Shown: one piece after another, positions 1-64,000 of the stretch | Layout of the letters: each line of letters opens with the position of its first letter | Position numbering within the stretch: position 1 is the stretch's first letter | DNA from: a virus | Virus record (IMG/VR): IMGVR_UViG_3300046170_000494 | Span: 32,001-96,000 of that record | DNA: 64,000 nucleotides | Direction: 5' to 3' (one strand) | Notes under the pieces: generated by a model | Database searches by the model: none | Seen by the model: only the letters and a program-made list of their open reading frames with translations | What the model was told of the DNA's origin: nothing | Translations under genes and position numbers: made by a program

Positions 1-3
1 GAT

Positions 4-345
4 GTGCTTGGTTGGCAAGCTCCACACCAAGTGACTTCGCTGATGCATCAATTTGAGATTGACGGAATCAAGCACGAAAAATTACTTCACGATCTTCGGA
101 ATGACTTCAACGAAAAAGTAGTAAAAAAACACAAAGAAAGAGGCAGGATTATGAATAGTTACCAAATACTAAAGAACGGCGAGCCAATGGGCATTCAAGG
201 AACTTTTGACTACATTGTCAACGCAATACGAAACCTTGAATCAAATCTTGATCGAGCAACTGAACATTCACCTTTTACTGTTGCACTCGTAAATACTCAA
301 GCTAAAATAACAAAAAATTTAGTGGAAACAACAAATACTAAATAA
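4..345 (+). CDS. hypothetical protein (may begin before the window)
   Basis: 113-codon ORF converging on the minus-strand array; no recognisable motif; start uncertain. Confidence 0.4.
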   Translation: MLGWQAPHQVTSLMHQFEIDGIKHEKLLHDLRNDFNEKVVKKHKERGRIMNSYQILKNGEPMGIQGTFDYIVNAIRNLESNLDRATEHSPFTVALVNTQAKITKNLVETTNTK

Positions 346-469
346 TAAATAACAAATACTAAATAAAAGAATAGGTCAATCAAGATATAAAAATTATATT
401 ATAAAAGTATTTAATTAACCGATTCTATCAGGGCCCCCCTGCAGTGGGATAAGATAACTTTTTAAGAGG

Positions 470-655
470 TTACTCCCATTGGGAGTGAAATCCCCAATCA
501 ATGTCGGGCTGGTCTTCAAATTGTATGAGTGAGATCTGGTCTTCCAGCTCGCCAATTTCATTGCGTATTGCAATTCTTTGAGAGTCGGTCAAGATGCACT
601 CTTTAAGAACTTTGTGAAGTTCGAGGATTTCTTTTTGCATTTCGTTTTTGGTCAT
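470..655 (-). CDS. small early hypothetical protein
   Basis: 61 aa ORF; TTGCAA(685-690)-N17-TAAATT(662-667) ends 7 nt before the ATG. Confidence 0.75.
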   Translation of the reverse strand: MTKNEMQKEILELHKVLKECILTDSQRIAIRNEIGELEDQISLIQFEDQPDIDWGFHSQWE

Positions 656-695
656 AAAAGTAATTTAGCAAAGTAAAAAAGTAATTGCAAGCTTT

Positions 696-923
696 TTATT
701 CATCCATTAACCACTCGTCAAGTGCGTAAATGTCAAGCTCTTCATCTTTAAAGCTCGCTCCGTCAGGAGTAGCAAACATTCCTGCATTTTCAAGGCAACT
801 TGCAAGATCCTTAAAGCTCACAAATCTACGAGAGAGCTTGTAAAGGAATTCGTCATTATCTAACCAAAGAGCGACATTCCAAGTTGCCCAATTTTTCCAT
901 CCGTTGTATGTTGTATCTGTCAT
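696..923 (-). CDS. small conserved phage protein (YNGWxNWxTWNVxLW motif)
   Basis: Start moved to ATG 923, 7 nt after the TACATT -10; the N-terminal motif is one I recognise from many phage early proteins. Confidence 0.75.
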   Translation of the reverse strand: MTDTTYNGWKNWATWNVALWLDNDEFLYKLSRRFVSFKDLASCLENAGMFATPDGASFKDEELDIYALDEWLMDE

Positions 924-970
924 GATAGTAATGTAGTCAAATTTTTCACAAAAGTCAAGAAAAACTTTCA

Positions 971-1029
971 ACTATTTTATTGCACAATTCGCTCGCAGGG
1001 GGGCCCGGGTTGGATCGGGCAACTTTTTA
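971..1029. repeat. ~59 bp hairpin/G-tract repeat, copy 1
   Basis: ACTATTTTATTGCACAATTCGCTCGCAGGGGGGCCCGGGTTGGATCGGGCAACTTTTTA; 951-1029 matches 3121-3199 with 2 mismatches in 79 bp. Confidence 0.97.
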
Positions 1030-1066
1030 ACGCTAAAGGTCAGGTCACTAAAAGTGACCTATTGAC

Positions 1067-1138
1067 CTAAAGCATGAACCAAAGAAAGAATAATGGAGAG
1101 AGGATTATGCAACCTAGCTCTAGTAAAAGTAATTCCAT
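1067..1138 (-). CDS. 23 aa hydrophobic micropeptide
   Basis: MELLLLELGCIILSPLFFLWFML; starts 1 nt after the stop of 1140-1214; below the ORF-track cutoff. Confidence 0.5.
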   Translation of the reverse strand: MELLLLELGCIILSPLFFLWFML

Positions 1139-1139
1139 T

Positions 1140-1214
1140 TTAGAAAACTGAATCGGTTATTCCACGAAAAATGCCAATGACGAACGCTATTGAGAGAAGT
1201 AGTGCTAATTCCAT
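1140..1214 (-). CDS. 24 aa hydrophobic micropeptide
   Basis: MELALLLSIAFVIGIFRGITDSVF; own promoter TTGACT-N17-TACAAT ends 7 nt before the ATG. Confidence 0.6.
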   Translation of the reverse strand: MELALLLSIAFVIGIFRGITDSVF

Positions 1215-1251
1215 AATCTAATTGTAGCAAAAAAAGGCTTGTTAGTCAAGC

Positions 1252-1545
1252 CTATTCTCCGAAGATTTCACGCATTGACGGACTCACGGATTTCATGTCG
1301 TGAAGATTTTCGTCATTGTCAAAGTCATCATCTTCTTCGGCTTTGTCATCAAAAGAAGCAAGCTCTTGAACTTCATCTTGAACATCTTCTTTTTTTGCGT
1401 TAAGTAAGCCATATTCGAGAACGAGATCTTCAGCAAGCTTTTCGACCTTTAATTCTTCAATGAAGTTTTGAAGTACAGGACTTACTTCGGCATTATTATT
1501 TTCCGCAATTCTACGGATGTTTTCTAGTCTTTGTGATTCTGTCAT
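1252..1545 (-). CDS. small acidic hypothetical protein
   Basis: Start moved to ATG 1545 (MTESQRL), 8 nt after the TAATCT -10; very acidic C-terminal half. Confidence 0.7.
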   Translation of the reverse strand: MTESQRLENIRRIAENNNAEVSPVLQNFIEELKVEKLAEDLVLEYGLLNAKKEDVQDEVQELASFDDKAEEDDDFDNDENLHDMKSVSPSMREIFGE

Positions 1546-1555
1546 AGTAATTAGA

Positions 1556-1741
1556 TTAAACGAATTTTTCAGGTTTTGCAAGCAAAAACTTCATGAAAGT
1601 TTTTTGTGCTTTTTGATTGTCTTGAATCTCGTCAAGCTCAATTTGGGCATTGATGACCATTTGCATGGATTCAATGTTGCCAAGATCGGCAAGAGGTGTT
1701 TGGATTCGAATGATTTCTTTGAGTTCTTTTATTTTGTCCAT
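1556..1741 (-). CDS. small helical hypothetical protein
   Basis: 61 aa; TTGCAA-N17-TAGATT ends 7 nt before the ATG. Confidence 0.7.
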   Translation of the reverse strand: MDKIKELKEIIRIQTPLADLGNIESMQMVINAQIELDEIQDNQKAQKTFMKFLLAKPEKFV

Positions 1742-1788
1742 GGTAGTAATCTAGTTGATTTTTTAATTTATTGCAAGCTAAAAACGAT

Positions 1789-1992
1789 TTATTTTTGAAT
1801 TTCTTTAAACATTTTTTGAAGAGCTTCAACCTTTTCAATGAGTCCTTGCGTTGTCATTTCTTCAGTCAAAGTCCTTGCGGATTCTTTTTTTTCTGTGTTC
1901 ATGTAATGCAAAAACTCAATAGACCCTTTGATTTGAGCGAGCTTAATTCCGAAGTCGAGTTCTTGGAGGAGTGTTTCTTTTGTCTTAATCAT
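1789..1992 (-). CDS. small helical hypothetical protein
   Basis: 67 aa; TTGTGT-N17-TAGTTT ends 7 nt before the ATG. Confidence 0.7.
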   Translation of the reverse strand: MIKTKETLLQELDFGIKLAQIKGSIEFLHYMNTEKKESARTLTEEMTTQGLIEKVEALQKMFKEIQK

Positions 1993-2039
1993 AAGTAAAA
2001 ACTACCACAGAAACCGGCAAAACACAAGCCTAAAATTCA

Positions 2040-2098
2040 ACTATTTTATTGCACAATCCGCTCGCGGGGGGGCCCGAGTTGGATCGGGCAACTTTTTA
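2040..2098. repeat. ~59 bp hairpin/G-tract repeat, copy 2
   Basis: ACTATTTTATTGCACAATCCGCTCGCGGGGGGGCCCGAGTTGGATCGGGCAACTTTTTA. Confidence 0.97.
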
Positions 2099-2713
2099 GA
2101 CGATTTGGGTTAGTCTATTTATTTTTGCTGTGAGAGTGATTTGCCTTGCCTCATTCTGCCATTTTTGTGAACTATTGCTGAACCTTTTATTTCTAGATAG
2201 ATTCATCACAGAAAAAGCTCCTTCGTGCAGTCTATTCACTACCTTGCACAATTCTCTTGTTTCTTTGATTGGATTTGATTTGTCTTTGACAAAGTCAGAG
2301 GTTTGAAGCCAAACATTTTTCATTTTCAAGATTTCAACATTTGTTCTAATTCTGTAAAATTTTACATCAACTAAATTCTCAGGCGTTCCATCCCAAAAGC
2401 CGACAACCAAAACCAAACCTTTTTTAATTGTTTTTAATTTTCTTGCAATGTCTCCGAGTTGAATTTCTTTGCTTTTTATATTGTAGTATTTTACTTCCCA
2501 ATCTCCGATCAATTTTTTAGGAACTCCGCCTTGGCGAACAATTTCTTCAGGAAAGTCAACTTCTGCGTTGTGCTGTTCATGAGTAGGAAAGCCAAAGTAA
2601 TCAGAGATGAAGCGTTCAAACGCTTTGCCGTGCTTTCCTCTTTGTTTGTTGTGTACGCTGATATTACGAACATATTGTTTGATTTTTGGGAATGATTTTT
2701 GTGCAAGTTTCAT
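2096..2713 (-). CDS. putative PD-(D/E)XK / restriction-enzyme-like nuclease
   Basis: GKAFE ... VDF ... WEVK pattern resembles the PD-(D/E)XK core; start placed at MKLAQ behind TTGACA-N16-TAAACT. Confidence 0.5.
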   Translation of the reverse strand: MKLAQKSFPKIKQYVRNISVHNKQRGKHGKAFERFISDYFGFPTHEQHNAEVDFPEEIVRQGGVPKKLIGDWEVKYYNIKSKEIQLGDIARKLKTIKKGLVLVVGFWDGTPENLVDVKFYRIRTNVEILKMKNVWLQTSDFVKDKSNPIKETRELCKVVNRLHEGAFSVMNLSRNKRFSNSSQKWQNEARQITLTAKINRLTQIV

Positions 2714-2765
2714 AATTTTATTTTTTAAGCAATTAGATTTGAGTTTATATAAATTTTTTTTTCTG

Positions 2766-2966
2766 TCAAGCATTTCTTTCTACTGACTTCCAACCATAAG
2801 CTAAAACTTTGTCATTATAGCGAGCTTGTGAAAGCATAGCCTTAAGGTCAGAAATTTTTGCATTGATCCAATCAATTTCGCTTTGATCCATTTTACCTTG
2901 CCACATTGCAAGTTGGTTTTTTTCTATTGCGATTTCGTTTTTTATTTGTTCTGTTGTCTTAATCAT
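2766..2966 (-). CDS. small hypothetical protein
   Basis: 66 aa; TTGACT-N17-TAGATT ends 7 nt before the ATG. Confidence 0.7.
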   Translation of the reverse strand: MIKTTEQIKNEIAIEKNQLAMWQGKMDQSEIDWINAKISDLKAMLSQARYNDKVLAYGWKSVERNA

Positions 2967-3004
2967 ATTTACAATCTATTATATATTTTAGCAAAAGTCA
3001 AACT

Positions 3005-3094
3005 TTATTTTACTTTTTTTTGAGTTTTTTTAAGTTTGAAGGCGAGGAGAATTTTTTCTCTTTCTGTGAGTGGTTGTCTATCTTTTTGATTCAT
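3005..3094 (-). CDS. 29 aa basic micropeptide
   Basis: MNQKDRQPLTEREKILLAFKLKKTQKKVK; preceded by TTGACT-N17-(TGc)GATGTT. Confidence 0.5.
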   Translation of the reverse strand: MNQKDRQPLTEREKILLAFKLKKTQKKVK

Positions 3095-3140
3095 ACCTAA
3101 ACATCGCACAGAAACCCCGAAAAGTCAAGAAAAACTTTCA

Positions 3141-3199
3141 ACTATTTTATTGCACAATTCGCTCGCGGGGGGGCCCGAGTTGGATCGGGCAACTTTTTA
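3141..3199. repeat. ~59 bp hairpin/G-tract repeat, copy 3
   Basis: ACTATTTTATTGCACAATTCGCTCGCGGGGGGGCCCGAGTTGGATCGGGCAACTTTTTA. Confidence 0.97.
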
Positions 3200-3204
3200 G
3201 TTGG

Positions 3205-3513
3205 TTAAAACACAAGAAGATCTGGCTCAGCAGTATTAGAAGCGAACCAGTCGGATGGGTTAATTTCTTGACCATTTAGTACAGGCTCGAATTTGTACTG
3301 ATAGACGCCCGCGTTAGCTATGCCGTTGACGCGTTCGCGTGTGGTGGGTGTATTCCATCCCGCAAGCGACCATCTGACAAGCCCGTCAGGATCGCGTTTG
3401 ACAATTGCGTTACCATGCAGCCAAACGGTTTTGCCGTCTGTCTCGGTGTTGCCGACTTTTAAAGATGTGCCTTGCTCGAAGGCTGCTTTGATTTGTGCTG
3501 TTACTTTTCGCAT
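3205..3513 (-). CDS. conserved phage hypothetical protein (GWNTPTTRERVN motif)
   Basis: 102 aa; starts 2 nt after the stop of 3516-3719; the W-x-T-x-TT-x-x-R motif is typical of a widespread phage early family. Confidence 0.75.
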   Translation of the reverse strand: MRKVTAQIKAAFEQGTSLKVGNTETDGKTVWLHGNAIVKRDPDGLVRWSLAGWNTPTTRERVNGIANAGVYQYKFEPVLNGQEINPSDWFASNTAEPDLLVF

Positions 3514-3515
3514 AA

Positions 3516-3719
3516 TTATTTTGTTTCGTTTTTTCTTTGTTTGTGAAGGATTGCTTGCAATTGTTTTCTTGCTTCCTGTATTGCATGCAACGCATCCAAC
3601 ACAGCTTCGCCTTGTGTGAATGTTTTCATTTCTGCATTAGCAAGGAAGTTCAGATTTCCTTCGGCTTTCGAAAGAGCGAGTCCGAGTTCTAGTTCGATGA
3701 ATCTTTTTTGTTCTGTCAT
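3516..3719 (-). CDS. small hypothetical protein
   Basis: 67 aa; TTGCAA-N17-TAAAGT ends 7 nt before the ATG. Confidence 0.7.
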   Translation of the reverse strand: MTEQKRFIELELGLALSKAEGNLNFLANAEMKTFTQGEAVLDALHAIQEARKQLQAILHKQRKNETK

Positions 3720-3771
3720 AGTATTACTTTAAGAAATTTTTTGTGCAATTGCAAGCTAAAAGTGAATTATT

Positions 3772-3963
3772 TTAAGCTATCCATTCGACAAGTTCAAACT
3801 TTCTAGGCAGTCCAAACTTGGCAAGATCTTTGTTCAAGTCTTCAATCGTTGCGTGATGTTCGCATTTCATCATTACATTTGAGCTGATCAGCTCGCCTGT
3901 CTTGCGGTCAATTATATTTACTTTGGCAATGAAGCCGTTTACTTTATTATTTGTCTTAATCAT
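3772..3963 (-). CDS. small hypothetical protein
   Basis: Start moved to ATG 3963 (MIKTNN), 9 nt after the TACCTT -10. Confidence 0.7.
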   Translation of the reverse strand: MIKTNNKVNGFIAKVNIIDRKTGELISSNVMMKCEHHATIEDLNKDLAKFGLPRKFELVEWIA

Positions 3964-4024
3964 ATACCTACAAGGTAGCACATCAGGTCAGAAATTGCAA
4001 GCAAAAAGTGAAAAAAGATTCTCT

Positions 4025-4081
4025 TATTTTATTGCACAATTCAACCGCCGGGGGGCCCGAGTTGGATCGGGCAACTTTTTA
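4025..4081. repeat. ~59 bp hairpin/G-tract repeat, copy 4 (diverged left of the G tract)
   Basis: TATTTTATTGCACAATTCAACCGCCGGGGGGCCCGAGTTGGATCGGGCAACTTTTTA. Confidence 0.95.
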
Positions 4082-4156
4082 GTCAGTTAGTAGATCGCTA
4101 AACATAAAGTAGAATACGAGAGACATATTGGCGAAAAAGATAATTTCTAAGATCAT
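4079..4156 (-). CDS. 25 aa hydrophobic micropeptide
   Basis: MILEIIFFANMSLVFYFMFSDLLTD; its TAA stop lies in the end of repeat copy 4. Confidence 0.5.
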   Translation of the reverse strand: MILEIIFFANMSLVFYFMFSDLLTD

Positions 4157-4175
4157 AATTTTTTAGTTGTTTAGG

Positions 4176-4334
4176 TTACTTATTACTTGAGAGAATAGGT
4201 GAGCGAGTGCGTTGGCTTAATTCTTGAGCTATTTCTAAAGCCTTCGCATAGCTTTTCGCGTTGTCAACGAGCTTGCCGTTGTAAAAAACATTGAACCAAT
4301 TTTGGAAGTTTGGGTTTCTGAATACATTAATCAT
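4176..4334 (-). CDS. 52 aa hypothetical protein
   Basis: MINVFRNPNFQNWFNVFYNGKLVDNAKSYAKALEIAQELSQRTRSPILSSNK; promoter TTGACC-N16-TAGAAT; not in the ORF track. Confidence 0.7.
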   Translation of the reverse strand: MINVFRNPNFQNWFNVFYNGKLVDNAKSYAKALEIAQELSQRTRSPILSSNK

Positions 4335-4373
4335 AATTATTTATTCTAAAGGTTTACTAGCAAAGGTCAAGCT

Positions 4374-4580
4374 TTATTGCCAAATTGTTTCCACATCGTC
4401 GTGGATTTGAGAGAAAGAAATGTCTTGCTCTTCCGCAAGTATTCTGTCAAGGTATGGAGCTCGACCTGTTTTGCGGTCGATGTTCGCGGAACGAACTCGT
4501 GGATATTCTTGGGATGGGTTATCCCAAACTTTAACGCTGTAGTGGGTTGACCACTTTTTAATTCTTATTTTCTTAATCAT
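4374..4580 (-). CDS. small hypothetical protein
   Basis: 68 aa; TTGCAA-N17-TAAAGT ends 9 nt before the ATG. Confidence 0.7.
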   Translation of the reverse strand: MIKKIRIKKWSTHYSVKVWDNPSQEYPRVRSANIDRKTGRAPYLDRILAEEQDISFSQIHDDVETIWQ

Positions 4581-4629
4581 ATGTAATTACTTTAATCTTT
4601 TTTTTTAAAAATTGCAAGTAAAAAGCAAA

Positions 4630-4878
4630 TTATTTTACGAGTTCAAGTATTTCTTCGCAAGCTTCGACGCATCCCGATTCCCAAAACAACTCAGGATCTC
4701 GTATCTCGGAAACAACTTTTTCGGATGACAACTCAGAAGGAACTGAAACAACTTCACCAAGTCCAAGCTTGCCACCAAAGGCTTCTGCTAAGTTGTCGCA
4801 AGCACGATCGTTGCAACCTTCGTCAGCGTCGGCAAGTATTGAAAAGAGAGCTTGTATTTTTTCTTGTGATAATTTCAT
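4630..4878 (-). CDS. small acidic hypothetical protein
   Basis: Start moved to MKLSQ at 4878, behind TTGCAA-N16-TAGATT and an A/T-rich leader. Confidence 0.65.
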   Translation of the reverse strand: MKLSQEKIQALFSILADADEGCNDRACDNLAEAFGGKLGLGEVVSVPSELSSEKVVSEIRDPELFWESGCVEACEEILELVK

Positions 4879-4966
4879 AATTTTTTTTCTTATATTGTTT
4901 AACTTACTATATATACAATCTAACAAACTGAGCCGGAATTGCAAGAAAAAAGCGAAAAAAGATTCA

Positions 4967-4981
4967 ACTATTTTATTGCAC
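4967..4981. repeat. partial copy 5 of the repeat (left arm only)
   Basis: ACTATTTTATTGCAC followed by unrelated C-tracts; the upstream flank resembles that of copy 4. Confidence 0.8.
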
Positions 4982-5223
4982 TATACCCCCACCCCCGGTA
5001 TGACCCTACCCATTAAATGAATTCATTTCCTGTATTAGTTTTGTGAGAAGTGCGGGGGGTGCCTTTTTTCAATATGAAATTCATCTTATAAATTACAATA
5101 TATATGTTCAACTAAAAAAAATACGGGGCCTATATAAAAATAATCAATTTATATATAAAACAATAAGGCTTGCCTCATAAAAAAATAAAAAACGTGTACT
5201 ATTATGTTAGTATAATATATAAA

Positions 5224-5958
5224 ATGCCTCGACGCAAGAAAAAACCGGAAATCGTGAATGAGGATGATATCGAAAGAATTCGTACCTCATTAACCAAAAC
5301 AAATATAAAACTTAAACAAATAAGTTTAACGGACAAACAAAAACAATTATTAAAAATAATCTTTGACAAAGATAGTAAAATAATATTTATTAGTGGTCCC
5401 GCTGGAACAAGTAAAACATATGTTGCAATATATGGAGCCTTGCAATTATACAACATGAATAATGAGCGCGGAATTACTTATGTTCGAACAATTGCAGAGA
5501 GTGGTGAAAAAAGTCTTGGAGCGTTGCCTGGCGAAATGGCGGAAAAAATCAATCCATACATGATGCCAATGAATGAAAAACTAGATGAATTATTAATTCC
5601 TGGTCAAGCAAGTATAGTAAAAGACAAAGAAATAGTTAAAGGTATGCCTATCAACTACTTACGCGGAGCAAGTTGGCGCGACGAGATTGTAATCGCGGAT
5701 GAATCTCAAAATTTCACATTTAAAGAATTAACAACATTAATGACACGTCTTGGTCGCGGCAGTAAATTAATTATTTGCGGTGACCCTATGCAAAGTGATA
5801 TTAATGGGAAAAGTGGATTTGCAGATATGTACTCTGTGTTTAATGATGAAGATAGTCGCGAGAAAGGAATACATACTTTTCATTTCGGAGCAGAAGATAT
5901 TCAAAGAAGTGAAATACTTAAGTATGTAATAACTAAAATTCAAAATCATAAAAAATAG
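5224..5958 (+). CDS. phoH: PhoH-family ATPase
   Basis: Walker A GPAGTSKT, LGALPG, YLRGASW, DESQN, TRLGRGSKLIICGD; likely ATG at 5224. Confidence 0.95.
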   Translation: MPRRKKKPEIVNEDDIERIRTSLTKTNIKLKQISLTDKQKQLLKIIFDKDSKIIFISGPAGTSKTYVAIYGALQLYNMNNERGITYVRTIAESGEKSLGALPGEMAEKINPYMMPMNEKLDELLIPGQASIVKDKEIVKGMPINYLRGASWRDEIVIADESQNFTFKELTTLMTRLGRGSKLIICGDPMQSDINGKSGFADMYSVFNDEDSREKGIHTFHFGAEDIQRSEILKYVITKIQNHKK

Positions 5959-5971
5959 TGTATGAAGTACT

Positions 5972-6502
5972 ATGTCTATTCAGTTATTAGCATCTTCTCC
6001 AGGCCAAGTAGGAGTTGATAGTATTCGCACTGCAGTTAATACTGTATTAACTACAATCGGCGCAAGCACTACTCCATTAACAGCTAGCCCTGGTCAAACT
6101 TCAGTTGACACAATTAGAACAAAGGTTAATCAATTATTGCAAGATGCAGGTTCAACTATTACTTTATTATCTGTAAGCCCGAATCAAATTACAGTTGATC
6201 AATTAAGAACTAAAGTTAACGAAATCATTCAAGCCGCAAATGATGGAACGATAGGTGGAAGATTCAACTTTGCTCTACTTGAAAATAGCGACAAGATATT
6301 GATTGAGGTCGGCGGAGGACTACTTCTTGAGGGTGGTCAAAGTCTTGACAGATTAACCTCAGAATCTGAAGTTGACATTATCACAGAAGGAACTGAAGAT
6401 TTTATTGTTGTCGAAGGAGACGCTAGCCTTAATGCACTTTCTCTTGAGAATGGAGATGAATTATTGCTTGAAGATTTAGTTACTACATTAGATTTAGAAT
6501 AA
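5972..6502 (+). CDS. putative virion protein with two kinds of internal repeat
   Basis: Three ~29 aa SPGQxxVDxIRTKVN repeats followed by LxENGDxLLLE-like acidic repeats. Confidence 0.6.
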   Translation: MSIQLLASSPGQVGVDSIRTAVNTVLTTIGASTTPLTASPGQTSVDTIRTKVNQLLQDAGSTITLLSVSPNQITVDQLRTKVNEIIQAANDGTIGGRFNFALLENSDKILIEVGGGLLLEGGQSLDRLTSESEVDIITEGTEDFIVVEGDASLNALSLENGDELLLEDLVTTLDLE

Positions 6503-6528
6503 TATAAAAAATTAGTGTATAATAAATT

Positions 6529-7809
6529 ATGGCCGATTCAAAGATATCAGATTTACCAGAAAGCTCAAATCCAAATCCATTATCAAAAGTAATTACTGCT
6601 TATAATGGACAAAATTATCAAGTGCCTTTAACATCTCTTGTTTCTAGTGCTAGTGCTCCTAAATTTGTGTTTTATTTAAATTCTTCGGGGACCGCAAACA
6701 ATAATAGTTCTTTTGAAGATTTGAATCTTCAGCCGGGCCAAAATGATTTTCAAATAGCGTCTACTCGATTTAATTCTTTTAAATTGTGTATGATATGGAT
6801 TCGGAATAATTTAGGTGCGGGCGGAGGACTTGTTCATATAATATTCGAAACAAATATCTCAGATACTCGGGGTTCTCAACCGATGTTTTCAGATGCAAAA
6901 ACAGATATCTATGTTTTTGGAAATAAAGTAGTGGGGGAATATTTCTCTCAAGGTGTTAATGGCTCTATACCATCTTCATCGAATAACCCTGGACCAAGGT
7001 TAACTTATACTCTTGACGGCACAGCGCATCAAAATACCCCTAACTTTATAGACTTTTGGTTCAATGGCAGAATAACTTTCTACGGTTTAAAATTTGATAT
7101 TAAAAATTTTAATAATCAAGGGCAATCCTTTGGTCTTTTCAGATTTTCTTATAGGAATGCATATAGTTTTTTTAATGGGGTTACGGTTAAAGTCGCAACG
7201 GGAAATAATAATACGAGCGTTCCGAGGGTTATTGAGGCAGATGGAGGAGCAATATTTTGCAGTTCAATCATAATAGGGTCGGGCTCAATCGATATTTTAG
7301 ACTCATTTTTTTCGGGTAATTCTAGATTAGCAGCTTTTGAATTTGAACTTGCTCAAGGAAGTGGCGTTGGCGATTTTTTCTCTGTAAATACAGGAGCGCT
7401 TGCGGGAGTAACTGAGTTTGGTTATATGCATTTTGGCGTTTCAAGTTATACAGCTAATGCTAGAATACATTTTATAAACAGTTGTACTATGTCGAACTTT
7501 GTTGCCATACAATCTGGATCTGAATTTTCAACAAATGGAATGTGTGTATCTAAAGCAAGTGGAGTGACTGTCAGTTCGGGTGATGCGATAGAGGCTAATG
7601 CATTTAACACTTTATTAATATCAAATTTTGCTGGATCACTTACAAGTACATCTACAACTACTAATAGTGGAGTGCAAAGACTGCCAGGAACAAGAAAATT
7701 TGGAAGTGGTAATACAGCGGGTCAAGACTATATTATATTCCCAGACGATTTTACTAATGTATCAAGCGGAAGTATTGTAACCGCTCCCCATGCACGTTAT
7801 ACCAGATAA
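6529..7809 (+). CDS. tail fibre/spike-like protein
   Basis: N-terminal KISDLP anchor motif; Gly/Ser/Asn-rich beta-type body. Confidence 0.65.
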   Translation: MADSKISDLPESSNPNPLSKVITAYNGQNYQVPLTSLVSSASAPKFVFYLNSSGTANNNSSFEDLNLQPGQNDFQIASTRFNSFKLCMIWIRNNLGAGGGLVHIIFETNISDTRGSQPMFSDAKTDIYVFGNKVVGEYFSQGVNGSIPSSSNNPGPRLTYTLDGTAHQNTPNFIDFWFNGRITFYGLKFDIKNFNNQGQSFGLFRFSYRNAYSFFNGVTVKVATGNNNTSVPRVIEADGGAIFCSSIIIGSGSIDILDSFFSGNSRLAAFEFELAQGSGVGDFFSVNTGALAGVTEFGYMHFGVSSYTANARIHFINSCTMSNFVAIQSGSEFSTNGMCVSKASGVTVSSGDAIEANAFNTLLISNFAGSLTSTSTTTNSGVQRLPGTRKFGSGNTAGQDYIIFPDDFTNVSSGSIVTAPHARYTR

Positions 7810-8018
7810 TGAATGAATTAAATATATATCACACATCATTCCTTCCTTCTAGGGAGGATACATATAAAAACCCAGTATATGACAAAAGCGGGAATCTCAT
7901 AAAAGCCACTAAATGCTGCACAAAAGAAGATATTACTCCAGGCCATAAAGATTGGGACAGCGCTGTAGAATTTATTAAAATTGGCTACCCCAAAGATATT
8001 TCCGAAAAAACAGAATAA
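7809..8018 (+). CDS. small protein coupled to the fibre gene (possible assembly chaperone)
   Basis: TAATG overlap with the preceding stop; 69 aa. Confidence 0.5.
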   Translation: MNELNIYHTSFLPSREDTYKNPVYDKSGNLIKATKCCTKEDITPGHKDWDSAVEFIKIGYPKDISEKTE

Positions 8019-8027
8019 TTTAATATC

Positions 8028-9407
8028 ATGGCTATTAAAATATCAGAATTAACCTCGCAAGCAAGACCTAATGCAAGTTCGGAAATTGCTATTGCATTTG
8101 GAGGATCAAGTTACAAAGTAAAAATTTCAGATTTACTAAACACAACTTCTGCAATATATACTTCAACAGTAGGATTTATTGGAGATTCTGGGAGTGGAGC
8201 TGTTGAAGGAGGTCAAATATATTTTGGTTTACCTGGTATTAGCCAAAGTGAGTTATCTTCAAATCCAGAAGGTAACGGTTGGAATATCGATTGTTTTAGA
8301 GATATAGATGGTGGATATGGATTTGGTGCTGGCGATAATACTTATTTGCGATTTTTCTCGCCTATGCAAAGATGGACTTCCACGGCAAGCGGACTCTTAG
8401 ACCCTATACTAATGACTCCAAGAGGAGGTCTATATGCCAATGGTTTTGTTAATCGAATGTATCATGATATAACTTATTCAAGGCGTAGCGTGATAGGTGG
8501 AGGTTCTGGCGCATCAAAGGGAGATGTTATCATGCAAGCAAATTTAGGACTCACTAATCTTAGTGAAGGCAATGCGATTAATGTAGTTTACGGCACAGGA
8601 AATCCTACATTTATATCGTACACCGGAGGAGCATCTGCGGGCATGCGTCTGTCAACGGTGTATAAACCTGACGGTTCCGAGACTAGCACCGCTATAAGAA
8701 ACACAGATATATTTAATGAAGGAAATTATGGAACTCTTCAAATTACAAAACCAGGAAAAACTTCAAATTCAACAATTCTTACTCTCACTCTAGATGGAAC
8801 ATTAAGCACTATTGGCGGAGGAACTTCTGACGAAAGAGTCAAAAAAGACATAGAATCTTTAAGTCAAGCTGAAAAAAATGTAGCTTTAAAAATAAAAGCT
8901 AATATGAAAAAATTCAGAAGAACTGATCAAATAGAAGAAGGCAAAAAACTTAAGATTGGTGCTATCGCACAAGAAGTTGAGCAATTTTTTAACGAAGAGG
9001 GTCTAGACTATAAAGATTATTCAATTATTCACACGGAAAAAAGGTATGCTTTATTTGAAGGAGACAAAATAATCAAACACGAGTTACCTTCCGACATTGA
9101 AAATACAGAAGTCGAAGAACAAAAATCTAAAACTAAAGTCATATTAAAAGATGGCACTGAATACATCGGCGATGTCACTTCCTGGTTCTCGGAGGAAGAA
9201 TGTGCAGAGTGCGTGAGCCGTGGTATGACAAGAGATGAGTATCTCAATACTAAGATTTGCATACATATTGATGAGGATAAATATGAAGTTATTGCGCGAG
9301 AAGATATCGCTTCACAAAAAATTCTTCCACCAAAAGGTTGGGTTGAAGTAGACTTTTTTAGAATAGATTACGATCAACTTTTGGCATTTATAATTTCAGC
9401 TTTATAA
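8028..9407 (+). CDS. tail fibre with C-terminal Peptidase S74 intramolecular chaperone
   Basis: KISEL N-terminus; TSDERVKKDI ... IGAIAQEV ... IDYDQL. Confidence 0.85.
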   Translation: MAIKISELTSQARPNASSEIAIAFGGSSYKVKISDLLNTTSAIYTSTVGFIGDSGSGAVEGGQIYFGLPGISQSELSSNPEGNGWNIDCFRDIDGGYGFGAGDNTYLRFFSPMQRWTSTASGLLDPILMTPRGGLYANGFVNRMYHDITYSRRSVIGGGSGASKGDVIMQANLGLTNLSEGNAINVVYGTGNPTFISYTGGASAGMRLSTVYKPDGSETSTAIRNTDIFNEGNYGTLQITKPGKTSNSTILTLTLDGTLSTIGGGTSDERVKKDIESLSQAEKNVALKIKANMKKFRRTDQIEEGKKLKIGAIAQEVEQFFNEEGLDYKDYSIIHTEKRYALFEGDKIIKHELPSDIENTEVEEQKSKTKVILKDGTEYIGDVTSWFSEEECAECVSRGMTRDEYLNTKICIHIDEDKYEVIAREDIASQKILPPKGWVEVDFFRIDYDQLLAFIISAL

Positions 9408-9411
9408 TATT

Positions 9412-10293
9412 ATGGGAACACCAATATCACAATTAACAAACGATGCAAGCCCTAATGTGAGTTCAGAAATTGCTATTGCATTTGGAGGATCAAATTACAA
9501 AGTAAAAATACAAGATCTATTTAAGGAGGCTGGAATATCAGTTTACCACCCTTTACCTGCCAATGGCATTATTTTCGACGTATCCGGCGGGACAGCTAAC
9601 TTTGCAGATTCTGCTCCTGGAGCTTCACACGCTATATATATTAGAAATACTAGCACAACAGGTCATTCTGCTATTCTTCAACTGATTGCACGCTCAGGGG
9701 GATCAGGGTACACCAAAAGCATGAATCTGGATCTATCTGCTGCACTAAATGTCTATCAGATGGTTTTTTGGGAAGGAGATCAGATTGGCGTAAGGTTACA
9801 AAATTCCACTGGTGGTGGTGGCGGTTCTTTTCATCCAGTAAAAGATAATAAAACAACTTTGGGCCTTTCAGGCGCAAGATGGTCTGTAGTGTATGCTGGA
9901 ACAGGGTCGATTAACACTTCTGACAAAAATTTAAAACAAGACATATCTTCCTTGGAGGACGCAGAAAAAAAGGTCGCATTTAAGCTAAAAGATATGGTTA
10001 AAAAATTCCGCTGGATTGAATCTGTAGAGAAAAAAGGAGAAAATGCTAGAATACATGTAGGCGTAATTGCTCAAGAAGTGCAAAAAGTTTTTGAGGATGA
10101 GGGTTTAGATGCTCATCGATATGCAATATTCTGTGAAGATACTTTTTGGGAAGGCGAAGAAGAGATGGGCGCAAAAGGACAAACACAAATGATGCCAGTT
10201 ACATCTGAAACGGAAAAAGAGGGTTACGAAAAAGTTACTAGATTAGGAATAAGGTACGATCAACTTTTGGCATTTATAATTTCAGCTTTGTAA
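9412..10293 (+). CDS. tail fibre with C-terminal Peptidase S74 intramolecular chaperone
   Basis: PISQL N-terminus; TSDKNLKQDI ... HVGVIAQEV ... IRYDQL. Confidence 0.85.
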   Translation: MGTPISQLTNDASPNVSSEIAIAFGGSNYKVKIQDLFKEAGISVYHPLPANGIIFDVSGGTANFADSAPGASHAIYIRNTSTTGHSAILQLIARSGGSGYTKSMNLDLSAALNVYQMVFWEGDQIGVRLQNSTGGGGGSFHPVKDNKTTLGLSGARWSVVYAGTGSINTSDKNLKQDISSLEDAEKKVAFKLKDMVKKFRWIESVEKKGENARIHVGVIAQEVQKVFEDEGLDAHRYAIFCEDTFWEGEEEMGAKGQTQMMPVTSETEKEGYEKVTRLGIRYDQLLAFIISAL

Positions 10294-10318
10294 GTTTTAT
10301 TTTCGTGTATTTTAATAC

Positions 10319-10630
10319 ATGAATTTAATTATAGAATCTTGCTTATCAGAACCTCCTAGTGAAATTTATTGTTTTCGCGATATTACATTGTATGCTCGCA
10401 CATATATTTTTGATGATATTTTATTAGAATGTCCACCAGGAACGCGCACTGCTTATTGGAATTGGTTGAAGCATTATGGCGCGCATGACTTTATATCTTA
10501 TCTTGTTCGAAATACTGAAAATGAAACTGGGTATACAATAAAAACGGCCAACGATGCTAATATCACCGTTGACCGTATTGACGTCAGAAATTTAAACGAT
10601 ATTATCCTTCGCCTGCAGGCTCTTCGCTAG
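10319..10630 (+). CDS. hypothetical protein
   Basis: 103 aa; GTGTA 14 nt upstream. Confidence 0.65.
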   Translation: MNLIIESCLSEPPSEIYCFRDITLYARTYIFDDILLECPPGTRTAYWNWLKHYGAHDFISYLVRNTENETGYTIKTANDANITVDRIDVRNLNDIILRLQALR

Positions 10631-10901
10631 GCTCTGGAGGAGGTTTATTAGCCTCTTCAAGGGCTGACTTAAACTGTTCCTCAGAGAAACCTTCAACTGT
10701 ATTTTTAGAGCGGTTAATGGCTTGCGTTTGAAGAAGCTGAATTAACGTATTGACTGGAACGCCAGATAGTAAGTCTACCATGGTAGCGTTTTTTAAGTAA
10801 TCATTAGCAATGAATGTTACCACTTTTTCCATATCTTCATCAGAAGGAATATGCGCGTTATCATTTTTTGTTTCAGTTTGTTCTGCTGTTGCTGTTGTCA
10901 T
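10602..10901 (-). CDS. hypothetical acidic protein
   Basis: 99 aa with protein-like composition; convergent overlap with 10319-10630. Confidence 0.6.
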   Translation of the reverse strand: MTTATAEQTETKNDNAHIPSDEDMEKVVTFIANDYLKNATMVDLLSGVPVNTLIQLLQTQAINRSKNTVEGFSEEQFKSALEEANKPPPEPSEEPAGEG

Positions 10902-10907
10902 AATATA

Positions 10908-11114
10908 TTATTGTTGATTAAATTGATTATTATATAATTGTTGATTGTTATTTCTATAAATTTGTTTAGTAAATAAATTATGAAATATTACTTGTTGTTG
11001 TAGTGTTCTTATTTCTTTATTTTGCTGATTCACCAATTCATTCTGATCCCATGCAAACCACATCATAAAAAATAAAGCCAATAGTAAACTCACGATAGTT
11101 AAATGATCATTCAT
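10908..11114 (-). CDS. small membrane-anchored protein
   Basis: N-terminal hydrophobic helix plus Gln/Asn-rich tail; TACTAT -10 ends 7 nt before the ATG. Confidence 0.55.
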   Translation of the reverse strand: MNDHLTIVSLLLALFFMMWFAWDQNELVNQQNKEIRTLQQQVIFHNLFTKQIYRNNNQQLYNNQFNQQ

Positions 11115-11255
11115 TAGTATATAGTAATATAATATATTTAAAAGTAAAGTGTTTTTTAATTTAAAATTGTTTATTATAAATTATAATGAATATTATGGAA
11201 TGCAGAGAGGTTCTGCAGGAATCTATATAGAAACTTTTAGTGTAAATATATTTTA

Positions 11256-11738
11256 ATGTCTAATAAAAAAATAAGTGAAATTCCAGAAATTACAAATAGC
11301 GCTTTTTCTGCGTTCGGTCATCAGTATTATGTGATGGTTGAGAAAGCTGATGGAACGCTTTATAAAATGCTAGCAAATGAGGCTTTGAAACCTGCAGAAA
11401 GTTTAAGTAGTTTTGTATTTTTAGATGGACATAAAAAAATTCATACTTTTGGAAGCGATATTTCAACTGGTGGAGTCATCACTAATACAGTAAATTTATC
11501 TCAACATGGAGTACCTCAAGGTGCAACTACCGCAATTATTTCTGTAAAAATAACTGGAGGTAATTACCCCTCTTACAGCCTTAACTTTAATGGAGTAGAT
11601 GTAATAAGGTGGCATGGGGTAGGTCACCATTGGACTCAGCAATACACCGTTCCAATCAGCAACTCAAAGCTTGAAATAAAACTTTTGGCGAAAAATGTGA
11701 AAAACACTATAGAAATTTTTCTTAACGGATATGGCTAA
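11256..11738 (+). CDS. short fibre-like paralogue 1
   Basis: KKISEIP anchor; LSxxGVPxxA module shared with the next two genes. Confidence 0.65.
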   Translation: MSNKKISEIPEITNSAFSAFGHQYYVMVEKADGTLYKMLANEALKPAESLSSFVFLDGHKKIHTFGSDISTGGVITNTVNLSQHGVPQGATTAIISVKITGGNYPSYSLNFNGVDVIRWHGVGHHWTQQYTVPISNSKLEIKLLAKNVKNTIEIFLNGYG

Positions 11739-12261
11739 TAAAAAAATATCTGATTTACCTCAAATCTCTTCAAATTCTTTTGATGCAGATGAAGATTATC
11801 TACTTGTGCAGAGAAATTTATCGAACGCTCCTACGTTTAGGGCTAATGTTTCTTATGCAACTGCAAGCGCTCAATCTTCTAAAAAAATAACACTATTTGA
11901 CGGGAAGAAAAGCATTTTCGACATGCCAAATATTGGCCACGCTTCAAATTCATATAACCCCCCGGCGGAAAATAGGCAAAGAGATGTTTATGATTTAAGT
12001 CTATTGGGAGTCCCAAAAACAGCTTCTGCGGCTTATGTTAGTTTTGATCATCACGGCAGTGGTTGGCCTGCTTTAGTTTTTAACTATTACAATAATGCAA
12101 CCACTTCTCAATCTCATAGATTTGAATATTGGTATAAGAGGGGTATAATGAGCAATCATACCTTGTGGATGCCTTTAGACAACGCCAAGCTTCATATTCA
12201 ATGGGTATGGGTTTATTTTTATACTGCTTCGTGTAGTTTTTATCTTCACGGTTACGTGTAA
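11731..12261 (+). CDS. short fibre-like paralogue 2
   Basis: KKISDLP anchor; LSLLGVPKTA. Confidence 0.65.
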   Translation: MANKKISDLPQISSNSFDADEDYLLVQRNLSNAPTFRANVSYATASAQSSKKITLFDGKKSIFDMPNIGHASNSYNPPAENRQRDVYDLSLLGVPKTASAAYVSFDHHGSGWPALVFNYYNNATTSQSHRFEYWYKRGIMSNHTLWMPLDNAKLHIQWVWVYFYTASCSFYLHGYV

Positions 12262-12782
12262 TGAGTAAAAAAATAGAAGAATTACCTACCTTAGATCCCG
12301 CCGATTATAATCCGGAGGAGGATTTAATCTTAATAGAAAAAAGTTCAGGAGGCACTTTCTGTACTACAAGTCAAGCAATTTTTAAATCACAACGCTCTGA
12401 ACAATCAAGTTTTATAAATTTTTTCAAAAATCCAAAAACTTTAGCTACAATTGCTGCAGAAGATGTATCTAATCAATCAAAACAATATAATGTCCAAAGC
12501 TCTGGAGTTCCGTCTACGGCGAAATATGTATTAATTCATTTTGTTGAAACCTCAATTAATCGAGATTCAAGCCCAAAATACCTTGTATTCAGCGCTGACG
12601 CAATAAGTGATAACTTCTATTACAGAAGAACTTATCACCCAAACCCTAGTAAATCTAACAACTCTCCTCATAGGTGGACAGATACTCACTGGTTTCATAT
12701 ACAATCAGATGGAACAATTAAAATTAGCTATCACGACTGTAGGCATTTTACAATTGACATTGAATTAATTGCTTACTCATAA
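12261..12782 (+). CDS. short fibre-like paralogue 3
   Basis: KKIEELP anchor; VQSSGVPSTA. Confidence 0.65.
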   Translation: MSKKIEELPTLDPADYNPEEDLILIEKSSGGTFCTTSQAIFKSQRSEQSSFINFFKNPKTLATIAAEDVSNQSKQYNVQSSGVPSTAKYVLIHFVETSINRDSSPKYLVFSADAISDNFYYRRTYHPNPSKSNNSPHRWTDTHWFHIQSDGTIKISYHDCRHFTIDIELIAYS

Positions 12783-12934
12783 TGCCTTTACCAAAAAAAA
12801 ATTCCAAAGAAAAAAATAGCGATTTTATGAATCGTTGCATGAGTGACCCGTCCATCAAAAAAGAATTTAAGGAAATAAAACAAAGAGCCGCAGTTTGCTA
12901 TAGCAAAATAACTCGAAAGAGTAAAAAGTCTTGA
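12782..12934 (+). CDS. 50 aa basic protein with FxxRC...R.AVC motif
   Basis: MPLPKKNSKEKNSDFMNRCMSDPSIKKEFKEIKQRAAVCYSKITRKSKKS; TAATG overlap with the previous gene; absent from the ORF track. Confidence 0.7.
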   Translation: MPLPKKNSKEKNSDFMNRCMSDPSIKKEFKEIKQRAAVCYSKITRKSKKS

Positions 12935-12959
12935 CTTTATAAATAAAATCTGAGATAAT
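12931..12959 (+). promoter_or_regulatory. sigma70-type leaderless promoter
   Basis: TTGACT(12931-36)-N17-GATAAT(12954-59); ATG at 12966. Confidence 0.7.
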
Positions 12960-12965
12960 TCCAGT

Positions 12966-14543
12966 ATGAAATATTGGATATTATTTTTATTAGTTTTAGT
13001 TAACGTTTATTCTATTGAATTTGAAGTAATTCAAGAAACAGGTGATTCTAGAAATAGATACGACTTAGTTTTTATTGGAGATAGATATTTTGAGGGTGAA
13101 ATGCAAGAATATGCAGAAGATGTTAATGATATTTGGTTTGGTTTAATTAAAGACTACGCATTCTGGAATAGGTATAAAAACTTTTTTAATGTATATAGGT
13201 TGGATGCTATAAGTGTCGAAAATAACCCTGAAGAAATAAGAGACCCGGTCAATTCCTATTTAGGGCTAGACTTTATTAAAGGGGTTAGACCTGGGTGGTC
13301 GCAAATGTGGAATAGAAATTTAGAGTTATTTAAAAAATTAGGGGTGGGTCATGATTCAACGATTGTATTGACTAACAGATGGTATAATCTGGGGACAGCT
13401 TTGATGCACCCCGGGCAAGATCATATTGGCATAGGAATTTCAGTTTCTTCTGCAAAATTATCTATTGTTAATCATGAAATGGGGCATATATTGTCACTTG
13501 CTGCAGACGAATATCTTAACCAAGCAAACTTTTTAACCCTGAGGGCTCCTAACTTTGCTAAAACAGCGGAGATAGGTTATGAAAAATGGGGTCATTGGAT
13601 TGGTTATACTGATCCTTATACTAAGTTCGAAATAAAAGAACCTTTTAAGCGAAAAGGTACTAACTATTTTGTGCCAACAGAATCAAACGGTATAATGCAT
13701 CATGATAATACTGGAGATTTTCATGCAGTTAATAGAGAAAAAATGATATTAGCAATGTACAATTGGTTAAATCCAATTGATAGTTTTACAGAAAATAATA
13801 CAACAATTACAAGTGATAAGATTTTAGAAATAAATGTTATTGATCCAGAAGTGATTTCGGTTGCTTGGATTTTAGATGATCAAATTATTTCTAGATCAAA
13901 TACTCTAGAATTAGATGTATTTAATATTAAAGAGGGTTCAATAATTTACGGCTGCGCTTGGGATACGGCTCTCAACTCTGATTACAAAACAAATGATCGC
14001 GGAGGTTGGGTAAGAAAGGATGATGACAATTTAACTTACCAAATTATTTCTTGGGAAATATCTGGTCAAAAAAAGCAATATTCGGGAAGCGAAAATCCTA
14101 ACATATTAAAAATATTATTAGACAATACTCTTAAAACAGAATTTAAAAAAGCTGACATCCCCAATAATGAAGTTTCAAACAATAACAACATCGAGCAAGT
14201 TCAAACAGAAGAATCAAAAGTTTTAATTCAAAGTGAAATAGAAGAATTAAAAGTTCAAATCGAAAGTGAAAATGAAAAGTTTATTAGTTCTAGATTTCAC
14301 AATGACCTAATCAAGATTAATGAAAATAACTGGGTAGACGCAGGTTTTTTTGGGATTTTGCGTGTTTTTGATAACGGCTGGGGTTACCATGTCAATCACG
14401 GCTGGATATATATCGCAGAAGATACCGAAGATTTTTCTTTATGGTTCTGGAGTGAATCTATGAAAGACTGGATGTGGACAACTGAAGAATTTCCTTCTTA
14501 TTTTTATTCCAACAATCTAGGGGATTGGATTTATATTAATTAG
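12966..14543 (+). CDS. secreted M64-family (IgA-peptidase-like) metalloprotease with Trp/Tyr-rich C-terminal module
   Basis: Signal peptide; RYDLVFIGDRY, RYKNFFNVY, HEMGHILSLAADEY (HExxH...DEY). Confidence 0.8.
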   Translation: MKYWILFLLVLVNVYSIEFEVIQETGDSRNRYDLVFIGDRYFEGEMQEYAEDVNDIWFGLIKDYAFWNRYKNFFNVYRLDAISVENNPEEIRDPVNSYLGLDFIKGVRPGWSQMWNRNLELFKKLGVGHDSTIVLTNRWYNLGTALMHPGQDHIGIGISVSSAKLSIVNHEMGHILSLAADEYLNQANFLTLRAPNFAKTAEIGYEKWGHWIGYTDPYTKFEIKEPFKRKGTNYFVPTESNGIMHHDNTGDFHAVNREKMILAMYNWLNPIDSFTENNTTITSDKILEINVIDPEVISVAWILDDQIISRSNTLELDVFNIKEGSIIYGCAWDTALNSDYKTNDRGGWVRKDDDNLTYQIISWEISGQKKQYSGSENPNILKILLDNTLKTEFKKADIPNNEVSNNNNIEQVQTEESKVLIQSEIEELKVQIESENEKFISSRFHNDLIKINENNWVDAGFFGILRVFDNGWGYHVNHGWIYIAEDTEDFSLWFWSESMKDWMWTTEEFPSYFYSNNLGDWIYIN

Positions 14544-14733
14544 TATTTTTTTTAGATTTAATTCTTTTAATTTCTTCTGGCAAAATTTTAATCACTTTTT
14601 CAGGCTGATTACCCATCATTAATTCTGCGGGAGTAGAGCCATTTAGTCTATCATTCTCTGTTTTTAACCACCTAGTAGATTGATAAGAATTTAAATTTTT
14701 GCTTAATATTTCGAGTATAGACTTTTGAGACAT
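14536..14733 (-). CDS. stand-alone Xre/MbcA/ParS-type antitoxin C-terminal domain
   Basis: WLKTENDRLNGSTPAELM matches the W-L-x-x-x-N-x-x-L-x-G-x-x-P-x-x-L signature. Confidence 0.75.
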   Translation of the reverse strand: MSQKSILEILSKNLNSYQSTRWLKTENDRLNGSTPAELMMGNQPEKVIKILPEEIKRIKSKKNTN

Positions 14734-14761
14734 ATAACATATTACACTTTTTTTTATTAAA

Positions 14762-15370
14762 TTAAATTACAATGTATTTTATATGTTCTTGATTTGGATA
14801 TTGTTCCAGTAAAACATGCTTACCTGTTTGAGGTTCGAATATATACCATCCTTGTGTTGTGAAGACAATATTTAATGCATGTAAACCTCCCGCGGGTATT
14901 CCGCCGAATTCTTTTACTTGATTTACGATCACTAAACCCACCGCAGGCTCTACTTTATCGTTGCTTTTGTAGCTTGATATAGAAAATAATGATTTATATA
15001 ACATCGCAAAATTATCACAATCATTGCTTTCTCCTTGATCAATCGGTAATATTCCGTTTTCAAATTTCAACTTTTGAAACCAATTATTAAACTTTTTATA
15101 CAAAAAGAAATCGACATATCTATATTTTGAGTCCAATCTTAAAAACTGTAAATTTTTTGGGGTATATATTTTTACATTATTAAATCCTCTTCCGTATGCA
15201 AAATGATATGCAAAGTCTCTGTTATCTAGGAAAGAATCTCTTTTTTCTTCTGTGGTTGGAATTGATTTAATTTCCTTTAAATCTGTTTCGATGCAAGAAC
15301 TTAATAGCCAAGTAGATAATACAACGCCAGAAAATACCGCAAGGCACGATACGCAAAATTTATTTTTCAT
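14762..15370 (-). CDS. lipoprotein with papain/transglutaminase-like cysteine protease fold
   Basis: Lipobox LSSC; DCDNFA, HALN and EPQ give a Cys-His-Glu triad pattern. Confidence 0.65.
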   Translation of the reverse strand: MKNKFCVSCLAVFSGVVLSTWLLSSCIETDLKEIKSIPTTEEKRDSFLDNRDFAYHFAYGRGFNNVKIYTPKNLQFLRLDSKYRYVDFFLYKKFNNWFQKLKFENGILPIDQGESNDCDNFAMLYKSLFSISSYKSNDKVEPAVGLVIVNQVKEFGGIPAGGLHALNIVFTTQGWYIFEPQTGKHVLLEQYPNQEHIKYIVI

Positions 15371-15411
15371 TGTAGTATAATATACACTGAAATACTGGTG
15401 TATATAAATAT

Positions 15412-15846
15412 ATGGGTCCTATATTGAATACTATAATTGGAGCAGGAATTAAACTAGCATGTAATTTAATCAATGCGTGGCTCGACCAAAAAAGGCAGGA
15501 TCAATTAGCTTTAGCTTCAAGAGATGAAAAAATGATGCAAGCTTTAATAGATAGCCAAAATGAAAATTCTAAAGATCCTTTTGTCAAAGTTACAAGAAGA
15601 ATACTATTTATGAGTATTACATTTACTATGTGTTTTTTAATGATTTATTATGCAATGAATCCTCATATATCATACGATCTAATCGTACCTAAGGGAGATG
15701 GATCAAGGTTCGGTTTTTTTGGTTGGATTTTTGGAGCTAAGGATTGGGAGCTAGTAAAAATGACTGGAGGTCTAATGCTAGCATCGTTTATGGATTTATG
15801 TTTTATGGTGGTGGGATTTTATGCAATACCGAGTAAAAGAAGATGA
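15412..15846 (+). CDS. membrane protein, holin-like
   Basis: Several hydrophobic segments and a basic C-terminus (SKRR). Confidence 0.5.
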   Translation: MGPILNTIIGAGIKLACNLINAWLDQKRQDQLALASRDEKMMQALIDSQNENSKDPFVKVTRRILFMSITFTMCFLMIYYAMNPHISYDLIVPKGDGSRFGFFGWIFGAKDWELVKMTGGLMLASFMDLCFMVVGFYAIPSKRR

Positions 15847-16091
15847 ATAATTTTATTCTACCTATTTTACTTTTTTTATCTGGTTGTGCATCAAAAAACA
15901 ATCAAAATAAAAAACCTACAGAAAGTTTTGATAAGTTAGATCAAAATAGAGATGAAATAATAACTATCGACGAATATAGTAGAGCCATAATAGATAATTA
16001 CGATTATACTGGCCCTTTATTTTGGTTGGGGGTAATTCTTGGTGTAGTATTTTTTATAAATTTAGTTGTATCATATATTTCAAGAAAATGA
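15843..16091 (+). CDS. lipoprotein with EF-hand-like loop and C-terminal TM helix (u-spanin-like layout)
   Basis: Lipobox LSGC; DQNRDEIITIDE; C-terminal PLFWLGVILGVVFFINLVV. Confidence 0.55.
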   Translation: MNNFILPILLFLSGCASKNNQNKKPTESFDKLDQNRDEIITIDEYSRAIIDNYDYTGPLFWLGVILGVVFFINLVVSYISRK

Positions 16092-16678
16092 ATTCAGGTT
16101 TAGATATTATAAGCGTGCTGACAGGATTGGTTTCTGCCGCGACTGCAGTTTTAGGTGTCTGGTTAAAGATTAAATATGACGAAAATAAAAACAAGCAATT
16201 AAATTATGATCCGCAATTACATGGAAATGTAGTAACTGCTTTAGAGTTTATATTGCAAGAAACTGAAGCTGATAGATCTTACGTTTTAGAATTTCACAAC
16301 GGAGAACATTATTTTTCGGGCAGAAGTCAGCAAAAATTAAGTTGTACATACGAGATAGTGAGCGAAGGTATTTCAGTTGAGTCTCAAAATATTCAAAATA
16401 TAAGAGTTTCTAATTTTCACGGGCTAGTTAAATCAATATCACAAGATCAAACTTTTGCTTGCAGAAATGTTGACCGATATGATGACGATATGTCTTTTAG
16501 GGCTTTTATGCAAAGCAAAGGGGTTAAAAGTATGTTTGCTCGACCAATAAAAACCTTAAATGGAAAAATTATAGGAATTATAATTCTCGAATATGTGAAA
16601 GAACCTAGGCGATGGAGTGATGATGCAGAAGAGTTTTTAAAGAAACAGTCTCGAATAATAAGTGGTTATTTGATATAA
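16088..16678 (+). CDS. N-terminal TM + GAF-like domain protein (T4 holin T-like layout)
   Basis: ATGA overlap at 16088; TM helix; ADRSYVLEFHNG ... IKTLNGKIIGIIILEY. Confidence 0.6.
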   Translation: MNSGLDIISVLTGLVSAATAVLGVWLKIKYDENKNKQLNYDPQLHGNVVTALEFILQETEADRSYVLEFHNGEHYFSGRSQQKLSCTYEIVSEGISVESQNIQNIRVSNFHGLVKSISQDQTFACRNVDRYDDDMSFRAFMQSKGVKSMFARPIKTLNGKIIGIIILEYVKEPRRWSDDAEEFLKKQSRIISGYLI

Positions 16679-16705
16679 TTATTTTTTTTATTATAATAAA
16701 TTAAT

Positions 16706-17071
16706 ATGGCTTTTTCTTACTGTCCTCATTGTGGGTTTAAAAATATGTATTCTATGCAAGCGCCAAAATTTTGTGGTGGTTGTGGAGAAAGTTTGAGTAT
16801 ATTGTCTGCTGCAAAAACTCAAAAATCTATTTCACGCAAACAGGTTTCTCCCCAAAGAAATCAAGTGGTTGATGATCCTGACGGAGTTGACATTTACGAA
16901 GTGCCTCACATTTCAAAATTGTCGTATAGTATAGAAACAGATAAAAACAAATTCGATTTAAAAGATTTAGTTCCATTGGAAGCTCTTGAGGAATTTAATG
17001 AAGATGAGGGAAAGTCAACTGTAAAAAAACAAGCAACAAAAAAGAAGCGTGGAAGACCAGCAAAGCGATAG
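16706..17071 (+). CDS. zinc-ribbon protein
   Basis: CPHCG ... CGGCG at the N-terminus. Confidence 0.7.
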   Translation: MAFSYCPHCGFKNMYSMQAPKFCGGCGESLSILSAAKTQKSISRKQVSPQRNQVVDDPDGVDIYEVPHISKLSYSIETDKNKFDLKDLVPLEALEEFNEDEGKSTVKKQATKKKRGRPAKR

Positions 17072-17792
17072 TTTTTCATACGAGGACAAAGCTGAAGAGA
17101 TTGACATAGAGATTAAAAAAAGAAGAGGCAAGTGGTTTTTAGATTCTCTTGCTTGGTTCGACTTTGAAGATGTAGAGCAAATTATAAAAGCTCATATTTA
17201 TAAAAAATGGCACCAATGGGATCAACGAAGGTCTTTGAAGCCGTGGGTTAACAAAATTATAACTAATCAAATGAAAAACATCTTGCGCAATAACTATAGT
17301 AACTTCGTTAGACCTTGTTTGAATTGCCCATTTAACCAATCAGGTCCCGCTCAAGATGGTTGTAGTCATTCTCTATGCGGTTTCACAAAAAGCGGGCTGC
17401 AAGACTCGACTTGTCCATTGTACGCAAAATGGGAACGAACAAAAAAATCTGCTTATGGAATTAAAATGGCTTTAGCTTTAGAAAACCATAGCCACGAAGT
17501 TGGGCAAATGCAAGACGGAAGCTTTGATATACAACAGTGTCAGGATAAATTAAATGAGTATATGAAAAAAGATTTATCCGAAAAACAGTTTACCGTATAT
17601 AAATTACTTTTCATTGATCATAAAAGTGAAGAAGAGGTTGCTAAAAAAATGGGTTATAAGACTTCCGAAAAAGGGAGAAAAGCGGGATACAAGCAAATTA
17701 AAAATCTTAAAAAAATATTTAAACAAAAAGCGCAAGAAATACTTGAAAAAGAAGATATTATTCCGGTAAAAAGTGTGATGCTATGGAGTTAA
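17049..17792 (+). CDS. sigma70/ECF-like RNA polymerase sigma factor with Cys-rich insert
   Basis: Region 2-like EDVEQIIKAHIYKKWHQWD...KPWVNKIITNQMKNILR; region 4 HTH LSEKQFTVYKLLFIDHKSEEEVAKKMG; GTG start. Confidence 0.75.
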   Translation: MEDQQSDSFSYEDKAEEIDIEIKKRRGKWFLDSLAWFDFEDVEQIIKAHIYKKWHQWDQRRSLKPWVNKIITNQMKNILRNNYSNFVRPCLNCPFNQSGPAQDGCSHSLCGFTKSGLQDSTCPLYAKWERTKKSAYGIKMALALENHSHEVGQMQDGSFDIQQCQDKLNEYMKKDLSEKQFTVYKLLFIDHKSEEEVAKKMGYKTSEKGRKAGYKQIKNLKKIFKQKAQEILEKEDIIPVKSVMLWS

Positions 17793-18835
17793 CTGATTCT
17801 CAGAAACAATTAATAATAGAAAATTCAAAAAAGATCTCAGATCTTACGGAGCTAACTAGGCTTGCATTCCCTGATTGTGATAAAATTGATGGAAGAAGTA
17901 AGCAGGGAAGAGCTGTGAGGGCTTTCTTAGCTCAACAAGAAATTGAATACGAGACAAGGCATCCTGAGGTCAAGCCCCCTATAGATTTAACCTTAGAGCA
18001 AAAACAATTTATTGATAATTCTATTAACGAAGGAATGACCTGCATGCAGGTCGCTTCAGTTTTGTTTCCTAATATGCGGGTCACTCATACGACAAAAGAA
18101 TATCTGGCAGTATTTGAATATGTCGACGAAAATCAAAATTTAGAAACACCAGCCACAGAGAACGCGATAAATAAAAAATATTCTCCTCCTAAAGCCCCGA
18201 GTAAAATAATTAAAAAAATAAATGATTATTGCCAAAAAGAAATTCAAGAAGATAAACTTAGCGTAACAGAAAAAAAAGGTGTTGAGGCATTGGGGTCTTT
18301 TCTTGGTTCTCCTAGATTTGTTCAGGTTATTAATACGTACGACAGCCAAGCAGATAGAGATCTATTTGAAGCGGAATTTGTTCGCGCAACATGGGATAAG
18401 CCAGATTTAACTAGCGATGAAATTAATTTATATATTAATGTATGTATGGATTATATACATCTCAAAAATATTCAAAGCGCAATTAATAAATTAAACAGAA
18501 TGTTCGATGAGGCGGAAGATCAACAGGATTTAACTGTTAGATTAGCAGAGTTATTGAAAACAAAAAGCGAAGAATATAATCAATGCGAAAAAAGAATGGA
18601 ATCATTGATCCAAAAGCTTCAAGGAGATAGATCAAAAAGAATATCAAGCCATCAAAGGCAGAACGCAAACATTTTAGCTCTTGTTCAATTATTTCAAGAA
18701 GAGGAGGAAAGGAAAGTTATGGTCAAAATTGCACAATTACAGAAGAAGGCAGCAAAAGAAGAGGCTGACAACCTAGAGTCAATGCCTGATTGGAAAGCTA
18801 GAGTGTTAGGAATATCTAAAGAGGATGTAATATGA
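17783..18835 (+). CDS. hypothetical protein, two HTH-like modules plus coiled coil (possible terminase small subunit)
   Basis: ELTDSQKQLI.. and DLTLEQKQFI.. modules; helical C-terminus; upstream of terL. Confidence 0.4.
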   Translation: MELTDSQKQLIIENSKKISDLTELTRLAFPDCDKIDGRSKQGRAVRAFLAQQEIEYETRHPEVKPPIDLTLEQKQFIDNSINEGMTCMQVASVLFPNMRVTHTTKEYLAVFEYVDENQNLETPATENAINKKYSPPKAPSKIIKKINDYCQKEIQEDKLSVTEKKGVEALGSFLGSPRFVQVINTYDSQADRDLFEAEFVRATWDKPDLTSDEINLYINVCMDYIHLKNIQSAINKLNRMFDEAEDQQDLTVRLAELLKTKSEEYNQCEKRMESLIQKLQGDRSKRISSHQRQNANILALVQLFQEEEERKVMVKIAQLQKKAAKEEADNLESMPDWKARVLGISKEDVI

Positions 18836-19506
18836 ATATAAATTTAGAGGATCAAGTTTTTTCTAGCAATATAGTCGAAAAAAACGAAAGTAAATTTAAC
18901 GGCCTTAACGCTTTAGGTTTTGCTTGGAGGCCTGGTGAAGATCAATTCTCTATAAACATTAAATCTTGTACGATTGACGGAACAGGGGTTGCTGAAGGCT
19001 TAAAATTGTCTTTCTGCAGAAACGTAAAAGTCGTAGACTCTACCATTATTGGCGGATATGAAGATTGTGTCGATATGGTTCGCGGAGAAAATATAACTTT
19101 TGAAAATTGTACTTTTATAGCTAAAAATGGAACCAAGCAACATATAACCTGCAAAGGAGGCGCAAAAAATGTATCATTTAAAGACTGTAAATTCATAGGT
19201 TCTTTTAGGAATTGGTGGGATGGAGCTTGTATAGATTTGGGAAATTGGGGAGACTACGACGATGTAGTTAGACCTAAGGTTAGAAATATATCTATTACTA
19301 ATTGCTCAATGGAAAATGTTTCATTTCCAATTTTATACAGACGTTTATATTCAGAGACTCCAAAAGTCGAATCTTCTTTTGGTTTAGGTTTTCGTGTTCC
19401 AACCTTATTCGTGAAAACATTTTGGTTCCTACAGAGAAAAGAGTTAATTGGTAAACGTAGAAGATTTGCCGATGATCAGTTAAAAGTTTACGATTTTGAA
19501 TTATGA
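18832..19506 (+). CDS. right-handed beta-helix (pectate-lyase-like) protein
   Basis: Repeated NVxFxNCxF/IxNCS rungs; GGYEDCVD. Confidence 0.7.
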   Translation: MNINLEDQVFSSNIVEKNESKFNGLNALGFAWRPGEDQFSINIKSCTIDGTGVAEGLKLSFCRNVKVVDSTIIGGYEDCVDMVRGENITFENCTFIAKNGTKQHITCKGGAKNVSFKDCKFIGSFRNWWDGACIDLGNWGDYDDVVRPKVRNISITNCSMENVSFPILYRRLYSETPKVESSFGLGFRVPTLFVKTFWFLQRKELIGKRRRFADDQLKVYDFEL

Positions 19507-20417
19507 ACATATGTAAAATATGTGGTGCAGAATTTACTTCAGAAAGAAGCCTGCACGCTCATTTGAAAACTCATAAAATTATGCTTGCAGAATATTATAC
19601 CAAGTATTATCCAAGATATAATTTATATAATGGCGATCCTTTACCTTTTAAGAAGAAAGACGAATACTTCTCTAAAGACTTTTCTACTCATAGCCAATTA
19701 TTAAAATGGTGCGCAAGAGAACCAGCCGACATTGTAAAGCCGTATATTCTGGAATTATTAAAAAGAAGGATTGAGCAAAAACAATTAAATTTTGGCCCAT
19801 CATATTTAGAATTGAAATTACATGAATTACCAACTATAGAAATATACAAAAAACATTTTGGGTCGTATACAGCTGCTTGCAAGGAAGCTAATGTTAAGCC
19901 TATGTTTAGCTCTCCTTTACCTAAAGCATGGGAGAACAGAATTGAAGATGTCGAGATATTCATTGACACACGAGAACAGCAACCTCTAGCGTTTCCTAGA
20001 TCCCAGTCCCTGAAATTGGATTTTGGAGATTATGCTGTAGGGCAGGATCACTATGATTATACTTATGTAGATCGCAAAGGAGAGCAAGACTTTAAGTCTA
20101 CATTAAGTAAAAATAATTTAGATAGATTTGAGTATGAATTGCAAAGAACAAAAGAATTTGATAGTTATTTGTTTATTGTTACAGAAAGTCCAATTTGGCA
20201 AATAGAAAAAAATAATAGATGGGGCGCACATAAATCAAATTTAAAATATGTATATCATAACATGAGGGTACTTAATCATAAATTTTCAGGGCATTGCCAA
20301 TTTATATTTACGAAAAATAGAGAGCATAGTCAAAAAATTATTCCTAAGTTATTAGTATTAGGTAGAAAACTTTGGAATGTAGATTTGCAATATTACATAG
20401 ATAAGGATATTGTATAA
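19503..20417 (+). CDS. C2H2 zinc finger + ERCC4/XPF-type nuclease
   Basis: CKIC...HLKTH; IDTREQ, GDY, DRKGEQDF, ELQR. Confidence 0.8.
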   Translation: MNICKICGAEFTSERSLHAHLKTHKIMLAEYYTKYYPRYNLYNGDPLPFKKKDEYFSKDFSTHSQLLKWCAREPADIVKPYILELLKRRIEQKQLNFGPSYLELKLHELPTIEIYKKHFGSYTAACKEANVKPMFSSPLPKAWENRIEDVEIFIDTREQQPLAFPRSQSLKLDFGDYAVGQDHYDYTYVDRKGEQDFKSTLSKNNLDRFEYELQRTKEFDSYLFIVTESPIWQIEKNNRWGAHKSNLKYVYHNMRVLNHKFSGHCQFIFTKNREHSQKIIPKLLVLGRKLWNVDLQYYIDKDIV

Positions 20418-22288
20418 TGGCTTGGGAAACGGGAAAACAGTTATCTAGAAAAAGCGAAGGGGACTTCAATGAAAAGCTTTTAAAAATTGAAGGTTTTTTA
20501 GAAGAGAAGGAAGCTAAGCTTTTACTTTATCAATTCCTAAGAGAAAACATTACGTTTACTGCAGATTTAGTTAGTGGAGTCAAGTTATTCCCTTTTCAGC
20601 ATATGGCGATCAAGGCTATGTTTGAAACTGATTATTTTATGGGAGTATGGTCTCGGGGAATGAGTAAATCATTTACTACTGCAATATATGCTTATCTCGA
20701 CGCGATATTAAATCAAGGTGTTGAGATTGGTATACTTTCTAAATCTTTTCGCCAAGCGAAAATGATATTTAAGAAAATTGAAGATATTGCATCGAAGCCT
20801 GGCGCTACATATTTGTCTCAATGCATAACCCATAAATCAAAAAGCAATGATGAGTGGTTGCTTGAAATTGGTTCTAGCCGCATAAGAGCTCTGCCGCTTG
20901 GTGATGGTGAAAAACTACGGGGTTTTCGTTTCCATAGAATTATTATCGACGAGTTTGCTCTTATGCCTGAAAGAATTTATAATGAGGTTATTATACCTTT
21001 CCTTAGTGTTGTTGAAAATCCGACGCAAAGAGAAGAGTTGTATAATTTAGAGACAGATTTGATAGATAAGGGAGAGATGACTGAAGATGACAGGCATATC
21101 TGGCCAAATAATAAATTGATCGCATTATCTTCTGCAAGTTATAAGTTTGAATATATGTATAAAGCATACGAACAATTTGAAGAGCTTATTATGAAGGGGG
21201 GAGACAAGCATTCTGATGCGCACAGGATCATTATGCAATTCAGTTACGACTGCGCTCCAAAACAGCTATATGACAAAAATTTGATAGAGCAAGCAAAGTC
21301 TACAATGAGCCAAAGTCAATTCGATAGAGAGTTTGGTTCTATATTTACAGATGACAGTAGCGGATATTTTAAAACTTCTAAAATGGCAGCATGCACTTTG
21401 CAAGATGGAGAGAGGCCTAATGTTGAAGTCTGTGGAGAAGTCGGAGAAAAGTATATACTGGCATTTGATCCGAGTTGGGCAGAGAGTGAGAGTAGTGACG
21501 ACTTTGCAATGATGGTATTAAAATTAAATGACGATAAAAAAATTGGCACTGTAGTTCATAGCTATGCATTATCTGGAACAAATTTAAAACAACATATATT
21601 TTATTTTTATTATTTACTAACTCATTTTAATATTGTATCTATTGTAGGAGATTATAATGGAGGAGTTCAGTTTATAAATGCATGCAATGAAAGTTCATTA
21701 TTTAAAAAGAATAAAATTAACATTGGATGTTTGAATACTAATTTTGATGATCTTGAACATTACCAACAAAAGCTTCTTGAAGGTAAAAGAGAATACAATC
21801 TTGAAACAAGGCATATTTGTTATTTAAGAAAGCCAACAAGCCAGTGGATAAGATTAGCTAATGAATTACTTCAAGCTAATTTTGATCACAGAAGGATATA
21901 TTTTGCATCTCGCGCAATCGACGATTCATATAACGAGCAAAGAAAAAAGAAAATACCAATACAAGATTTAAAATTTTTAAGAACTTCGCAAAGCTTAGAG
22001 AGGCAGACTAACGCTGCGAAGATGATTGATTTCGTAGAACATCAATTTGATATGATTAATTTAATTAAAGCTCAGTGCGCTTTAATTCAGATAACTACTT
22101 CAGCGGGAGGAACCCAAACCTTCGATCTACCTCCGAATTTAAAAAGGCAGACTGGCCCAGAAAAAGCAAGAAAAGATTCATATTCTGCATTAGTCCTTGG
22201 AAATTGGATGATTAAATTATATTATGATATGATGAATGTTCAAGTAAAAAATGTAAATTATACCTTTACTCCCATGTTTATAAACTGA
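20417..22288 (+). CDS. terL: terminase large subunit
   Basis: SRGMSKS Walker A, LRGFRFHRIIIDE Walker B, LSSA coupling motif, nuclease AFDP ... DDF ... KDSYSA. Confidence 0.9.
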   Translation: MAWETGKQLSRKSEGDFNEKLLKIEGFLEEKEAKLLLYQFLRENITFTADLVSGVKLFPFQHMAIKAMFETDYFMGVWSRGMSKSFTTAIYAYLDAILNQGVEIGILSKSFRQAKMIFKKIEDIASKPGATYLSQCITHKSKSNDEWLLEIGSSRIRALPLGDGEKLRGFRFHRIIIDEFALMPERIYNEVIIPFLSVVENPTQREELYNLETDLIDKGEMTEDDRHIWPNNKLIALSSASYKFEYMYKAYEQFEELIMKGGDKHSDAHRIIMQFSYDCAPKQLYDKNLIEQAKSTMSQSQFDREFGSIFTDDSSGYFKTSKMAACTLQDGERPNVEVCGEVGEKYILAFDPSWAESESSDDFAMMVLKLNDDKKIGTVVHSYALSGTNLKQHIFYFYYLLTHFNIVSIVGDYNGGVQFINACNESSLFKKNKINIGCLNTNFDDLEHYQQKLLEGKREYNLETRHICYLRKPTSQWIRLANELLQANFDHRRIYFASRAIDDSYNEQRKKKIPIQDLKFLRTSQSLERQTNAAKMIDFVEHQFDMINLIKAQCALIQITTSAGGTQTFDLPPNLKRQTGPEKARKDSYSALVLGNWMIKLYYDMMNVQVKNVNYTFTPMFIN

Positions 22289-22304
22289 GTGTAACACTTT
22301 GCAA

Positions 22305-23915
22305 ATGTCATTACCATATAAATATACAACAACATTCGATAATGTTATTATTGCTTCTAATGAGTTAGAACATTCTAATATTAGTGAGGCATCGCTTGAG
22401 TCATTAAGACCTTTAATTCCAAAAAATATAAATCTTGAAAGAAACATTGATTTATTAGGGGTAGCTTTTAATGCAGCGGTGGTAAATAAATTTAATAAAA
22501 ATGGAGACGGGATAGACAGTGAAACCGCAGTATCGGTTAAAGACTATTTCGTTCATAAACCAACGAACATAGAACACGATAGAGATAAAATCGTAGGACA
22601 TATTGTTTCTGCAGGTTTTTCTAGATATGGAGATTCTTCAGAATTAATGAATGACGATGAAGCTTTAATCGAAGATAAGGCTTATAATATAGCTCTTGCG
22701 GCAGTAGTTTATCGAACAGCCAGTAAAGAATTTGCAGACTTAGTTGAAAATTCTACAGATGAATCTAGCGATTATTTCCAGACTGTTTCTGCTAGCTGGG
22801 AAGTTGGGTTTAATGATTATGTAATATCTGTAGGTGGGGATGATTTATATGAATCTTCTATTATATCTGATCCAGATGAAGTCAAGGCTTACTCTCCATA
22901 TTTAAAATCTTTAGGAGGAAAAGGAATGCTGCAAGATGGCAGAAAGGTAAACCGATTGATTGTGGGAGATATTTATCCGCTAGGAATAGGTTTCACTTCT
23001 AACCCAGCTGCAGACGTAAAAGGTTTAGTTGCTGAAAACCGCAAAACCCAAGAGGAGAAGCCCAATAGAAACGAACCAATTGATAAGATCATTATTAAAA
23101 GCAAAAAAATTTCCCATTCTTCTGAAGAAAATGTACTAAACAAAGAACCCAATAATAATACTATTATGGATAAAGATCAAATAATTAACGAATTCCGAGC
23201 AGCTTTAGATGAAAAGCTTGGCAACCAAGATTTCTCTGAAGAAAGCGTCGCTAGCATTTCCAAAGTGTTTATCGAAGCTATTCGCGAGAAAGGCGAGCAG
23301 TATGTCGCCGATCTTGAAAAAGCTAAAGCTGAAAAAGAAGAGGCTGTTCAGGCTCAAAATTCTCTTCAAGAAAAAATGAATGAAGTAGAGAATCAACTTA
23401 ACGCAACCAAAGAAAAACTTTCCGCTCTTGAAGAAGAAAATTCTGCCAGAGAGGCAGAAGTAAGATTCAATGCAAGAATGGAAGCTCTTAATGAAGTTTA
23501 CGAACTTGACGAAGAGGATTCTAAAATTGTTGCATCTGAGCTTTCGGATCTCGACTCAACAGATGATAGCTTTGCAGCTTATCAAGAAAAATTGGCTAAA
23601 ATTTGGAAGCATAAGAATAAAGAAGTTATCGCTGCCGAACAAAAAGCTTTTGAAGATAAAGTAGCTCAAGAAGTTCAAAAAAGACTTTCTGAAGCTCAAG
23701 CTGATACAGAAGAAACTTCAGAAGAGGTTGTTGAAGTATCTGAGGCGTCAAGCACTGAAGAAACTGACGAAACCGATGAGGTTTCTGAGGCTTTGGAAAA
23801 TCTTGAAGTTGAAGAAGCTGCAGTTATAAACAATAATGAAAGTTCATCCGAAGGCGATTCTCTTAAAGAACGTTTCGCAAAAACTTTTAAACAATCAGTA
23901 AAAATTTCATACTAA
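22305..23915 (+). CDS. prohead protease fused to acidic coiled-coil scaffold
   Basis: KPTNIEH and SASWEVGF catalytic-type motifs; long Glu/Ala-rich C-terminus; upstream of the capsid genes. Confidence 0.75.
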   Translation: MSLPYKYTTTFDNVIIASNELEHSNISEASLESLRPLIPKNINLERNIDLLGVAFNAAVVNKFNKNGDGIDSETAVSVKDYFVHKPTNIEHDRDKIVGHIVSAGFSRYGDSSELMNDDEALIEDKAYNIALAAVVYRTASKEFADLVENSTDESSDYFQTVSASWEVGFNDYVISVGGDDLYESSIISDPDEVKAYSPYLKSLGGKGMLQDGRKVNRLIVGDIYPLGIGFTSNPAADVKGLVAENRKTQEEKPNRNEPIDKIIIKSKKISHSSEENVLNKEPNNNTIMDKDQIINEFRAALDEKLGNQDFSEESVASISKVFIEAIREKGEQYVADLEKAKAEKEEAVQAQNSLQEKMNEVENQLNATKEKLSALEEENSAREAEVRFNARMEALNEVYELDEEDSKIVASELSDLDSTDDSFAAYQEKLAKIWKHKNKEVIAAEQKAFEDKVAQEVQKRLSEAQADTEETSEEVVEVSEASSTEETDETDEVSEALENLEVEEAAVINNNESSSEGDSLKERFAKTFKQSVKISY

Positions 23916-23933
23916 TACAGAAAGAAAAAAATT

Positions 23934-24557
23934 ATGGCAAAAAGAATACTACCATACCGAGACTACAGTGAACATGACGTTGTCAATTTGTTCGCCCTCA
24001 ATGTTAGCGGCAAAACTCTTTCGAGTTTTGTTTCTGGCGGAACTGGCGACTTTGACTCTGGCGTTGTTGTTTCTGTAAGCGCGGGAGCTCTACCTGGTGA
24101 GGTTTCCGAATTGCGTGCATCAACACCTGATAATCTTCGTGATTATTTAGGCGCTAGTTTTGATGGAGCGCATATTGGATTCAACGGATACCCCGCTAAT
24201 ACAGGTATGACTGTTGCTCCTGCTGCTGCTGGCGGTCGTGGACTTGGAATCACTCTTCGTGAGACCTTGGCTTTCGACGAGAATGGAGAAAAATTACTCT
24301 ATTATAAACAAAAACTTGACGAAGCTCAAGCAGTTCTTCCAGGTCAAACAGTTCCTGTTTTGACTCGAGGACTAGTTCTTCTTGCTGCTAGCGCAATTGA
24401 CGGAACTGCACCATCTGTTGGAGACGATCTTGAGATTAAATCTGGCGGTAAATTAGGAAAACAAAGTTCTGGCACAGTAGTAGGTTCTGTAATCGCTATT
24501 GGCGAAGAAAGCGATGATTCATCTGCAAAGAAATATCTCTGCAAAGTCAGCTTCTAA
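23934..24557 (+). CDS. capsid decoration/cement protein
   Basis: Lies between scaffold and MCP; VPVLTRG, GDDLEI pattern. Confidence 0.6.
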   Translation: MAKRILPYRDYSEHDVVNLFALNVSGKTLSSFVSGGTGDFDSGVVVSVSAGALPGEVSELRASTPDNLRDYLGASFDGAHIGFNGYPANTGMTVAPAAAGGRGLGITLRETLAFDENGEKLLYYKQKLDEAQAVLPGQTVPVLTRGLVLLAASAIDGTAPSVGDDLEIKSGGKLGKQSSGTVVGSVIAIGEESDDSSAKKYLCKVSF

Positions 24558-24575
24558 GAAAGGAATTAAAAAATA

Positions 24576-25694
24576 ATGAAAATTACTTTAGAAAGAACAC
24601 CCGAGCAAGTCGAGCTTATCAAAGCTATGGCTTCGAAAAACAGAGACGTTGCTTACGAAGCTCAAACTGCTTTGGCTGAATTTATTGGTCCAGTCTTGGC
24701 AGAAGTTGTTAATGCAGCCCCTACAGTGAGTAATATGTTTACTTCTCTTCAGTTCAATAGTGATGAAAGCCCAAGTATTCCCTTGGATCTCTATCATGAC
24801 ATCACTGATGAAGACTATATTCAAGTTTGGAGTCAATCAGTCGCTGGCGGACTTCCTACTAATCAAGTTGCACCTTCACAAAGCGAGCTTAAGTTCACAA
24901 CTTATACTCTCGATAGTGCGTTGAGCTTCGATAAGCGTTATGCTTCTCGCTCAAGACTTGATGTTGTTAGTAAAACATTTACTCGCATGGCGCAAGAAGT
25001 CCTTCTTAAACAGGAAAAAACTTCTGCAACCATGATAATGACTGCATTAGCAAACGCCGAAACAAACGGAGAGAAACATGTTATCCGTTCTGCTCAAGCA
25101 AACCGTTTCTTGCTTTCAGATCTTAATAAGCTTTTCACAAAAGCGAAAAGAATTAATACTGCATGGACCGGAGGAACTCCTGCTGATCGCCGCGGACGCG
25201 GAATTACAGATCTTCTTGTTTCTCCTGAAATCGTAGAAGAAATTCGTGGCTTAGCTTACAATCCGATCAACACTAAAGGTGAAAACACTGATATTGCTGG
25301 AACAGACAGCATGCGTGATGCCATCTTTAATAGCGCTGGTATTCCTGAATTCTATGGCGTATCTATCCAAGAGTATAATGAAATGGGTGATGGTCAAAAA
25401 TGGAATACTACATTTGACGTTGCTGCAGATGACACTCCTTATGATGACCACTATGCTGTTGCGGCAAGTAAATCAACATTTGATGGTGCTTCTGAGCAAG
25501 TTCTTGTTGGTGTAGACCTTAGTCGTGAATCTATGATTCGTGCAGTCGCTACAGATTCCGAGTCCGGAGACGAGTTTTCTCTCGTAGCCGACGATCAATT
25601 CGTAACTCGTCAGTCTAAGATTGGTTATTATGGTTCTCTTGAAGAAGGCCGTATGATCATCGATGATCGCGTGTTGCTTGGTCTTATCGTTTAA
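24576..25694 (+). CDS. major capsid protein (HK97-like)
   Basis: 372 aa; synteny; LLVSPEIVEEI and C-terminal GYYGS...G.MIIDDR; strong terminator after it. Confidence 0.8.
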   Translation: MKITLERTPEQVELIKAMASKNRDVAYEAQTALAEFIGPVLAEVVNAAPTVSNMFTSLQFNSDESPSIPLDLYHDITDEDYIQVWSQSVAGGLPTNQVAPSQSELKFTTYTLDSALSFDKRYASRSRLDVVSKTFTRMAQEVLLKQEKTSATMIMTALANAETNGEKHVIRSAQANRFLLSDLNKLFTKAKRINTAWTGGTPADRRGRGITDLLVSPEIVEEIRGLAYNPINTKGENTDIAGTDSMRDAIFNSAGIPEFYGVSIQEYNEMGDGQKWNTTFDVAADDTPYDDHYAVAASKSTFDGASEQVLVGVDLSRESMIRAVATDSESGDEFSLVADDQFVTRQSKIGYYGSLEEGRMIIDDRVLLGLIV

Positions 25695-25723
25695 TTTTAA
25701 CTAAAATTAACGTTTTATAAAAG

Positions 25724-25753
25724 TCCACCTCAGGCAACTGGGGTGGATTTTTT
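25724..25753 (+). terminator. intrinsic terminator
   Basis: TCCACCTCAG-GCAA-CTGGGGTGGA followed by a T run. Confidence 0.9.
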
Positions 25754-25808
25754 ATTTAATTTATTTATAATAAATGTGTATTAATACATAAAGGTAAAAG
25801 GTAAAATT

Positions 25809-26219
25809 ATGGCAAATAAAAAAACAACATCGAGCAAGTCTAGCGCTTCTAAAAAAACGAAGGCAAAAAAACTTGAAGATTTACAACAAACTAATGGTAA
25901 AACATATGAAGATCAAGTTTCTAGAGCTAGAGAACTAGAAGAAGTTCTTGGTATTCCTAAAATTAACCCATTCAAAACAAATGATAAAAGAGTATTTGAA
26001 GAAATGCTCAAAGATATGAATTTAACTGACCTTCAAGCTTTTGCGGTTAAAGTTGGAGTTTTTCCTTCGGGAAACAAAACAGTATTAAAGAATAAAATAA
26101 AAAGAGCGTTTGATTCAAGCTTATATGGTAAAGGTAGTGTGCAAATCATGGGAGAGCCTCAAAAATTAGATCCAAAAAATCCTAAGCATAAGTCAGTAAT
26201 TGATTATTTAAATAACTAA
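25809..26219 (+). CDS. hypothetical basic protein
   Basis: 136 aa; GTGTA at 25776. Confidence 0.65.
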   Translation: MANKKTTSSKSSASKKTKAKKLEDLQQTNGKTYEDQVSRARELEEVLGIPKINPFKTNDKRVFEEMLKDMNLTDLQAFAVKVGVFPSGNKTVLKNKIKRAFDSSLYGKGSVQIMGEPQKLDPKNPKHKSVIDYLNN

Positions 26220-26220
26220 A

Positions 26221-26739
26221 ATGGCACACGATTTATTTCCAGATACAAATTTAGGAAAACTTGCGGTAGATATATATGATCAAGAAATTGGTTTTCATGA
26301 ACATGGAGAATCTAGGAATAAAGAAATTGGGTTGATTTCCGGTTGGCTAGAAGGTCATTTGGGAGAACTGAATAATTTAATATTTACTTCTTTTAGTGGT
26401 CAAGATCCTAGCAGTTTTGGTTTAGAGGAACAAGCGATTATCAGGGAAATGTATTTATCTGAATACAACAGAAAAGCTCATAGAAGAGTATTAAGAGGTA
26501 TTGATGGAAGCGATGGAAGCCCTGATTTCAGGATGATCAAAGAAGGAGATTCTGTCATTCAAAGATCAGACAAAAATGCTACAGCCAAAAATTATCACCA
26601 AGCTTACCTTGCTTCCCAAGAAAGAGTCAAAGAGCTTGTGCATGCTTATAATTTATATGGAGCGAAGCCTAATCAAGTTCATGGCAAAGACGCTTCGACA
26701 ACAGGTGTTCATCCAGAAATTGATGGATATTATATGTAG
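26221..26739 (+). CDS. hypothetical protein (possible head-tail adaptor)
   Basis: 172 aa, downstream of MCP; function inferred from position only. Confidence 0.45.
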   Translation: MAHDLFPDTNLGKLAVDIYDQEIGFHEHGESRNKEIGLISGWLEGHLGELNNLIFTSFSGQDPSSFGLEEQAIIREMYLSEYNRKAHRRVLRGIDGSDGSPDFRMIKEGDSVIQRSDKNATAKNYHQAYLASQERVKELVHAYNLYGAKPNQVHGKDASTTGVHPEIDGYYM

Positions 26740-26759
26740 TTTTAAGTGTAATAAATATT

Positions 26760-27275
26760 ATGAGCGAATCAAACGCAGAAACAAATTATAATAATAAAAT
26801 CATTAAGTCTGAGCTTTATAACCTTTGGAAAAAAGCTCGAATAATGTACGATATGGTAAAAGATGATACTGATTTAGAGGATTGGCAAAAGAAAAATATT
26901 CAAGATGCTCATGATTTACTAAATAAATCATTGATGTATACAGAGTATCATGAAATGTTTCCAAATAAAACAGAAGAGATGGTTGAAAGTGAAAACGATA
27001 AAAATAATTTCCTTTCTAATCAGGATAAAAGATACCCAACTCCAGCAGCGCAAGAAAGCGGAGATCAATTTATTACAAGATGCATTTTAGATGCGAATAT
27101 GAAAAAAAGATACCCTGTTCAAGGAGATAGATTTTCTGCTTGTATGGTTATATTTAACGAAAATAAAAATAAAGTTAGCGAAGATTTGCATAATAATCCC
27201 GGAGAAAAATTTGAAGACCCTATGGAAACAAAAGATCCTGAGATTAAAGATCCTGTTAAGCCCATACTTCCTTAA
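26760..27275 (+). CDS. hypothetical protein with FxxRC...R.SAC motif
   Basis: YPTPAAQESGDQFITRCILD...YPVQGDRFSAC, similar to 12782-12934. Confidence 0.65.
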   Translation: MSESNAETNYNNKIIKSELYNLWKKARIMYDMVKDDTDLEDWQKKNIQDAHDLLNKSLMYTEYHEMFPNKTEEMVESENDKNNFLSNQDKRYPTPAAQESGDQFITRCILDANMKKRYPVQGDRFSACMVIFNENKNKVSEDLHNNPGEKFEDPMETKDPEIKDPVKPILP

Positions 27276-29715
27276 TTTTAAAAGAAACTTTATTTTTTAG
27301 ATAAGAGAATTTTATTTCAGAATTATCATCTAATTCTTTAGATAAAAGAAGTTTCGATAGTTCATTTTCAATATTTTTTTGAATTAATCTTTTTACTGGC
27401 CTTGCTCCCATTTTTTCTTTCTTTGCTTCTTCTGCTATATAATTAATTATAGATGCAGTTCCTTTTATAGTTATATTTCTTTCCTTGAGTTTATCTGATA
27501 TTTTTTGCATTTCTAAATTAACTATTTTCTTTAGCTGTGGAATATCAAAATCTTGAAATAAGATTATTTCATTCAACCTATTTAGGAACTCTGGCTTAAA
27601 AAACACCTTGAGCTCGGTCATGAGCTTGTCTTTTAGTTGCGCCGATGATTCTGCTTGACTAAAACCTATTACTGGTTTCGATACTTTTTCGCTGCCTATA
27701 TTTCCAGTGAGTATAATTATACAATTATTAAAGTTAACCTTGCGCCCAGAATTGTCTGTAACAAAACCTTCTTCTAAGATTTGTAATAATATGTTTAGAA
27801 CATCTGGGTGCGCTTTTTCTACTTCATCAAATAATATAACACTGTAGGGATTCCTTCTTACTTTTTCAGTTAATTCTCCACCTTCTTCATAACCTACGTA
27901 ACCAGGAGAAGCCCCTATCAATCTGCTTGCTGATATCTTTTCGGAGAATTCACTCATATCTAATTGTATTAATTTATCTGCGCCTCCATATATGAATTCA
28001 GCGATACATTTTGCTGTATAAGTTTTTCCTGTACCACTTGCACCGATCAACATAAAACTTCCAATCGGTTTTCTTGAATCCTGTAAGCCGGATTTAGATC
28101 TTAATATAGACTCACATATTTCTTCTAGCGCTTCAGATTGACCTATGATTTTGTTTTTTAAAGACTTAAAGAGTCCTAACATTTTCTCTGAATCTTTTTT
28201 AGATATTTCTTTAATCGGTACTCCTGTACGAGAAGATATTACTTCATAAATATCTTTTTCTGAAACAGAAACTCTGGTTTTTATTGTTTTCTTTGCCCAT
28301 TTTTCGATGACTTTATCATATTCTTCGAGAAGATCTAACTGCTTTTCTTGATTTAAGAAATTTTTTGCGTCTAACAGGCTTGCTTGCGATTCATGGATTG
28401 CGATTTCTTCTAATTCTTTTTCTATTTCTTTTGCCCTTTTTGGTCTAGTTATATTTTTTATTTTTACTTTAGATCCAGCTTGATCCATTACGTCTATAGC
28501 TTTATCTGGGAATTGTTTATCAAGCATATATCTTGAAGTTAATTCTACTATTAAATCTAAAACTTCTTCAGAATAACTGATGCTATGAAAGCTTTCATAC
28601 TTATTTTTTATTCCTAAAATTATTTCTCTGGTTTCTTCCTTTGAAGGTTCGATAACTTTAACTGCTTGAAACCTTCTGTCTAGAGCTCCGTCTTTGAGTA
28701 TTGTTTTTTTGTATTCATTTTGAGTAGTCGCTCCGATACATTTGATTTCTCCTCTAGCAAGTAAAGGCTTTAGTAAATTAGCTGCATCCATTCCCCCTTC
28801 TGCGTTTCCGGCTCCAACTAGAGTATGTATTTCATCTATAAATAAAATAACATTTGGATCTTTCTTAGCTTCATCAATTATACCTTTTAACCTCTCTTCA
28901 AATTGACCTCTATATTTTGTGCCAGCTATAAGAGATCCTAGGTCTAAGGAATATATTATTTTGCCCAAAAGAAAATCTGGGGCTTCGCTTTTGACTATTT
29001 TTTGAGATAAACCTTCGACTATAGCGGTTTTCCCTACTCCAGGCTCCCCGAGTAGTACTGGGTTGTTTTTAGTTCTTCTGCACAAAATTTCACAAGCCAT
29101 ATCTATTTCTTGTTGTTTTCCAATAATATTGTCAAATTTACCTTTTAACGCTAATACGTTAAAATTAACTGCATGTTTATCAAGGAAGTTTGAAGTTTCT
29201 TTTGTTTTAGGGGCAGGAGTAGTTTTTGGTTTCGAAGAAGGCTTCGCGTAATTATTAGAATGATCTTTTGAAAGATGTAAATATTCCCTAACTTCCGCAA
29301 TAATATCATCTGCAGAAGCATTAAATAAAGAAAAGTAATAGGGAACTGAAGACTCTTCATACTTTAATAATGCAAGTAACATATGCTCAATTCCTACGTA
29401 TTCATGTTCTAGTTTTTCACTAATAGAAGCTGCGACTTTAAGTATAACGTGAAAATGCTCATCATATACAGGTTCTTCATCGGTTAAGGATTCTGAAGCA
29501 GTTTTTATGAAATCTTCTTCTAGTTGATCTTTTATTAACCCTTGATCTATGTTTAGTAAAAATAATATTTCCGATAAAATTCCAGCATTAAGTTGAATCA
29601 TTCCGTAAAATAAATGATCTAATGTCACAAATTGATGATTATAGTCTGTCGCTGTAGATTTAGCTTTATTAATTGCCTGCTGCGCTCTCGGCGTAAAATT
29701 AGGTCTTGGTGTCAT
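27256..29715 (-). CDS. clpC: ClpC/ClpA-type AAA+ unfoldase
   Basis: Two Clp-N repeats; [33 protein letters not shown]; IGF loop; start at 29715 or 29721. Confidence 0.9.
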
Positions 29716-29737
29716 TTTCATATTATTACACGTTAAA

Positions 29738-32296
29738 CTATTTAACTTCAGACATTTTCATATATATCTTTTCGTCCATTATAGCTAAAGAATCTAAAAA
29801 AACTATATCTTCTCCTTTTCTTCCATACGCTACTATTATACTCTTTTTTGATGGAGTTTTCTTCTTAGAATCAAAATATCTGTCATAAAAATTACCTCTT
29901 CGAGAATTTAAAAGCATAGCGTCATATTTACCATGTTCGTCTGTAATTGAGAGTTTCATATATTTATTTCCGTTACGAGAAGTTCTTTTGATACAATCTT
30001 CTACAACTCCGATAAATTTACCTTTATCATCTGAATTCATAAGATTTAAATCCCTTGAGTCTTTTAACGCCTCGTAGGAATCCATAAAGCATGATTTTAA
30101 CGAAGAGCTATGACTATATCCAAGTAACTCTGTTTCAAAATACCAGTTAGCAAATCCTTGATACATTTTATTTTTATCATAAATTGTTTTGTATAAATCG
30201 TATTTTTTCTTGAATGTTTTAAATCTAGATTCTTTCATTAATGGTTTCCCATCATCTCCTACTAAATCTCCTTTTTTAGCATCTGCTATACAATTTAAAA
30301 GCTTATATTCATACTTTTCGCCAAGAGCAATAAAATTACGTTTCTCTCTGTCTGTCAATAAGTTAAATGCTTGAGCTTCTAAAACCATTAGAGATCTATT
30401 TTTACCTTTACTCTCTAGCGCTCCCGCTTGAATTAATGCACTAAGAATACCGATATTAAGCCCAGCTTGCTTTGCCGCAAGAAAAATATCATACTTTGTG
30501 GGCGTTTCGCTAGAACGAAAGTCTCTAAGAGATTCTAAGGACTTTTCGCTCACCCCCTTAATGCTATTTAAACCAAATCTTATATCCTTACCTTCAATAG
30601 AAAAATCCATGCCAGACTTAGCTAAATCTGGAGACAATAACTTGATTCCAAAGTTAGATAATTCTTGGCATACTTTAGCTATTTCTTCTTGCGGAGATGG
30701 CTCATATTTAGTCATTTTCAATAAAGATATGAAAAACTGCTGTGGATAATTAAACTTGAGATAAGTGGTCCAAGCAGATAGAGTTGCATATGCAAGAGAG
30801 TGTGATTTATTGAATGAATAATTCGCGCTATCTTCCGCTACGCTCCACAAAATGTGAGATATTTCTCTAGGCAGATCATTTTGCTCAACTTTATCTTCAA
30901 TCTTCTTTTTCCAAGCAGGCATTTGATCAACCTTTTTCTTACCTACAATCCTTCTGAGTTGCTCCGCTTCATCAAGAGTGAATCCAACTTTAACTGCCAT
31001 TTGCATCAATTGCTCTTGGTAAAGAGGGATTCCTCCCGTATAGTCTAAAACATCACTAAAAAATTCATGAATAACCTGAGCTTCCTCTGTTTCAGAATAT
31101 GTAGCATAGTTATCTAAAAATTCCAATGCTCCTGGCCTTCCAATCGCTACAACTGCGCTGAGCTGCTCTAGGTCTTTTGGCTTGATTTTCTTACACACCC
31201 TATAGTTTGTATCAGACTCAAGCTGAAAAAGCCCGTGAGGCGCCTTAAGGCCTTGTAGAGGCTTATATACGTCTGCGTCATTCAAATCCACGGAGGAAAT
31301 ATCTATATCTAGATTCCGGCATACGTCGTAAATCACGCTCAATGTTCTTAGGCCTAAGATATCGAACTTCACCATTAATTCTGCAACCCAATTCATGTCA
31401 TATCCGGTGACTAAAGCCCCATCATTTGATTTTTGAATTGGACAAATATCTGTGATTTTTTGAAAAGAAATTGCAATACCACTAGGATGAACTCCCGTGT
31501 TTTTGTTTAAACCTTCTAATTTAAGAGCAATCTCAAATACTTCTGGATTACTTGCTGCCCAATCTGCGAATTTTTCACTTTCTTCTATTGCAGACGAAAT
31601 TGGCATAACAACTCCGAACTTTTTGGGAATAGTGTCACTAACTTCATTCACCTCTTGCTCGGAAAATTCCCCAACAATTTTTCCACACTCTTTCACGCAA
31701 AGCTTTCCGCTCAAGGTGTTTAGTGTTAATATTTTAGCTGTACGAGCGGGATGTTTTTTTTCGATATATTCTATAACTTCAACCCTTCTTTCGTAGGCTA
31801 TGTCGTTATCTACATCCGCTAAAAGACTTCCATCTAAATAAATTTCTCCATCTTTTTCTATTTTTCTTGCCCTACTCTTTGAAACAAAACGCTCAAAGAA
31901 AAGGCTATATTTCACCGGGTCTACATCTGTGACTCCAATTAGATAAAGAACCAAAGAGCCTGCAGCAGACCCTCTTCCTGGACCTGTAGGTATATCATTT
32001 TCGTGACAATAGTTTATTATGTCCCAATTTAATAAAATATAATCTATAAACCCTAGCTCATCTAAGATTTTAAGCTCTGATTTTGCTCTATCAAAATATT
32101 CTTTCTTATTTTTAAATTTATCTATGCCTCTATCATAAACTCCTTTATGGCATAGCTTACGTAGAAAGTCGAAGTTTGAAATATCTTCTGATGCATCAAG
32201 CATTTCATAGTATTTCTTTTCGATTTTAATTTCTGGTAATTTTACGCCTGGAGGCGCACAATCTTCGTAATCTGTAAACTGTTCTGTAAAACTCAT
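29738..32296 (-). CDS. dnaE: DNA polymerase III alpha catalytic core (no PHP domain)
   Basis: GPGRGSAAGSLV, DVDND, HPSG, KFDILGL, LYQEQLM, YSFNKSH, C-terminal OB fold; TAATG-coupled start at 32296. Confidence 0.95.
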   Translation of the reverse strand: MSFTEQFTDYEDCAPPGVKLPEIKIEKKYYEMLDASEDISNFDFLRKLCHKGVYDRGIDKFKNKKEYFDRAKSELKILDELGFIDYILLNWDIINYCHENDIPTGPGRGSAAGSLVLYLIGVTDVDPVKYSLFFERFVSKSRARKIEKDGEIYLDGSLLADVDNDIAYERRVEVIEYIEKKHPARTAKILTLNTLSGKLCVKECGKIVGEFSEQEVNEVSDTIPKKFGVVMPISSAIEESEKFADWAASNPEVFEIALKLEGLNKNTGVHPSGIAISFQKITDICPIQKSNDGALVTGYDMNWVAELMVKFDILGLRTLSVIYDVCRNLDIDISSVDLNDADVYKPLQGLKAPHGLFQLESDTNYRVCKKIKPKDLEQLSAVVAIGRPGALEFLDNYATYSETEEAQVIHEFFSDVLDYTGGIPLYQEQLMQMAVKVGFTLDEAEQLRRIVGKKKVDQMPAWKKKIEDKVEQNDLPREISHILWSVAEDSANYSFNKSHSLAYATLSAWTTYLKFNYPQQFFISLLKMTKYEPSPQEEIAKVCQELSNFGIKLLSPDLAKSGMDFSIEGKDIRFGLNSIKGVSEKSLESLRDFRSSETPTKYDIFLAAKQAGLNIGILSALIQAGALESKGKNRSLMVLEAQAFNLLTDREKRNFIALGEKYEYKLLNCIADAKKGDLVGDDGKPLMKESRFKTFKKKYDLYKTIYDKNKMYQGFANWYFETELLGYSHSSSLKSCFMDSYEALKDSRDLNLMNSDDKGKFIGVVEDCIKRTSRNGNKYMKLSITDEHGKYDAMLLNSRRGNFYDRYFDSKKKTPSKKSIIVAYGRKGEDIVFLDSLAIMDEKIYMKMSEVK

Positions 32297-32940
32297 TATA
32301 CTTCTATCTCCCATATCATTTTTTTGAATACTTCGTAGTTAACTCTAATGTCATATAGGGCATCATGCAATTTTTTCTCATCAAAGTCAATATCAAAATC
32401 TTTGCAACATTGCTTAAGATTACAACTTAAACCCCTCTCAATCAGGTGGTTCAGTCGATATTGCCATGCTAAAAAATTATCGTCTTTGTCTAATCTAATT
32501 CTTTTCTTTAGAGCTTTTGCTAGGCAAAGAGTGTCTACTAAATGTTCTGTGTAGCTAAAATCAGTTTCTGCATTTTCATCAATTAATTTGCGATGAACAT
32601 TATGCATATATACATCAAACCCTAGTAAATTGTGACCAACTTTAAGATAAGAATCATCATACAGATATTTTTCGAAATGATCTAATGCAGCTTTGGGGCA
32701 TGTAGCTTTTTTCTTGTACTTTGCTTCTGTAAAACCAGTGATCTTAGCTGCGTCAGGAGAAACATTTAATTCATCCCACTTAAGCCAATAATCTTTTTGC
32801 TCTACAATTTTATTATTTTCTATTACAAGGAATGCTAATTGCCATGGTTTATTGTTGGACACAAGATTTAAATTACATGTTTCATAATCGAACAGTAAAT
32901 ACTTTTTATTCTTTTGAAATCTAAGCAGTGATTCTTTCAT
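32296..32940 (-). CDS. DEDDh 3'-5' exonuclease (epsilon-like)
   Basis: FDYET, GHNLLGFD, HDALYD. Confidence 0.9.
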   Translation of the reverse strand: MKESLLRFQKNKKYLLFDYETCNLNLVSNNKPWQLAFLVIENNKIVEQKDYWLKWDELNVSPDAAKITGFTEAKYKKKATCPKAALDHFEKYLYDDSYLKVGHNLLGFDVYMHNVHRKLIDENAETDFSYTEHLVDTLCLAKALKKRIRLDKDDNFLAWQYRLNHLIERGLSCNLKQCCKDFDIDFDEKKLHDALYDIRVNYEVFKKMIWEIEV

Positions 32941-33694
32941 TTTTTTCCTTCCAGCTTTCGAAGCAAAATTCATTGCTGCCGAAATGATCTAAGTTTGGTT
33001 TTGATAATGTTTTATTGCCGAAAGTACGGCCTGTAATGCACTTATAGGTTTGTAATGCCTGCACATCTTTTTTCTTATTATAATAAATGCTCTTCGTTTG
33101 TTGTAATGTCATATTGTTTTTGCCGGCATATTCCTTAACTTTACTTGCTACGAAGTTGTCAAAAGGTAATGAATTGTTTTCTATAAAAAGCGTTGGCTTG
33201 CAAAAATCAAAATTTGGCGTGCAGTTACAAAATTTAATTAAATTATTAAATATAAATGAATCATAAAATGGGATTGCCATTAATAGATCTTTATTATTCC
33301 AGAATCTTTTGAGTGTTTTTCTGTCTACGCAGTTATAGTTCTCTGTATAAGCTGCACTAGAAATATTATTTAATAATTTACATCCTTTTGAGTTTTTTGC
33401 AAAAATAATAATTTTGTGAGAGCATTGTTGGTTTTCTTCTTTTGGGTTAACTTTCGCATCTTCCTTCATGTCAATCCTTAATCCAAAAATTAATTTTAAG
33501 CCAAGATTATCCGCTTGCTTTTTAGCTTGCAGGAATCCTGTGAGAGAATCTTCTACAAGAACTACTTCTTTTAATTTATTTTCTGTAGCAATTGTAAAAA
33601 CGCTGTCCGACTTACCTTCTTTATGTGTAATTGGATCTTCAAGCGTTAATATACTTTTGCCAATAGAAAAGTGGCTTTTGAATAATGGTATCAT
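32921..33694 (-). CDS. PHP domain of DNA polymerase III alpha as a separate ORF
   Basis: PLFKSHFSIGKSIL ... VEDSLTGF ... LIFGL ... IIFAKNSKGCKLL resembles the DnaE PHP domain; TTGACA(33725-30)-N17-TAGAAT(33702-07). Confidence 0.8.
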   Translation of the reverse strand: MIPLFKSHFSIGKSILTLEDPITHKEGKSDSVFTIATENKLKEVVLVEDSLTGFLQAKKQADNLGLKLIFGLRIDMKEDAKVNPKEENQQCSHKIIIFAKNSKGCKLLNNISSAAYTENYNCVDRKTLKRFWNNKDLLMAIPFYDSFIFNNLIKFCNCTPNFDFCKPTLFIENNSLPFDNFVASKVKEYAGKNNMTLQQTKSIYYNKKKDVQALQTYKCITGRTFGNKTLSKPNLDHFGSNEFCFESWKEKNERITA

Positions 33695-33763
33695 GCTATC
33701 TATTCTATAATAAATACAGTTCAATGTCAAGAAAGAAAAGTTGTTAACAGCTATATATTCCTA

Positions 33764-33792
33764 TTGACAATTACCCCCTCAAATGTTAATAT
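33764..33792 (+). promoter_or_regulatory. sigma70-type promoter of nrdA
   Basis: TTGACA-N17-TAATAT with TGn extension; back-to-back with the minus-strand polymerase promoter. Confidence 0.75.
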
Positions 33793-33804
33793 TTTAAACA
33801 CAAT

Positions 33805-36240
33805 ATGGATATAAAAGTAAAAAAACGAAACGGACGTCTTCAAGACTTTAATGTCGAGAAAATTAATGCTAATGTTGAACGCGCATGTAACGATATCGCT
33901 GATGTATCAGTAAGTGAAATCGTGCTAGATGCTCAACTTCAATTATACGACAAGATCACAACCAAGGAAATTGATACAGCTCTTATATTAAGCGCTCGAG
34001 AAAAGATCGAAAAGGAGCCTAACTATAGTTACGCCGCAGGTAGACTACTACTGAATACAGTATATAAAGAAGTTTTTAAAGAAGGTGTTGATAGTGACGC
34101 GTTCAGGCTTCAATACAGAAAGAGCTTTATTCAAGGAATAAAAAAGCTCGTTAAGGGTGGTAAGCTTAATACTAGAATGTTGGAATACGATTTAGGGAAG
34201 CTTTCTGAAGCTATTCGTATTCGTAGAGATAACTCTTTTAAATATTTGGGTATACAAATTTTAACAGATAGGTATTTTATTCGAGAAGACGATAAAATCA
34301 TGGAGGCTCCTCAGTCTTTTTGGATGAGAGTCGCAATGGGCTTAGCGCTAAACGAAGAAAACAAAGAGGATTGGGCGATTAAATATTATGATATGTTTAG
34401 TCAATTTTTATATACTTCTTCGACCCCTACTCTTTTTAATAGTGGAACGGTCAGATCTCAATTAAGCTCATGTTATTTAAACACTTTTGATGACAGTATT
34501 GATGGTATTTTTGACGGTGCTTGGCAAGAGGCTCGTAAGAGTAAATATGCTGGAGGCCTAGGTCTTGATGTAACCCCTTTTAGGTCAACAGGTTCACACA
34601 TTAAAGGGACTAACGGTGTTTCTAGCGGACTTGTACCGTGGCTTAAGATATACAATGATCTCCTCGTAGCAGTAAATCAAGGAGGTAAGCGTCCAGGTGC
34701 TGGATGTGCTTATCTAGAGCCTTGGCATTTAGATTTTGAAGACTTTTTAAACTTAAGGAGGAACACTGGGGATGACAGGTTGAGGTGTCATGATATGAAC
34801 ACCGCTTCTTGGATTCCTGATGAATTTATGCGTAGAGTTCAGAATGAAGATGTTTGGTACTTTTTTGATCCAAAAGAATCTGGACTGCACGATTTGTTTG
34901 GGGCGGAGTTTGATAAAAAGTACAATGAACTATGTAATCAAGCAGAAGAAGGCTTAATTAAAAATTACAGAATAACCCCTGCAAAAGAATTGTGGAAAAA
35001 AATGCTTAAGGTTTTATTTGAAACTTCTCACCCATGGAATACTTTCAAGGATCCGTGCAACATTAGATATACAAATCAACACGAAGGTATTGTTCATAGT
35101 AGTAATTTATGTACAGAAATCACTCTTCACACTAAATCTTCTAAATACGAAAAAGGAGAAAAGACTAATATTGGAGAGACTGCAGTATGTAATCTTGGGT
35201 CAGTCAACCTTCTTAATCATTTAAATGAAGACAATACTTTAGATTATGATAAATTAAAAAATACTATTCACACTGCAATTAGGGCATTAGATAGTGTTGT
35301 CGATCTTAATTTTTATCCAACTAAGGAAGCAGAGGCTAGTAATTTAAGGCATCGCCCTATTGGTTTAGGTATGATGGCTCTTCATGATATTTGTCACAGA
35401 ATGAATATTAATATTGATAGTGATGAAGCTGTAGAGTTTAATGATAAATTATTTGAATTTTATTCTTATCATGCAATATACGCTAGTTCTCTATTGGCGA
35501 AAGAAAAAGGTAGATACGAAACTTTTGATGGGTCTCTGTGGAGCAAAAATATTCTACCTATTGACTCTAATAATAGATTAATGAATTACCGTACAAAATC
35601 CAAGGAATCCGAAAGAGGTGAGGGGGAAAGCATGAAAGATGAATGGCTTGAATTAAGGGCTCATATATCTGAATTTGGCATGCGCAATAGTAATGTTATG
35701 GCTATTGCACCAACAGCTACCATCGGCTATATTAATGGAGTAGAGCAAAGTATAGAACCTAATTTTTCTGTGTTGTTTGTTTATGAAAACAAAAGCGGTA
35801 ATTTCTTTATTACGAATGAACACTTTATTAATGACATGAAAAATGCTGGTTTATGGAATAGCGAAATCGCTAAGCTCGTAAAAAGCGTCGATGGGGACCT
35901 ATCTTTACTAAATGGAGATATTCCATCTGAATTAAAAGAGAAATATAAAACAGCGTTTGATCGCGATATGTTTAAACTAATTGAATGTAATGCGGCTCGC
36001 CAAAAATGGATAGACCAAGCGGTAAGCTTTAATTTATACAATAAATCTACTTCCTTAAAGTATTTAAATGATGTTTATATGTCTTGCTGGGAAGCTGGAT
36101 TAAAAACAACTTATTATCTTCGTAATCGCGCTGCATCCAAAGTAGAAAAAGCTCATAATGATGAAAGCAAAAAAGAAGAACCATCCGCTTGCAGTATAGA
36201 AGCGATGAAGAATGGTGGTACTTGCGAAAGCTGTCAATAG
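33805..36240 (+). CDS. nrdA: class I ribonucleotide reductase alpha subunit with ATP cone
   Basis: VKKRNG ATP cone; STPTLFNSG, LSSCY, SNLCTEI, APTATI, KTTYYLR, C-terminal CxxC. Confidence 0.97.
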   Translation: MDIKVKKRNGRLQDFNVEKINANVERACNDIADVSVSEIVLDAQLQLYDKITTKEIDTALILSAREKIEKEPNYSYAAGRLLLNTVYKEVFKEGVDSDAFRLQYRKSFIQGIKKLVKGGKLNTRMLEYDLGKLSEAIRIRRDNSFKYLGIQILTDRYFIREDDKIMEAPQSFWMRVAMGLALNEENKEDWAIKYYDMFSQFLYTSSTPTLFNSGTVRSQLSSCYLNTFDDSIDGIFDGAWQEARKSKYAGGLGLDVTPFRSTGSHIKGTNGVSSGLVPWLKIYNDLLVAVNQGGKRPGAGCAYLEPWHLDFEDFLNLRRNTGDDRLRCHDMNTASWIPDEFMRRVQNEDVWYFFDPKESGLHDLFGAEFDKKYNELCNQAEEGLIKNYRITPAKELWKKMLKVLFETSHPWNTFKDPCNIRYTNQHEGIVHSSNLCTEITLHTKSSKYEKGEKTNIGETAVCNLGSVNLLNHLNEDNTLDYDKLKNTIHTAIRALDSVVDLNFYPTKEAEASNLRHRPIGLGMMALHDICHRMNINIDSDEAVEFNDKLFEFYSYHAIYASSLLAKEKGRYETFDGSLWSKNILPIDSNNRLMNYRTKSKESERGEGESMKDEWLELRAHISEFGMRNSNVMAIAPTATIGYINGVEQSIEPNFSVLFVYENKSGNFFITNEHFINDMKNAGLWNSEIAKLVKSVDGDLSLLNGDIPSELKEKYKTAFDRDMFKLIECNAARQKWIDQAVSFNLYNKSTSLKYLNDVYMSCWEAGLKTTYYLRNRAASKVEKAHNDESKKEEPSACSIEAMKNGGTCESCQ

Positions 36241-36509
36241 TGAATCGACATCAACATTTAAAAGCTTTTAAAGAAGCTATTGTTAGATGTAAATTAATTA
36301 GAAGAGATCTAAGAAGAATTAATTCTAATATAGATTCTATAAATTATAGAAAAAATAGAGATTACGCTGAAACAGCTTATTTTCAAACATTGGAAGAGAT
36401 AATAGATAGAGGTAAAAAGTATCTTTCTCTAAACCCAGAGGCAGATGAATCAATAAGAGTTGCGATAGATATTGAAAAATATCAGCATCTTTTAGATAAA
36501 TTAGAGTAA
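36240..36509 (+). CDS. hypothetical protein between nrdA and nrdB
   Basis: GTG start overlaps the nrdA TAG. Confidence 0.55.
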   Translation: MNRHQHLKAFKEAIVRCKLIRRDLRRINSNIDSINYRKNRDYAETAYFQTLEEIIDRGKKYLSLNPEADESIRVAIDIEKYQHLLDKLE

Positions 36510-36517
36510 ACTTAATC

Positions 36518-36546
36518 TTGACTTAGAACGTTATTTATTATACAAT
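36518..36546 (+). promoter_or_regulatory. sigma70-type leaderless promoter of nrdB
   Basis: TTGACT-N17-TACAAT; ATG 7 nt after the -10. Confidence 0.8.
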
Positions 36547-36552
36547 AAAACT

Positions 36553-37566
36553 ATGAATGATAAAACAGGAGAATTACTAACAGAAAATATCGCGGGGGTA
36601 AATAGAATTTTACCTCATAAACATAAATATGCGTGGGATTTATTTTTAAAAAGTTGCGCCAATAATTGGATGCCTACTGAAATTAGTATGCAGAACGACA
36701 TTAAACAATGGAAAAACGATGAAATTACAGAAGACGAAAAATTACTCGTTAAACGCTGCCTTGGATTCTTTGCGGGATCTGAGTCTTTGGTTGGTAATAA
36801 CCTGCTGCTTTCGGCTTTTAGATTTATTACTGATGCTGAATGCCGTCAGTACATACTTCGTCAAGCTTTTGAGGAAAGTCTTCACAACCTTACGGTAGTG
36901 TATATTTGTGATAGCTTAGATCTTGATATAGAAGAGGTTTTTGCTGCTTACGAAACAATTCCAAGTATTAAAGCTAAAGATGACTTCTTAATGGGTATTA
37001 CTAATGATATTAGTCGTCAAGATTTCAGCGCTCACACTACAGAGGGTAAGCAAGAAATTTTGCGTAATTTTTTAACTTATTGGATTGTTTGTGAAGGAAC
37101 ATTCTTTTTTAGCGGATTTGCAATGTTATTAGCCTTAGGTCGCCAAAATAAACTTCAAGGAATATCCGACCAAATTAAATATACTTTAAGAGACGAAAGC
37201 TCTCATATTGCGTTTGGAACTTATTTGATTAATACTTTGATTGATCAAAATCCAGAAATCTGGACAAAAGAAATTCAAGATGAATTTGTGGAGCATATGA
37301 AAAAAGCTGTAGAGCTTGAAATAGCTTACGCTCACGATGTTTTGCCTACAGGTATATTGGGTTTAAATGCAGATATGTTCGTAGAATATATGCATTATAT
37401 AGGAAACAGAAGACTAGAGGGTATCGGTTTAGATTACCGTTTCCCTAGTGATAAAAACCCTTTTCCTTGGCTAAGTGAAGTTGTAGATGTTCAAGCTATG
37501 GGGAATTTCTTTGAAAGAAGAGTTAGAGAATATCAACAAAGCGGGGCTTTAGAAGACGACTTTTAA
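36553..37566 (+). CDS. nrdB: class I RNR beta subunit with class Ic (R2c) signature
   Basis: Ligands E77, E108-x2-H111, CEG, DESSH; Val115 at the radical-Tyr position; C-terminal FFERRVREY. Confidence 0.92.
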   Translation: MNDKTGELLTENIAGVNRILPHKHKYAWDLFLKSCANNWMPTEISMQNDIKQWKNDEITEDEKLLVKRCLGFFAGSESLVGNNLLLSAFRFITDAECRQYILRQAFEESLHNLTVVYICDSLDLDIEEVFAAYETIPSIKAKDDFLMGITNDISRQDFSAHTTEGKQEILRNFLTYWIVCEGTFFFSGFAMLLALGRQNKLQGISDQIKYTLRDESSHIAFGTYLINTLIDQNPEIWTKEIQDEFVEHMKKAVELEIAYAHDVLPTGILGLNADMFVEYMHYIGNRRLEGIGLDYRFPSDKNPFPWLSEVVDVQAMGNFFERRVREYQQSGALEDDF

Positions 37567-37593
37567 TTTCGAACAACTCCAAAAGAAATGTTC

Positions 37594-37617
37594 AAGCCCC
37601 CGTAAGGGGGCTTTTTT
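37594..37617. terminator. intrinsic terminator between convergent nrdB and DUF1501 genes
   Basis: AAGCCCCC-GTAA-GGGGGCTT followed by TTTT. Confidence 0.85.
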
Positions 37618-38908
37618 ATGACAAGATATCAAGTAAAGGCTCGCCTTTATGAGCTATTGTAAAAGGTCTTCCAGAAGGAGAATATTGGTAGTCATTTAAT
37701 GGTAAGCCTAAAGTGTGTGCAATTGTAGCATTTAAGTCTTCTGGTTTAACAGGCTTGCCTTCTGTAGGAGTGCGCCCCGTTTTGTCGGTTTCTCCATAAG
37801 TCATTCCACCTTTAACTCCTCCTCCTGCTAAAAAAGCTGTAAAGCAATAAGGCCAGTGATCTCTTCCGTCTCTTCCGTTAATATTTGGAGTTCTTCCAAA
37901 TTCAGAAGTTAAAACTACCAAAGTGTCAGAAAGCATACCTCTTCGATTTAAATCGATCAACAGTCCACTTAATGCTTGATCGATATCTGTGCAATTTGCC
38001 GCTACTCTATCAAAGTTATTATCATGTGTATCCCATCCTCCTCTTGTTACTTCAACATATCTTACCCCATGTTCTACTAACCTTCTTGCTAATAAGCATC
38101 CTTTTGCAAAATTAGTTTGACCATAAAGATTACTTGTTGACTCAGGCTCTTTTGTGATGTCAAAAGCGTTTAAGTCATTACTATTCATTAATTTAATTGC
38201 GTCTTTATATAAGTCAGAATAAGCTCTTACTTTTTTCTGCGGAAATTGGGTAGAAAAATTTTCATTTAAAGCTTCTGCGATAGATATTCTACTTTGAAAA
38301 TGCTCATGATCTAAGTATGAAGCCATTTTGCTATTAGCTAATCCTGAGTTTGGATTATTAATTGGTAATGCTCCGTATTTAGATTCTAAAAAACCAGCGC
38401 CGCCTCCGCCGCCTCCTATTTTAACATTGCTGGGTATTGTTCTGTTGATTGAGCCAGAAAGTTTGGACACCCAGCTACCAAATGTAGGATGAACAATTGT
38501 GCCTCTTTTAAGATAGCTTGTATGCATTAAATAACTGGCTTGCTCGTGAGCTCCTTGGCTTGTGTTCATTGTTTTAATTATTGCTGCATGATGCATAAGC
38601 TCGGCGGTCTTTGGTAGGTTTTCCGAAAGGATTACTCCATCTGCGCTTGTTGGAATAGATTTAGTAGGGCCTTGAATATCTGGTGCGTCTGGCTTCGGCC
38701 CAAATGTATCAAGGTGAGACATGGCTCCTCCCATATTTAAATAAATTACGTGCCTTGCGGTAGGAACTCTTGCTCCTGGATTTAACGCGCTAACACTATT
38801 ATGTATATACGCTCCTGCCATTGGCATAAGACCCACCCCAAAACATGCTTTTGCAGCATGAGCTATAAATTCTCTTCTTCCTAATTCGTCTATTGTATTA
38901 AAGTTCAT
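37616..38908 (-). CDS. DUF1501 family protein with Tat-like signal
   Basis: GRREFI Tat motif; YLNMGGAMSHLDTF.PKP, HEQASYLM, CLLARRLVEHGVRYVEV..GGWDTH, SEFGRTP, GRDHWP. Confidence 0.93.
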   Translation of the reverse strand: MNFNTIDELGRREFIAHAAKACFGVGLMPMAGAYIHNSVSALNPGARVPTARHVIYLNMGGAMSHLDTFGPKPDAPDIQGPTKSIPTSADGVILSENLPKTAELMHHAAIIKTMNTSQGAHEQASYLMHTSYLKRGTIVHPTFGSWVSKLSGSINRTIPSNVKIGGGGGGAGFLESKYGALPINNPNSGLANSKMASYLDHEHFQSRISIAEALNENFSTQFPQKKVRAYSDLYKDAIKLMNSNDLNAFDITKEPESTSNLYGQTNFAKGCLLARRLVEHGVRYVEVTRGGWDTHDNNFDRVAANCTDIDQALSGLLIDLNRRGMLSDTLVVLTSEFGRTPNINGRDGRDHWPYCFTAFLAGGGVKGGMTYGETDKTGRTPTEGKPVKPEDLNATIAHTLGLPLNDYQYSPSGRPFTIAHKGEPLLDILS

Positions 38909-38961
38909 AATAGATTATTACACAATTTTGAGAAAAGTCAACAGGAAGTGTATGATATATT

Positions 38962-39348
38962 GTGCGGTTTTTATTGCTTATATTCATTATACCCAGTATT
39001 TTATGCGCTAGATTGCAAAGAGAAGATTATTTAGATAATTGTGATTGGTGCAAAAATCAAGCTAAGTCTACTCAGCCATTAGATATCGGCGAATGGAGCA
39101 TGAGGTGCCAGCAAAAACCGAAACCAATATGGTTTAATTATAGAAATATAGGCAGAGCATATGGAACTTATAAAGAAAAAACTTCTATGTGTTGGATTTA
39201 TTCTGAAAAATTAGGTTGGATATATAACACTCCTCAATATAAAGATTATATTTATACTCACAAACTTGGATGGATCTACGTAAAAGATGGCAAGGTTTAT
39301 GTCTTCAAAAAGAAAAAGTGGGATTATTTTACAAATATAAATTCATGA
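38962..39348 (+). CDS. secreted protein with CxxC and LGWIY repeats
   Basis: Signal peptide; CDWC; WIYSEKLGWIY and IYTHKLGWIY; GTG start 14 nt after GTGTA. Confidence 0.65.
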   Translation: MRFLLLIFIIPSILCARLQREDYLDNCDWCKNQAKSTQPLDIGEWSMRCQQKPKPIWFNYRNIGRAYGTYKEKTSMCWIYSEKLGWIYNTPQYKDYIYTHKLGWIYVKDGKVYVFKKKKWDYFTNINS

Positions 39349-41594
39349 GTATTAATTAATGTCCAAATTATTTCTTTGTATGCATCTTTTTCGTTTTTAA
39401 TATTATCAGTAAATATTTTCATTTCTTTAGAAGAGGGTTTTCTATTTAATATATATTTATATCCTGTTGTAATTTTATCATTCAATGACTTTTGCGACTG
39501 TATTGCTTTTATAATTTCAAAGTTTTTATTTTTTAATAATCTAGTTTCAACAAAACCATTAAGAAGATTTAATACTTGTGTTGCAGAGGCGCTTTTATTT
39601 GCGTTTTCTATCTGTTCCCTATCTGAACCACCAAACTCACGAATAAGGTGCCCTATGGGCGCAGGAGAAGGTAGTTCTGAGGCTCTTACTGAATTGCGGT
39701 CTTTTACAAAGTTTTGCTGATATTCTTTTTTCTTGTTTTCAATCTGAGATTTGAATTTATCAACACAAGATTCGCAACAAAAAGCTAAAGTCTCTCCGTT
39801 TTCATTTAGAGCTAATAATGTTGGGTCTATTGCTCTGCCAGGTTTAATTGGACAGTCTGTGTTTATTGGCTTGCTGAATTTAGACTCGCTTTGAGTTTTA
39901 GGTCTTTCAGTTTTGTTGATTTTAGCCATCAATTCCGAAAACAATTCTTCTCCTGTCATTTCTGAAAAATTTTGAAAATTTTGATATCCTTTTGTATTTT
40001 GCTCTAATTTTCTAGAATCAACATTATTTACCGTTAAATTAACTAAGGAATCCCAGATTTGTTCTCCGCTCATTCTTTCAAGCATGGGTCCTTGATAGAA
40101 ATAGGGTACTGCATTTTTGGATTGATTTTCGCTATCTGGACCAGCCACAATCCATTTTACTTCTACGGGCATAGACTGATCTTTATTGTCTTTGGGAATA
40201 ATGTCTCTCACCACAGATTGGCGCTGAAAAGTTTTTGTATTATATAATATTCTAAGAAATTCCTTAAGGTCATAATTTAATGCAACCATAACTTTTTCGA
40301 GGTGAAGTTGAAGTTTTGGATCGGTCGCTAATGTATCATCAAACATATTGTCTATGGGTTCAATTAATGCTAGTCCAAAAGCTTCTTTCCAGAGTCGGTT
40401 AACAATAACTGCTGTAAATCTTGGGTTTGAATCTGAGGCTAGCCAGTTTGCATAAATTTCTCTAGATCCTGATTGAGGGGCTTTTGTTTTAATGTCTATC
40501 TCTTCTCCAAAAATAGTTTTACCCATTAATGCTTGGTTTGGTTTTCCGTTGTCGTATTGATAATCTTTTGGAAGATTTATCTTTCCATTGCCCATACTAG
40601 CTAGTCCAGTTTGAAGAATGTCTTGTATGTCTCTCACTCCGTTTTGTAATTGCCTTGATTTTTGCGGTTCATCATTATTTTCTAATTTGCGCCTTTCATC
40701 TCTAGCCAATCTGTTTAATATGGTTAAATTTTCTGGACTTTTGGTTCTTAAGTTAGTTGAGCCACTCGTAAAAGCTGCCATTTCGTAAAATTGCTTTTGA
40801 GTCCAGCGATCAAATGGATGATCGTGGCATTGGGCGCATTCTAAGCTCGTACCTAAAAATACTCTAACTGTATTTGCCATACTGTCTAATGGCATATTTA
40901 CATCACGAGCAAAATAACTAACTCCCTCATTACCTTTAATCCATAGTGGGCCAGAAGAAGAAAGCATCTCTCTTACCCATTCATCATAAGGTTTGTTATT
41001 GGAGATGAAGTCTTTTACATAATTTTTATATGGAACGCCAGATATTCTATTGTTTAATCTATCTTTAATTCTTAATATATCTGCCCAAAAGTTAAACCAA
41101 TGGCTTACATATCCTTCGCTACCTAATAATTGATCAATTAGCTGCGATCTTTTATTTTTATCTTTACTATTTAAAAAAGAATCTACTTCTGTTAAAGATG
41201 GAGTCCTGCCAATAACCTTTAAGTATGATCTGCGTAAAAATGTAGCGTCGTCAACTTCTTTATTTGGTCGAAGATTATATCCTCTAAGTTTTGTTTCAAT
41301 CAAGCTATCAATATAATTAGCATGAGTTTTTAAATCTTTATCTGATAAGGGTTTTTTGAATTTGGGTAGAGCTTCATGGCTTGGGGGGAAATTATTTTTA
41401 ATATATGCTTGATTATCTTCTGTGAGAGAATCTATTGCTATTCTAAATAACTGTAAATCACTAGATCTTTTTATTAAAGCGTGAGTCGCATTTGCCTCAA
41501 GAATATCTCCTTTTAGATCTTTTCCGTTGTTAAAATAAAGCGTATCGCCGAAGCAATAGATTGATGATAAGAATAATAAAATTAGTTTTTTCAT
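39324..41594 (-). CDS. DUF1549/DUF1553 protein with N-terminal SHD1-like and inserted YHS-like domains
   Basis: Signal peptide; DDATFLRR, CAQCHDHPFDRWTQ, NPRFTAVIVNRLW; insert CPIKPG...AFCCESC. Confidence 0.9.
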   Translation of the reverse strand: MKKLILLFLSSIYCFGDTLYFNNGKDLKGDILEANATHALIKRSSDLQLFRIAIDSLTEDNQAYIKNNFPPSHEALPKFKKPLSDKDLKTHANYIDSLIETKLRGYNLRPNKEVDDATFLRRSYLKVIGRTPSLTEVDSFLNSKDKNKRSQLIDQLLGSEGYVSHWFNFWADILRIKDRLNNRISGVPYKNYVKDFISNNKPYDEWVREMLSSSGPLWIKGNEGVSYFARDVNMPLDSMANTVRVFLGTSLECAQCHDHPFDRWTQKQFYEMAAFTSGSTNLRTKSPENLTILNRLARDERRKLENNDEPQKSRQLQNGVRDIQDILQTGLASMGNGKINLPKDYQYDNGKPNQALMGKTIFGEEIDIKTKAPQSGSREIYANWLASDSNPRFTAVIVNRLWKEAFGLALIEPIDNMFDDTLATDPKLQLHLEKVMVALNYDLKEFLRILYNTKTFQRQSVVRDIIPKDNKDQSMPVEVKWIVAGPDSENQSKNAVPYFYQGPMLERMSGEQIWDSLVNLTVNNVDSRKLEQNTKGYQNFQNFSEMTGEELFSELMAKINKTERPKTQSESKFSKPINTDCPIKPGRAIDPTLLALNENGETLAFCCESCVDKFKSQIENKKKEYQQNFVKDRNSVRASELPSPAPIGHLIREFGGSDREQIENANKSASATQVLNLLNGFVETRLLKNKNFEIIKAIQSQKSLNDKITTGYKYILNRKPSSKEMKIFTDNIKNEKDAYKEIIWTLINTHEFIFVK

Positions 41595-41629
41595 TGTAGG
41601 ATTATAATATTTACAAACTATAATTACAC

Positions 41630-41655
41630 AAAAAAGCCACCCATTTCTGGGTGGC
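41630..41655 (-). terminator. intrinsic terminator
   Basis: Minus strand GCCACCCA-GAAA-TGGGTGGC-TTTTTT. Confidence 0.85.
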
Positions 41656-41679
41656 CGTATGGAACATTTATTAGATTTC

Positions 41680-42330
41680 TTAAAAAGAAAAGTTAAATGC
41701 TGCAGACAATAAATCTTCTCCATCCATAGATTCGGAGTCTACTCTCGCATATCCTATAGAGCCTTCAATAGAATCGGTTAGATTTTTTGAAAGAGTCGCG
41801 CCAACTTGATAGTAATCATTATTTTCAAGTCCATACCTATCTGAATTACCGACTGATCCGCCAATAGTTAAGTTTGCGAATTGCAAATCAAAACCGTGTG
41901 ACATTCCTCCTTCGAAGACGTAGTTATTATCACTGGTATCTCTTTGAATTAATAGATAAGGAGATAATACAGTATTCAAGCTCAATCTCACAACTGCATC
42001 GAGTTGACTTTGACCACTCACAATCTCTTCATGCTCAAGGCCAACATAAGCTTTGAGTAAATCTGCAAATTCAGAAGAAGCTCCTACAGAAAAAACATAA
42101 ACACTTTGTCCGTCAGAGAGTTCATCAAAAGAAGATGCCGAACCTTCAAGGGTTAGGCTTTCAATTTCTTGACTGTAACCGACTGAAGCAGAAAGACTTT
42201 CTTCTGTGAGTAAAGAGCCTTTATTGAATGTGTCGCTTCCATATCCAAGGGATACGGAGCCGGATCCAGCGTAAGCTGCGTTAATAAAAAGCGCCGTAAT
42301 GGCGGTAACAGTAATTAATAATTTTTTCAT
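41680..42330 (-). CDS. outer-membrane beta-barrel protein
   Basis: Signal peptide; alternating amphipathic strands; C-terminal AAFNFSF ending in Phe. Confidence 0.8.
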   Translation of the reverse strand: MKKLLITVTAITALFINAAYAGSGSVSLGYGSDTFNKGSLLTEESLSASVGYSQEIESLTLEGSASSFDELSDGQSVYVFSVGASSEFADLLKAYVGLEHEEIVSGQSQLDAVVRLSLNTVLSPYLLIQRDTSDNNYVFEGGMSHGFDLQFANLTIGGSVGNSDRYGLENNDYYQVGATLSKNLTDSIEGSIGYARVDSESMDGEDLLSAAFNFSF

Positions 42331-42366
42331 AATTAAAGTAGGATTATATATTATATATCAATAATG

Positions 42367-42819
42367 TCAATCAATTTTTATTTTATTTATAGATTTTCCT
42401 TTTCTGCGAGGTATTTTGATTTCTAATATACCATTATTCATAGATGCAGATATTTTATCAGGATCTAATTCTGATGTAAGCTTAAATGTATTCTTAAATC
42501 CATCTTTAAAGATTTGTTGCTGAACATATTCTCCTTCGATAGATTCTTCTTTTGGGGTTTTATAAGAGACAGAGAGCTTTCCGTTGTCGCATTCGATGTT
42601 GATGTCTTCCTTGGGTATTCCTGGAGTTAGTAGTTCTATTACAGTTTCTTTTTCTCTCGCAATAACATTAGCTTGAACTGGATAATCATCTAAATCATTA
42701 AAATAATCTGTTTCTTCAGGTAATGAGAAGTTAAGGAATAAATCATTTAATAGATTGTTCATTGTTGTTTTTGTTTTATTTGAATCTGGTCTATAGTTTT
42801 TTTTGAAGTAATATGACAT
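42367..42819 (-). CDS. Hsp20/alpha-crystallin small heat-shock protein
   Basis: ELLTPGIPKEDINI ... ISASMNNGILEIKIPR. Confidence 0.93.
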   Translation of the reverse strand: MSYYFKKNYRPDSNKTKTTMNNLLNDLFLNFSLPEETDYFNDLDDYPVQANVIAREKETVIELLTPGIPKEDINIECDNGKLSVSYKTPKEESIEGEYVQQQIFKDGFKNTFKLTSELDPDKISASMNNGILEIKIPRRKGKSINKIKID

Positions 42820-42858
42820 AATATATTTTATAAGGGTTAATATTGATTTTTCTATATT

Positions 42859-42874
42859 TGCATTCTATGTGCCA
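42859..42874 (-). promoter_or_regulatory. sigma54-like (-24/-12) promoter upstream of hsp20
   Basis: Minus strand TGGCACATAGAATGCA versus consensus TGGCAC-N5-TTGCW, with exact GG-N10-GC spacing. Confidence 0.6.
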
Positions 42875-42875
42875 A

Positions 42876-43472
42876 TTACTTTTTAAATAAAAACGGAGCC
42901 CATTCGGGGCGCTCTTTTTGCAAGGGATGAAAGAAAGGGTATGGGTTTGAAGGCTTTAATTGCTCTCCTTTATAGTTTTTATAAGGATATATTGTGGCTT
43001 TTTTAGAGTTGCATGGTTGACAGGTTAATGTGACATTATGACTCTCTTTTGTGCCACCTTTGCTTTTTGGATAAATATGTTCAATGGTGGTATCTTTTAT
43101 TTCGAACTTATCTCCACAAATTTGACACCTTCCTCTATATCTTTTATATAAATATCTTAAATTCGGCTTTCCTTTTGTTTGATACACCCATTTAGCAGTA
43201 GTTAATAATATTGTTGGTACTGGATATAACTTGTTTGACGCGGCAATAAATGGTTGCTCTTTATAATAAGTTGAACGCTCTTCATCTATCCACTCTTCCC
43301 AATATAAAGGCTCTCCTGATTGAGATAATACTTTAACAGAAGGTTCGTTATTAGAGGTCGATCCGCAAGATATTAATTTTCTTATTCCTTCTTTAGCTGT
43401 AGTTATGTTGATTGGAGTCCAAAAATGAGATAATATTAAAACTACTCTATCTTTGCTATTAATTAAATTCAA
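42876..43472 (-). CDS. HNH endonuclease
   Basis: CQICG ... TIEHIYPKSKGG ... NVTLTCQPCNSKK. Confidence 0.9.
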   Translation of the reverse strand: MNLINSKDRVVLILSHFWTPINITTAKEGIRKLISCGSTSNNEPSVKVLSQSGEPLYWEEWIDEERSTYYKEQPFIAASNKLYPVPTILLTTAKWVYQTKGKPNLRYLYKRYRGRCQICGDKFEIKDTTIEHIYPKSKGGTKESHNVTLTCQPCNSKKATIYPYKNYKGEQLKPSNPYPFFHPLQKERPEWAPFLFKK

Positions 43473-43474
43473 GA

Positions 43475-46400
43475 TTAATAAACTACCTGAAAGCTGATTC
43501 TGTTGCTGTTGGTCATGCCGTTGGCTGCGGTTCTTATCTCGATGTGGAAATCAGTTGTGGTGACTGGGTAAGTGTAATGTTCCACTCCGAAATATGCTCC
43601 ACCGTAACCACTTGGATTGCTCGAGCCACTGACGCTGTAATCGGCATGAGGCATGGGGTTGATGAATGTCACTTTGTAAATGCCGGTTGAGACTCGAACG
43701 ATGCTTGCCACATTACCTCCGGTGTGTCCAGTGATGGTGTTGCTGCCTTGTGTGCCATCGAATGTACCCCAGGCTTTGATACCGTATTGTGGTGCGGCCA
43801 AGCCAATCGGGCGATCCTGATGCTGAGCCATGATGCAAAATTCTGCTGCTACAGTAGTAGAATCATTATTTCTCATGGTCACAACATTCATGGAGTCTTT
43901 TGTTAAATTGTTGTAATTGACCAATACATAAGACACACCGTCCGCAATATCAGCCGAGACATTGATCATTGGTGTAGATGTGAAATGCCCGGGTTTGAAT
44001 TGGATGGCATACGATCCGGCGGATACACCGACAGTGGTTACACTTTGAATCCAGTCGTAGTTACTGCTGAGCACGGTGCCATCTGCACCTATTCTGGCAC
44101 TAACAACATTTGACTCGTTGTATCCACCGTTGTAGATGGCATGACCATTCTCGATGAACCAACGTAAATTATTGTTGGCCATATCGGATGAAGCACCATC
44201 ATTGGAGGGTGTGACGTTTGAACCATCTGCATCAGCTAGGAAATGTAAAGAATAGTCACCACTTCCAAAATATTCAATCCGATAAATGATCTCCCAAACG
44301 GTACCACCTGCTGTGGTGTTTGGTTTGATCCAGTGCAATCTGAACACACCAGCGTAACCTGGTCCAGTACTGTCGCAGAATATTGCATCCGGAAGCTCCG
44401 TGTAAAATCCACCGTTTGGACTGCCGCTCACAAGTGTTTTTAAATGATTCAAGCTACCTACGCCGCTGGTGCCACTCTTCTGACCATGATAAACAGCATG
44501 TCCATTGTCAATTATTTGCTGCAATACATTCACACTGTCAATGAAACTCCAACCGTTCCCATGTTGAACACCACCAGTTCCGGTTAGATCATTATTAAAA
44601 GTTGTATAATAGGGGTTTGAATTCTGTGTCCAACTAATGTATTGTATCTGAGAAGTCGTAACTGCATATAATGTCGCAAAAGCTGGACCGCCACCATGGT
44701 AAATAACAATTGAATCGGGTAATTTACCTGCGAAATTGCTGGTAGATTGGACTAGGCTGTTGCCTCCTGCCCCTCCGTCAGGTGGTGCGGTTTTGATTTG
44801 TTCTATGGCATCGCCTGCAGAGTTGACTCGAAAGTAACTACCAGCGTCCAATGTGGCGGGTGTATCTGTCAAATCCACGAACTCGTTGCTTTGAGCGCCA
44901 GGTCTCCACTTGCTGTTCGTGTCATCATACACTAATACCTGGCCATCACTGGGTGGCGTGGTTGTTACATCAACATCAGTCAACTGTTCAACAGATGAAG
45001 CTCCTCCACCACCAGAATCAACAGATCGACCACCGTGATACACCACGTTGCCGTTGTCGATCAATTGCTTCAAGGTGGTTTCACCATTCGGAGTGGTATA
45101 TTGACTAGCAGAGGGTCCTTGGGTCACCAGTCCAGATCCAGTGGCATCATTGTTGCATCGAACATAATAGCTTGAACTACCTGACGAGTCAGTCCAGTGT
45201 GTAAAATATATATAATTTGGTTCTAAATAATTGAATTGATAATTAAACACACCGCCAACTGATGCTCTTTTTATGATGATCCCATCTGGTATCATACCTT
45301 CAAAATTGCTCGTGTTTTGTATCTCCGGATGTGTGCCTGCGCTGCCGGTGTTGTCGGTGTGCCCATGATACAGAGCTCGGCCGTTTTCAACATACCATCG
45401 GAGATTTCCTAATGCGGTGAAGAAGATGGTCAACGTAGTGTTTGGAGTGCCATCTGCATCATTTGAAAAATAAATGCGACGGTCCTGTGTTGATCCATCT
45501 CCAAGATCTTCAAACCGATAACAGACATAATCTGTCTCAATGTGCGCGATATTCAGGATAAACTGCGCACCATTATGTTCATGAACAATCGCATCTGGTA
45601 AGTCAGTGTAAAAATCACTAGCGTTTTTGATTACGCTCAGGCTTCCGGCTCCGCTGGTGCCGCTTTTTTGGCCGTGGAATACCGCCTGTTTGTTGTCGAT
45701 ATATTCTTGAATGCTAGTGTACTGAGGAGACCCACCGATTGATTCGGTTTCAATACCTATACCCTTCGCACCAAACTTAATGAACCCGTTTCCGTTTTTA
45801 TATACATAATATATACCCGTGTCGTTGATGTAATATAGATCAAGCACCCTTACTATACTGGAATTGAGACGATCTATCAGCTGGTCAGGCAATTTTCCAT
45901 CGAACTGGCCGTACGATTGTATTAGACTGTTGTCACCTAAACCTCCATCGGGTGGTGCGGTCTTTATCTGTTCTATGGCGTCTCCCGTGGTGTTGACTCG
46001 TAGATAGCTACCGGCATCCAGAGTGGCAGGTGTGTCTGTCAAGTCTACAAACTCGTTGCTTTGAGTACCAGGTTTCCACTTGTCGTCTGTGTCATCATAC
46101 ACCAACACTTGACCTGCACTGGGTGCGTTTGTTGTTGTGTCCACATCGCTAAGATCGTCAATGTGATCAACCAGCTGATCCAGATTGCTACCGGTTCGAC
46201 CGTAAAACAAAGCGCGACCCGCGGCGATGTAACCTTGTATGTCATCATGCTCTTTGGTGACGTTCACCGCATGCGATCCACCAGTCCATACACCGGTGGT
46301 GTTGTTAAATGCGAACAAATAGTTGCCTGAGTGGCTATTTGATTGGTAATCGAATCGATCCGCACGAGCTTGTGTAAATTTAAATAATCGCAAATTACCG

Positions 46401-47482
46401 TTATGATCTTTGCCAAGTATGGCGTCAGGTATGTCAATCTGACTGGCCAGAGGCACCATTGATTTGACGTCTTCAAGCTGACCGATTCTGCTGGTCACAG
46501 CATCATGGCCATGATACAAAGCTCGCCCGTTCTCGATGTGCCACCGTAAACTGTTTGCGCTGTCTGCGTGAGTGAAGTACGATTTTTGTTGTTGTGTGCC
46601 GTCCGCGTCGTGGTTGTATCTTATCATCCGCAAATCGCTACTGGCATCTCCGTAGTCTTCATTTAAGTACTCTATATAACTAGATGTGACTCTTTTGAGA
46701 CTCAGTAAATATGGGTCATTACTAGAATCATGCGGGATGACAATTTGATCAGGTAGTTCTGTATAGAAATCGGTTACAGCGTTTTTGATTACGCTCAGGC
46801 TTCCGGCTCCGCTGGTGCCACTCTTTTGTCCATGGAATATGGCACGTCCATTGTCAATATACCAACGCAAGGATCCTGCAGATGTGAAAGATATATCGCT
46901 ATCCACAGTGCCAGATGCATCATTGTTGAAAATTATTCTATAATCATAAGTCGATGCGTCGCCAAAATCTTCGTATCGATATCCTATCTTCGTTCCGATA
47001 AAATGCAATGTTAATACGTACTCTGCTCCGCCCTGGTCATGTATAATCGCGTCTGGTAATTTACCATCAAAATTGCTGGCAGCTTGCATGTGACTGTTGT
47101 CACCAACCCCTCCATTAGGTGGCGCTGTTTTGATTTGTTCTATAGCGTCACCTGAAGAGTTGACTCGTAAGTAACCGCCGGCTTCAAAAGCATTAGGAGT
47201 ATCAGTGAGGCTAATAAAGTTGGTTGAAATAGAGATATCTGAAAACTCTAAAGCGTTACCTTCTGCATTTACTTTTAAATATTTTTCAGCTTGAAAGGCT
47301 CCAGGAGTATCAGTTAAACTAATGAAATCTGATGTTAATGCGGATGCTTGATTATCTACATTTCCTTGGTTGTCTATTTTATTTGTAGCTAATTTACCAT
47401 CTTGAGATACAGATAATAGTATTCCTTCTTCGGAGTCTTCGGCAACTATTTTGACAGAATTAGCATTGACAGTTCTTGTCAT
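43475..47482 (-). CDS. large modular tail fibre/adhesin
   Basis: 1335 aa; repeated LTDTP..., LxDVD and LPD...NGxAxYHG modules; C-terminal KAWGTFDG tip domain. Confidence 0.85.
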   Translation of the reverse strand: MTRTVNANSVKIVAEDSEEGILLSVSQDGKLATNKIDNQGNVDNQASALTSDFISLTDTPGAFQAEKYLKVNAEGNALEFSDISISTNFISLTDTPNAFEAGGYLRVNSSGDAIEQIKTAPPNGGVGDNSHMQAASNFDGKLPDAIIHDQGGAEYVLTLHFIGTKIGYRYEDFGDASTYDYRIIFNNDASGTVDSDISFTSAGSLRWYIDNGRAIFHGQKSGTSGAGSLSVIKNAVTDFYTELPDQIVIPHDSSNDPYLLSLKRVTSSYIEYLNEDYGDASSDLRMIRYNHDADGTQQQKSYFTHADSANSLRWHIENGRALYHGHDAVTSRIGQLEDVKSMVPLASQIDIPDAILGKDHNGNLRLFKFTQARADRFDYQSNSHSGNYLFAFNNTTGVWTGGSHAVNVTKEHDDIQGYIAAGRALFYGRTGSNLDQLVDHIDDLSDVDTTTNAPSAGQVLVYDDTDDKWKPGTQSNEFVDLTDTPATLDAGSYLRVNTTGDAIEQIKTAPPDGGLGDNSLIQSYGQFDGKLPDQLIDRLNSSIVRVLDLYYINDTGIYYVYKNGNGFIKFGAKGIGIETESIGGSPQYTSIQEYIDNKQAVFHGQKSGTSGAGSLSVIKNASDFYTDLPDAIVHEHNGAQFILNIAHIETDYVCYRFEDLGDGSTQDRRIYFSNDADGTPNTTLTIFFTALGNLRWYVENGRALYHGHTDNTGSAGTHPEIQNTSNFEGMIPDGIIIKRASVGGVFNYQFNYLEPNYIYFTHWTDSSGSSSYYVRCNNDATGSGLVTQGPSASQYTTPNGETTLKQLIDNGNVVYHGGRSVDSGGGGASSVEQLTDVDVTTTPPSDGQVLVYDDTNSKWRPGAQSNEFVDLTDTPATLDAGSYFRVNSAGDAIEQIKTAPPDGGAGGNSLVQSTSNFAGKLPDSIVIYHGGGPAFATLYAVTTSQIQYISWTQNSNPYYTTFNNDLTGTGGVQHGNGWSFIDSVNVLQQIIDNGHAVYHGQKSGTSGVGSLNHLKTLVSGSPNGGFYTELPDAIFCDSTGPGYAGVFRLHWIKPNTTAGGTVWEIIYRIEYFGSGDYSLHFLADADGSNVTPSNDGASSDMANNNLRWFIENGHAIYNGGYNESNVVSARIGADGTVLSSNYDWIQSVTTVGVSAGSYAIQFKPGHFTSTPMINVSADIADGVSYVLVNYNNLTKDSMNVVTMRNNDSTTVAAEFCIMAQHQDRPIGLAAPQYGIKAWGTFDGTQGSNTITGHTGGNVASIVRVSTGIYKVTFINPMPHADYSVSGSSNPSGYGGAYFGVEHYTYPVTTTDFHIEIRTAANGMTNSNRISFQVVY

Positions 47483-47487
47483 GCTAT

Positions 47488-48888
47488 TTATTTTTCAGGT
47501 TTTTCGTGAGTATACCCCATTTTTTTCATTTTGAGGTGATCTTCTAAAGTTTTTGCTTTATAGCCTTTTCCTGTTTTTGGGTCATACATAATATGTGGTT
47601 CAAAATCTTCTTTGGCATAATCTTTTTTGATTTTTTTAGATTGTGCTTTTTTAATTGCTTCTTTTGAAGGATAGTCTTTATCTCCTGGTTTTGCGGCTTT
47701 ATAGTTTTTGCCCATTCTTTTTTTCTTTTTTTGAATGTTTTCCCAAAGACCTGCGTCAGAAGTTCCTCCTTGTTTTTTAAGGATTGCATCTTGTAGAGGC
47801 TTAGGTAATTTTTTTTGCTTTTCGGTTAAACCAGCTTCTCCTTTTTCATATAAAGAGCTTTTCATTTTATCGTATTGCATAGCGCATGTAGCATATGTTT
47901 TATCTTTATCCATTCCAGCTGTATTTACTAAATCTTTATCATAACTTGCGCAATGATCCATAAATGGTTTTTTCATGTAATCTTCAGTAGCTTCAGAAGA
48001 TTCTTCAGGCTCTTCCAAGTTTTCTTCTTCTCCTTTGGTTAATTTAGTAACACTTTTTTTACTCCACATTTTACAACTCCAATAACGAGCTTTTGTTTTT
48101 GGGCCAGGATTAGAACAATTATGACGAGCTCTAAAATTTTTGCGACGACCAGGGTCATCACGTTTTATTTCCATATTTGGGTCACCGAAATTTACTTTAA
48201 CGACATTACCTTTTTCATTTTTAACATAAACAGAAAACTTTTTTGGCCCTTTTGGCGTTCTGAAAGGTTTGTTTAGTTTTTTTCCTTTATTAGCTTCTGC
48301 TGCCCAACTTTCCTCGCTAACATATTCTTCGAAACCTAATTCATCAACATCAATAAAAATTGTACTCCACATTTCATCTGTAAACTCTGGGTCTTCTTGT
48401 AGCTGATGATTATAAATATCTAACTTTGCTTGAATAAAATCTTCTTCTGTAAAAAAGTTTTCTTCTCTTATGCCATCATCGATAAGAACATTTGCAGAAG
48501 CTTTTGCGATATCTTGATCTGCTTTTCTGTATGAATCTTTAACTTTGCCTCCTCTAACCATTTTTAAGAATGTATTCACTCGAGCCATAGCCCATTGACC
48601 TCTACTTTTGCCTGGTCTATGGCTAGAAGAAAATGCTCCTGCGCCTCTGCGATAAACTTTCTTTAATTGAGAAAGGGTAACCTTTTTGCTGTATTTAGAA
48701 TTATGTTCTTTTACCTTAGATTTTAGGGACTCTAGAACTTTTTCTGAAAAGGTAATTTTTCCGCCTTTTCCTCCTGCGCTCCCTGGCTTATTTTTATCTG
48801 AGCCTTTGCGTTTTTCTGATTTTTTTGCGGGTGTTTGCGCTGAACTCTTTGGTCCAGGACGTTTAGCTGAGTGAGATTCATTTTCCAT
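47488..48888 (-). CDS. basic multi-module phage protein
   Basis: LKKVYRRGAGAFSSSHRP..WAMARVN; LNKPFR..KKFSVYVKN..VNFGDPNM..RARHNC..ARYWSC; GLWENI..PGDKDYP. I recognise these modules from phage head-associated hypothetical proteins. Confidence 0.65.
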   Translation of the reverse strand: MENESHSAKRPGPKSSAQTPAKKSEKRKGSDKNKPGSAGGKGGKITFSEKVLESLKSKVKEHNSKYSKKVTLSQLKKVYRRGAGAFSSSHRPGKSRGQWAMARVNTFLKMVRGGKVKDSYRKADQDIAKASANVLIDDGIREENFFTEEDFIQAKLDIYNHQLQEDPEFTDEMWSTIFIDVDELGFEEYVSEESWAAEANKGKKLNKPFRTPKGPKKFSVYVKNEKGNVVKVNFGDPNMEIKRDDPGRRKNFRARHNCSNPGPKTKARYWSCKMWSKKSVTKLTKGEEENLEEPEESSEATEDYMKKPFMDHCASYDKDLVNTAGMDKDKTYATCAMQYDKMKSSLYEKGEAGLTEKQKKLPKPLQDAILKKQGGTSDAGLWENIQKKKKRMGKNYKAAKPGDKDYPSKEAIKKAQSKKIKKDYAKEDFEPHIMYDPKTGKGYKAKTLEDHLKMKKMGYTHEKPEK

Positions 48889-48890
48889 AG

Positions 48891-49925
48891 TTATTTATTA
48901 CACAATAAATTGTAATCATTATCGTACATTTTTTGAACTAATTTTTTAAAATTTGTTTTTCTTTTCCAACCCAATTCTTTTTCAGCTAAAGATGGATCTC
49001 CGCATAGTTTATGAACTTCTGCAGGTCGGTAGAATTTAGGGTTTACCTCAAAAATTAATTGACCATCTAAAGTATAATATTTTTCATTATCTTCAGATCC
49101 AGAAGATTTAAATTGAATTCCTGCACATTTTAAGGTTTCATTTAAAAACTCTCTCACGGTATGCATTTCACCGCTGCCTAGAACATAATTTTTAGGTTTT
49201 TCTTGATTAAGCATGAGCCAAACGCCTTCCATGAAATCTTCTGCGTCGCTCCAATCTCTTTTAGCTTCTAGGTTTCCGAGTTTTAAAACAGGTATTTGTT
49301 TTTTGTCTTCTATAGCTAATTTTATTCTGGCTACCGTATGGCTAATTTTTCTTGTTACAAAATCCAAGCCTCTTCTTGATCCTTCATGATTAAATAGCCA
49401 ACCTTGAACTGCGTACAAGTTGTAAGATTCCCTGTAAACCCTGACAATATGTCTAGCTGCGCATTTCGCGGCGCCATATGGGCTTTGCGGTCTGAGGGGA
49501 TGGTTTTCGTCTTGAGGAGAGAAAACAACGTCACCAAATTCTTCACTGCTTCCAGCATTGTAAAATCTACAGTGAGGAGAAAACCTTCTAATTGATTCTA
49601 AAATATGTAGCACTGCATTAGAATCTGTTTCCCACGTTTGTATTGGATAATTCCAACTCCCAGCTACAAAAGATTGTGCAGCAAAATTTATGAAAAAATC
49701 TGGCTGTAAATCAATCACTATATCGCGAATACTATGTGCGTCGTTTAAATCCATATCAATTAGCTCAAATCGCGATTCATTTTCTAGATGTAAAATATTT
49801 TCATGGTTTTTCACGCTTAAGCGTCGCGCTGTACCGTATATTTTATAATTTGTATTTTTTAAAAGATAGTCAATCATGTGACTACCATCTTGACCTGTTA
49901 CTCCTGTTACTATAATTTTTTTCAT
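48891..49925 (-). CDS. gmd: GDP-mannose 4,6-dehydratase
   Basis: TGVTGQDGSH, PQSPYGAAK, LFNHE, FVTRKI, LGNLEAKRDW. Confidence 0.93.
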   Translation of the reverse strand: MKKIIVTGVTGQDGSHMIDYLLKNTNYKIYGTARRLSVKNHENILHLENESRFELIDMDLNDAHSIRDIVIDLQPDFFINFAAQSFVAGSWNYPIQTWETDSNAVLHILESIRRFSPHCRFYNAGSSEEFGDVVFSPQDENHPLRPQSPYGAAKCAARHIVRVYRESYNLYAVQGWLFNHEGSRRGLDFVTRKISHTVARIKLAIEDKKQIPVLKLGNLEAKRDWSDAEDFMEGVWLMLNQEKPKNYVLGSGEMHTVREFLNETLKCAGIQFKSSGSEDNEKYYTLDGQLIFEVNPKFYRPAEVHKLCGDPSLAEKELGWKRKTNFKKLVQKMYDNDYNLLCNK

Positions 49926-50317
49926 TTTAACATTAAAATTGAATTAATTGTATTTTCCGTCATCGGTGTCGGTAAAGAATTTTCTTCTATATTATAATAT
50001 CCCCATTCATCATGTTCAAAAAAATCTTTTGCATTTTCATTTGGAAAAATTAAGTCTCCTAATTCAGAATGAAAAACTGCAAATTTATCCGTTCCACCCA
50101 TATCATAAGATGATAAAAACTTTGTGTTTTCTTTATCAAGGGTAATAAGGGTTTCTTCATAAACTTCTCTAATTGCAGCTAGTTTTGGGTCTTCGTTTGA
50201 TTCTATCATTCCGCAAGGCATTGACCAGTGCTCTGCGAAGTTATGACAAATATGGCTGCGCCGACCCAAAAGCACTAAATTATTAAAAGTTAACAATACT
50301 CCTGCTGCTTTATACAT
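49922..50317 (-). CDS. NUDIX hydrolase
   Basis: GMIESNEDPKLAAIREVYEET Nudix box. Confidence 0.9.
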   Translation of the reverse strand: MYKAAGVLLTFNNLVLLGRRSHICHNFAEHWSMPCGMIESNEDPKLAAIREVYEETLITLDKENTKFLSSYDMGGTDKFAVFHSELGDLIFPNENAKDFFEHDEWGYYNIEENSLPTPMTENTINSILMLK

Positions 50318-51389
50318 CTAAGAAATCATCTAGTTTTTCTTTTTTTTGCCAATGAGGACACCCATCGTAATTCATTTTTACTATTTTATCTCCATCTTCC
50401 GGCTCAAGCTCGTGTTTGCAATCAATGAATGCACTTTTCTTAATTTTACCTTCGGAATCTTTTAATACATAATATTCCATAGGTTTGCGGTATGGACAAA
50501 TAAAGGCTTTTATTGGTTCTCCATTTTTATCCAAAACGGGTTGACCTCTTGACATTTTATAACCATCTTTTCCGCAAGCTAAAGGCCCTCCAAAAGTTCC
50601 ATCTCTTGGAAAATCTTGCTTAGCTGCAAGGTTGCTAATTGCAGCGGACTCATCAAAATTATCTAAATATTCTTGAAATTGCGTTAATTGATACTCAAAA
50701 CCTTCGAGTTCTTCGGGCGTAATTTTGTCCATGCGTAAATAACCTTTTCCATAATTACCTAAAAGATCTTTATCTAGGTCAAATCTCAAAAATAAAAACT
50801 CACTCTGAGGGTCTGTTTCTGGCATAAGGTGTTTTACCGCTAAGCAATATATTAAGTTCTGTAAATTATCTGTTACCTCTTTACCTTTAAAAACTGACTT
50901 GCTACTTTTAAAATCTCGAATAATGACCGAATTGTCTTTATATACAAAAAGTTTATCTATATATCCACGAATTGCATACCTAATACCTTGCTCTTCTTTA
51001 TGTATCTCTAAATCAAAAAATTGTTCTGACTCTGCTTTTACAGGCTTTTCTTTGCTATCTCCAAAAAAATCACATCGTAAGCCATTAACTATCATTTCAT
51101 CTATCAATTCAAGATTCTCTGCATCGTTTACAGAAAGCTCTTCGGCTTCTTTTTTAACTTGTGTCGCTACAACTTCTGTATTCCAGATAGTTCCCTCTTT
51201 TACTATTTTATTAAATTCTCTTTTATGTTTATCGCCTAATAGTTCAAATACATTATGACAAATAGTTCCCCGACTTGACCCATCATTTCCGGAATCTGGA
51301 AGCTTGAGCTTGTAATTGCACCAATAAGTCCAACTGCAGGTTTGCGCAGTTTTTATTCTGCTTGCGGATAATTTAGTTAACTCACTCAT
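50310..51389 (-). CDS. PD-(D/E)XK exonuclease (RecB/AddB/Cas4-like)
   Basis: LSASRI, GTICH, GYIDKL, DFKS, QNLIY; N- and C-terminal cysteines. Confidence 0.85.
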   Translation of the reverse strand: MSELTKLSASRIKTAQTCSWTYWCNYKLKLPDSGNDGSSRGTICHNVFELLGDKHKREFNKIVKEGTIWNTEVVATQVKKEAEELSVNDAENLELIDEMIVNGLRCDFFGDSKEKPVKAESEQFFDLEIHKEEQGIRYAIRGYIDKLFVYKDNSVIIRDFKSSKSVFKGKEVTDNLQNLIYCLAVKHLMPETDPQSEFLFLRFDLDKDLLGNYGKGYLRMDKITPEELEGFEYQLTQFQEYLDNFDESAAISNLAAKQDFPRDGTFGGPLACGKDGYKMSRGQPVLDKNGEPIKAFICPYRKPMEYYVLKDSEGKIKKSAFIDCKHELEPEDGDKIVKMNYDGCPHWQKKEKLDDFLDV

Positions 51390-52419
51390 TGGCTATAATT
51401 TTTTTATTTTTTAATAAAGTTTTAGGCAATGATTTATGTATTTGATTTATCTTTTCTATAATGAAAGATCTTTGTTTTTCTGGTTTAGTAGATTGTAACT
51501 TTTCGCTCCATAATTTAAAGTCTGATTGAGACATTTCTCCGAAGTCTTTTTTATTTGGTAGACATATTGAAATTTGATTTGGGTCATAATAATTAAGCAG
51601 TTTTAAATAATTTTTAATACTTGCATTTAATCCGCGATTCTCTGATGAATGTTGATCGTTGTTTAAGGATATAATTATATTGGAAACATTAAGAGCTAAT
51701 GTAGAGCATATGAGTTTTGAAGATATATCTAGTCCGAAAGTGACTAAAACATTTTTATATCCATTTTCATTTAAATTAAGCATATCTCCAATACTCTCCA
51801 CAAAAATTACCGATTGAGAATCATTGATGCTTTGCCGAACTTCTTCGCTTGCGTATAATGGATATATCCAACCTTTCTTTTTGCCTATATGTTTCCATTT
51901 TGGGCGCCCTTCAAGGTTAGACATGTCTCTGCCAGAGAAACCATGTATTTGATTATGCTCATTGTAAATTGGGAAAACAAATCTTTTATTTAATTTACCG
52001 CTAGTTGCGAATCCGCCTTTTAATGATTTTAATACTTCTGTAGAAATACCTTTATCATTATAGAATTTATAATGTGGTAATAATTTTTTAAGACAATCCT
52101 CTGGGTATATTTCTTCCATTTCTAATTTCTCCGAAAAAGTTAATCTATTATAGTTTGCGCCAATATCTTCTTCATCAACATATTGCTTGATTTGTTTTGG
52201 GTCGTTTGTACCTAAAGTTATTTCGACTAGACGTTTGAATGGAGAGAAGGCGCTGTTTTGCACGTGGTCTTTCCATACTCCTGTGTTTTTGTATATTTGT
52301 ATTGCAGTTTTATTATCTCCATTCCTGAAGACTGCATTGGTTTGCCAATAAGCTCCTCTATCTGAAAGTTTATAACCTAAACTTAGCAAAGACTCCTTGA
52401 GTTTTTCTTGAGATATCAT
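51382..52419 (-). CDS. dnaG: DnaG-type primase (TOPRIM)
   Basis: FPIYNE..GFSGR, KWKH, FVESIGD, LNND, KDFGE; overlaps dnaB. Confidence 0.85.
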   Translation of the reverse strand: MISQEKLKESLLSLGYKLSDRGAYWQTNAVFRNGDNKTAIQIYKNTGVWKDHVQNSAFSPFKRLVEITLGTNDPKQIKQYVDEEDIGANYNRLTFSEKLEMEEIYPEDCLKKLLPHYKFYNDKGISTEVLKSLKGGFATSGKLNKRFVFPIYNEHNQIHGFSGRDMSNLEGRPKWKHIGKKKGWIYPLYASEEVRQSINDSQSVIFVESIGDMLNLNENGYKNVLVTFGLDISSKLICSTLALNVSNIIISLNNDQHSSENRGLNASIKNYLKLLNYYDPNQISICLPNKKDFGEMSQSDFKLWSEKLQSTKPEKQRSFIIEKINQIHKSLPKTLLKNKKIIANE

Positions 52420-53933
52420 TAGATGTTTGGAAGTTCCTCTAAGAACCCTTCTACCGCCTCAACTCCTTCGGAATCCATATGGTCGACTAAGTCTTGTAGA
52501 TCGCCCCGTTCTTCTAGGGCAAAATTTTCCATATGTAAGTTGATGTAGTTTTTTCTTTTGCTTCCGTCTGGCATTTCCACGGGCTGCAATGCTCTATGCA
52601 CATCTTTACCTAGCCACCTGTATTTCAAACAAATTAACTTATGAGTACCAAAACCTTCGGGTTCGGATTGAATTTCATCCATTGTTTTTTGCCTTAATAG
52701 AAACAGGTGAGAACAGAATTGTGTGATTTGGTCCGATAAAGAAACTATGCTTTCGTCATCAACCACGTTTTCGGCGCTGCGATTATTTGTAATACCAAGC
52801 CTGTTGCTTTGAACACTCGTTAACATCGCAACTGTCGGGGCATCATTAAAGCATAATTCTTTTTGAATTAACTGTTTGAACTTATCAACCATTCTACCAA
52901 CGGTCTCCCATGAACTTGCGCCATTTTGTCTTTCGTATGTAGTTTTAATATAATCAAAGCTGAAGATCATTTTATTCCCACGACCTATCTCTGAGTAATA
53001 GAATCTGCGAATAATATTTAACATACTATCGATACTATGACCTGCGACATTATAATAATAAAATTTTAAGTTTTTTATCTTATTCCAAGTTTGCCTGACT
53101 TTATTGACAACCTCTTCTCCTGCCTGCCTCCATCTCCCTGTCTCAAGTAAATGCATTGGAACTCCAGAAATTGCTGAGCATTGACGAATGATTAATTCCT
53201 CCTTACTCATTTCTCCATTATCGAAGTGAAGAACTGGTGTATTGTTGTTTATAGCTGAAACCTTCGTGCAGAAATCCATACAGAATTGAGTTTTACCTAC
53301 TCCAGCTCTAGCGACAACAACAGTTATGTTTCCTGGCCTGAGTAATGAGCCATATAATTCATTGACTCTTTGATGTGGCCCCATTAGCCCAAATTCATCA
53401 ATAGGATTATTACCTCTGTCTTCAATAAAGTCTTCCATTTCTTCAAAAAGATTCTCGGGTTTAATTGAACCGATTTCATAAAGGTTAACTTTGTCATTAT
53501 ATATTTTATCAGCTTCACTAACTATATCGTCAAATGATGCACTGCTCGATAGTGATTTCATATTTTTAGCCACCTCTAAAGAAGAGTCGTGTATTTCTCT
53601 CCTAACTGTAATTTTCTTTAATTCTTGAGCGGCTTTAATTACCCCATCTTTCGATATTTGGCGCATAGATAATGCTTTTATGTAATCCGAAACATTGATA
53701 TTATCCTCGAAAGATATATTTAACGATTTAACTCTTTGCGTTAAGATGACTTCGTCTAAGGCTTCTCCTTTCTCTAAGCTTTGCCTCAGGATACAGAATA
53801 TTGTCTTATTTACTATAGTATTTTTATTAAAAAAATCTTTATCATCTATAAAAGATGCTATTAAAGGATAGCTTTCTGGAAACTTAATTAGTCCCGCTAT
53901 TAAATGTTGCTCTAGTTCATATGAATATACCAT
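52419..53933 (-). CDS. dnaB: replicative DnaB helicase
   Basis: ARAGVGKT, FDNGEM, FDYIK, QSNR; promoter TTGACT(53963-68)-N17-TACCAT(53940-45) ends 7 nt before the ATG. Confidence 0.92.
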   Translation of the reverse strand: MVYSYELEQHLIAGLIKFPESYPLIASFIDDKDFFNKNTIVNKTIFCILRQSLEKGEALDEVILTQRVKSLNISFEDNINVSDYIKALSMRQISKDGVIKAAQELKKITVRREIHDSSLEVAKNMKSLSSSASFDDIVSEADKIYNDKVNLYEIGSIKPENLFEEMEDFIEDRGNNPIDEFGLMGPHQRVNELYGSLLRPGNITVVVARAGVGKTQFCMDFCTKVSAINNNTPVLHFDNGEMSKEELIIRQCSAISGVPMHLLETGRWRQAGEEVVNKVRQTWNKIKNLKFYYYNVAGHSIDSMLNIIRRFYYSEIGRGNKMIFSFDYIKTTYERQNGASSWETVGRMVDKFKQLIQKELCFNDAPTVAMLTSVQSNRLGITNNRSAENVVDDESIVSLSDQITQFCSHLFLLRQKTMDEIQSEPEGFGTHKLICLKYRWLGKDVHRALQPVEMPDGSKRKNYINLHMENFALEERGDLQDLVDHMDSEGVEAVEGFLEELPNI

Positions 53934-53964
53934 GTTTGTATGGTATCATATGTATAGAATATAG

Positions 53965-54246
53965 TCAAGTAATTTCTTCGTCGCCAAAATCATTTAGAGA
54001 ATCTAAATGCATTTCTTGGGTGGCGACTTGTTCTAGGTATTGTTCTAGGGCTTGCCTTAATCCCATTTCTATTATTGGAGAATTAGCTTTTGTTATAATT
54101 GATGGAAGTCCGTCTTGATTCACGAATGCTAATATAAATCCACTATCTCCTCCTGTGGAACCCGTAAATTCAAATAGTTGGCTAATAATATTTTCAGGCA
54201 AATTGAATCTTTCCAGATTTTCTGGGTCGATGTTATCTTCGTTCAT
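53965..54246 (-). CDS. hypothetical protein
   Basis: 93 aa; GTGTA 14 nt upstream. Confidence 0.65.
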   Translation of the reverse strand: MNEDNIDPENLERFNLPENIISQLFEFTGSTGGDSGFILAFVNQDGLPSIITKANSPIIEMGLRQALEQYLEQVATQEMHLDSLNDFGDEEIT

Positions 54247-54263
54247 AAATTATATTACACACA

Positions 54264-54674
54264 TTAAAGATTAACTCCAAAGTTTTCGAATAGTTTTTCA
54301 TTTAATTTATCTTCTTCGTATATTTCAATTAACTGAATGTCGTTTAATTCGCAAAATTTAAGTTTATCTTGATCTCTTTTTAATTGATTGATGTAATTAA
54401 TCTTATTCTTTCCATGAAAGAAGGGAACATATTTTGTATGCTGTTTTCCTTGCACCTCAACTGCGACCCTTTTATTTGCATTATAAAAATCTAAGGAGAG
54501 TTTTGTGCCTGCAACCGGAAATTCTTCAAATACAATATGATTGCTCCAATATTCTTTTAGAAACTGCTTGGTCTTGTATTGTATTTTACTTCGACTTGGT
54601 CCATCCCAGTTAATTAAATAATTCTTAGCTTTTTTAACAGTTCTGGTTGCTCCAAATAAAGTCTTAAAGCGCAT
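54264..54674 (-). CDS. Vsr/DUF559-like endonuclease
   Basis: EEFPV..LDFY..AVEVQGKQH..RDQDK..GIQLIEI-like pattern. Confidence 0.75.
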   Translation of the reverse strand: MRFKTLFGATRTVKKAKNYLINWDGPSRSKIQYKTKQFLKEYWSNHIVFEEFPVAGTKLSLDFYNANKRVAVEVQGKQHTKYVPFFHGKNKINYINQLKRDQDKLKFCELNDIQLIEIYEEDKLNEKLFENFGVNL

Positions 54675-55770
54675 TAGTCAAATTTTTGAAATCTTGATAC
54701 AGGAAATCCGAAAGCTTTTCGTTTTCTTCTAGATAATCAATTAATCTCTGTTCTCCTTGGAATTTTTCATTTATTTCTAGCTTTTTATCAGAAAGCTCTT
54801 TAATTAAATCTTCCGAAACAGATATCCATGCACCTTTCTTTTCTATTAAATTAAAAAGGTATAACATGTCAAGAATTTCTCTAGCTCTCCATACTGACTT
54901 TCCGTCTTTTTGCCCGTATTTAATTGGATACCTTACTGAAGATCCAGTTTTTTCATTTACACTTTTCCTGAATTTAATCTTACAGTAATGCCCTATAGGC
55001 TCACCTTTATCATCTAATTTTGTTGCGGTTGGGTTTTTGAAAATTAAATCAGAAGTATAGCGCTCTTCAAATTCAAGAATAAAGTTAGCATAATGCTTGA
55101 TTGCATTACCTCCTGCTTGCTTAACTTTTGGACCTCCTCTAGATGCGTAGGGATTGGTTGCGACTTCAACTCTAACTTGGCTAGTTAAAATCATTGTATG
55201 GCCCATTTTTGTTATAGGTAAAACCATTTTCTTTAAAAATACAGAAGTTATTAATGCTCCTCCTGCAACTTGTTCCGATTCTGCGAAAGGCTTGTCAATA
55301 TCATTTACTCTGCATAATGCATCGACACTATCGATTATGAACATATACTTTTTATTGTGTTCATTGTGAAAAACTAATTCTCTTATTAATTCAAAGACTT
55401 TTTCAAACACGTTGCAATCAAAAACGAAAAATTTTTCAGGGTTAGTGTCTATACCTGATCTTTCAATCATTTCGGGACTAAATCTACCCTCGCTTTTGAT
55501 ATAAATTATCATACCTTCTTTTTTAAACATTTTTTGGAAGTTTTTAGCGAAAGCCATGGCGCAGCTAGTTTTACCTCCTTCGTTGATTCCTGTAAATCTA
55601 TGAGCTCCGCCAGGCAGGCCTCCACCTAGGGCTATGTCGAGATTTAAGCTTCCACTTGGAATTTTGTACTCTTCGCTTTCGTGAAAATTGTAATGATATT
55701 TTTGATTATCTTTATCTGATAAAAATTTAGATATTTGGTCTGTAGTTTTAATTTCTTTAGTTTTACTCAT
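54664..55770 (-). CDS. recA: RecA/UvsX recombinase
   Basis: IPSGSLNLDIALGGG, GGKTS, IIDSVDAL, QVR, GGNAIKHYA. Confidence 0.92.
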   Translation of the reverse strand: MSKTKEIKTTDQISKFLSDKDNQKYHYNFHESEEYKIPSGSLNLDIALGGGLPGGAHRFTGINEGGKTSCAMAFAKNFQKMFKKEGMIIYIKSEGRFSPEMIERSGIDTNPEKFFVFDCNVFEKVFELIRELVFHNEHNKKYMFIIDSVDALCRVNDIDKPFAESEQVAGGALITSVFLKKMVLPITKMGHTMILTSQVRVEVATNPYASRGGPKVKQAGGNAIKHYANFILEFEERYTSDLIFKNPTATKLDDKGEPIGHYCKIKFRKSVNEKTGSSVRYPIKYGQKDGKSVWRAREILDMLYLFNLIEKKGAWISVSEDLIKELSDKKLEINEKFQGEQRLIDYLEENEKLSDFLYQDFKNLTNAL

Positions 55771-56095
55771 CTATAAATTGTCTTATTGTTTTGGGTTTTT
55801 TAAATATTAATTTATCTTCTCCAAATTTCTCTCCAAGTTTTATTTTTTTACTTTCTGGAATTTTATAGTTAAATTCTCTATATTTTTTTCTTAGAATTTT
55901 TAATCCATTTGGGCTTCTGAATAAAGCGAGGGATTTGGATTTAGGTAATGATACTTTTTGCCAAAAATCGATATTCGGGAACATGTCAAGTAAATCATTT
56001 AAGATTTTCATTTCTCTAGCCCAAAAAAGCCTCTTTTGCGAAGAGGGTTCTTCTGCGAATTTTTTTATTAAATCTTTCTTATGAGTTTGCTTCAC
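55763..56095 (-). CDS. hypothetical basic protein
   Basis: GTG start 7 nt after TTGACA(56125-30)-N17-TAAACT(56102-07). Confidence 0.65.
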   Translation of the reverse strand: MKQTHKKDLIKKFAEEPSSQKRLFWAREMKILNDLLDMFPNIDFWQKVSLPKSKSLALFRSPNGLKILRKKYREFNYKIPESKKIKLGEKFGEDKLIFKKPKTIRQFIDE

Positions 56096-56116
56096 TCACT
56101 AAGTTTAACTTGTGAA

Positions 56117-58198
56117 TTAAATATTGTCAAGCAAAAAACAATAAGAGGGCTTCTCTTTTCTGTAAGATCTGTTATCTAATCTATCGTTTAAATATTTTTT
56201 TACGGTTGTATCAAAAACTTTTTGCATCAAAGGGGTTTCTTGTTGCGGGCAAAGATCATCGATTTCTGCGGAAATTGCTTGACAATTTAATATATCCGCC
56301 TTACTAAAGTCAGCTTCCTTAGAGAATTTATGGCATCCTTTAATTGATGACGGAACGATTACGTAAAAACCTGAATCATCAGAACCTTTAATTATCACGT
56401 CTTTTTCTCGAGCATTATTTAGATCATTTAATGCTTTTTCTTTTTCTTTTATTAGTTGATCAATGAATTCTTTTAATTCGTTTATCTGTTTTAATTTGTT
56501 ATTTAGGTCAATATTTTTAGATTCAAATTCATTTGATTTTAAATTTAGATATTTAATTTTTTTATTTTGAGAATTTACTGTTTCGTTTAATTCTTTTATT
56601 AAGATCTCATTTTCTGTATTGATATTACTTTTTTCTTTTTGTAGGTCATTTAATTGCTTCTTTAGATTTACAAGTTCTAAGGAACATTTATTGGCCTCTT
56701 CTTTAGTTTGAGATATTAAAAACTCATTACTTTTTCTTTTAATTTGTATCTGTTTTATTTCCTCAATATCATTTTCGAGGTTATTGGCTTTATCTAGGAC
56801 TCGTTTTTTGGATATTTTAATTTGCTCTAGCTCTCTAAATTTTTCATCTCTTTCAGCTTTTAATGTTTTTATTTCTTCTTTAATTGGAGAGTTTCTCTCA
56901 GCTTCAAGAGCTTGTTTTTCAGCTTCGATCTTAGCTTCTCTTGCGGATTGTTGATATTTCTGTATTTCTTCTTTATAGAGATTTACCTGAGACTCTTTTA
57001 GTTCTATAATTTTTTCTTCTTGTTCAATATCTTTTTGCCTTTCTTTTATTTCTAATTCTTTAGCTTCCAACTCTTTACTTATAATTTTAAACTCAGCGTT
57101 CTTGGTTATTACTTCCGATTCATCAATTTGTAATCCAGGAAATCTTTTCATTAAACTAATGTGAGCGGCTAGTACAAGTAGAACAGCTAAGGGATCGAAT
57201 ACAAAAATCAATATTATTATCACTATTCTTACCGCTTTTCCCATATCAAAGTCAACCCCTGTGAAGTCAGAAATTAATTCTGCAACATATTTTATCGGCC
57301 CAACTTCAGCTTCTAATTGTCTCGATCCATCGTCATAATTAAATTTTTCTTTTTCTAATTCATCAATTTTATTTAAAGATTCAGTTATCTTGTTGTTATA
57401 TTCTTCTATTTTATTTTTGACTTCATCAGGTTTATCAAATCCAATGGATTGATATTCTTGTATTCTTTTTCTGATATCTGAAATCAAAGAGGATGTCTCG
57501 TTTCTGTATTTAGATATACGTTCTTCTATCTCACTTTTCTTTTTGCTTAATTCAAGCCTCTCGTCTGCTTGTTCTGCAGTGATCTGCTCTAGATCCTTCT
57601 TTTTGTTAGAAAAGAGCCCTCCAGATTTACTTTTAACTAAATTCAATTCTTCATTTAATTTATCAATTCTGGATTGAATAGGGATTAACATTTTGTTGTC
57701 TAATTCAATATCTTTTTCTAATTGACTTGAGAGTTGTTCTATCTTTTTTTGTTCTAAATTGATATTCTCTTGGCTTTTGTCGTTTAAATTTTGATTGCTA
57801 TTTTCTGCCTGAGATATTAGATCTTTTTGCCTTAAAATAAAATCTTTTTCTCTTTGTATTTTATTTTCTACTTGAGTAGCTAGTGCAATATTTTTTTCAG
57901 CATTAGCTTCGTGTTCTATATGAGACTTCGATAGAAATCCAAAAATGCCCATACTAGTAATCCCCATGAGAACTAATATTGCCGAAAATAAATATATTTT
58001 TATAGTTTTTGGGGCGGAGGCCCAGTTATTATGAAGCCATATTGCTGCAATAATTTTTCCAACTTCTAATGCTGCGCCCATAGCTATAACAGCTTCTATT
58101 GAACCTGGGAAAATTGTAGCTAAACCTATTATACTGAAATAAGCAGCTATACAAGAAATGCTTAATGCGGATAGTAATGTTAATATTGCAAAAATCAT
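56117..58198 (-). CDS. membrane-anchored coiled-coil protein
   Basis: N-terminal TMs (AAYFSIIGLATIF, LEVGK), EVGPIKY, IFVFDPLAV, long coiled coils; family typical of large marine phages. Confidence 0.75.
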   Translation of the reverse strand: MIFAILTLLSALSISCIAAYFSIIGLATIFPGSIEAVIAMGAALEVGKIIAAIWLHNNWASAPKTIKIYLFSAILVLMGITSMGIFGFLSKSHIEHEANAEKNIALATQVENKIQREKDFILRQKDLISQAENSNQNLNDKSQENINLEQKKIEQLSSQLEKDIELDNKMLIPIQSRIDKLNEELNLVKSKSGGLFSNKKKDLEQITAEQADERLELSKKKSEIEERISKYRNETSSLISDIRKRIQEYQSIGFDKPDEVKNKIEEYNNKITESLNKIDELEKEKFNYDDGSRQLEAEVGPIKYVAELISDFTGVDFDMGKAVRIVIIILIFVFDPLAVLLVLAAHISLMKRFPGLQIDESEVITKNAEFKIISKELEAKELEIKERQKDIEQEEKIIELKESQVNLYKEEIQKYQQSAREAKIEAEKQALEAERNSPIKEEIKTLKAERDEKFRELEQIKISKKRVLDKANNLENDIEEIKQIQIKRKSNEFLISQTKEEANKCSLELVNLKKQLNDLQKEKSNINTENEILIKELNETVNSQNKKIKYLNLKSNEFESKNIDLNNKLKQINELKEFIDQLIKEKEKALNDLNNAREKDVIIKGSDDSGFYVIVPSSIKGCHKFSKEADFSKADILNCQAISAEIDDLCPQQETPLMQKVFDTTVKKYLNDRLDNRSYRKEKPSYCFLLDNI

Positions 58199-58434
58199 TG
58201 TATTCTATAATTTGAATTAGGTGGTTGTTTTTTATTGAGGGGATCTACTTGCGAAATGTCTGTGCGGTTTGAATTCGCATAATACCCGCGGTTATCGTTA
58301 GGGTAATACTCTCTTTCTCCTTTTTTAGCTGTTTCTTCAACTTCTTGTTGAGAAGAATAATCGTATGGCCCTGGGGTTAAATCTCTATTATCGTTGCTGT
58401 ATCTAAAATTTGGATTTTCTGTATGTTCACTCAT
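58195..58434 (-). CDS. hypothetical protein
   Basis: Start moved to MSEH at 58434, 14 nt after GTGTA. Confidence 0.6.
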   Translation of the reverse strand: MSEHTENPNFRYSNDNRDLTPGPYDYSSQQEVEETAKKGEREYYPNDNRGYYANSNRTDISQVDPLNKKQPPNSNYRIQ

Positions 58435-58614
58435 ATATATCATTACACTCCATATCTGAAAGTTTTACGGTTATCGTCTGCCCATTGTCAAGTTCAATAG
58501 TCGCAAACTTAGCTCCATCTTCAGGACCTCCTAGTTCTTCGTATTCATTTATAACTTTGCCAACCATTTCTTTTCGTTGACTTTAACTATGCATATTTTA
58601 GGTTTTTCTTTCAT
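58427..58614 (-). pseudogene. small gene split by a one-base frameshift (or programmed -1 shift)
   Basis: ATG 58614 (GTGTA 14 nt upstream) gives 21 aa then TAA; the -1 frame continues MVGKVINEYEELGGPEDG...DIYE to 58427. Confidence 0.45.
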
Positions 58615-58709
58615 ATTTTTATATACACATTTATATTTTAAGTGCAAAAGTTAAAAGTTAACTTTGGACTTTTATTAGACTTTACTTTAACTTATGTGTA
58701 TCATAAAGG

Positions 58710-60698
58710 ATGAGCAAAAGAAAATATACTAAACGCTCCGATTATTGGAATAAGTTTGATAAAGATGACGATGATAACCTCAAGCGTTTAATAGAAATTC
58801 CCATCTCAGAACCCTTTTCTTCCGGAGAGCCTTATTACTCTGAATCAAAAGCTTCATCGTATTCCAGAACAGAATCTAAGTCTGACGAGTTTGCATCTAG
58901 GAGAAATGCAACTCATAAATCTAGTAAAAAATTTAGGTTTTCTAATATATCGGGGGGCATGTTGCCTTATGTTTATGGTCATGACGGAGTAAATGTAAGA
59001 GATTCTATTGAGTTGTGTCAAAAAGCTTACGCTAATATATCTGTTTTTAGAAATGCGATTGATGTAATGTCTGAATTTGCTAACTCAAATCTCTATCTCG
59101 AAGGAGGGACTCAAAAATCTAGAGACTTCATATATAAATGGTTTGATAAAGTTAACCTCTGGAACCTTAAGGATCAGTATTTTCGAGAATATTATAGGAG
59201 TGGAAATATATTTTTATACAGAGTAGATGGCGAATTTTCTAAAACAGACTTTGATAAATTGAGTAAGATATATGGATCAACAATATCTTTAAAGCCTGGA
59301 AAATTACCTGTAAAATATATAGTTCTTAATCCTTATGATATTGTTGCGACAAAAGGTTCTTCTTTTGAAACGGCTTTATACGAAAAAATATTATCCGAAT
59401 ATGATATAGAGAGACTTAAAAACCCCAAAACAGACTATGATTTACAGGTATACGAATCATTAGATGAAGATATTAAGGAGAAAATTAAAAATGGAAAATA
59501 TAATCAGGACGGACTTAGGGTTAAATTGGATCCGAGTAATTTGGTTTACTCTTTTTACAAAAAACAAGATTACGAACCTTTTGCTATTCCTTTTGGTTAT
59601 CCTGTGTTAGATGACATTAATTTTAAATTAGAACTAAAAAAAATCGATCAAGCTATATGTAGGACAATTGAAAATGTAATTCTTCTCATTACTATGGGTG
59701 CAGAGCCTGATAAGGGAGGTATTAATCCTCGAAATATGGAGGCGATGCAAAATTTATTTAAGAACGAAAGTGTCGGGAGGGTTTTGGTTAGTGACTATAC
59801 AACAAAAGCTCAATTTATTATACCTGATATTGGTAAGGTGGTTGGCCCCGCTAAATATGAAGTAATTAATAATGACATTAAAGAAGGTTTGCAAAATGTT
59901 ATTGTCGGAGATGAAAGGTATAGCAATACTCAAGTGAAAGCTAAGATATTCTTAGAAAGATTAAAAGAGTCTAGGAATGCTTTTATTTATGATTTTTTGC
60001 AACCTCAAATAAAAATGATTTGCCAGAATTTAGGGTTTAGAAAATACCCGAAAGTCAAGTTTGAGGAGACGGATATTAAAGACGAAGTTCAATTACAGAG
60101 GGTCGCTACTAGACTAATGGAATTAGGCTTAATTACTCCACAACAAGGAATGACCGCGATAGAAAAAGGTATATACCCTAATCCCGAAGAATTGGATGCA
60201 GCTCAGGAGGAGTATATAGAGCAAAGGAAGAATGGGTTATATAATCCAATAGTAGGTGGAGTACCAATGGTTTCCCCTGAAGTTGGGGTTACTGAGACAG
60301 AGGTTCGAAACAATACGACAAAAAATGAAGTTGGTAGACCTGTAGGAACTTCTGATATACCTCAAGAATCTTCAGCATCTTTATTTAGTAGAGAAGATAT
60401 TCAATCTGTTATTTATAACACAGAAGAATTAAGAAACTTTGCTCTAGCTGAAATTAAAAATAAACTTAAAAGAAAAAGATTACGAAAACAAGAGAAAAAT
60501 ATGATTGATGAATTATGTCAATCAGTTATAATTTCAACTAATAATAAAAAGTGGAAGGATAGGATTGCATCATGCATTAATGATTCTAGTAATATAGGAA
60601 ATTTACATCCAAAGACAGAAGTGCAAGATATAGCTTCAGAGTATAATCTTGATTTGTATTCTGCAGCTTTGTTATATCATAGCCAAAAGGAGGTTTAA
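58710..60698 (+). CDS. portal protein
   Basis: 662 aa; AYANISVFRNAIDVMSEF, YYRSGNIFLY, YKKQDYEPFAIPFGYPVL. Confidence 0.75.
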   Translation: MSKRKYTKRSDYWNKFDKDDDDNLKRLIEIPISEPFSSGEPYYSESKASSYSRTESKSDEFASRRNATHKSSKKFRFSNISGGMLPYVYGHDGVNVRDSIELCQKAYANISVFRNAIDVMSEFANSNLYLEGGTQKSRDFIYKWFDKVNLWNLKDQYFREYYRSGNIFLYRVDGEFSKTDFDKLSKIYGSTISLKPGKLPVKYIVLNPYDIVATKGSSFETALYEKILSEYDIERLKNPKTDYDLQVYESLDEDIKEKIKNGKYNQDGLRVKLDPSNLVYSFYKKQDYEPFAIPFGYPVLDDINFKLELKKIDQAICRTIENVILLITMGAEPDKGGINPRNMEAMQNLFKNESVGRVLVSDYTTKAQFIIPDIGKVVGPAKYEVINNDIKEGLQNVIVGDERYSNTQVKAKIFLERLKESRNAFIYDFLQPQIKMICQNLGFRKYPKVKFEETDIKDEVQLQRVATRLMELGLITPQQGMTAIEKGIYPNPEELDAAQEEYIEQRKNGLYNPIVGGVPMVSPEVGVTETEVRNNTTKNEVGRPVGTSDIPQESSASLFSREDIQSVIYNTEELRNFALAEIKNKLKRKRLRKQEKNMIDELCQSVIISTNNKKWKDRIASCINDSSNIGNLHPKTEVQDIASEYNLDLYSAALLYHSQKEV

Positions 60699-60701
60699 GA
60701 A

Positions 60702-61211
60702 ATGGGAGCCTTCGAAACTTTCGTAAATGCTAACTTAGGTATAAGAAAGCCTTTAATCCTTGATTCCGGGCATCCAACCGGAAGCTTTAAAGCTGCAGGT
60801 ATAGTTGGTTCTGAATATATAGATACTGATACGAATGAAATCTACGAGAAGACTGGGGAAAATAATTTACGCGATTGGTCTTTAATTAGGAAACTTGGAG
60901 ACTCGCTTGAGGATTCTCAGTCATCTGTTTCTGCTCAAAGTTTTTCTGCATCGATAAACGTTCCATTAAATGCAGATAATTTAAATATAAAGTTCGATGA
61001 TTTAGGTAACGAGAATGTATATCTTGAAGCTCCTAGGGTTTTTGTTTCCTTGAGGTTTAATGATTTACCTGAAGATCTGTATGCTCACTCTATTTATGGA
61101 GTAAATTCAGAAGGTTTTAATATTCAACTGTCAGACGAAATGGCTCAAACAGGTTGTTATTTAGATGTACTGGTTACTGCTTCACCGGATCAAATTAGCG
61201 GTTCATTTTAA
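60702..61211 (+). CDS. putative virion protein
   Basis: G.P..S...G.VGS.YIDT.T..IYEK..W motif; C-terminal beta-sandwich-like PRVFVSL. Confidence 0.5.
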   Translation: MGAFETFVNANLGIRKPLILDSGHPTGSFKAAGIVGSEYIDTDTNEIYEKTGENNLRDWSLIRKLGDSLEDSQSSVSAQSFSASINVPLNADNLNIKFDDLGNENVYLEAPRVFVSLRFNDLPEDLYAHSIYGVNSEGFNIQLSDEMAQTGCYLDVLVTASPDQISGSF

Positions 61212-61886
61212 AGGCTTTAAGTTTCTTGCTATTATTTCAAATATAGATTTTTTTATTTGTTCGTCACCTTTGTCCCATTTATACATTATATCATTTTTTA
61301 TATGGTTCATTTGTTGCTCCATTTTTTCGATCTCTTTTTTTAATTGATCTATAAATTCAGGAGAAATTGTTTTAACGCCCACGTTAAGTTCTAGGGCTAC
61401 TTTAAGTATTTTGCGAAAATCTCCATTCTGTTTACCTTCAATGACCTCATTGTACATATCTAACCTTTCATTGGTTTCGTTTTCAGGTAAATCTTTATTT
61501 AAATCCGGGTGAGTTTTTTTAACAACTTCACGAAATAAATCATTCATCTCGTCATTAGATAACTCTGTTGACTTATCTTTTTTATCTGGAACAGATTCAA
61601 ATGGGTGTTGTATTTTTTTATTGTCGCAATATTCAAGCATGGCTGCAATAAACTTTCTTCTAATTTCTTCAAATTCTTCAACCAGCTCTTCATGTTCTAG
61701 ATTGAGATAGATCGCTTTATGCCTTAATTTATTGAAAACTTTCTTTAGTCTTTTTTGAGCTTCTGGCGCAGAATACTTGACAGGTAAGTTTTCTTTTATA
61801 TATTTTTTATTATCGGGCTCATATTTACCTAGTGGATGTTTTTCTCTTTCTGAGAATAAATCATTAAACAAATCTTTTCTATTCAT
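61203..61886 (-). CDS. J-domain (DnaJ-like) co-chaperone
   Basis: LFREVVKKTHPD in a helical context. Confidence 0.75.
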   Translation of the reverse strand: MNRKDLFNDLFSEREKHPLGKYEPDNKKYIKENLPVKYSAPEAQKRLKKVFNKLRHKAIYLNLEHEELVEEFEEIRRKFIAAMLEYCDNKKIQHPFESVPDKKDKSTELSNDEMNDLFREVVKKTHPDLNKDLPENETNERLDMYNEVIEGKQNGDFRKILKVALELNVGVKTISPEFIDQLKKEIEKMEQQMNHIKNDIMYKWDKGDEQIKKSIFEIIARNLKPLK

Positions 61887-61900
61887 ATATTATTTTACAC

Positions 61901-61926
61901 AAAAAAGGCGACCCCAAGGGGTCGCC
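61901..61926 (-). terminator. intrinsic terminator
   Basis: Minus strand GGCGACCC-CTTG-GGGTCGCC-TTTTTT. Confidence 0.88.
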
Positions 61927-61956
61927 AAAGATAAAGAATATCTTTCTCGTTAGGTT

Positions 61957-63282
61957 TTACCCAATAGAAGCAATTAACTCTACTGTGTAATTTGCAGAAG
62001 GTGTGTTATCTGCAAATGTTACAGTAGCAGCGCTTGCGCTAACTGAGGAAACCATGCATGCGATGATTGGATCGTTTGCATCAGAGCTTTTTAATTGAGC
62101 TACAACAATTGGGGTTGATGCAAATGTGCGACCAAAACTAATTGAGCCGGAATTGTCAACACCGTTACCCACACTTGTGCTAACTGCGACTACATCATTT
62201 GTTGCGATAATAGCTGCGAGGCTAGAGATATCACTATCAGTAGTTGCTTCATCAGCGTCGCGTTGAGCTTGTAAGCTAGAAACGTCACTCTCAAGGTCTC
62301 CTGTACCTGCGCTATTAAGAGCTGCAAGACTGGAAACGTCGCTCTCAAGGTCTCCCTTGTTAGTTGAGATATCACCAGCAAGACTGGAAACGTCGCTATC
62401 AGTAGCTGCTTCGTCAGCTACGCGCTGAACTTGAAGGCTGGAAACGTCGCTCTCAAGGTCTCCCTTGTTTGTTGCGATATCACCAGCAAGACTGGAAACA
62501 TCACTATCAGTAGTTCCTTCGTCAGCGTCGCGTTGAGCTTGAAGACTGGAAATATTGCTCTCTAAATCTCCTGTGCTTCCTGCAGATATAGCTGCAAGGC
62601 TGGAAACGTCACTCTCAAGGTCTCCCTTGTTAGTTGAGATATCACCAGCAAGACTGGAAACGTCGCTCTCAAGGTCTCCCTTGTTTGTTGCGATATCACC
62701 AGCAAGGCTAGAAACGTCACTATCAGTAGTTCCTTCGTCAGCGTCGCGTTGAGCTTGAAGACTGGAAATATTGCTCTCTAAATCTCCTGTGCTTCCTGCA
62801 GATATAGCTGCAAGGCTGGAAACGTCACTCTCAAGGTCTCCCTTGTTAGTTGAGATATCACCAGCAAGACTGGAAACGTCGCTATCAGTAGCTGCTTCGT
62901 CAGCTACGCGCTGAACTTGAAGGCTGGAAACGTCGCTCTCAAGGTCTCCCTTGTTTGTTGCGATATCACCAGCAAGGCTAGAAACGTCACTATCAGTAGT
63001 TCCTTCGTCAGCGTCGCGTTGAGCTTGAAGGCTGGAAATACTGCTCTCTAAATCTCCTGTGCTTCCTGCAGATATAGCTGCAAGGCTAGAGATATCGCTA
63101 TCAGTGTTTCCTTCGTCCGCTACTCTTTGAGCGTGTAAACTAGAGATATCATTTTCAATAGTTTGACGAGACATTAATGTGCTACCGCTTGCGCTTTTAA
63201 TTTCAAAAGCGTTTTCGGAGCTCGCTTCAAGGAGGAGATTACCTCCAAGATTTAATGATTCAGTACGGAATATTTTTGCCAT
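61957..63282 (-). CDS. fibre protein with 18 aa repeat stalk and C-terminal head domain
   Basis: 17 units of SDVSSL plus 12 aa; C-terminal ISFGRTFASTPIVVAQL. Confidence 0.8.
   Translation of the reverse strand: MAKIFRTESLNLGGNLLLEASSENAFEIKSASGSTLMSRQTIENDISSLHAQRVADEGNTDSDISSLAAISAGSTGDLESSISSLQAQRDADEGTTDSDVSSLAGDIATNKGDLESDVSSLQVQRVADEAATDSDVSSLAGDISTNKGDLESDVSSLAAISAGSTGDLESNISSLQAQRDADEGTTDSDVSSLAGDIATNKGDLESDVSSLAGDISTNKGDLESDVSSLAAISAGSTGDLESNISSLQAQRDADEGTTDSDVSSLAGDIATNKGDLESDVSSLQVQRVADEAATDSDVSSLAGDISTNKGDLESDVSSLAALNSAGTGDLESDVSSLQAQRDADEATTDSDISSLAAIIATNDVVAVSTSVGNGVDNSGSISFGRTFASTPIVVAQLKSSDANDPIIACMVSSVSASAATVTFADNTPSANYTVELIASIG
62218..63153 (-). repeat. 54 nt tandem coding repeat with higher-order structure
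   Basis: Near-identical DNA units such as CAAGACTGGAAACGTCGCTCTCAAGGTCTCCCTTG recur throughout. Confidence 0.95.
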
Positions 63283-63347
63283 ACAGTAATATATACCTTA
63301 AAACTATAGTTTTGGGAAGTTTATTTTTTAATAAATCCAGATAAATA

Positions 63348-64000
63348 CTAGCATCCAAGGTGATTCCAGTAACTCATAAATATCTTCTTTAATTCATAAG
63401 GATAAGCCATAAAATGTAATATAAATGTGTCATTATTTACTAACCTTGGGTCAGTATTAAATTCTTTCATTTTAAATATTTTTCTATTAAAACCAAAGCC
63501 ATCACTCTTTTTTAATATCTCGCATAATATTTCTTGATCTCCTCCGCTGGCGTACAATGAAGATTTATCTCCATCGAAATCTCGCCATTTTTTTATTATG
63601 TTTTTTGTATATTGATGAGATTTAAAGAATAATACCCCGCTATTTAGCATGCAATGATCGCCAATATCTTTTGTTGCAAGTATGAATTTTTTCGGAGCTT
63701 TTTCTATAATTGATTCAAGTTTTTTTTCTGGATTAAAAATTAACGTGTCTGAATCCATCCATACAATATAATCGTGATCATCAATATGATTAAGTAACGC
63801 TTGGGATTTTGACCAATTCGGACTTCCGTTTTTATCTAAATTTTCTCTGTAGACGTAAAAGCTGTAACCCTGCTTTTCGCAGTATTCTTTAATACTTTTT
63901 TCTGAGTAAATAGCGAATTCAGAAATCTCTTTCGTATACAGGCTGACGATTGCAATCTTCTTAAATGGATTAAAACAATTGAATTTATCTTTAGGTTCTT
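63348..64000 (-). CDS. glycosyltransferase (GT34/galactosyltransferase-like), 5' end outside the window
   Basis: Frame open to the window edge; EYCEKQGY, NWSK, YIVWMDSD (DxD), LNSGVLFF, DQEIL. Confidence 0.85.
   Translation of the reverse strand, partial: EPKDKFNCFNPFKKIAIVSLYTKEISEFAIYSEKSIKEYCEKQGYSFYVYRENLDKNGSPNWSKSQALLNHIDDHDYIVWMDSDTLIFNPEKKLESIIEKAPKKFILATKDIGDHCMLNSGVLFFKSHQYTKNIIKKWRDFDGDKSSLYASGGDQEILCEILKKSDGFGFNRKIFKMKEFNTDPRLVNNDTFILHFMAYPYELKKIFMSYWNHLGC

Follow-up and report, generated by a model that had tools for sequence, protein, structure and literature searches.

A repeated promoter and hairpin cassette resembling PeSLs in the early-gene array of an uncultured phage lineage

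A conserved repeat in the early region of an uncultured phage makes up the outer half of a longer signal, which stands at the head of every group of small early genes. The signal has a defined anatomy and is conserved across a family of related phages, and the differences in gene blocks, single genes and alleles between close relatives end in its repeats. It is probably best understood as a PeSL-like cassette, in which a terminator or insulator is joined to an early promoter and the whole also acts as a substrate for recombination. PeSLs (promoter-early stem-loops) are mobile regulatory cassettes of the T4-like phages RB49/phi1, T4/PST and KVP40/nt-1, each combining a sigma70 early promoter with AT-rich DNA upstream and a stem-loop, commonly polyG-polyC; for RB49, termination of transcription by the stem-loop, recombination of the cassettes and formation of mini-circles have been demonstrated (Arbiol et al. 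2010, PMC2839356; Comeau et al. 2014, PMC4122927).

Repeat copies in the early array

The window (the whole 64-kb stretch of DNA that was analysed) contains four full copies and one partial copy of the 59-base element:

971-1030, full copy 1
2040-2099, full copy 2
3141-3200, full copy 3
4023-4082, full copy 4
4967-4993, partial copy

Their starts are 1069, 1101, 882 and 944 bp apart, and over a core of 62 nt the four near-identical copies agree pairwise at 54-61 positions. A first-pass annotation had reported four near-identical copies and a left-arm one at this spacing, which matching against shuffled sequences confirmed: the half of the element that carries the stem-loop and T-run is found four times at up to one mismatch and never in 100 shuffles, and the left half is found five times in the window, with at most four matches in 100 shuffles. 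No further copies exist elsewhere in the 64 kb, all of them being confined to the leftward early array at 1-5 kb, and within the window G/C runs of the element's type are likewise restricted to the early region. The original description also holds for the G run, the box ATTG-CA-CAAT, the stem of 6 bp, the + strand T-run and the A>G change of copy 1, and for the location of each copy between a stop codon and the next promoter, with the array genes on the - strand. The feature at 4967 had been called a left-arm copy; a copy is indeed present, but it belongs to a whole degenerate cassette. A sixth, degenerate G/C box, absent from the earlier description, lies at 421-470, where two convergent arrays meet.

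The genes in question, and the one canonical terminator among them, are located as follows:

470..4877, - strand, leftward array of about 16 small early genes (from the ORF list, upstream regions, promoter scan and Pfam)
1221..1253, - strand, canonical sense-strand terminator (7-bp stem, T7) that overlaps the -35 in the promoter of the following mini-gene

Almost all genes of the array are without a known family (Pfam returned only Kyano_Gp96 and DUF7249, and eight of the ten scanned proteins have no family), and every gene is preceded by a sigma70-like promoter of its own, which ends about 6 nt ahead of the ATG.

Anatomy of the cassette

The repeat is the distal part of a cassette of 105-125 nt that continues into a promoter and a start codon. 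On the gene strand the order is upstream stop codon, G/C-run hairpin (5-bp stem, 3-nt loop), TTGCAC-type box, A/T-rich stretch, sigma70-like -35 and -10, and ATG. More specifically, the following units and sub-parts can be delimited:

924..1030, - strand, cassette 1: copy 1 (971-1030) and -35/-10 (958-930), up to the ATG at 923
1993..2099, - strand, cassette 2: copy 2 (2040-2099) and the promoter of the gene starting at 1992
3095..3201, - strand, cassette 3 (from the repeat match, upstream regions and promoter scan)
3173-3190, 3193-3197 and 3164-3177, right-arm stem-loop, T-run (on the + strand) and G/C run of cassette 3
3150-3158, box of cassette 3, TTGCACAAT
3129-3149, 3123-3128, 3100-3105 and 3094-3092, - strand, A/T-rich stretch, -35, -10 and ATG of cassette 3
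3964..4082, - strand, cassette 4: copy 4 (4023-4082) and the promoter of the gene starting at 3963
4878..4999, - strand, cassette 5, at the head of the array: TTGCAC-type box and A/T-rich stretch kept, C5-A-C5 in place of the G/C run
421..470, unstranded, degenerate G/C box without promoter, lying between the end of the rightward genes (345) and that of the leftward array (470)

The start codon is conserved at the 3′ end of the cassette, and in three of the four copies (2-4) the upstream stop codon coincides with the outer edge of the element or lies a few nucleotides from it; that of the gene at 2713..2096 falls inside the edge of the element of cassette 2. The promoter scan gave a TTGACT-type -35, a 17-bp spacer and a TAnnnT-type -10 for the five window cassettes and for the family consensus. 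A 21-nt A/T-rich stretch with A-tracts (about -38 to -57) separates the near-consensus -35 from the TTGCAC-type box, which is centred near -61 (-61.5) at a fixed distance from the -35, and the stem-loop is held far upstream, at about -70 to -90. The -10 hexamers of the window cassettes end 5-8 nt (about 6) ahead of the ATG, and therefore the first gene of each block is probably leaderless; no Shine-Dalgarno sequence occurs in the regions upstream of the array-gene ATGs. The lineage thus seems to use leaderless early messages, as far as starts can be predicted from promoter positions.

Missing from the first-pass annotation were the continuation of the repeat into promoter and start codon and the fact that, in this lineage, the whole element is a long (66-nt) imperfect inverted repeat, in which the stem-loop and T-run form a degenerate inverted copy of the promoter-side arm. 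In the mirrored G/C box, a GnCn core is flanked by two half-sites of the TTGnnCnATnC type, and only one strand carries T-runs.

The cassette family in related phages

The same cassette was found in at least six other uncultured phage contigs, with up to 8 per array; the family set comprises 39 distinct copies from about 8 contigs, and copy number beyond the window was judged from one relative (G001). The unit conserved in these 39 copies extends from the G/C run to the start codon, conservation dropping to the right of the G/C run, and where a cassette was identified by its promoter side alone, a TTGCAC-type box and a G/C run nearly always accompany it at a constant distance. Runs of G3-8/C3-7 are present in every family copy, and RNAalifold keeps the G:C core, the consensus fold retaining two G:C pairs only. 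The C5-A-C5 variant also heads the array in relatives, and the element keeps to the direction of the genes in the neighbouring rightward array, where both are flipped together. G/C runs without a promoter exist at the convergent junction, where one relative (L026) has a full box matching window 421..470, and after a tRNA gene; this, together with the restriction of G/C runs to the early region, fits a role in punctuation.

The lineage to which the phage belongs has a genome of roughly 140 kb (CheckV completeness estimate for one relative), and a DNA search of cultured phage records gave no match. The phage has a DNA polymerase of the DnaE (Pol III alpha) type and a terminase with only distant matches in a protein search (best to Clostridioides/Bacillus phages, at about 24% identity), and it encodes a RecA-like protein and a PD-(D/E)XK nuclease.

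Gene-block differences among relatives

Thirteen close relatives (contigs) display at least seven gene orders. The differences that can be placed on the window are:

1031..2099, unstranded, four-gene block between copies 1 and 2, missing in contig L190
2100..4082, unstranded, two blocks between copies 2 and 4, missing in contig L186
2096..2713, - strand, gene swapped for a 68%-identical (protein) allele in five relatives (gene-order maps, alignments)
4630..4936, - strand, promoter-plus-ORF unit of 307 bp, shared by the window, L189 and L185 but lacking in at least six relatives

The single element left at the L190 junction is a chimera of copies 1 and 2, and that at the L186 junction a chimera of copies 2 and 4. 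Each of these two block deletions comes from one metagenome contig, the L190 junction having no second example in the viral contig collection and the exact shared stretch at the L186 junction (about 33 nt) being long enough for a possible assembly chimera. The allele swap has flanks that are more than 96% identical and boundaries coinciding exactly with the right edge of the element and the ATG of the gene, and the breakpoints of the 307-bp indel fall in the repeated -35/upstream promoter sequence. Additionally, L007 and L187 have one extra ORF, and a cassette-ORF-cassette unit is duplicated in L026 (362 nt, 92.8% identical).

Block shuffling at the repeats, with the PeSLs of T4 as a comparison, had been among the first suggestions, and it is supported: relatives differ by blocks and genes with breakpoints in the element or in promoter repeats, those with block gain or loss and breakpoints in the repeat itself being L190 and L186, and the anatomy of the element matches the published description of PeSLs. 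In the metagenome variants, whole blocks as well as individual genes are gained or lost at the repeats. Being near-identical, the copies are substrates for homologous recombination, which may add, delete, swap and duplicate gene blocks; this recombination may be selected for or may be a by-product.

Hairpin, promoter and the question of termination

In the proposed mechanism, a composite regulatory cassette, of which the element is the distal half, would punctuate the early-gene array. The G/C hairpin would most likely attenuate or insulate transcription between blocks, a presumed terminator activity, and the rest of the cassette would act as an early promoter of the host sigma70 type, predicted to be strong and provided with a UP-like A/T stretch.

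The hairpin is like intrinsic terminators in being GC-rich and located between transcription units, and in that the right arm on the + strand is followed by T5 within 2 nt. It is unlike them on the gene strand, where a C run or A-rich sequence follows, and unlike bidirectional terminators in having T-rich flanks to either side on one and the same strand, rather than A-rich upstream and T-rich downstream. Since the G/C-run hairpin is not directly followed by a T-run on either strand, it is not a textbook intrinsic terminator. A sense-strand hairpin with a U-tract is found at none of the cassettes, the sole match in the array (1253-1235) being that of the terminator at 1221..1253, which shows the form that intrinsic terminators take in this phage, in contrast to the cassette hairpin. 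One relative's cassette has a separate canonical terminator directly upstream, and such separate terminators suggest that the G/C hairpin may not terminate efficiently alone.

A plain terminator-plus-promoter model leaves the TTGCAC-type box and the mirrored right arm unexplained. It is doubtful, if worth considering, that the mirrored G/C box is more than a passive repeat and works either as a trigger of exchange or as a one-way terminator system. One possibility is a structure or protein site that triggers cassette exchange, for instance by cruciform or hairpin cleavage feeding the RecA-like and PD-(D/E)XK proteins; another is a set of built-in one-way terminators shielding the convergent leaderless arrays from each other's read-through.

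Other explanations

An antisense terminator had been proposed in the first-pass annotation, and in its strongest form the main job of the element would be to terminate + strand transcription before it collides with the leaderless early genes, such transcription coming from read-through of the convergent rightward array or from spurious promoters. The pattern on which this is based stands in this lineage: a hairpin followed by a T-run on the + strand only is seen in all four window copies, as well as in most copies of the closest relatives and two of three copies in L043, and it is weak or absent in others. ‘Type I’ family copies have a nearly invariant T-run after the right arm and flanks that are both T-rich on one strand, the elements flipped with their genes in the rightward array have the T-run again antisense, and the promoter-less copies at the convergent junction and after the tRNA gene face the incoming gene in this orientation. 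However, most family copies lack the hairpin with T-run, and the right arm is gone in about 40% of all family copies, where the upstream ORF reaches the G/C run. The stem is broken even in two close, near-identical relatives (L004 copy 1 and L007 copy 4), its pairing of 54% equals the shuffle mean with no covariation, and the promoter scan gave no conserved + strand promoter that would need five stops. Antisense termination may operate in this lineage but is quite unlikely as the main function.

Similarly improbable is a protein site, in which two mirrored 11-bp TTGnnCnATnC half-sites flank the G/C run and a regulator of phage or host boosts or shuts the early promoters. The arms are conserved in sequence and not through compensatory change (71% of cells pair, against 22-46% with one arm slid, yet equal to the shuffle mean), with invariant positions mirrored between them, and the promoter-side box keeps a fixed spacing to the -35 and has its centre near -61.5, a location classic for activators; box and G/C run also travel together even without a promoter. 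Against this, no candidate binding protein emerged, a distance of about 38 bp between half-sites would be unusual for a dimer, and many copies do without the right half-site. About half of the relatives have a G for an A in the short ATTG-CA-CAAT palindrome, which breaks it, and shared ancestry of the copies could alone account for the sequence conservation.

A structured RNA (either a small RNA or a site of processing), a mobile element akin to MITEs or a periodically placed site serving DNA entry, replication or packaging is very improbable and largely refuted: copy 3, taken as a whole element, gives a better fold than shuffled sequences on each strand (z -2.7 and -4.4), but the elements of relatives fold no better than shuffles, the consensus fold of two G:C pairs is without covariation, no + strand promoter precedes the element, and an Rfam scan of 1-6000, one of the checks initially proposed, gave no relevant match (only a chance microRNA match outside the element, E = 0.2); a MITE is contradicted by the lack of terminal inverted repeats (the ends are direct repeats) and of target duplications and by a bacterial genome scan with 120 single hits and no multi-copy loci; and the roughly 1 kb periodicity of the window, from which sites for DNA entry, origin or terminus function had been suggested, is not conserved in relatives, where cassettes are spaced by 302-2234 bp.

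Several known motifs were also rejected. By inspection, the TTGCAC box and downstream GC differ from a sigma54 promoter in a spacing two bases too long, a missing GG doublet and an antisense orientation, and a CRP-like site would have one TGTG half only, with no second half-site at N6. A G-quadruplex is contradicted by the single G run and by the G/C order, which flips between copies, and an N4-type hairpin promoter, suggested by the 5-bp stem and 3-nt loop, by the complete sigma70-type promoter downstream of the hairpin and by the lack of a giant polymerase gene within the window, the largest ORF (1335 aa) encoding a tail protein.

Comparison with known systems

As in PeSLs, the cassette is an intergenic unit extending from the upstream stop codon through a G-tract/C-tract stem-loop, an AT-rich stretch and a -35/N17/-10 to the next start codon; the units cluster within a plastic region whose small genes have no assigned function; and the insertions, deletions, replacements and duplications of close relatives end in cassettes. 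Unlike in PeSLs, the phage is not a T4-like myovirus, as its DnaE-type polymerase and distant terminase indicate, there is no Shine-Dalgarno sequence and the ATG lies at the predicted transcript start, the stem-loop is fixed in position rather than found in various ones, and an extra conserved TTGCAC-type box is mirrored in many copies, giving the inverted repeat of 66 nt whose T-runs are confined to one strand. The PeSL model explains neither the mirrored half-sites nor the strand bias of the T-runs.

Strong promoters with UP elements or other upstream activation include rrnB P1 and the early promoters of T4 and T5. The predicted cassette promoter is similar to these in its A/T-rich stretch with A-tracts above a near-consensus -35, its place in the early region and its presumed use of the host polymerase, and differs in that conservation runs a further 50 nt upstream, through the G/C run.

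PeSLs of T4-like phages have been described both as punctuation of expression and as vehicles for the shuffling of accessory genes, and the same architecture, down to the G-tract/C-tract hairpin, is now seen in an unrelated uncultured phage lineage. This supports the view that promoter-hairpin cassettes may be a general, convergent way of keeping fast-changing host-takeover genes expressed. For this phage group, the conserved box together with the G/C run offers a simple sequence handle for early-gene arrays. The separate terminator at 1221-1253, for its part, resembles a subclass of PeSLs in which the stem-loop overlaps the -35 box.

A promoter cassette repeated along the early array

The hairpin and G-tract repeat of about 59 bp claimed by the first-pass annotation is real, with copies at window positions 971, 2040, 3141 and 4023 and a fifth, partial one at 4967 (start-to-start distances between successive copies of 1069, 1101, 882 and 944 bp). 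The copies agree at 54-61 positions of a 62-nt core, and the copy counts of the two element halves are not matched by shuffled sequence. No further match to either half was found elsewhere in the 64 kb, and a scan of the window found G/C runs of the element type in the early region only. The features of this region to which the analysis refers are:

470-4877, minus strand: early array of about 16 small genes
421-470: G/C box without a promoter, lying between the converging rightward genes (which end at 345) and the leftward array (which ends at 470)
1253-1235: textbook sense terminator, the sole one in the window array, overlapping the next -35

When the 125 nt upstream of every start codon were aligned and read in gene direction, every copy of the element was seen to run on into an A/T-rich stretch and then a promoter. 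The repeat is the outer half of a cassette, in which the G/C run and a TTGCAC-type box are followed by the A/T-rich stretch, a -35 hexamer (TTGACT, TTGTGT or TTGCAA), a 17-bp spacer, a -10 of the TAnnnT type, often with TG directly before it, and an ATG 5-8 nt past the -10. Most of the remaining array genes are likewise each preceded by a promoter of the cassette type, and the long upstream element is present only at the genes that come first in a block. No Shine-Dalgarno sequence is visible before the start codons in the upstream regions of the array genes, and the spacing of -10 and ATG, from which alone this is deduced, predicts leaderless mRNAs.

Some 9-14 nt of coding sequence also seem to belong to the conserved unit, and this conservation perhaps serves leaderless initiation. 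Many cassette-headed genes open with Met-Ile-Lys codons, both in the window (starts 1992 and 3963) and in relatives, as do some of the other array genes (starts 2966 and 4580); the proteins sharing this start are otherwise unrelated. A hydrophobic mini-ORF of 24-25 residues closes two of the blocks before the cassette (4079-4156 and 1144-1218), and a similar ORF of 22-24 aa (family F3) lies ahead of cassettes in the relative contigs L026, L021 and L058.

Conservation in relatives

A scan with the exact pattern led to three near-identical viral contigs, and a relaxed one, in which the TTGCAC-type box is followed after 6-14 nt by a G/C run, to arrays with as many as eight copies in a further six or more, 15-184 kb in length. 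In a conservation profile of 39 distinct copies aligned on the box, the conserved span begins at the next gene's start codon (commonly ATGATTAAG) and takes in the -10, spacer, -35, A/T-rich stretch, box and G/C run, beyond which conservation declines sharply. A search with the promoter side only gave the same picture from the other end: nearly all cassettes with a matching A/T-rich stretch keep the TTGCAC-type box, and almost all have the G/C run at a fixed distance. Successive copies in relatives are 302-2234 bp apart, and therefore the spacing of about 1 kb in the window is explained by gene content and not by any constraint.

Gain, loss and exchange of blocks

It had also been proposed that blocks might be gained or lost by recombination at the repeat. 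Such variation is indeed found in relatives, with breakpoints in the element or in promoter repeats, and at least seven gene orders exist among 13 close relatives from viral and metagenome collections. A 307-bp unit of promoter plus ORF (4630-4936) is present in three contigs and missing from at least six, with breakpoints within the repeated promoter sequence. Two relatives (L007 and L187) have one ORF more, paralogous to the gene at 4334, inserted between a promoter and the gene that it serves. Five contigs carry, in place of the gene at 2713..2096, an allele with 68% protein identity, while the flanks are more than 96% identical, and the identity changes exactly at the right edge of the element and at the ATG.

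Further changes are each represented by one metagenome contig: (i) in L190 the entire block between copies 1 and 2 is missing, and the single remaining element has its promoter side from copy 1 and its distal side from copy 2, with the crossover in 22 shared nt (this junction had no match in the viral contigs searched); (ii) in L186 both blocks between copies 2 and 4 are missing and the element is chimeric, the exact match of about 33 nt at its junction being long enough for an assembly error; (iii) L191 is missing the first block; and (iv) in L185 the order is rearranged, with one gene present twice. In more distant relatives the same gene families are placed in different blocks, and one of these, L026, has two copies of a cassette-ORF-cassette unit of about 300 bp, 92.8% identical over 362 aligned nt.

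A PD-(D/E)XK nuclease and a RecA/Rad51-like protein, encoded at window positions 50310-51389 and 54664-55770, could form a candidate phage recombination system acting on short repeats.

The stem-loop and the inverted repeat

A small stem-loop followed by a T-run had been described on the plus strand, and a pattern scan does find the four window copies to be terminator-like there. The stem is broken in two near-identical relatives, by an altered right arm in copy 1 of L004 and by a C·C mismatch in copy 4 of L007. Across 32 family copies only 54% of the cells of the stem pair, which equals the shuffle mean, and double changes are not in excess; of the G/C run, no more than two G:C pairs survive in the RNAalifold consensus. 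The equivalent hairpin and T-run occur in the lineage of the window, in two of the three copies of the distant relative L043 and weakly in three others, and were not found in about twenty further family copies. About 40% of copies have no right arm (the distal side, which carries the stem-loop and T-run), the upstream ORF there extending as far as the G/C run.

When folded as a whole, the element is predicted to form one long, imperfect hairpin with the G/C run at its centre, unlike the small stem, with free energies of -21.8 kcal/mol (plus strand) and -18.7 kcal/mol (minus strand). For copy 3 the comparison with shuffles gave z = -2.7 (plus) and -4.4 (minus); the elements of relatives fold no better than shuffles. 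The right arm repeats the promoter-side arm in inverted, degenerate form, and both the box and the outer hexamer have mirrored counterparts there. In 19 two-armed copies 71% of cells pair, as against 22-46% when one arm is slid. Because 71% equals the shuffle mean, it is conserved sequence in each arm, and not compensatory change, that maintains the symmetry. The T-richness of the five-base linkers on the two sides falls on one and the same strand, and therefore the element is not fully symmetric. The mirrored arm, with its one-strand T-runs, may be a working antisense terminator, a site for a protein or a duplicate in decay.

The G/C box at unit boundaries

Besides the promoter-less box at 421-470, a full G/C box lies at the matching site of L026, and in another relative one directly follows a tRNA gene. 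In the rightward early array of the relative G001, just left of the window, two cassettes (L004 3941 and 4948) are flipped along with their genes, and a textbook terminator lies immediately upstream of one of them. Together with the terminator at 1253-1235, these promoter-less boxes, the tRNA site and the gene-following orientation suggest that G/C boxes flag where transcription units end, which is not in itself proof of termination. In the relative contig L016 (about 10860-10985) a TTGCAC-type box and a G6C7 run come directly after a tRNA gene, and the next element is a rightward cassette with the opposite box orientation.

The DNA from which the array head and phoH diverge contains a perfect 14-bp palindrome (5011-5024), preceded by a conserved C-rich stretch and kept in the distant relatives L026, L021, L043 and L191, which may be a candidate operator for divergent promoters. 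It would be enclosed if, on the plus strand, the C5-A-C5 tract at 4986-4998 paired across some 70 nt with the G-rich, T6-ending tract at 5050-5068, giving a possible plus-strand terminator or structured leader at the array head. Inside the one long stretch of the array that is non-coding (1031-1145), four GGTCA/TGACC words at 1037-1068, two direct and two inverted and including a palindrome with a 7-bp stem, look like an operator arrangement.

Comparison with PeSL cassettes

The closest parallel is the promoter-early stem-loop (PeSL), which occurs as repeated units in plastic regions of T4-like genomes; in phage RB49 its promoter is very strong, its stem-loop is about as effective as rrnB T1 in lowering reporter expression, and neighbouring units recombine to give indels and mini-circles (PMC2839356, PMC4122927). 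At the sequence level, the cassette of this array shares every feature of a PeSL but the Shine-Dalgarno sequence; it resides in a phage that is not T4-like and adds the conserved TTGCAC-type box and, in many copies, the mirrored arm. For these reasons it is filed, by analogy, as a cassette that would work like a PeSL and yet not as a member of the T4 element family.

Phage and host

The phage, which is uncultured, has a G+C content of 35% and encodes a DnaE-type polymerase, a DnaB-like helicase, a RecA-like protein, a PD-(D/E)XK nuclease, ribonucleotide reductase, PhoH, a ClpB/ClpC-like ATPase, terminase and tail proteins. Eight of the ten early-array proteins scanned have no Pfam family. A DUF1549/DUF1553 protein and a DUF1501 protein are encoded at 37616-41723 (Pfam E = 1.9e-45 and 1.7e-110), a combination characteristic of Planctomycetes and Verrucomicrobia, which hints at the host group.

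Follow-up and report, generated by a model that had tools for sequence, protein, structure and literature searches.

In phage phiEco32, the two-domain sigma factor gp36 redirects the host RNA polymerase, the early genes being transcribed with host sigma, and the middle and late promoters that use gp36 carry the word AATGTA at -14 to -9 (centred at -11.5) with no recognisable -35 consensus (PMC12276001). The -10 elements of ECF sigmas include the TGTCAAA of E. coli sigmaE and the CGTGTCAG of M. tuberculosis sigmaL (PMC4598750, PMC6372665); in the former, the bases are T-13 G-12 T-11 C-10 A-9 A-8 A-7 (PMC4598750), and the B. subtilis SigW type is represented by an engineered sigmaE region 2 bound to GTAAAA (PDB 5or5). 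Leaderless mRNAs are known for lambda cI, transcribed from PRM, and, in mycobacteria and their phages, for numerous genes (PMC4633059). The late promoters of T4 (TATAAATA, served by gp55 together with gp33 and the sliding clamp) form a -10-only class. Late transcripts of T4 carry Shine-Dalgarno sequences in their leaders.

In the uncultured marine phage analysed here, about 20 start codons have the word GTGTA 9-12 bases on their 5' side. From sequence comparison, we consider it probable that GTGTA is a phage-specific -10-only promoter, recognized by an ECF-type phage sigma and giving rise to near-leaderless mRNAs. With the phiEco32 promoters it shares the bases TGTA, present as a single word near -11 with no -35 consensus, but TGTA is preceded by G in this phage and by A in phiEco32, the promoters are set here against the start codon, and the sigma has a 4-Cys insert in its linker. 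The preliminary description had drawn an analogy with T4 gp55, and the two classes are alike in being -10-only and in involving a phage sigma-like protein. This analogy could not be upheld: the words differ, gp55 corresponds to the sigma2-like part only whereas sigma2 and sigma4 are both present here, and the nearest relatives of the phage protein are ECF sigmas. As in lambda cI and the mycobacteria, a -10 element lies at a fixed short distance from the ATG and the mRNA would start at the start codon; there, however, the host primary sigma is used, whereas in this phage the placement is common to two promoter classes, of which one is phage-specific, and the candidate host shows no leaderless habit. 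No paper on GTGTA in connection with phage late promoters was found in the literature.

Spacing of GTGTA before start codons

In the window (the whole stretch of 64,000 nucleotides that was analysed), the 12 start codons reported in the preliminary description to have GTGTA beginning exactly 14 nt upstream were all confirmed with their coordinates, as were six more at 15-17 nt. They are listed below with three copies at 30-35 nt and the neighbouring intrinsic terminators.

5194..5198, + strand: GTGTA, 30 nt before ATG 5224, the in-frame start of a PhoH-like gene; surroundings rich in A/T
5958..5962, + strand: GTGTA, 14 nt before ATG 5972 (176 aa, product unnamed)
6515..6519, + strand: GTGTA, 14 nt before ATG 6529 (426 aa), first of the fibre-gene run
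10305..10309, + strand: GTGTA, 14 nt before ATG 10319; kept by some relatives
11240..11244, + strand: GTGTA, 16 nt before ATG 11256
14743..14747, - strand: GTGTA, 14 nt before ATG 14733 (65 aa)
15383..15387, - strand: GTGTA, 17 nt before ATG 15370; forms a divergent pair with 15398
15398..15402, + strand: GTGTA, 14 nt before ATG 15412 (144 aa)
22289..22293, + strand: GTGTA, 16 nt before ATG 22305, directly after the terminase stop codon
25724..25753, + strand: intrinsic terminator, end of the structural operon
25776..25780, + strand: GTGTA, 22 nt after the terminator, followed by a 28-nt leader with AAAGG-type words and ATG 25809
26746..26750, + strand: GTGTA, 14 nt before ATG 26760
29727..29731, - strand: GTGTA, 16 nt upstream of 29715, the second ATG of ClpC
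38919..38923, - strand: GTGTA, 15 nt before ATG 38908 (DUF1501)
38948..38952, + strand: GTGTA, 14 nt before GTG 38962 of a doubtful 128-aa ORF
41625..41629, - strand: GTGTA, 35 nt before ATG 41594 (DUF1549/DUF1553 protein), immediately following a terminator
41630..41655, - strand: intrinsic terminator, adjoining GTGTA 41629
48899..48903, - strand: GTGTA, 15 nt before ATG 48888 (466 aa, DUF5824)
54256..54260, - strand: GTGTA, 14 nt before ATG 54246
58444..58448, - strand: GTGTA, 14 nt before ATG 58434, within the last codons of a small upstream ORF
58624..58628, - strand: GTGTA, 14 nt before ATG 58614 of a small ORF, frame broken here
58696..58700, + strand: GTGTA, 14 nt before ATG 58710 (662 aa)
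61896..61900, - strand: GTGTA, 14 nt before ATG 61886, adjoining the T-run of a terminator
61901..61926, - strand: intrinsic terminator, adjoining GTGTA 61900

The window contains 59 copies of GTGTA on both strands, a number which dinucleotide shuffles equal or exceed; 10 of the 59 lie exactly 14 nt before an ATG opening at least 50 codons, for 0.19 expected from random placement. The positional enrichment was confirmed by shuffling the 40 nt upstream of 76 modelled starts: 10 occurrences are seen at -14, whereas 20,000 shuffling trials gave 0.058 on average and never more than 2. The word is carried by about 20 of some 75 genes, most genes, including tightly coupled ones, being without it, and it is also found before genes within same-strand runs, in gaps of 13-26 nt. 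The sites are set in A/T-rich DNA. Against the promoter model, about 40 further copies of the bare five bases are present in the window, so that specificity must also come from the context or from a co-factor.

The divergent pairs noticed earlier (15383-15402 and 58624-58700) are real and sit within gaps of 41-95 nt, that of 15383/15398 being 41 nt. They bear on the proposal that a phage regulator binds GTGTA over another promoter, or that an RNA-processing enzyme acting at GTGTA trims transcripts to a leaderless form. A short invariant word in weak surroundings could be a protein-binding half-site, and MazF is known to process mRNAs so that they become leaderless. However, no other promoter is visible in the 41-nt divergent gap or between terminator and word, the word is neither palindromic nor repeated, unlike usual operators, and we know of no precedent for a nuclease cutting exactly 9 nt from its site, so that this proposal appears very improbable. 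The terminators which adjoin the word at 61901 and 41630, and the one located 22 nt before 25776, argue for a promoter, as do the divergent pairs with their short gaps.

Conservation in relatives and predicted transcription starts

Megablast with 20 kb of the window against named phages gave no match, and tblastn with the terminase retrieved, among named phages, only those of Firmicutes at about 25% identity; there is no cultured relative to supply transcript data. Comparisons were made with related IMG/VR loci, the near relative used being a genome of 122 kb. In 80 such loci, 242 of the 717 GTGTA copies are found 14-17 nt before an ORF-opening ATG (104, 71, 29 and 38 at 14, 15, 16 and 17 nt, respectively), with none at 13 nt and five at 18 nt. 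In a more distant clade, 33 copies are at 14 nt, 20 at 15 nt and none at 13 nt. All five bases are needed, as 24% of GTGTA copies stand at 14-15 nt, a proportion that falls to 0.2-3.6% when a single base is changed. At the 14-nt sites, a pyrimidine directly precedes the ATG in 94% of cases and is followed by its A.

The word is kept at orthologous genes although the flanks diverge. For gene 14733, about 18 of the 23 upstream regions of diverged orthologues have it although their flanks differ; for gene 15412, 22 of the 25 diverged orthologues carry it at 14-15 nt; and for ClpC, it is present in 18 relatives, with an ATG-N3-ATG arrangement every time. Of the three distant copies, 25776 alone was checked in relatives: it is kept with its leader in eight of them, at 28-42 nt and with conserved AAGG-type words, indicating that GTGTA works at a distance from the ATG.

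The fixed short distance to start codons could suggest a ribosome-binding or translation-enhancer element other than a Shine-Dalgarno but with similar spacing, and the copies inside same-strand runs with 13-26 nt gaps, in a phage nearly devoid of Shine-Dalgarno sequences, would be compatible with it. The distances, however, stop sharply at their lower end and tail off on one side only, which fits a fixed start site and not a ribosome-site optimum. Together with the three copies 30-35 nt upstream, one of them with the conserved leader, and with the terminators adjoining the word, this bears out the earlier statement that GTGTA is not a Shine-Dalgarno. In addition, most genes, even tightly coupled ones, lack the word, the candidate host genome gives no such signal (36 GTGTA-N9-ATG in the MAG versus 40 for the control pattern), and to our knowledge there is no complementarity of GTGTA to the 16S 3' end. 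Of the readings considered, a ribosome element is the least credible.

If GTGTA is a promoter, transcription would start 9-10 nt beyond the A that closes the word. In the 14-nt class, this corresponds to the A of the ATG or to one base earlier, and in the 15-17-nt class it leaves a leader of 1-3 nt. These mRNAs would be leaderless or nearly so and translated without a Shine-Dalgarno, in agreement with the leaderless placement of the preliminary description, which the geometry of the sites supports. Start site, motif-reading protein and timing are what we infer for this class. The sigma70-type promoters of the phage (TTGAC/TTGCA-N-TAnnnT) are separated from the ATG by 6-8 nt, 6 being the lower limit, so that leaderless placement would be general in this phage. 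Shine-Dalgarno sequences are nearly absent from it. In the candidate host sample, for which start calls are crude, neither a Shine-Dalgarno peak nor a leaderless sigma70 geometry was detected, and this lack of a leaderless habit counts against the model. If confirmed, these data would describe systematic leaderless expression in a phage whose likely host belongs to a phylum, Verrucomicrobiota, with transcription and translation signals that are hardly studied.

With the A of ATG as +1, the sites read G-14 T-13 G-12 T-11 A-10 w w A-7. The word had been described as one base out of register for a TGn extended -10; if transcription starts at this A, it would stand instead in the register of the ECF -10 element (T-13 G-12 T-11 N-10). 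The claim that there is no evident -35 was well founded: in 118 non-redundant sites, information is about zero at every position from -50 to -8 from the word, hence no -35 element is present. GTGTA in A/T-rich DNA would then be the -10 element of a middle/late promoter class devoid of -35.

An alternative reader of GTGTA would be a host sigma, either the primary one (through an off-register GTG extended -10 plus TAwwAw) or a host ECF, possibly with a phage co-factor, the phage sigma having in that case a separate regulon. After GTG, the sites do read TAwwAw, a -10-like hexamer; Verrucomicrobia have many ECF sigmas; and the pairing of the phage sigma with GTGTA is one that we infer from co-occurrence and resemblance. 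Nevertheless, the word is not enriched before genes in the host MAG, the last T of the hexamer is only 41-53% conserved while G, T and G are invariant, and the implied gap between hexamer and ATG is 5 nt, one below the limit of 6 of the phage sigma70-type promoters. Recognition by a host sigma would also leave the conserved phage sigma with no other phage motif to read, and we regard it as unlikely.

The candidate cognate sigma factor and the promoters in front of it

The protein proposed earlier as reader of the motif, and the promoters in front of it, are located as follows.

16671..16697, + strand: host-type promoters ahead of the sigma operon, an extended -10 (TGnTATAAT) followed, 8 nt before ATG 16706, by TATAAT
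17049..17792, + strand: candidate cognate sigma, ECF-type sigma2 and sigma4 with a conserved 4-Cys linker insert

Judged by its ECF-type domains, the 17049-17792 product is a credible cognate sigma. It matches Pfam Sigma70_r2 with 24.0 bits, which equals the cut-off, and r4_2 weakly (15 bits), and the profile of its family retrieved SigR, SigW, CnrH and RpoE region 2 from the PDB with E-values of 7e-4 to 1e-2. The AlphaFold2 model (pLDDT 88) was aligned by VIA-align to sigmaL with a Z of 8.9. Residues 8-84 can be superposed on the N-domain of SigE with a Z of 7.9 and an rmsd of 2.3 (73 residues), and residues 157-239 on region 4 of sigmaL (Z 8.0, rmsd 3.0, 73 of 73 residues), a Z near 8 being moderate support only for helical domains; the latter residues also superpose on SigA region 4 with an rmsd of 1.7 over 64 residues. 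Foldseek gave weak E-values only, with sigma chains ranked top, the comparison by domains being clearer. According to this model, the product is a two-domain ECF-type sigma with neither sigma3 nor region 1.1, and its length of 247 aa leaves no room for sigma3.

The family comprises 422 clusters at 50% identity and the sigma is conserved in all relatives; in the 122-kb relative, its orthologue is the only credible sigma. A second, weak Sigma70_r2 match in this relative (14.9 bits), located in a replication module, was not reproduced by hmmscan and was rejected. Against the link between sigma and motif, only two candidate GTGTA sites were found in 20 kb of one locus from a more distant phage, whose sigma is 37% identical. 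The most likely reader of GTGTA would be the host RNA polymerase carrying the phage sigma, itself presumably made from the host-type promoters at 16671-16697, both elements of which are conserved in more than 20 relatives.

By sequence and by fold, the nearest relatives of the phage sigma are thus ECF sigmas, whose -10 words also contain GT, and, with the A of ATG taken as +1, GTGTA would be in the sigmaE register. ECF sigmas do not normally work without a -35 element. The cellular promoters depend on an AAC-type -35 located 16-17 nt upstream whereas none is found here, and leaderless mRNAs are not the rule in cellular ECF regulons. Against the promoter model, the phage sigma keeps a sigma4-like domain for which no target is visible. 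No gp79-like partner was identified in the phage, and homology to gp36 was detected neither by tblastn of all phage records nor by the PDB profile search with E-values up to 10. If confirmed, the phage would provide a second example, seemingly unrelated to phiEco32, of a phage sigma using a single TGTA-type word, and a natural ECF-fold sigma working without -35; a five-base orthogonal promoter with its sigma could then be of use in synthetic biology.

More tentatively, and with rather more doubt than belief on our part, these proteins could form a large undescribed family of phage ECF-like sigmas reading bare GTGTA without -35 contact, in phages that have placed the promoters of the host sigma and of their own sigma alike against start codons, with nearly the whole transcriptome leaderless; the 4-Cys insert between sigma2 and sigma4 is zinc-ribbon-like. 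If true, translation would proceed phage-wide without Shine-Dalgarno recognition in a host which does not itself work so.

Genes preceded by GTGTA

Pfam confirmed the ClpC and DUF1501 labels of the preliminary description; the labels portal, protease/scaffold, lysis cluster and J-domain were confirmed neither by Pfam nor by PHROGs. Both resources name few of the genes preceded by GTGTA, and a clean division between late and structural genes was not obtained. The designation "late" is too narrow, as PhoH, ClpC, DUF1501 and DUF1549/1553 genes would belong to the regulon in addition to structural genes. The copy at 22289, kept in about 40 relatives, heads a run consisting of the portal-position gene, a gene matching a phage cement protein (Pfam) and the capsid-position gene, and this run ends at the terminator 25724-25753.

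The better starts predicted at 22305 and 58434 are supported by orthologues without any earlier start. The ORF hidden at 58614 proves genuine in a relative (59 aa), but in this phage a 1-nt indel ends it after 21 codons. If confirmed, the word would provide, for a very abundant group of uncultured marine phages, an annotation rule giving true starts, small hidden genes, operon boundaries and temporal classes from the sequence. The doubtful ORF at 38962 has 90.6% amino-acid identity and 89.3% DNA identity to its counterpart in the relative. At 5958, the first G of GTGTA is also the final base of the stop codon of the preceding gene.

Placement of GTGTA before start codons

The window contains no excess of the word GTGTA (59 copies, against 63 in shuffled sequences). 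Ten of these 59 copies start exactly 14 nt before an ATG opening at least 50 codons, the distance being counted from the first G of the word to the A of the ATG, and 0.19 copies were expected there under random placement. In 20,000 trials with shuffled upstream regions, the mean was 0.058 copies at 14 nt and more than 2 were never obtained, against the 10 seen. The preliminary description, made from the sequence alone, had listed 12 starts of this kind and 6 further sites at 15-17 nt. On re-checking, all its coordinates were correct: the 12 are the 10 ATGs, the short ORF 58614 and the GTG 38962, and the 6 others are present. In the functional copies, 11-16 of the 16 flanking bases are A or T, an A/T-rich context absent around most intragenic copies.

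The same distance was scored to ORF-opening ATGs in 80 related IMG/VR loci (1.07 Mb in total, 717 GTGTA copies).

GTGTA copies by distance to the ORF-opening ATG in the 80 related loci
13 nt: 0
14 nt: 104
15 nt: 71
16 nt: 29
17 nt: 38
18 nt: 5

A clade with only 71-76% terminase identity displays the same pattern (33 copies at 14 nt, 20 at 15 nt and 0 at 13 nt). In the orthologues of 14733, 15412, 22305, 26760 and ClpC, GTGTA is kept and the adjoining intergenic bases have diverged. The share of copies at 14-15 nt is 24% for GTGTA against 0.2-3.6% for each of 15 one-base variants, and all five bases of the word matter.

GTGTA as a promoter

Seven lines of evidence favour a promoter rather than a ribosome site. 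The hard floor at 14 nt and the tail to 17 nt would arise from a start site fixed relative to GTGTA, since the ATG may lie at or after it but never before. Three copies are far from their ATG, at 25776 (33 nt), 41629 (35 nt) and 5194 (30 nt), and at 25776 eight relatives keep the word together with an AAAGG-type leader. Terminators with perfect G+C-rich hairpins and T6 runs adjoin GTGTA directly at 61901 and 41630, and a third terminator ends 22 nt 5' of the copy at 25776; set against the word in this way, they leave no space for another promoter. The divergent pairs described previously were found again, two outward-facing copies occupying each of the gaps 15371-15411 (41 nt) and 58615-58709 (95 nt). 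GTGTA precedes only about 20 of the about 75 genes, and tightly coupled genes are without it. At the 14-nt sites, a pyrimidine stands just 5' of the ATG in 94%, followed by A; pyrimidine then A is what bacterial RNA polymerase usually prefers at a start site.

The absence of an evident -35 was borne out in 118 non-redundant sites, where positions -50 to -8, counted from the word, carry essentially no information and only a mild A/T preference is seen immediately 5' and 3' of it. The seventh line for a promoter comes from a 2.7-Mb candidate host MAG: GTGTA-N9-ATG has 36 matches there against 40 for a control pattern, and no enrichment of GTGTA before the genes was found. On these sequence comparisons, the GTGTA class is considered a real, conserved and phage-specific promoter class. 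Among the papers searched, none describes GTGTA phage promoters. We regard the class as a new variant of a phage strategy already known.

For the PhoH-like gene within 5194-5958, ATG 5224 is the probable start in place of TTG 5170; GTGTA lies 30 nt and TATAAT 8 nt 5' of this ATG.

In and next to the divergent gap 58615-58709, the following were observed:
58420-58614 (-), small ORF behind GTGTA 58628, counterpart of L184:11724-11906 (-) in the 122-kb relative, where it encodes 59 aa
58640-58685, about 45 nt between the divergent GTGTA pair, identical in the relative and with differing flanks

In the window copy of the ORF, an indel of 1 nt within an A-run brings a stop after 21 codons, and the remainder of the protein is found in another frame; this is a genuine frameshift or else an error in the assembly. 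The conserved stretch, possibly an operator, includes the perfect palindrome AAAGTTAACTTT.

The candidate sigma factor and the register of the word

17049-17792, candidate phage sigma factor, 247 aa, proposed reader of GTGTA
17310-17420, its cysteine-bearing linker (residues ~89-122)
16706-17071, 121-aa zinc-ribbon-like protein

The 17049-17792 product reaches the Pfam Sigma70_r2 cut-off, with a weak region-4 match. A search of 1.84 billion representative proteins yielded 422 related clusters, mostly of 220-245 aa, whose alignment comprises a sigma2-like N-terminal part, a linker and a C-terminal helix-turn-helix part. The linker cysteines C90, C93, C110 and C122 are invariant or nearly so across 52 family members and probably form a zinc site, in a linker that is plain in other ECF sigmas. 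Against the PDB, the family profile matched ECF sigmas only (SigR, a sigmaE/SigW chimera, SigW, CnrH and RpoE). The AlphaFold2 model (pLDDT 88) aligned best, over the whole chain, with sigmaL, sigmaH and sigmaE chains in RNA polymerase complexes, with Z of 8.2-8.9, values moderate for helical folds yet consistent with the sequence evidence. Its N-terminal part superposed on the SigE N-domain (rmsd 2.3, 73 residues) and its C-terminal part on sigmaL region 4 (rmsd 3.0, 73/73 residues). These sequence and structure matches therefore indicate a two-domain sigma of ECF type and not a gp55-like protein; the T4 gp55 analogy drawn earlier is not supported, since sigma2-like and region-4-like parts are both present and the nearest relatives are ECF sigmas. 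The sigma is kept in every relative covering the region, and the 122-kb relative has no credible sigma other than its counterpart. A conserved TGnTATAAT extended -10 and a second TATAAT stand at the head of the sigma operon. The ECF-type sigma is the most likely reader of the GTGTA class.

With the A of ATG as +1, the word of the 14-nt class reads G-14 T-13 G-12 T-11 A-10, then w, w, A-7. For E. coli sigmaE, the -10 consensus runs T-13 G-12 T-11 C-10 A-9 A-8 A-7, specificity being set by a variable loop into which the -10 base flips (PMC4598750); PDB 5or5 shows an engineered sigmaE region 2 in complex with GTAAAA. M. tuberculosis sigmaL reads C-14 G-13 T-12 G-11 N C/A A G, and spacers of 4-7 nt work (PMC6372665). 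The phiEco32 gp36 promoters carry AATGTA centred at -11.5, thus T-12 G-11 T-10 A-9 (PMC12276001). From these alignments we infer that transcription starts at the A of ATG or at the base preceding it. The word had been described as one base out of register for TGn, a puzzle that disappears when GTGTA is read as an ECF-type -10. In phiEco32, the C-terminal domain of gp36 touches -37 and -34 despite the lack of a visible -35 consensus (PMC12276001); the phage sigma studied here may make weak contacts too. No sequence relation between it and gp36 was found by tblastn of phage records or by a profile search of the PDB.

The genes of the 121-aa protein and of the sigma share 23 nt, and an A-rich run lies just before the conserved GTG start of the sigma in every relative. 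This protein could be a partner or an anti-sigma, or be joined to the sigma by frameshifting.

Probable leaderless expression, gene content and likely host

The sigma70-type promoters of the phage (TTGAC or TTGCA, spacer, TAnnnT) leave 6-8 nt between their end and the ATG; 6 is both peak and lower limit, and is the textbook distance from -10 hexamer to start site. They precede:
12966
36553
53933 (-)
56095 (-)
early genes at 470-4580 (-)

Promoters of the host-sigma class would thus be placed for leaderless mRNAs as well. When the TA of GTGTA is taken as the hexamer start, 5 nt remain to the ATG, one below the sigma70-type limit of 6, which points to another reader. Leaderless sigma70-type placement was not seen in the candidate host sample, so the habit looks phage-specific when judged against this candidate host. 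From the placement of both promoter classes, leaderless expression is probably a general habit of this phage, and the GTGTA sites are most likely set to give leaderless messages. The host sigma would act first, then the phage sigma, then the GTGTA regulon.

The window has a G+C content of 34% and Shine-Dalgarno sequences are nearly absent before its genes, which include a T4-type terminase, fibre genes, ClpC, a DnaE-type polymerase, ribonucleotide reductase, PhoH, DUF1501 and a DUF1549/DUF1553 protein. Sequence searches against named phages found no close one. Terminase relatives are encoded on at least 573 IMG/VR stretches, on contigs of up to about 100-125 kb and one of 195 kb. The DUF1501 gene (within 37616-41594, -) shares 72-80% identity with genes carried on large MAG contigs of marine Opitutales (Verrucomicrobiota), and this one auxiliary gene makes Opitutales the likely host lineage. 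It and the adjoining DUF1549/DUF1553 gene each have a separate GTGTA. The 525-aa product of 12966-14543, with a predicted sigma70-type leaderless promoter in front, matches Peptidase_M64 (IgA peptidase). Four near-identical hairpin and T-run elements (1002-1028, 2071-2097, 3172-3198 and 4054-4080, +) recur through the early region, whose small genes are on the other strand.

Follow-up and report, generated by a model that had tools for sequence, protein, structure and literature searches.

A 64-kb stretch of DNA (64,000 nucleotides, hereafter the window) carries two neighbouring genes of a kind described from bacteria, and the locus raises the question of whether a phage genuinely carries them, where they came from and what they would do during infection. 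DUF1501 and the PSCyt1, PSCyt2 and PSD1 domains form a "conserved genetic module" in Planctomycetes, Verrucomicrobia and Lentisphaerae (Kamneva et al. 2012, PMC3542564; He et al. 2017, PMC5615132), where the original naming of the domains is credited to Studholme et al. 2004. The literature yielded no substrate, cofactor or activity for any DUF1501, PSCyt2 or PSD1 member. An initial annotation knew of no account of the module as phage cargo, and we likewise found no such description of the pair in papers, PHROGs or GenBank phages.

The gene pair in the phage genome

The window is DNA of a large, uncultured marine phage, encoding a terminase, a DnaE-type polymerase, primase/helicase, UvsX, RNR and tail fibres; no tRNA was found in it. 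The DUF1501 gene (37616–38908, minus strand; 430 aa) matches Pfam PF07394 across profile positions 1–390 of 390 (E = 1.7e-110; 370.3 bits, cut-off 27). The open reading frame at 39324–41723 on the same strand matches PSCyt2/DUF1549 (PF07583; E = 1.9e-45; 155.8 bits, gathering score 29.8), followed by PSD1/DUF1553 (PF07587; E = 4.2e-26; 92.3 bits, gathering score 28.5) and DUF4214 at the C-terminus. A start at 41723 was rejected in favour of the ATG at 41594: every phage and host homologue shares an N-terminus at the MKK signal peptide, and the part of the frame before 41594 runs across the terminator belonging to the gene ahead of it; the partner gene therefore spans 39324–41594 and encodes 756 aa. 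These profile matches bear out the annotated intactness of both genes.

The two genes lie on the same strand 415 bp apart, directly adjacent save for a small ORF inserted in the window. The pair shares Pfam families, gene order and adjacency with the bacterial module, in which a DUF1501 protein with a Tat signal is encoded beside a CxxCH-bearing PSCyt2/PSD1 protein. It differs in being phage-encoded and single-copy, in lacking the third, PSCyt1 gene, in a large protein shorter by one insert, and in its GC content of 33–39% and its phage promoter motifs. We treat the lack of PSCyt1 as a variant of the module rather than grounds for exclusion, as Kamneva et al. 2012 (PMC3542564) also list architectures without it.

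Since the contigs derive from metagenomes, the pair could in principle reflect a chimera joining host to phage sequence or a recent, functionless passenger; in L041, a relative, DUF1501 carries a frameshift. We consider this extremely improbable. The same DUF1501 occurs in 48 IMG/VR contigs (61–100% identity) of up to 214 kb, 32 of which are syntenic with the phage genes of the window (DnaE-type polymerase and/or RNR), and dozens of assemblies made independently, from different samples, show identical synteny. As the initial annotation had noted, the AT richness of the genes fits the genome (GC 0.39 for DUF1501 and 0.33 for PSCyt2/PSD1, against 0.349 for the window), and their GC3 is phage-like (0.25 and 0.24, compared with 0.37–0.47 in the donor). 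This recurrence, mostly in the same phage synteny, together with the phage-like GC3 argues against a chimera. Synonymous divergence was saturated, and dN/dS was 0.01–0.10 over both genes (DUF1501 0.014–0.08, and 0.03–0.04 in phages without the partner; PSCyt2/PSD1 0.03–0.10). The pair is real phage cargo, intact, phage-like in its base composition and subject to strong purifying selection.

Phage promoter motifs also speak against dead cargo. A promoter-like site for DUF1501 (38914–38941, minus strand; TTGACT-N16-(TGT)AATAAT) ends 5 nt before the ATG and contains GTGTA at 38923–38919, 15 nt ahead of that codon; the arrangement TTGAyTT...GTGTAATAAT also precedes DUF1501 in the phage contigs L001, L003, L012, L013, L015 and L017. 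The control region of the large gene (41601–41656, minus strand) comprises the terminator hairpin of the preceding gene (41656–41635), GTGTAATTAT (41629–41620) and TATAAT (41606–41601), 6 nt ahead of the ATG. GTGTA had been annotated before both genes; the copy at 38923 is indeed close to DUF1501, but the one at 41629–41625 lies 35 nt before the true start of the large gene, outside the usual 14-nt register. Start-proximal GTGTA nevertheless precedes two genes of the window, DUF1501 and the small ORF, and related phages have it ahead of their large gene, in agreement with the suggested integration into the phage programme, and we infer that the pair would be expressed during infection from the phage GTGTA/extended −10 type of promoter. 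A GC-rich hairpin at 37594–37613 lies where the RNR-beta and DUF1501 genes converge and is likely their shared terminator.

Donor locus and repeated capture

DUF1501 shares 72–80% identity with proteins of Opitutales MAGs and SAGs (78–80% with the nearest orthologues) and at most 53% elsewhere, while the PSCyt2/PSD1 protein reaches 55–58% with its nearest Opitutales orthologues and 46–58% over all. Judged by these identities, the donor is one conserved locus of marine Opitutales (Verrucomicrobiota), to whose module the phage genes are orthologous at 80% (DUF1501) and 58% (partner). That locus is chromosomal, with LeuRS and a phosphonate ABC transporter nearby, is syntenic in 24 Opitutales contigs, and has the order PSCyt2/PSD1 – DUF1501 – PSCyt1. 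Its third gene encodes a protein with three PSCyt1 domains and LRRs, for which tblastn returned no match in the window and none in 129 phage loci; nor did Pfam PSCyt1 match any phage protein of the window.

About 33 phage contigs carry the pair. Gene trees, suggested at the outset for tracing the donor, show that the pair has been captured at least twice, independently, from different Opitutales lineages; for the large gene, an AU test rejected monophyly of the phage copies (p = 0.0008, delta lnL 229). Several phage lineages keep DUF1501 without PSCyt2/PSD1, among them three CheckV-complete phages of ~200 kb. Each searched host genome has 15–30 DUF1501 matches and the phage a single copy; the pair is hence a phage-borne, single-copy version of a large bacterial family. 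The phages probably infect marine Verrucomicrobia (Opitutales), an assignment drawn from gene phylogeny.

The pair has the hallmarks of phage auxiliary metabolic genes: it derives from a host, sits in a genuine phage genome and is maintained by selection. Marine cyanophages carry nutrient-acquisition genes of this class, such as pstS and phoH-type phosphate-stress genes. Both sets are host-derived, ameliorated, under purifying selection and repeatedly captured, and for both a role in the envelope or periplasm rather than in the virion or replication is proposed. The present pair differs in its hosts, Verrucomicrobia instead of cyanobacteria or SAR11, and in forming a two-subunit exported system.

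Predicted structures and motifs of the two proteins

The annotated Tat signal of DUF1501 was substantiated: the N-terminus carries the twin-arginine motif GRREF, whose two arginines (R11, R12) do not vary among 34 homologues, and the protein is predicted on this basis to be Tat-exported. Neither it nor the PSCyt2/PSD1 protein has a meaningful sequence match among solved structures. In the AF2 model of DUF1501 (pLDDT 86.7) the core is of the alkaline-phosphatase alpha/beta type and matches structures of that superfamily with Z = 18–21 and rmsd 3.0–4.3 Å over 241–273 residues. The closest VIA matches were ENPP6 (Z = 20.7), Xac NPP (20.3), PafA (20.0) and sulfatases (18.9; several at 18–19). According to the model, DUF1501 folds as an alkaline-phosphatase-superfamily enzyme, as had been anticipated.

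The predicted core thus resembles that of NPP/ENPP and PafA-type phosphatases, S1 sulfatases and phosphonate monoester hydrolases. Unlike these enzymes, DUF1501 lacks the formylglycine motif (CxPxR; C/S-x-P/A-x-R) by regular-expression search, combines predicted Tat export with an obligate neighbour gene whose product matches no solved fold in its core, and aligns E-F-G-R to the position of the Asp-His metal pair of sulfatases and NPPs; the active site would therefore not be classical and its chemistry could differ. The Pfam Sulfatase family gave no match, and profile similarity to sulfatases is weak and confined to the surroundings of the metal-ligand strand. Polar or metal-type residues kept in the phage protein are S64, H121, D293, H295, R339, R349 and H351, and the conserved S64, T/S116, H121, D293, H295, D350 and H351 are candidates for the Thr/Ser nucleophile and the two Zn sites (Asp, Asp-His, His) of NPP/PafA phosphoesterases.

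The large protein consists of a Sec signal, an SHD1-like beta domain (residues 15–69), a helical PSCyt2 core, PSD1, a cysteine-rich insert and a DUF4214-like end. The Sec signal and CAQCH motif of the initial annotation were both recovered, the latter at residues 253–257 (CAQCHDH, 253–259), with C253, C256, H257 and H259 invariant in 30 homologues. This CxxCHxH motif could equally bind Zn or Fe instead of haem, and no cytochrome-like structural match to the predicted core was found. In the AF2 model (pLDDT 81.5, pTM 0.81) the core is without a solved structural relative, with no Foldseek match at E ≤ 0.001 and a best VIA Z of 6.5.

The N-terminal domain best matches Sla1 homology domain 1 (PDB 2hbp; Z = 7.4, rmsd 1.7 Å, 54 of 66 residues, top among 48,161 chains), a likeness of fold only; Pfam SHD1 did not match this domain. 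The CP..FCC..C insert (~581–610), where the model is of low confidence, resembles TRASH, Ta0938 and YHS at E-values of 1e-4 to 0.03, all under the gathering scores (TRASH_HVO_1752_C 22.5 bits against 27, Ta0938 22.4 against 27, YHS 14.9 against 30.3). The SHD1-like fold and sub-threshold insert matches agree with the annotated domains, but these had been described as additions to the phage protein; both are already present in the Opitutales orthologue and are therefore inherited. That orthologue often has a second insert, which the phage copy lacks.

Proposed role during infection

We propose that the pair probably acts as a host-derived, phage-promoter-driven auxiliary system comprising a periplasmic ester hydrolase and a metal- or haem-binding accessory subunit. 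From a conserved three-gene operon of Opitutales the phage has taken two genes, those for the Sec-signal PSCyt2/PSD1 protein and for DUF1501 with its Tat signal; it has recoded both to its own composition and holds both under strong purifying selection. During infection the two products would reach the host periplasm. DUF1501 may be the catalytic subunit, a metallo-hydrolase of phospho- or sulfo-esters folded, and probably loaded with metal, in the cytoplasm, which would explain its Tat signal. The large helical protein would be the accessory subunit, its invariant CxxCHxH binding haem c or metal alongside the TRASH-like cysteine cluster, and may connect to PSCyt1, a cytochrome encoded by the host and missing from the phage. 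The phage could thereby keep or raise a rate-limiting periplasmic acquisition of P, S or carbon as host expression falls.

The initial annotation had suggested a periplasmic system for metal/redox chemistry or for remodelling the envelope. The same features could indeed form a redox module that sustains energy supply, with DUF1501 as a cofactor-bearing catalyst and PSCyt2/PSD1 as a c-type cytochrome passing electrons to host PSCyt1. Electron transport was in fact the function proposed for the module by Kamneva et al. 2012 (PMC3542564), and the host operon ends in the three-PSCyt1 (Cytochrome_CBB3-like) protein, beside a multihaem/TPR protein. The invariant CxxCH and a Sec route suited to periplasmic haem attachment are consistent with this idea, as is the predicted Tat export of DUF1501. 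Tat-exported enzymes paired with Sec-exported c-type cytochromes exist, for example the sulfite dehydrogenase SorAB, and they likewise divide the export routes between two neighbouring genes; in the phage pair, however, the DUF1501 fold is hydrolase-type with no known redox cofactor, and the haem of the partner is putative. The alkaline-phosphatase superfamily, whose fold DUF1501 shares, comprises hydrolases, transferases and mutases, and we know of no redox enzyme with this fold. Moreover, none of the 129 phage loci searched carries the bona fide cytochrome gene, and many phages drop the haem-motif partner and retain only DUF1501. We therefore regard a redox role as unlikely.

Structural matches to DUF1501 also include LtaS and LtaP, which together with the gene neighbourhood would fit an LtaS-, EptA- or OpgB-like transferase that alters envelope glycans or lipids and so blocks other phages or primes lysis. 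Tail-fibre genes lie close by, and the module adjoins two further genes. One is a small exported ORFan between the pair on the opposite strand (38962–39348, plus strand; 128 aa), with a hydrophobic N-terminus, CDWC, LGWIY repeats, predicted export and, 14 nt ahead of its GTG start codon, a GTGTA. It evolves under purifying selection (dN/dS 0.09–0.24), has 9 related clusters only among 5.8 billion proteins, and matched nothing in Pfam, PHROG or PADLOC. The other is a porin-like gene (41680–42330, minus strand; 216 aa), whose product is likely an outer-membrane barrel, given its signal peptide, C-terminal Phe, sub-threshold Phage_OMP and PEP-CTERM OMP matches, and Atlas look-alikes among phage clusters and TorF/KdgM porins.

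Both neighbours had been pointed out in the initial annotation, but neither is linked to the module across phages. The ORFan is a lineage-specific insertion present in 9 of the ~33 phage contigs with the pair (L001–L005, L012–L014 and L016) and missing from L006–L011, where DUF1501 and PSCyt2/PSD1 lie 22 bp apart, and the porin-like gene also persists in relatives that do not carry the module. LtaS-type enzymes are, in addition, membrane-anchored, whereas DUF1501 is predicted to be soluble and Tat-exported, and the module gave no PADLOC match. Finally, the phage DUF1501 is 80% identical to a conserved, housekeeping-type host locus under the same constraints, which favours the host's own function over a new anti-phage role. 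Envelope remodelling or superinfection exclusion is accordingly an improbable explanation.

Returning to the auxiliary hydrolase, a more specific and more tentative version is that a widespread family of large marine phages, probably Opitutales-infecting, repeatedly took DUF1501, with or without its partner, from specific paralogues among the 15–30 host copies, and that these subunits plug into the host cytochrome partner at a step limiting phage production. Such a step would most likely free P or S from organic esters in the periplasm. Should this version hold, the phage copy would be a minimal single-copy system for finding the chemistry of the orphan PVC module.

The DUF1501 and PSCyt/PSD families are among the largest in Planctomycetes and Verrucomicrobia, with 15–30 copies in each of the searched 2–4 Mb Opitutales genomes and 41 in Rhodopirellula baltica; no function, solved structure or genetic handle has become known for them since 2004. 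That a phage keeps one orthologue pair under strong selection, and that relatives re-acquired it independently, suggests that this paralogue is important to the physiology of the cell within the time that an infection takes. The pair (430 + 756 aa) offers a compact, host-independent two-gene construct for expression, metal/haem and structural work. It also adds a new auxiliary-gene class for phages of marine Verrucomicrobia, of which very few are known, and, for a large group of ocean phages still uncultured, provides an assignment to hosts from gene content.

A DUF1501-PSCyt2/PSD1 module in an uncultured phage lineage

The window is phage DNA. Among its genes are those for a large terminase (20417-22288), a DnaE-type polymerase that comes in pieces (29738-33730, minus strand) and a class I RNR (33805-37566) with its small subunit (36553-37566). 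It also codes for a ClpB/C-like AAA+ protein, a primase, UvsX, a DnaB-type helicase, a minor head protein, and proteins of the tail and fibres. Since the terminase and polymerase reach at most 24-34% identity to anything in 50,697 GenBank phage records, the phage represents an uncultured lineage. The window holds no tRNA genes for host matching.

The polymerase is spread over two ORFs (29738-32314 and 32921-33730) that have a third ORF (32296-32973) in between, and could be either a split gene or one interrupted by an intervening element. The phage has a chaperone set made up of a ClpB/ClpC-like double AAA+ protein (27256-29721, minus strand; phrog_4871, E 7e-242) together with a small heat-shock protein, Hsp20 (42367-42819, minus strand). 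Across the best 80 of 326 related IMG/VR stretches, identity of the RNR small subunit is 92-100%, while the adjoining phage genes drop to 40-70%. Either this gene is unusually well conserved or it is often exchanged within a broad phage group.

The DUF1501 gene (37616-38908, minus strand) gives a full-length Pfam match (E 1.7e-110). A twin-arginine signal opens its product, and R11 and R12 of this signal do not vary across 34 homologues. The nearest virus record among those searched, a 31-kb fragment (G001), lacks the gene. Upstream lies an ORF (39324-41723, minus strand) in which Pfam recognizes PSCyt2/DUF1549, PSD1/DUF1553 and a DUF4214-like end. We place its true start at ATG 41594, because the phage and bacterial homologues all begin there and because the 5′ part of the ORF overlaps the terminator hairpin of the preceding gene (41656-41635). 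The resulting 756-aa product carries the signal peptide MKKLILLFLSSIYCFG at its N-terminus and a CAQCH motif at residues 253-257; C253, C256, H257 and H259 show no variation across 30 homologues. Both genes are thus intact and equipped with signals, as the initial annotation had stated. DUF1501, the large protein and the two neighbouring products discussed below (a small ORF and a porin-like protein) all lack a PHROGs family, PADLOC returned no match, NCBIfam gave none above cut-off, and PDB sequence searches with each single protein as query yielded nothing meaningful. A reading of the module as a defence system was rejected.

A scan of IMG/VR recovered 48 distinct DUF1501 loci (61-100% identity) on contigs of up to 214 kb. 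When all window proteins were compared with these loci by tblastn, 32 of them proved to have phage genes of the window (such as DnaE, RNR, Hsp20, HNH and primase) around the module, and the large gene lay directly upstream of DUF1501 in 33. A profile-derived scan of IMG/VR yielded 253 DUF1501-encoding stretches. Where the RNR-beta gene served as the anchor, about 40 of the 80 phage contigs had the module within 10 kb. The AT richness attributed to the pair was also confirmed: GC3 is 0.25 and 0.24 in a window of 34.9% GC, and mostly 0.37-0.47 in bacterial orthologues. Synonymous sites among the phage copies are near or at saturation, and dN/dS is 0.014-0.084 for DUF1501, 0.034-0.10 for the large gene and 0.03-0.04 in phages with DUF1501 alone. 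Taken together, shared synteny, phage-like composition and purifying dN/dS exclude a chimeric host insert for practical purposes, and the module is, as first proposed, genuine phage cargo.

Individual copies show further variation. On one contig (L041:9992-11291) a frameshift splits DUF1501 into ORFs of 383 and 101 aa, indicating either a pseudogene or an assembly error. Another locus (L003) is mosaic relative to the window, with 99% identity in DUF1501, 87% in the large gene and 75% in the small ORF between them, a pattern that points to recombination between phages inside the 4-kb module.

The bacterial module is already known, though uncharacterised. Our literature search found no account of it in a phage; the papers retrieved with “DUF1501” and “phage” concern, by title, Pseudomonas compost phages and Dickeya genomics. 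Neither gene has a match, as DNA or as protein, in the GenBank phage collection. The earlier impression that this module had not been described as phage cargo therefore holds for the literature search, PHROGs and GenBank phages.

Bacterial source and repeated capture

We searched for donors with each GTDB species represented by one genome. The cellular DUF1501 proteins nearest to the phage copy (72-80% identity) all come from marine Opitutales/Opitutia MAGs and SAGs, among them Puniceicoccaceae and “Ca. Seribacter sulfatis”; identity is at most 53% in other Verrucomicrobiota and 35-50% in Planctomycetota, Poribacteria and others. Contigs of 150-260 kb with a 78%-identical copy are chromosomal, encoding leucyl-tRNA synthetase, a phosphonate ABC transporter and a sulfatase. 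The host locus, syntenic in 24 Opitutales contigs, has the order PSCyt2/PSD1 (~890 aa), DUF1501 (432 aa) and a third gene with three PSCyt1 (Cytochrome_CBB3-like) domains and leucine-rich repeats, and a conserved S1 sulfatase gene lies two genes downstream. As each of the five Opitutales genomes searched contained 15-30 DUF1501 matches, what the phage carries is one particular paralogue. By tblastn, the third host gene was found neither in the window nor in any of 129 phage loci.

In trees built for both proteins, the window falls in clade A (29 DUF1501 rows), which adjoins one Opitutales subclade. Clade B (L024-L032 and L048) is nested in another with SH-aLRT support of 99-100%, yet its phages have the same synteny as the window. 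An AU test on the large protein rejected a single phage clade A+B, a group named after the tree was seen (delta lnL 229, p 0.0008). Clade C comprises phages of ~200 kb with DUF1501 alone, and PSCyt2 is absent throughout three CheckV-complete members. The RNR anchor revealed a fourth group (DUF1501 ~50-54% and partner ~40% identical), and a further set of IMG/VR contigs, beyond those in the trees, has DUF1501 at 62-64% identity. Judged from these phylogenies, phages have captured the module pair repeatedly. DUF1501-only phages also keep the gene under selection. DUF1501 is thus the core cargo, with the partner optional and the cytochrome never taken.

In four loci with the fourth module type (L152, L184, L201 and L206), 1-2 kb of other genes separate the large gene from DUF1501. 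A contig of 210,818 bp binned as a “Cellvibrionales” MAG (L072; JAYQMT010000004.1) groups with the ~200 kb DUF1501-only IMG/VR phages, has phage genes in common with the window and is probably a mis-binned phage genome.

The large protein had been described as adding SHD1-like and YHS-like domains. This proved wrong, since in the phage-host alignment both the N-terminal beta domain and the CP(I/L)KPGR...FCCxxC insert also occur in Opitutales orthologues. The difference runs the other way: many host proteins have a second insert copy or an extra CMSCH (PSCyt1-like) segment, whereas the phage protein has neither. The insert is gone entirely from one phage clade (L024-L030), and two outgroups (L073 and L074) lack both the beta domain and the insert. 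Both elements are ancestral to the orthogroup. Among 48,161 PDB representatives, the top structural match of the N-domain was Sla1 homology domain 1 (2hbp; Z 7.4, rmsd 1.7 Å over 54 residues); the TRASH, Ta0938 and YHS matches of the insert were all sub-threshold.

Promoter motifs and neighbouring genes

GTGTA stands 13-17 nt 5′ of 12 of the 59 window ORF starts (examples are 5972, 6529, 10319, 15412, 26760, 38908, 38962, 48888, 58710 and 61886), where random placement expects 0.14. Plain words of this type are not enriched in the window (GTGTAA 23 versus 23.4 expected; TGTGTAAT 6 versus 2.4), and their only non-random feature is position relative to start codons. The spacing is 15 nt at DUF1501 and 14 nt at the small plus-strand ORF. 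At DUF1501 the motif lies within TTGACT-N16-TGT-AATAAT, ending 5 nt before the ATG; this arrangement implies an extended -10 (TGT-AATAAT) behind TTGACT and transcripts that would be near-leaderless.

The initial annotation had placed GTGTA before each module gene, which is accurate for DUF1501; the copy at the window's large gene is 35 nt upstream, with TATAAT 6 nt before the ATG, and is in register only in relatives. Indeed, it stands 14-15 nt before the large-gene ATG in L006, L009, L018 and clade B (L024 and L029), and in L006 and L009, where the pair forms a tight operon, TTGACA precedes it. Modules captured independently thus carry the same phage motif, which supports integration of the module into the phage programme.

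The small antisense gene reported beside the module was confirmed, and the upstream gene probably encodes the outer-membrane barrel reported there; neither is part of the module. The small ORF (38962-39348, plus strand) is a real gene under purifying selection (dN/dS 0.09-0.24), with only nine related clusters in 5.8 billion proteins. Its product, a predicted exported ORFan, has CDWC and LGWIY repeats. The insertion is confined to 9 contigs, and the module genes lie 22 bp apart wherever it is missing. A distant 173-aa look-alike (24% identity) occurs upstream of the large gene in L018, L043 and L044. The porin-like protein (41680-42330, minus strand; 216 aa) combines a signal peptide with a C-terminal Phe, and its look-alikes are TorF/Gcw_chp and KdgM porins. 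A terminator separates its gene from the module, and related phages keep it with or without the module.

Predicted structures and a proposed function

As the initial annotation had expected, the predicted DUF1501 model (pLDDT 86.7) adopts the alkaline-phosphatase superfamily fold, with Z scores of 20.7 to ENPP6, 20.3 to a Xanthomonas NPP and 20.0 to PafA. Many sulfatases, as well as a phosphonate monoester hydrolase, match at Z 18-19, and all these scores are effectively tied. Unlike sulfatases, DUF1501 has no formylglycine motif, and their Asp-His/Asn metal-ligand strand aligns to its invariant E-F-G-R. Further His, Asp and Arg residues that are invariant in the family (H121, D293, H295, R339, R349 and H351) are kept in the phage protein. 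The partner's helical core was also modelled (pLDDT 81.5, pTM 0.81). Foldseek and VIA-wide searches with the whole 756-residue model found no solved relative of the PSCyt2/PSD1 core, the best hit being a helical match at Z 6.5, below the tool's own noise level; as the model was searched whole, a new fold is not proven.

We propose that the pair may be exported and assemble into a periplasmic two-subunit enzyme. DUF1501 would be a Tat-exported metallo-esterase. Its partner would be a Sec-exported accessory subunit with a putative haem- or metal-binding CxxCHxH site as well as a TRASH-like loop rich in Cys, and might work with the host's PSCyt1 cytochrome. Identity, origin, selection, fold class and promoter motifs of the pair are established, while export, complex formation, cofactor, substrate and benefit belong to this proposal. 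For the bacterial module, “electron transport, membrane targeted” (Kamneva 2012, PMC3542564) and “carbohydrate-related, near sulfatases” (He 2017, PMC5615132) roles have been proposed. The phage may make the pair to sustain a nutrient- or carbon-acquisition step, from which it would benefit. Its occurrence in a phage makes the module an interesting entry point to an orphan family.
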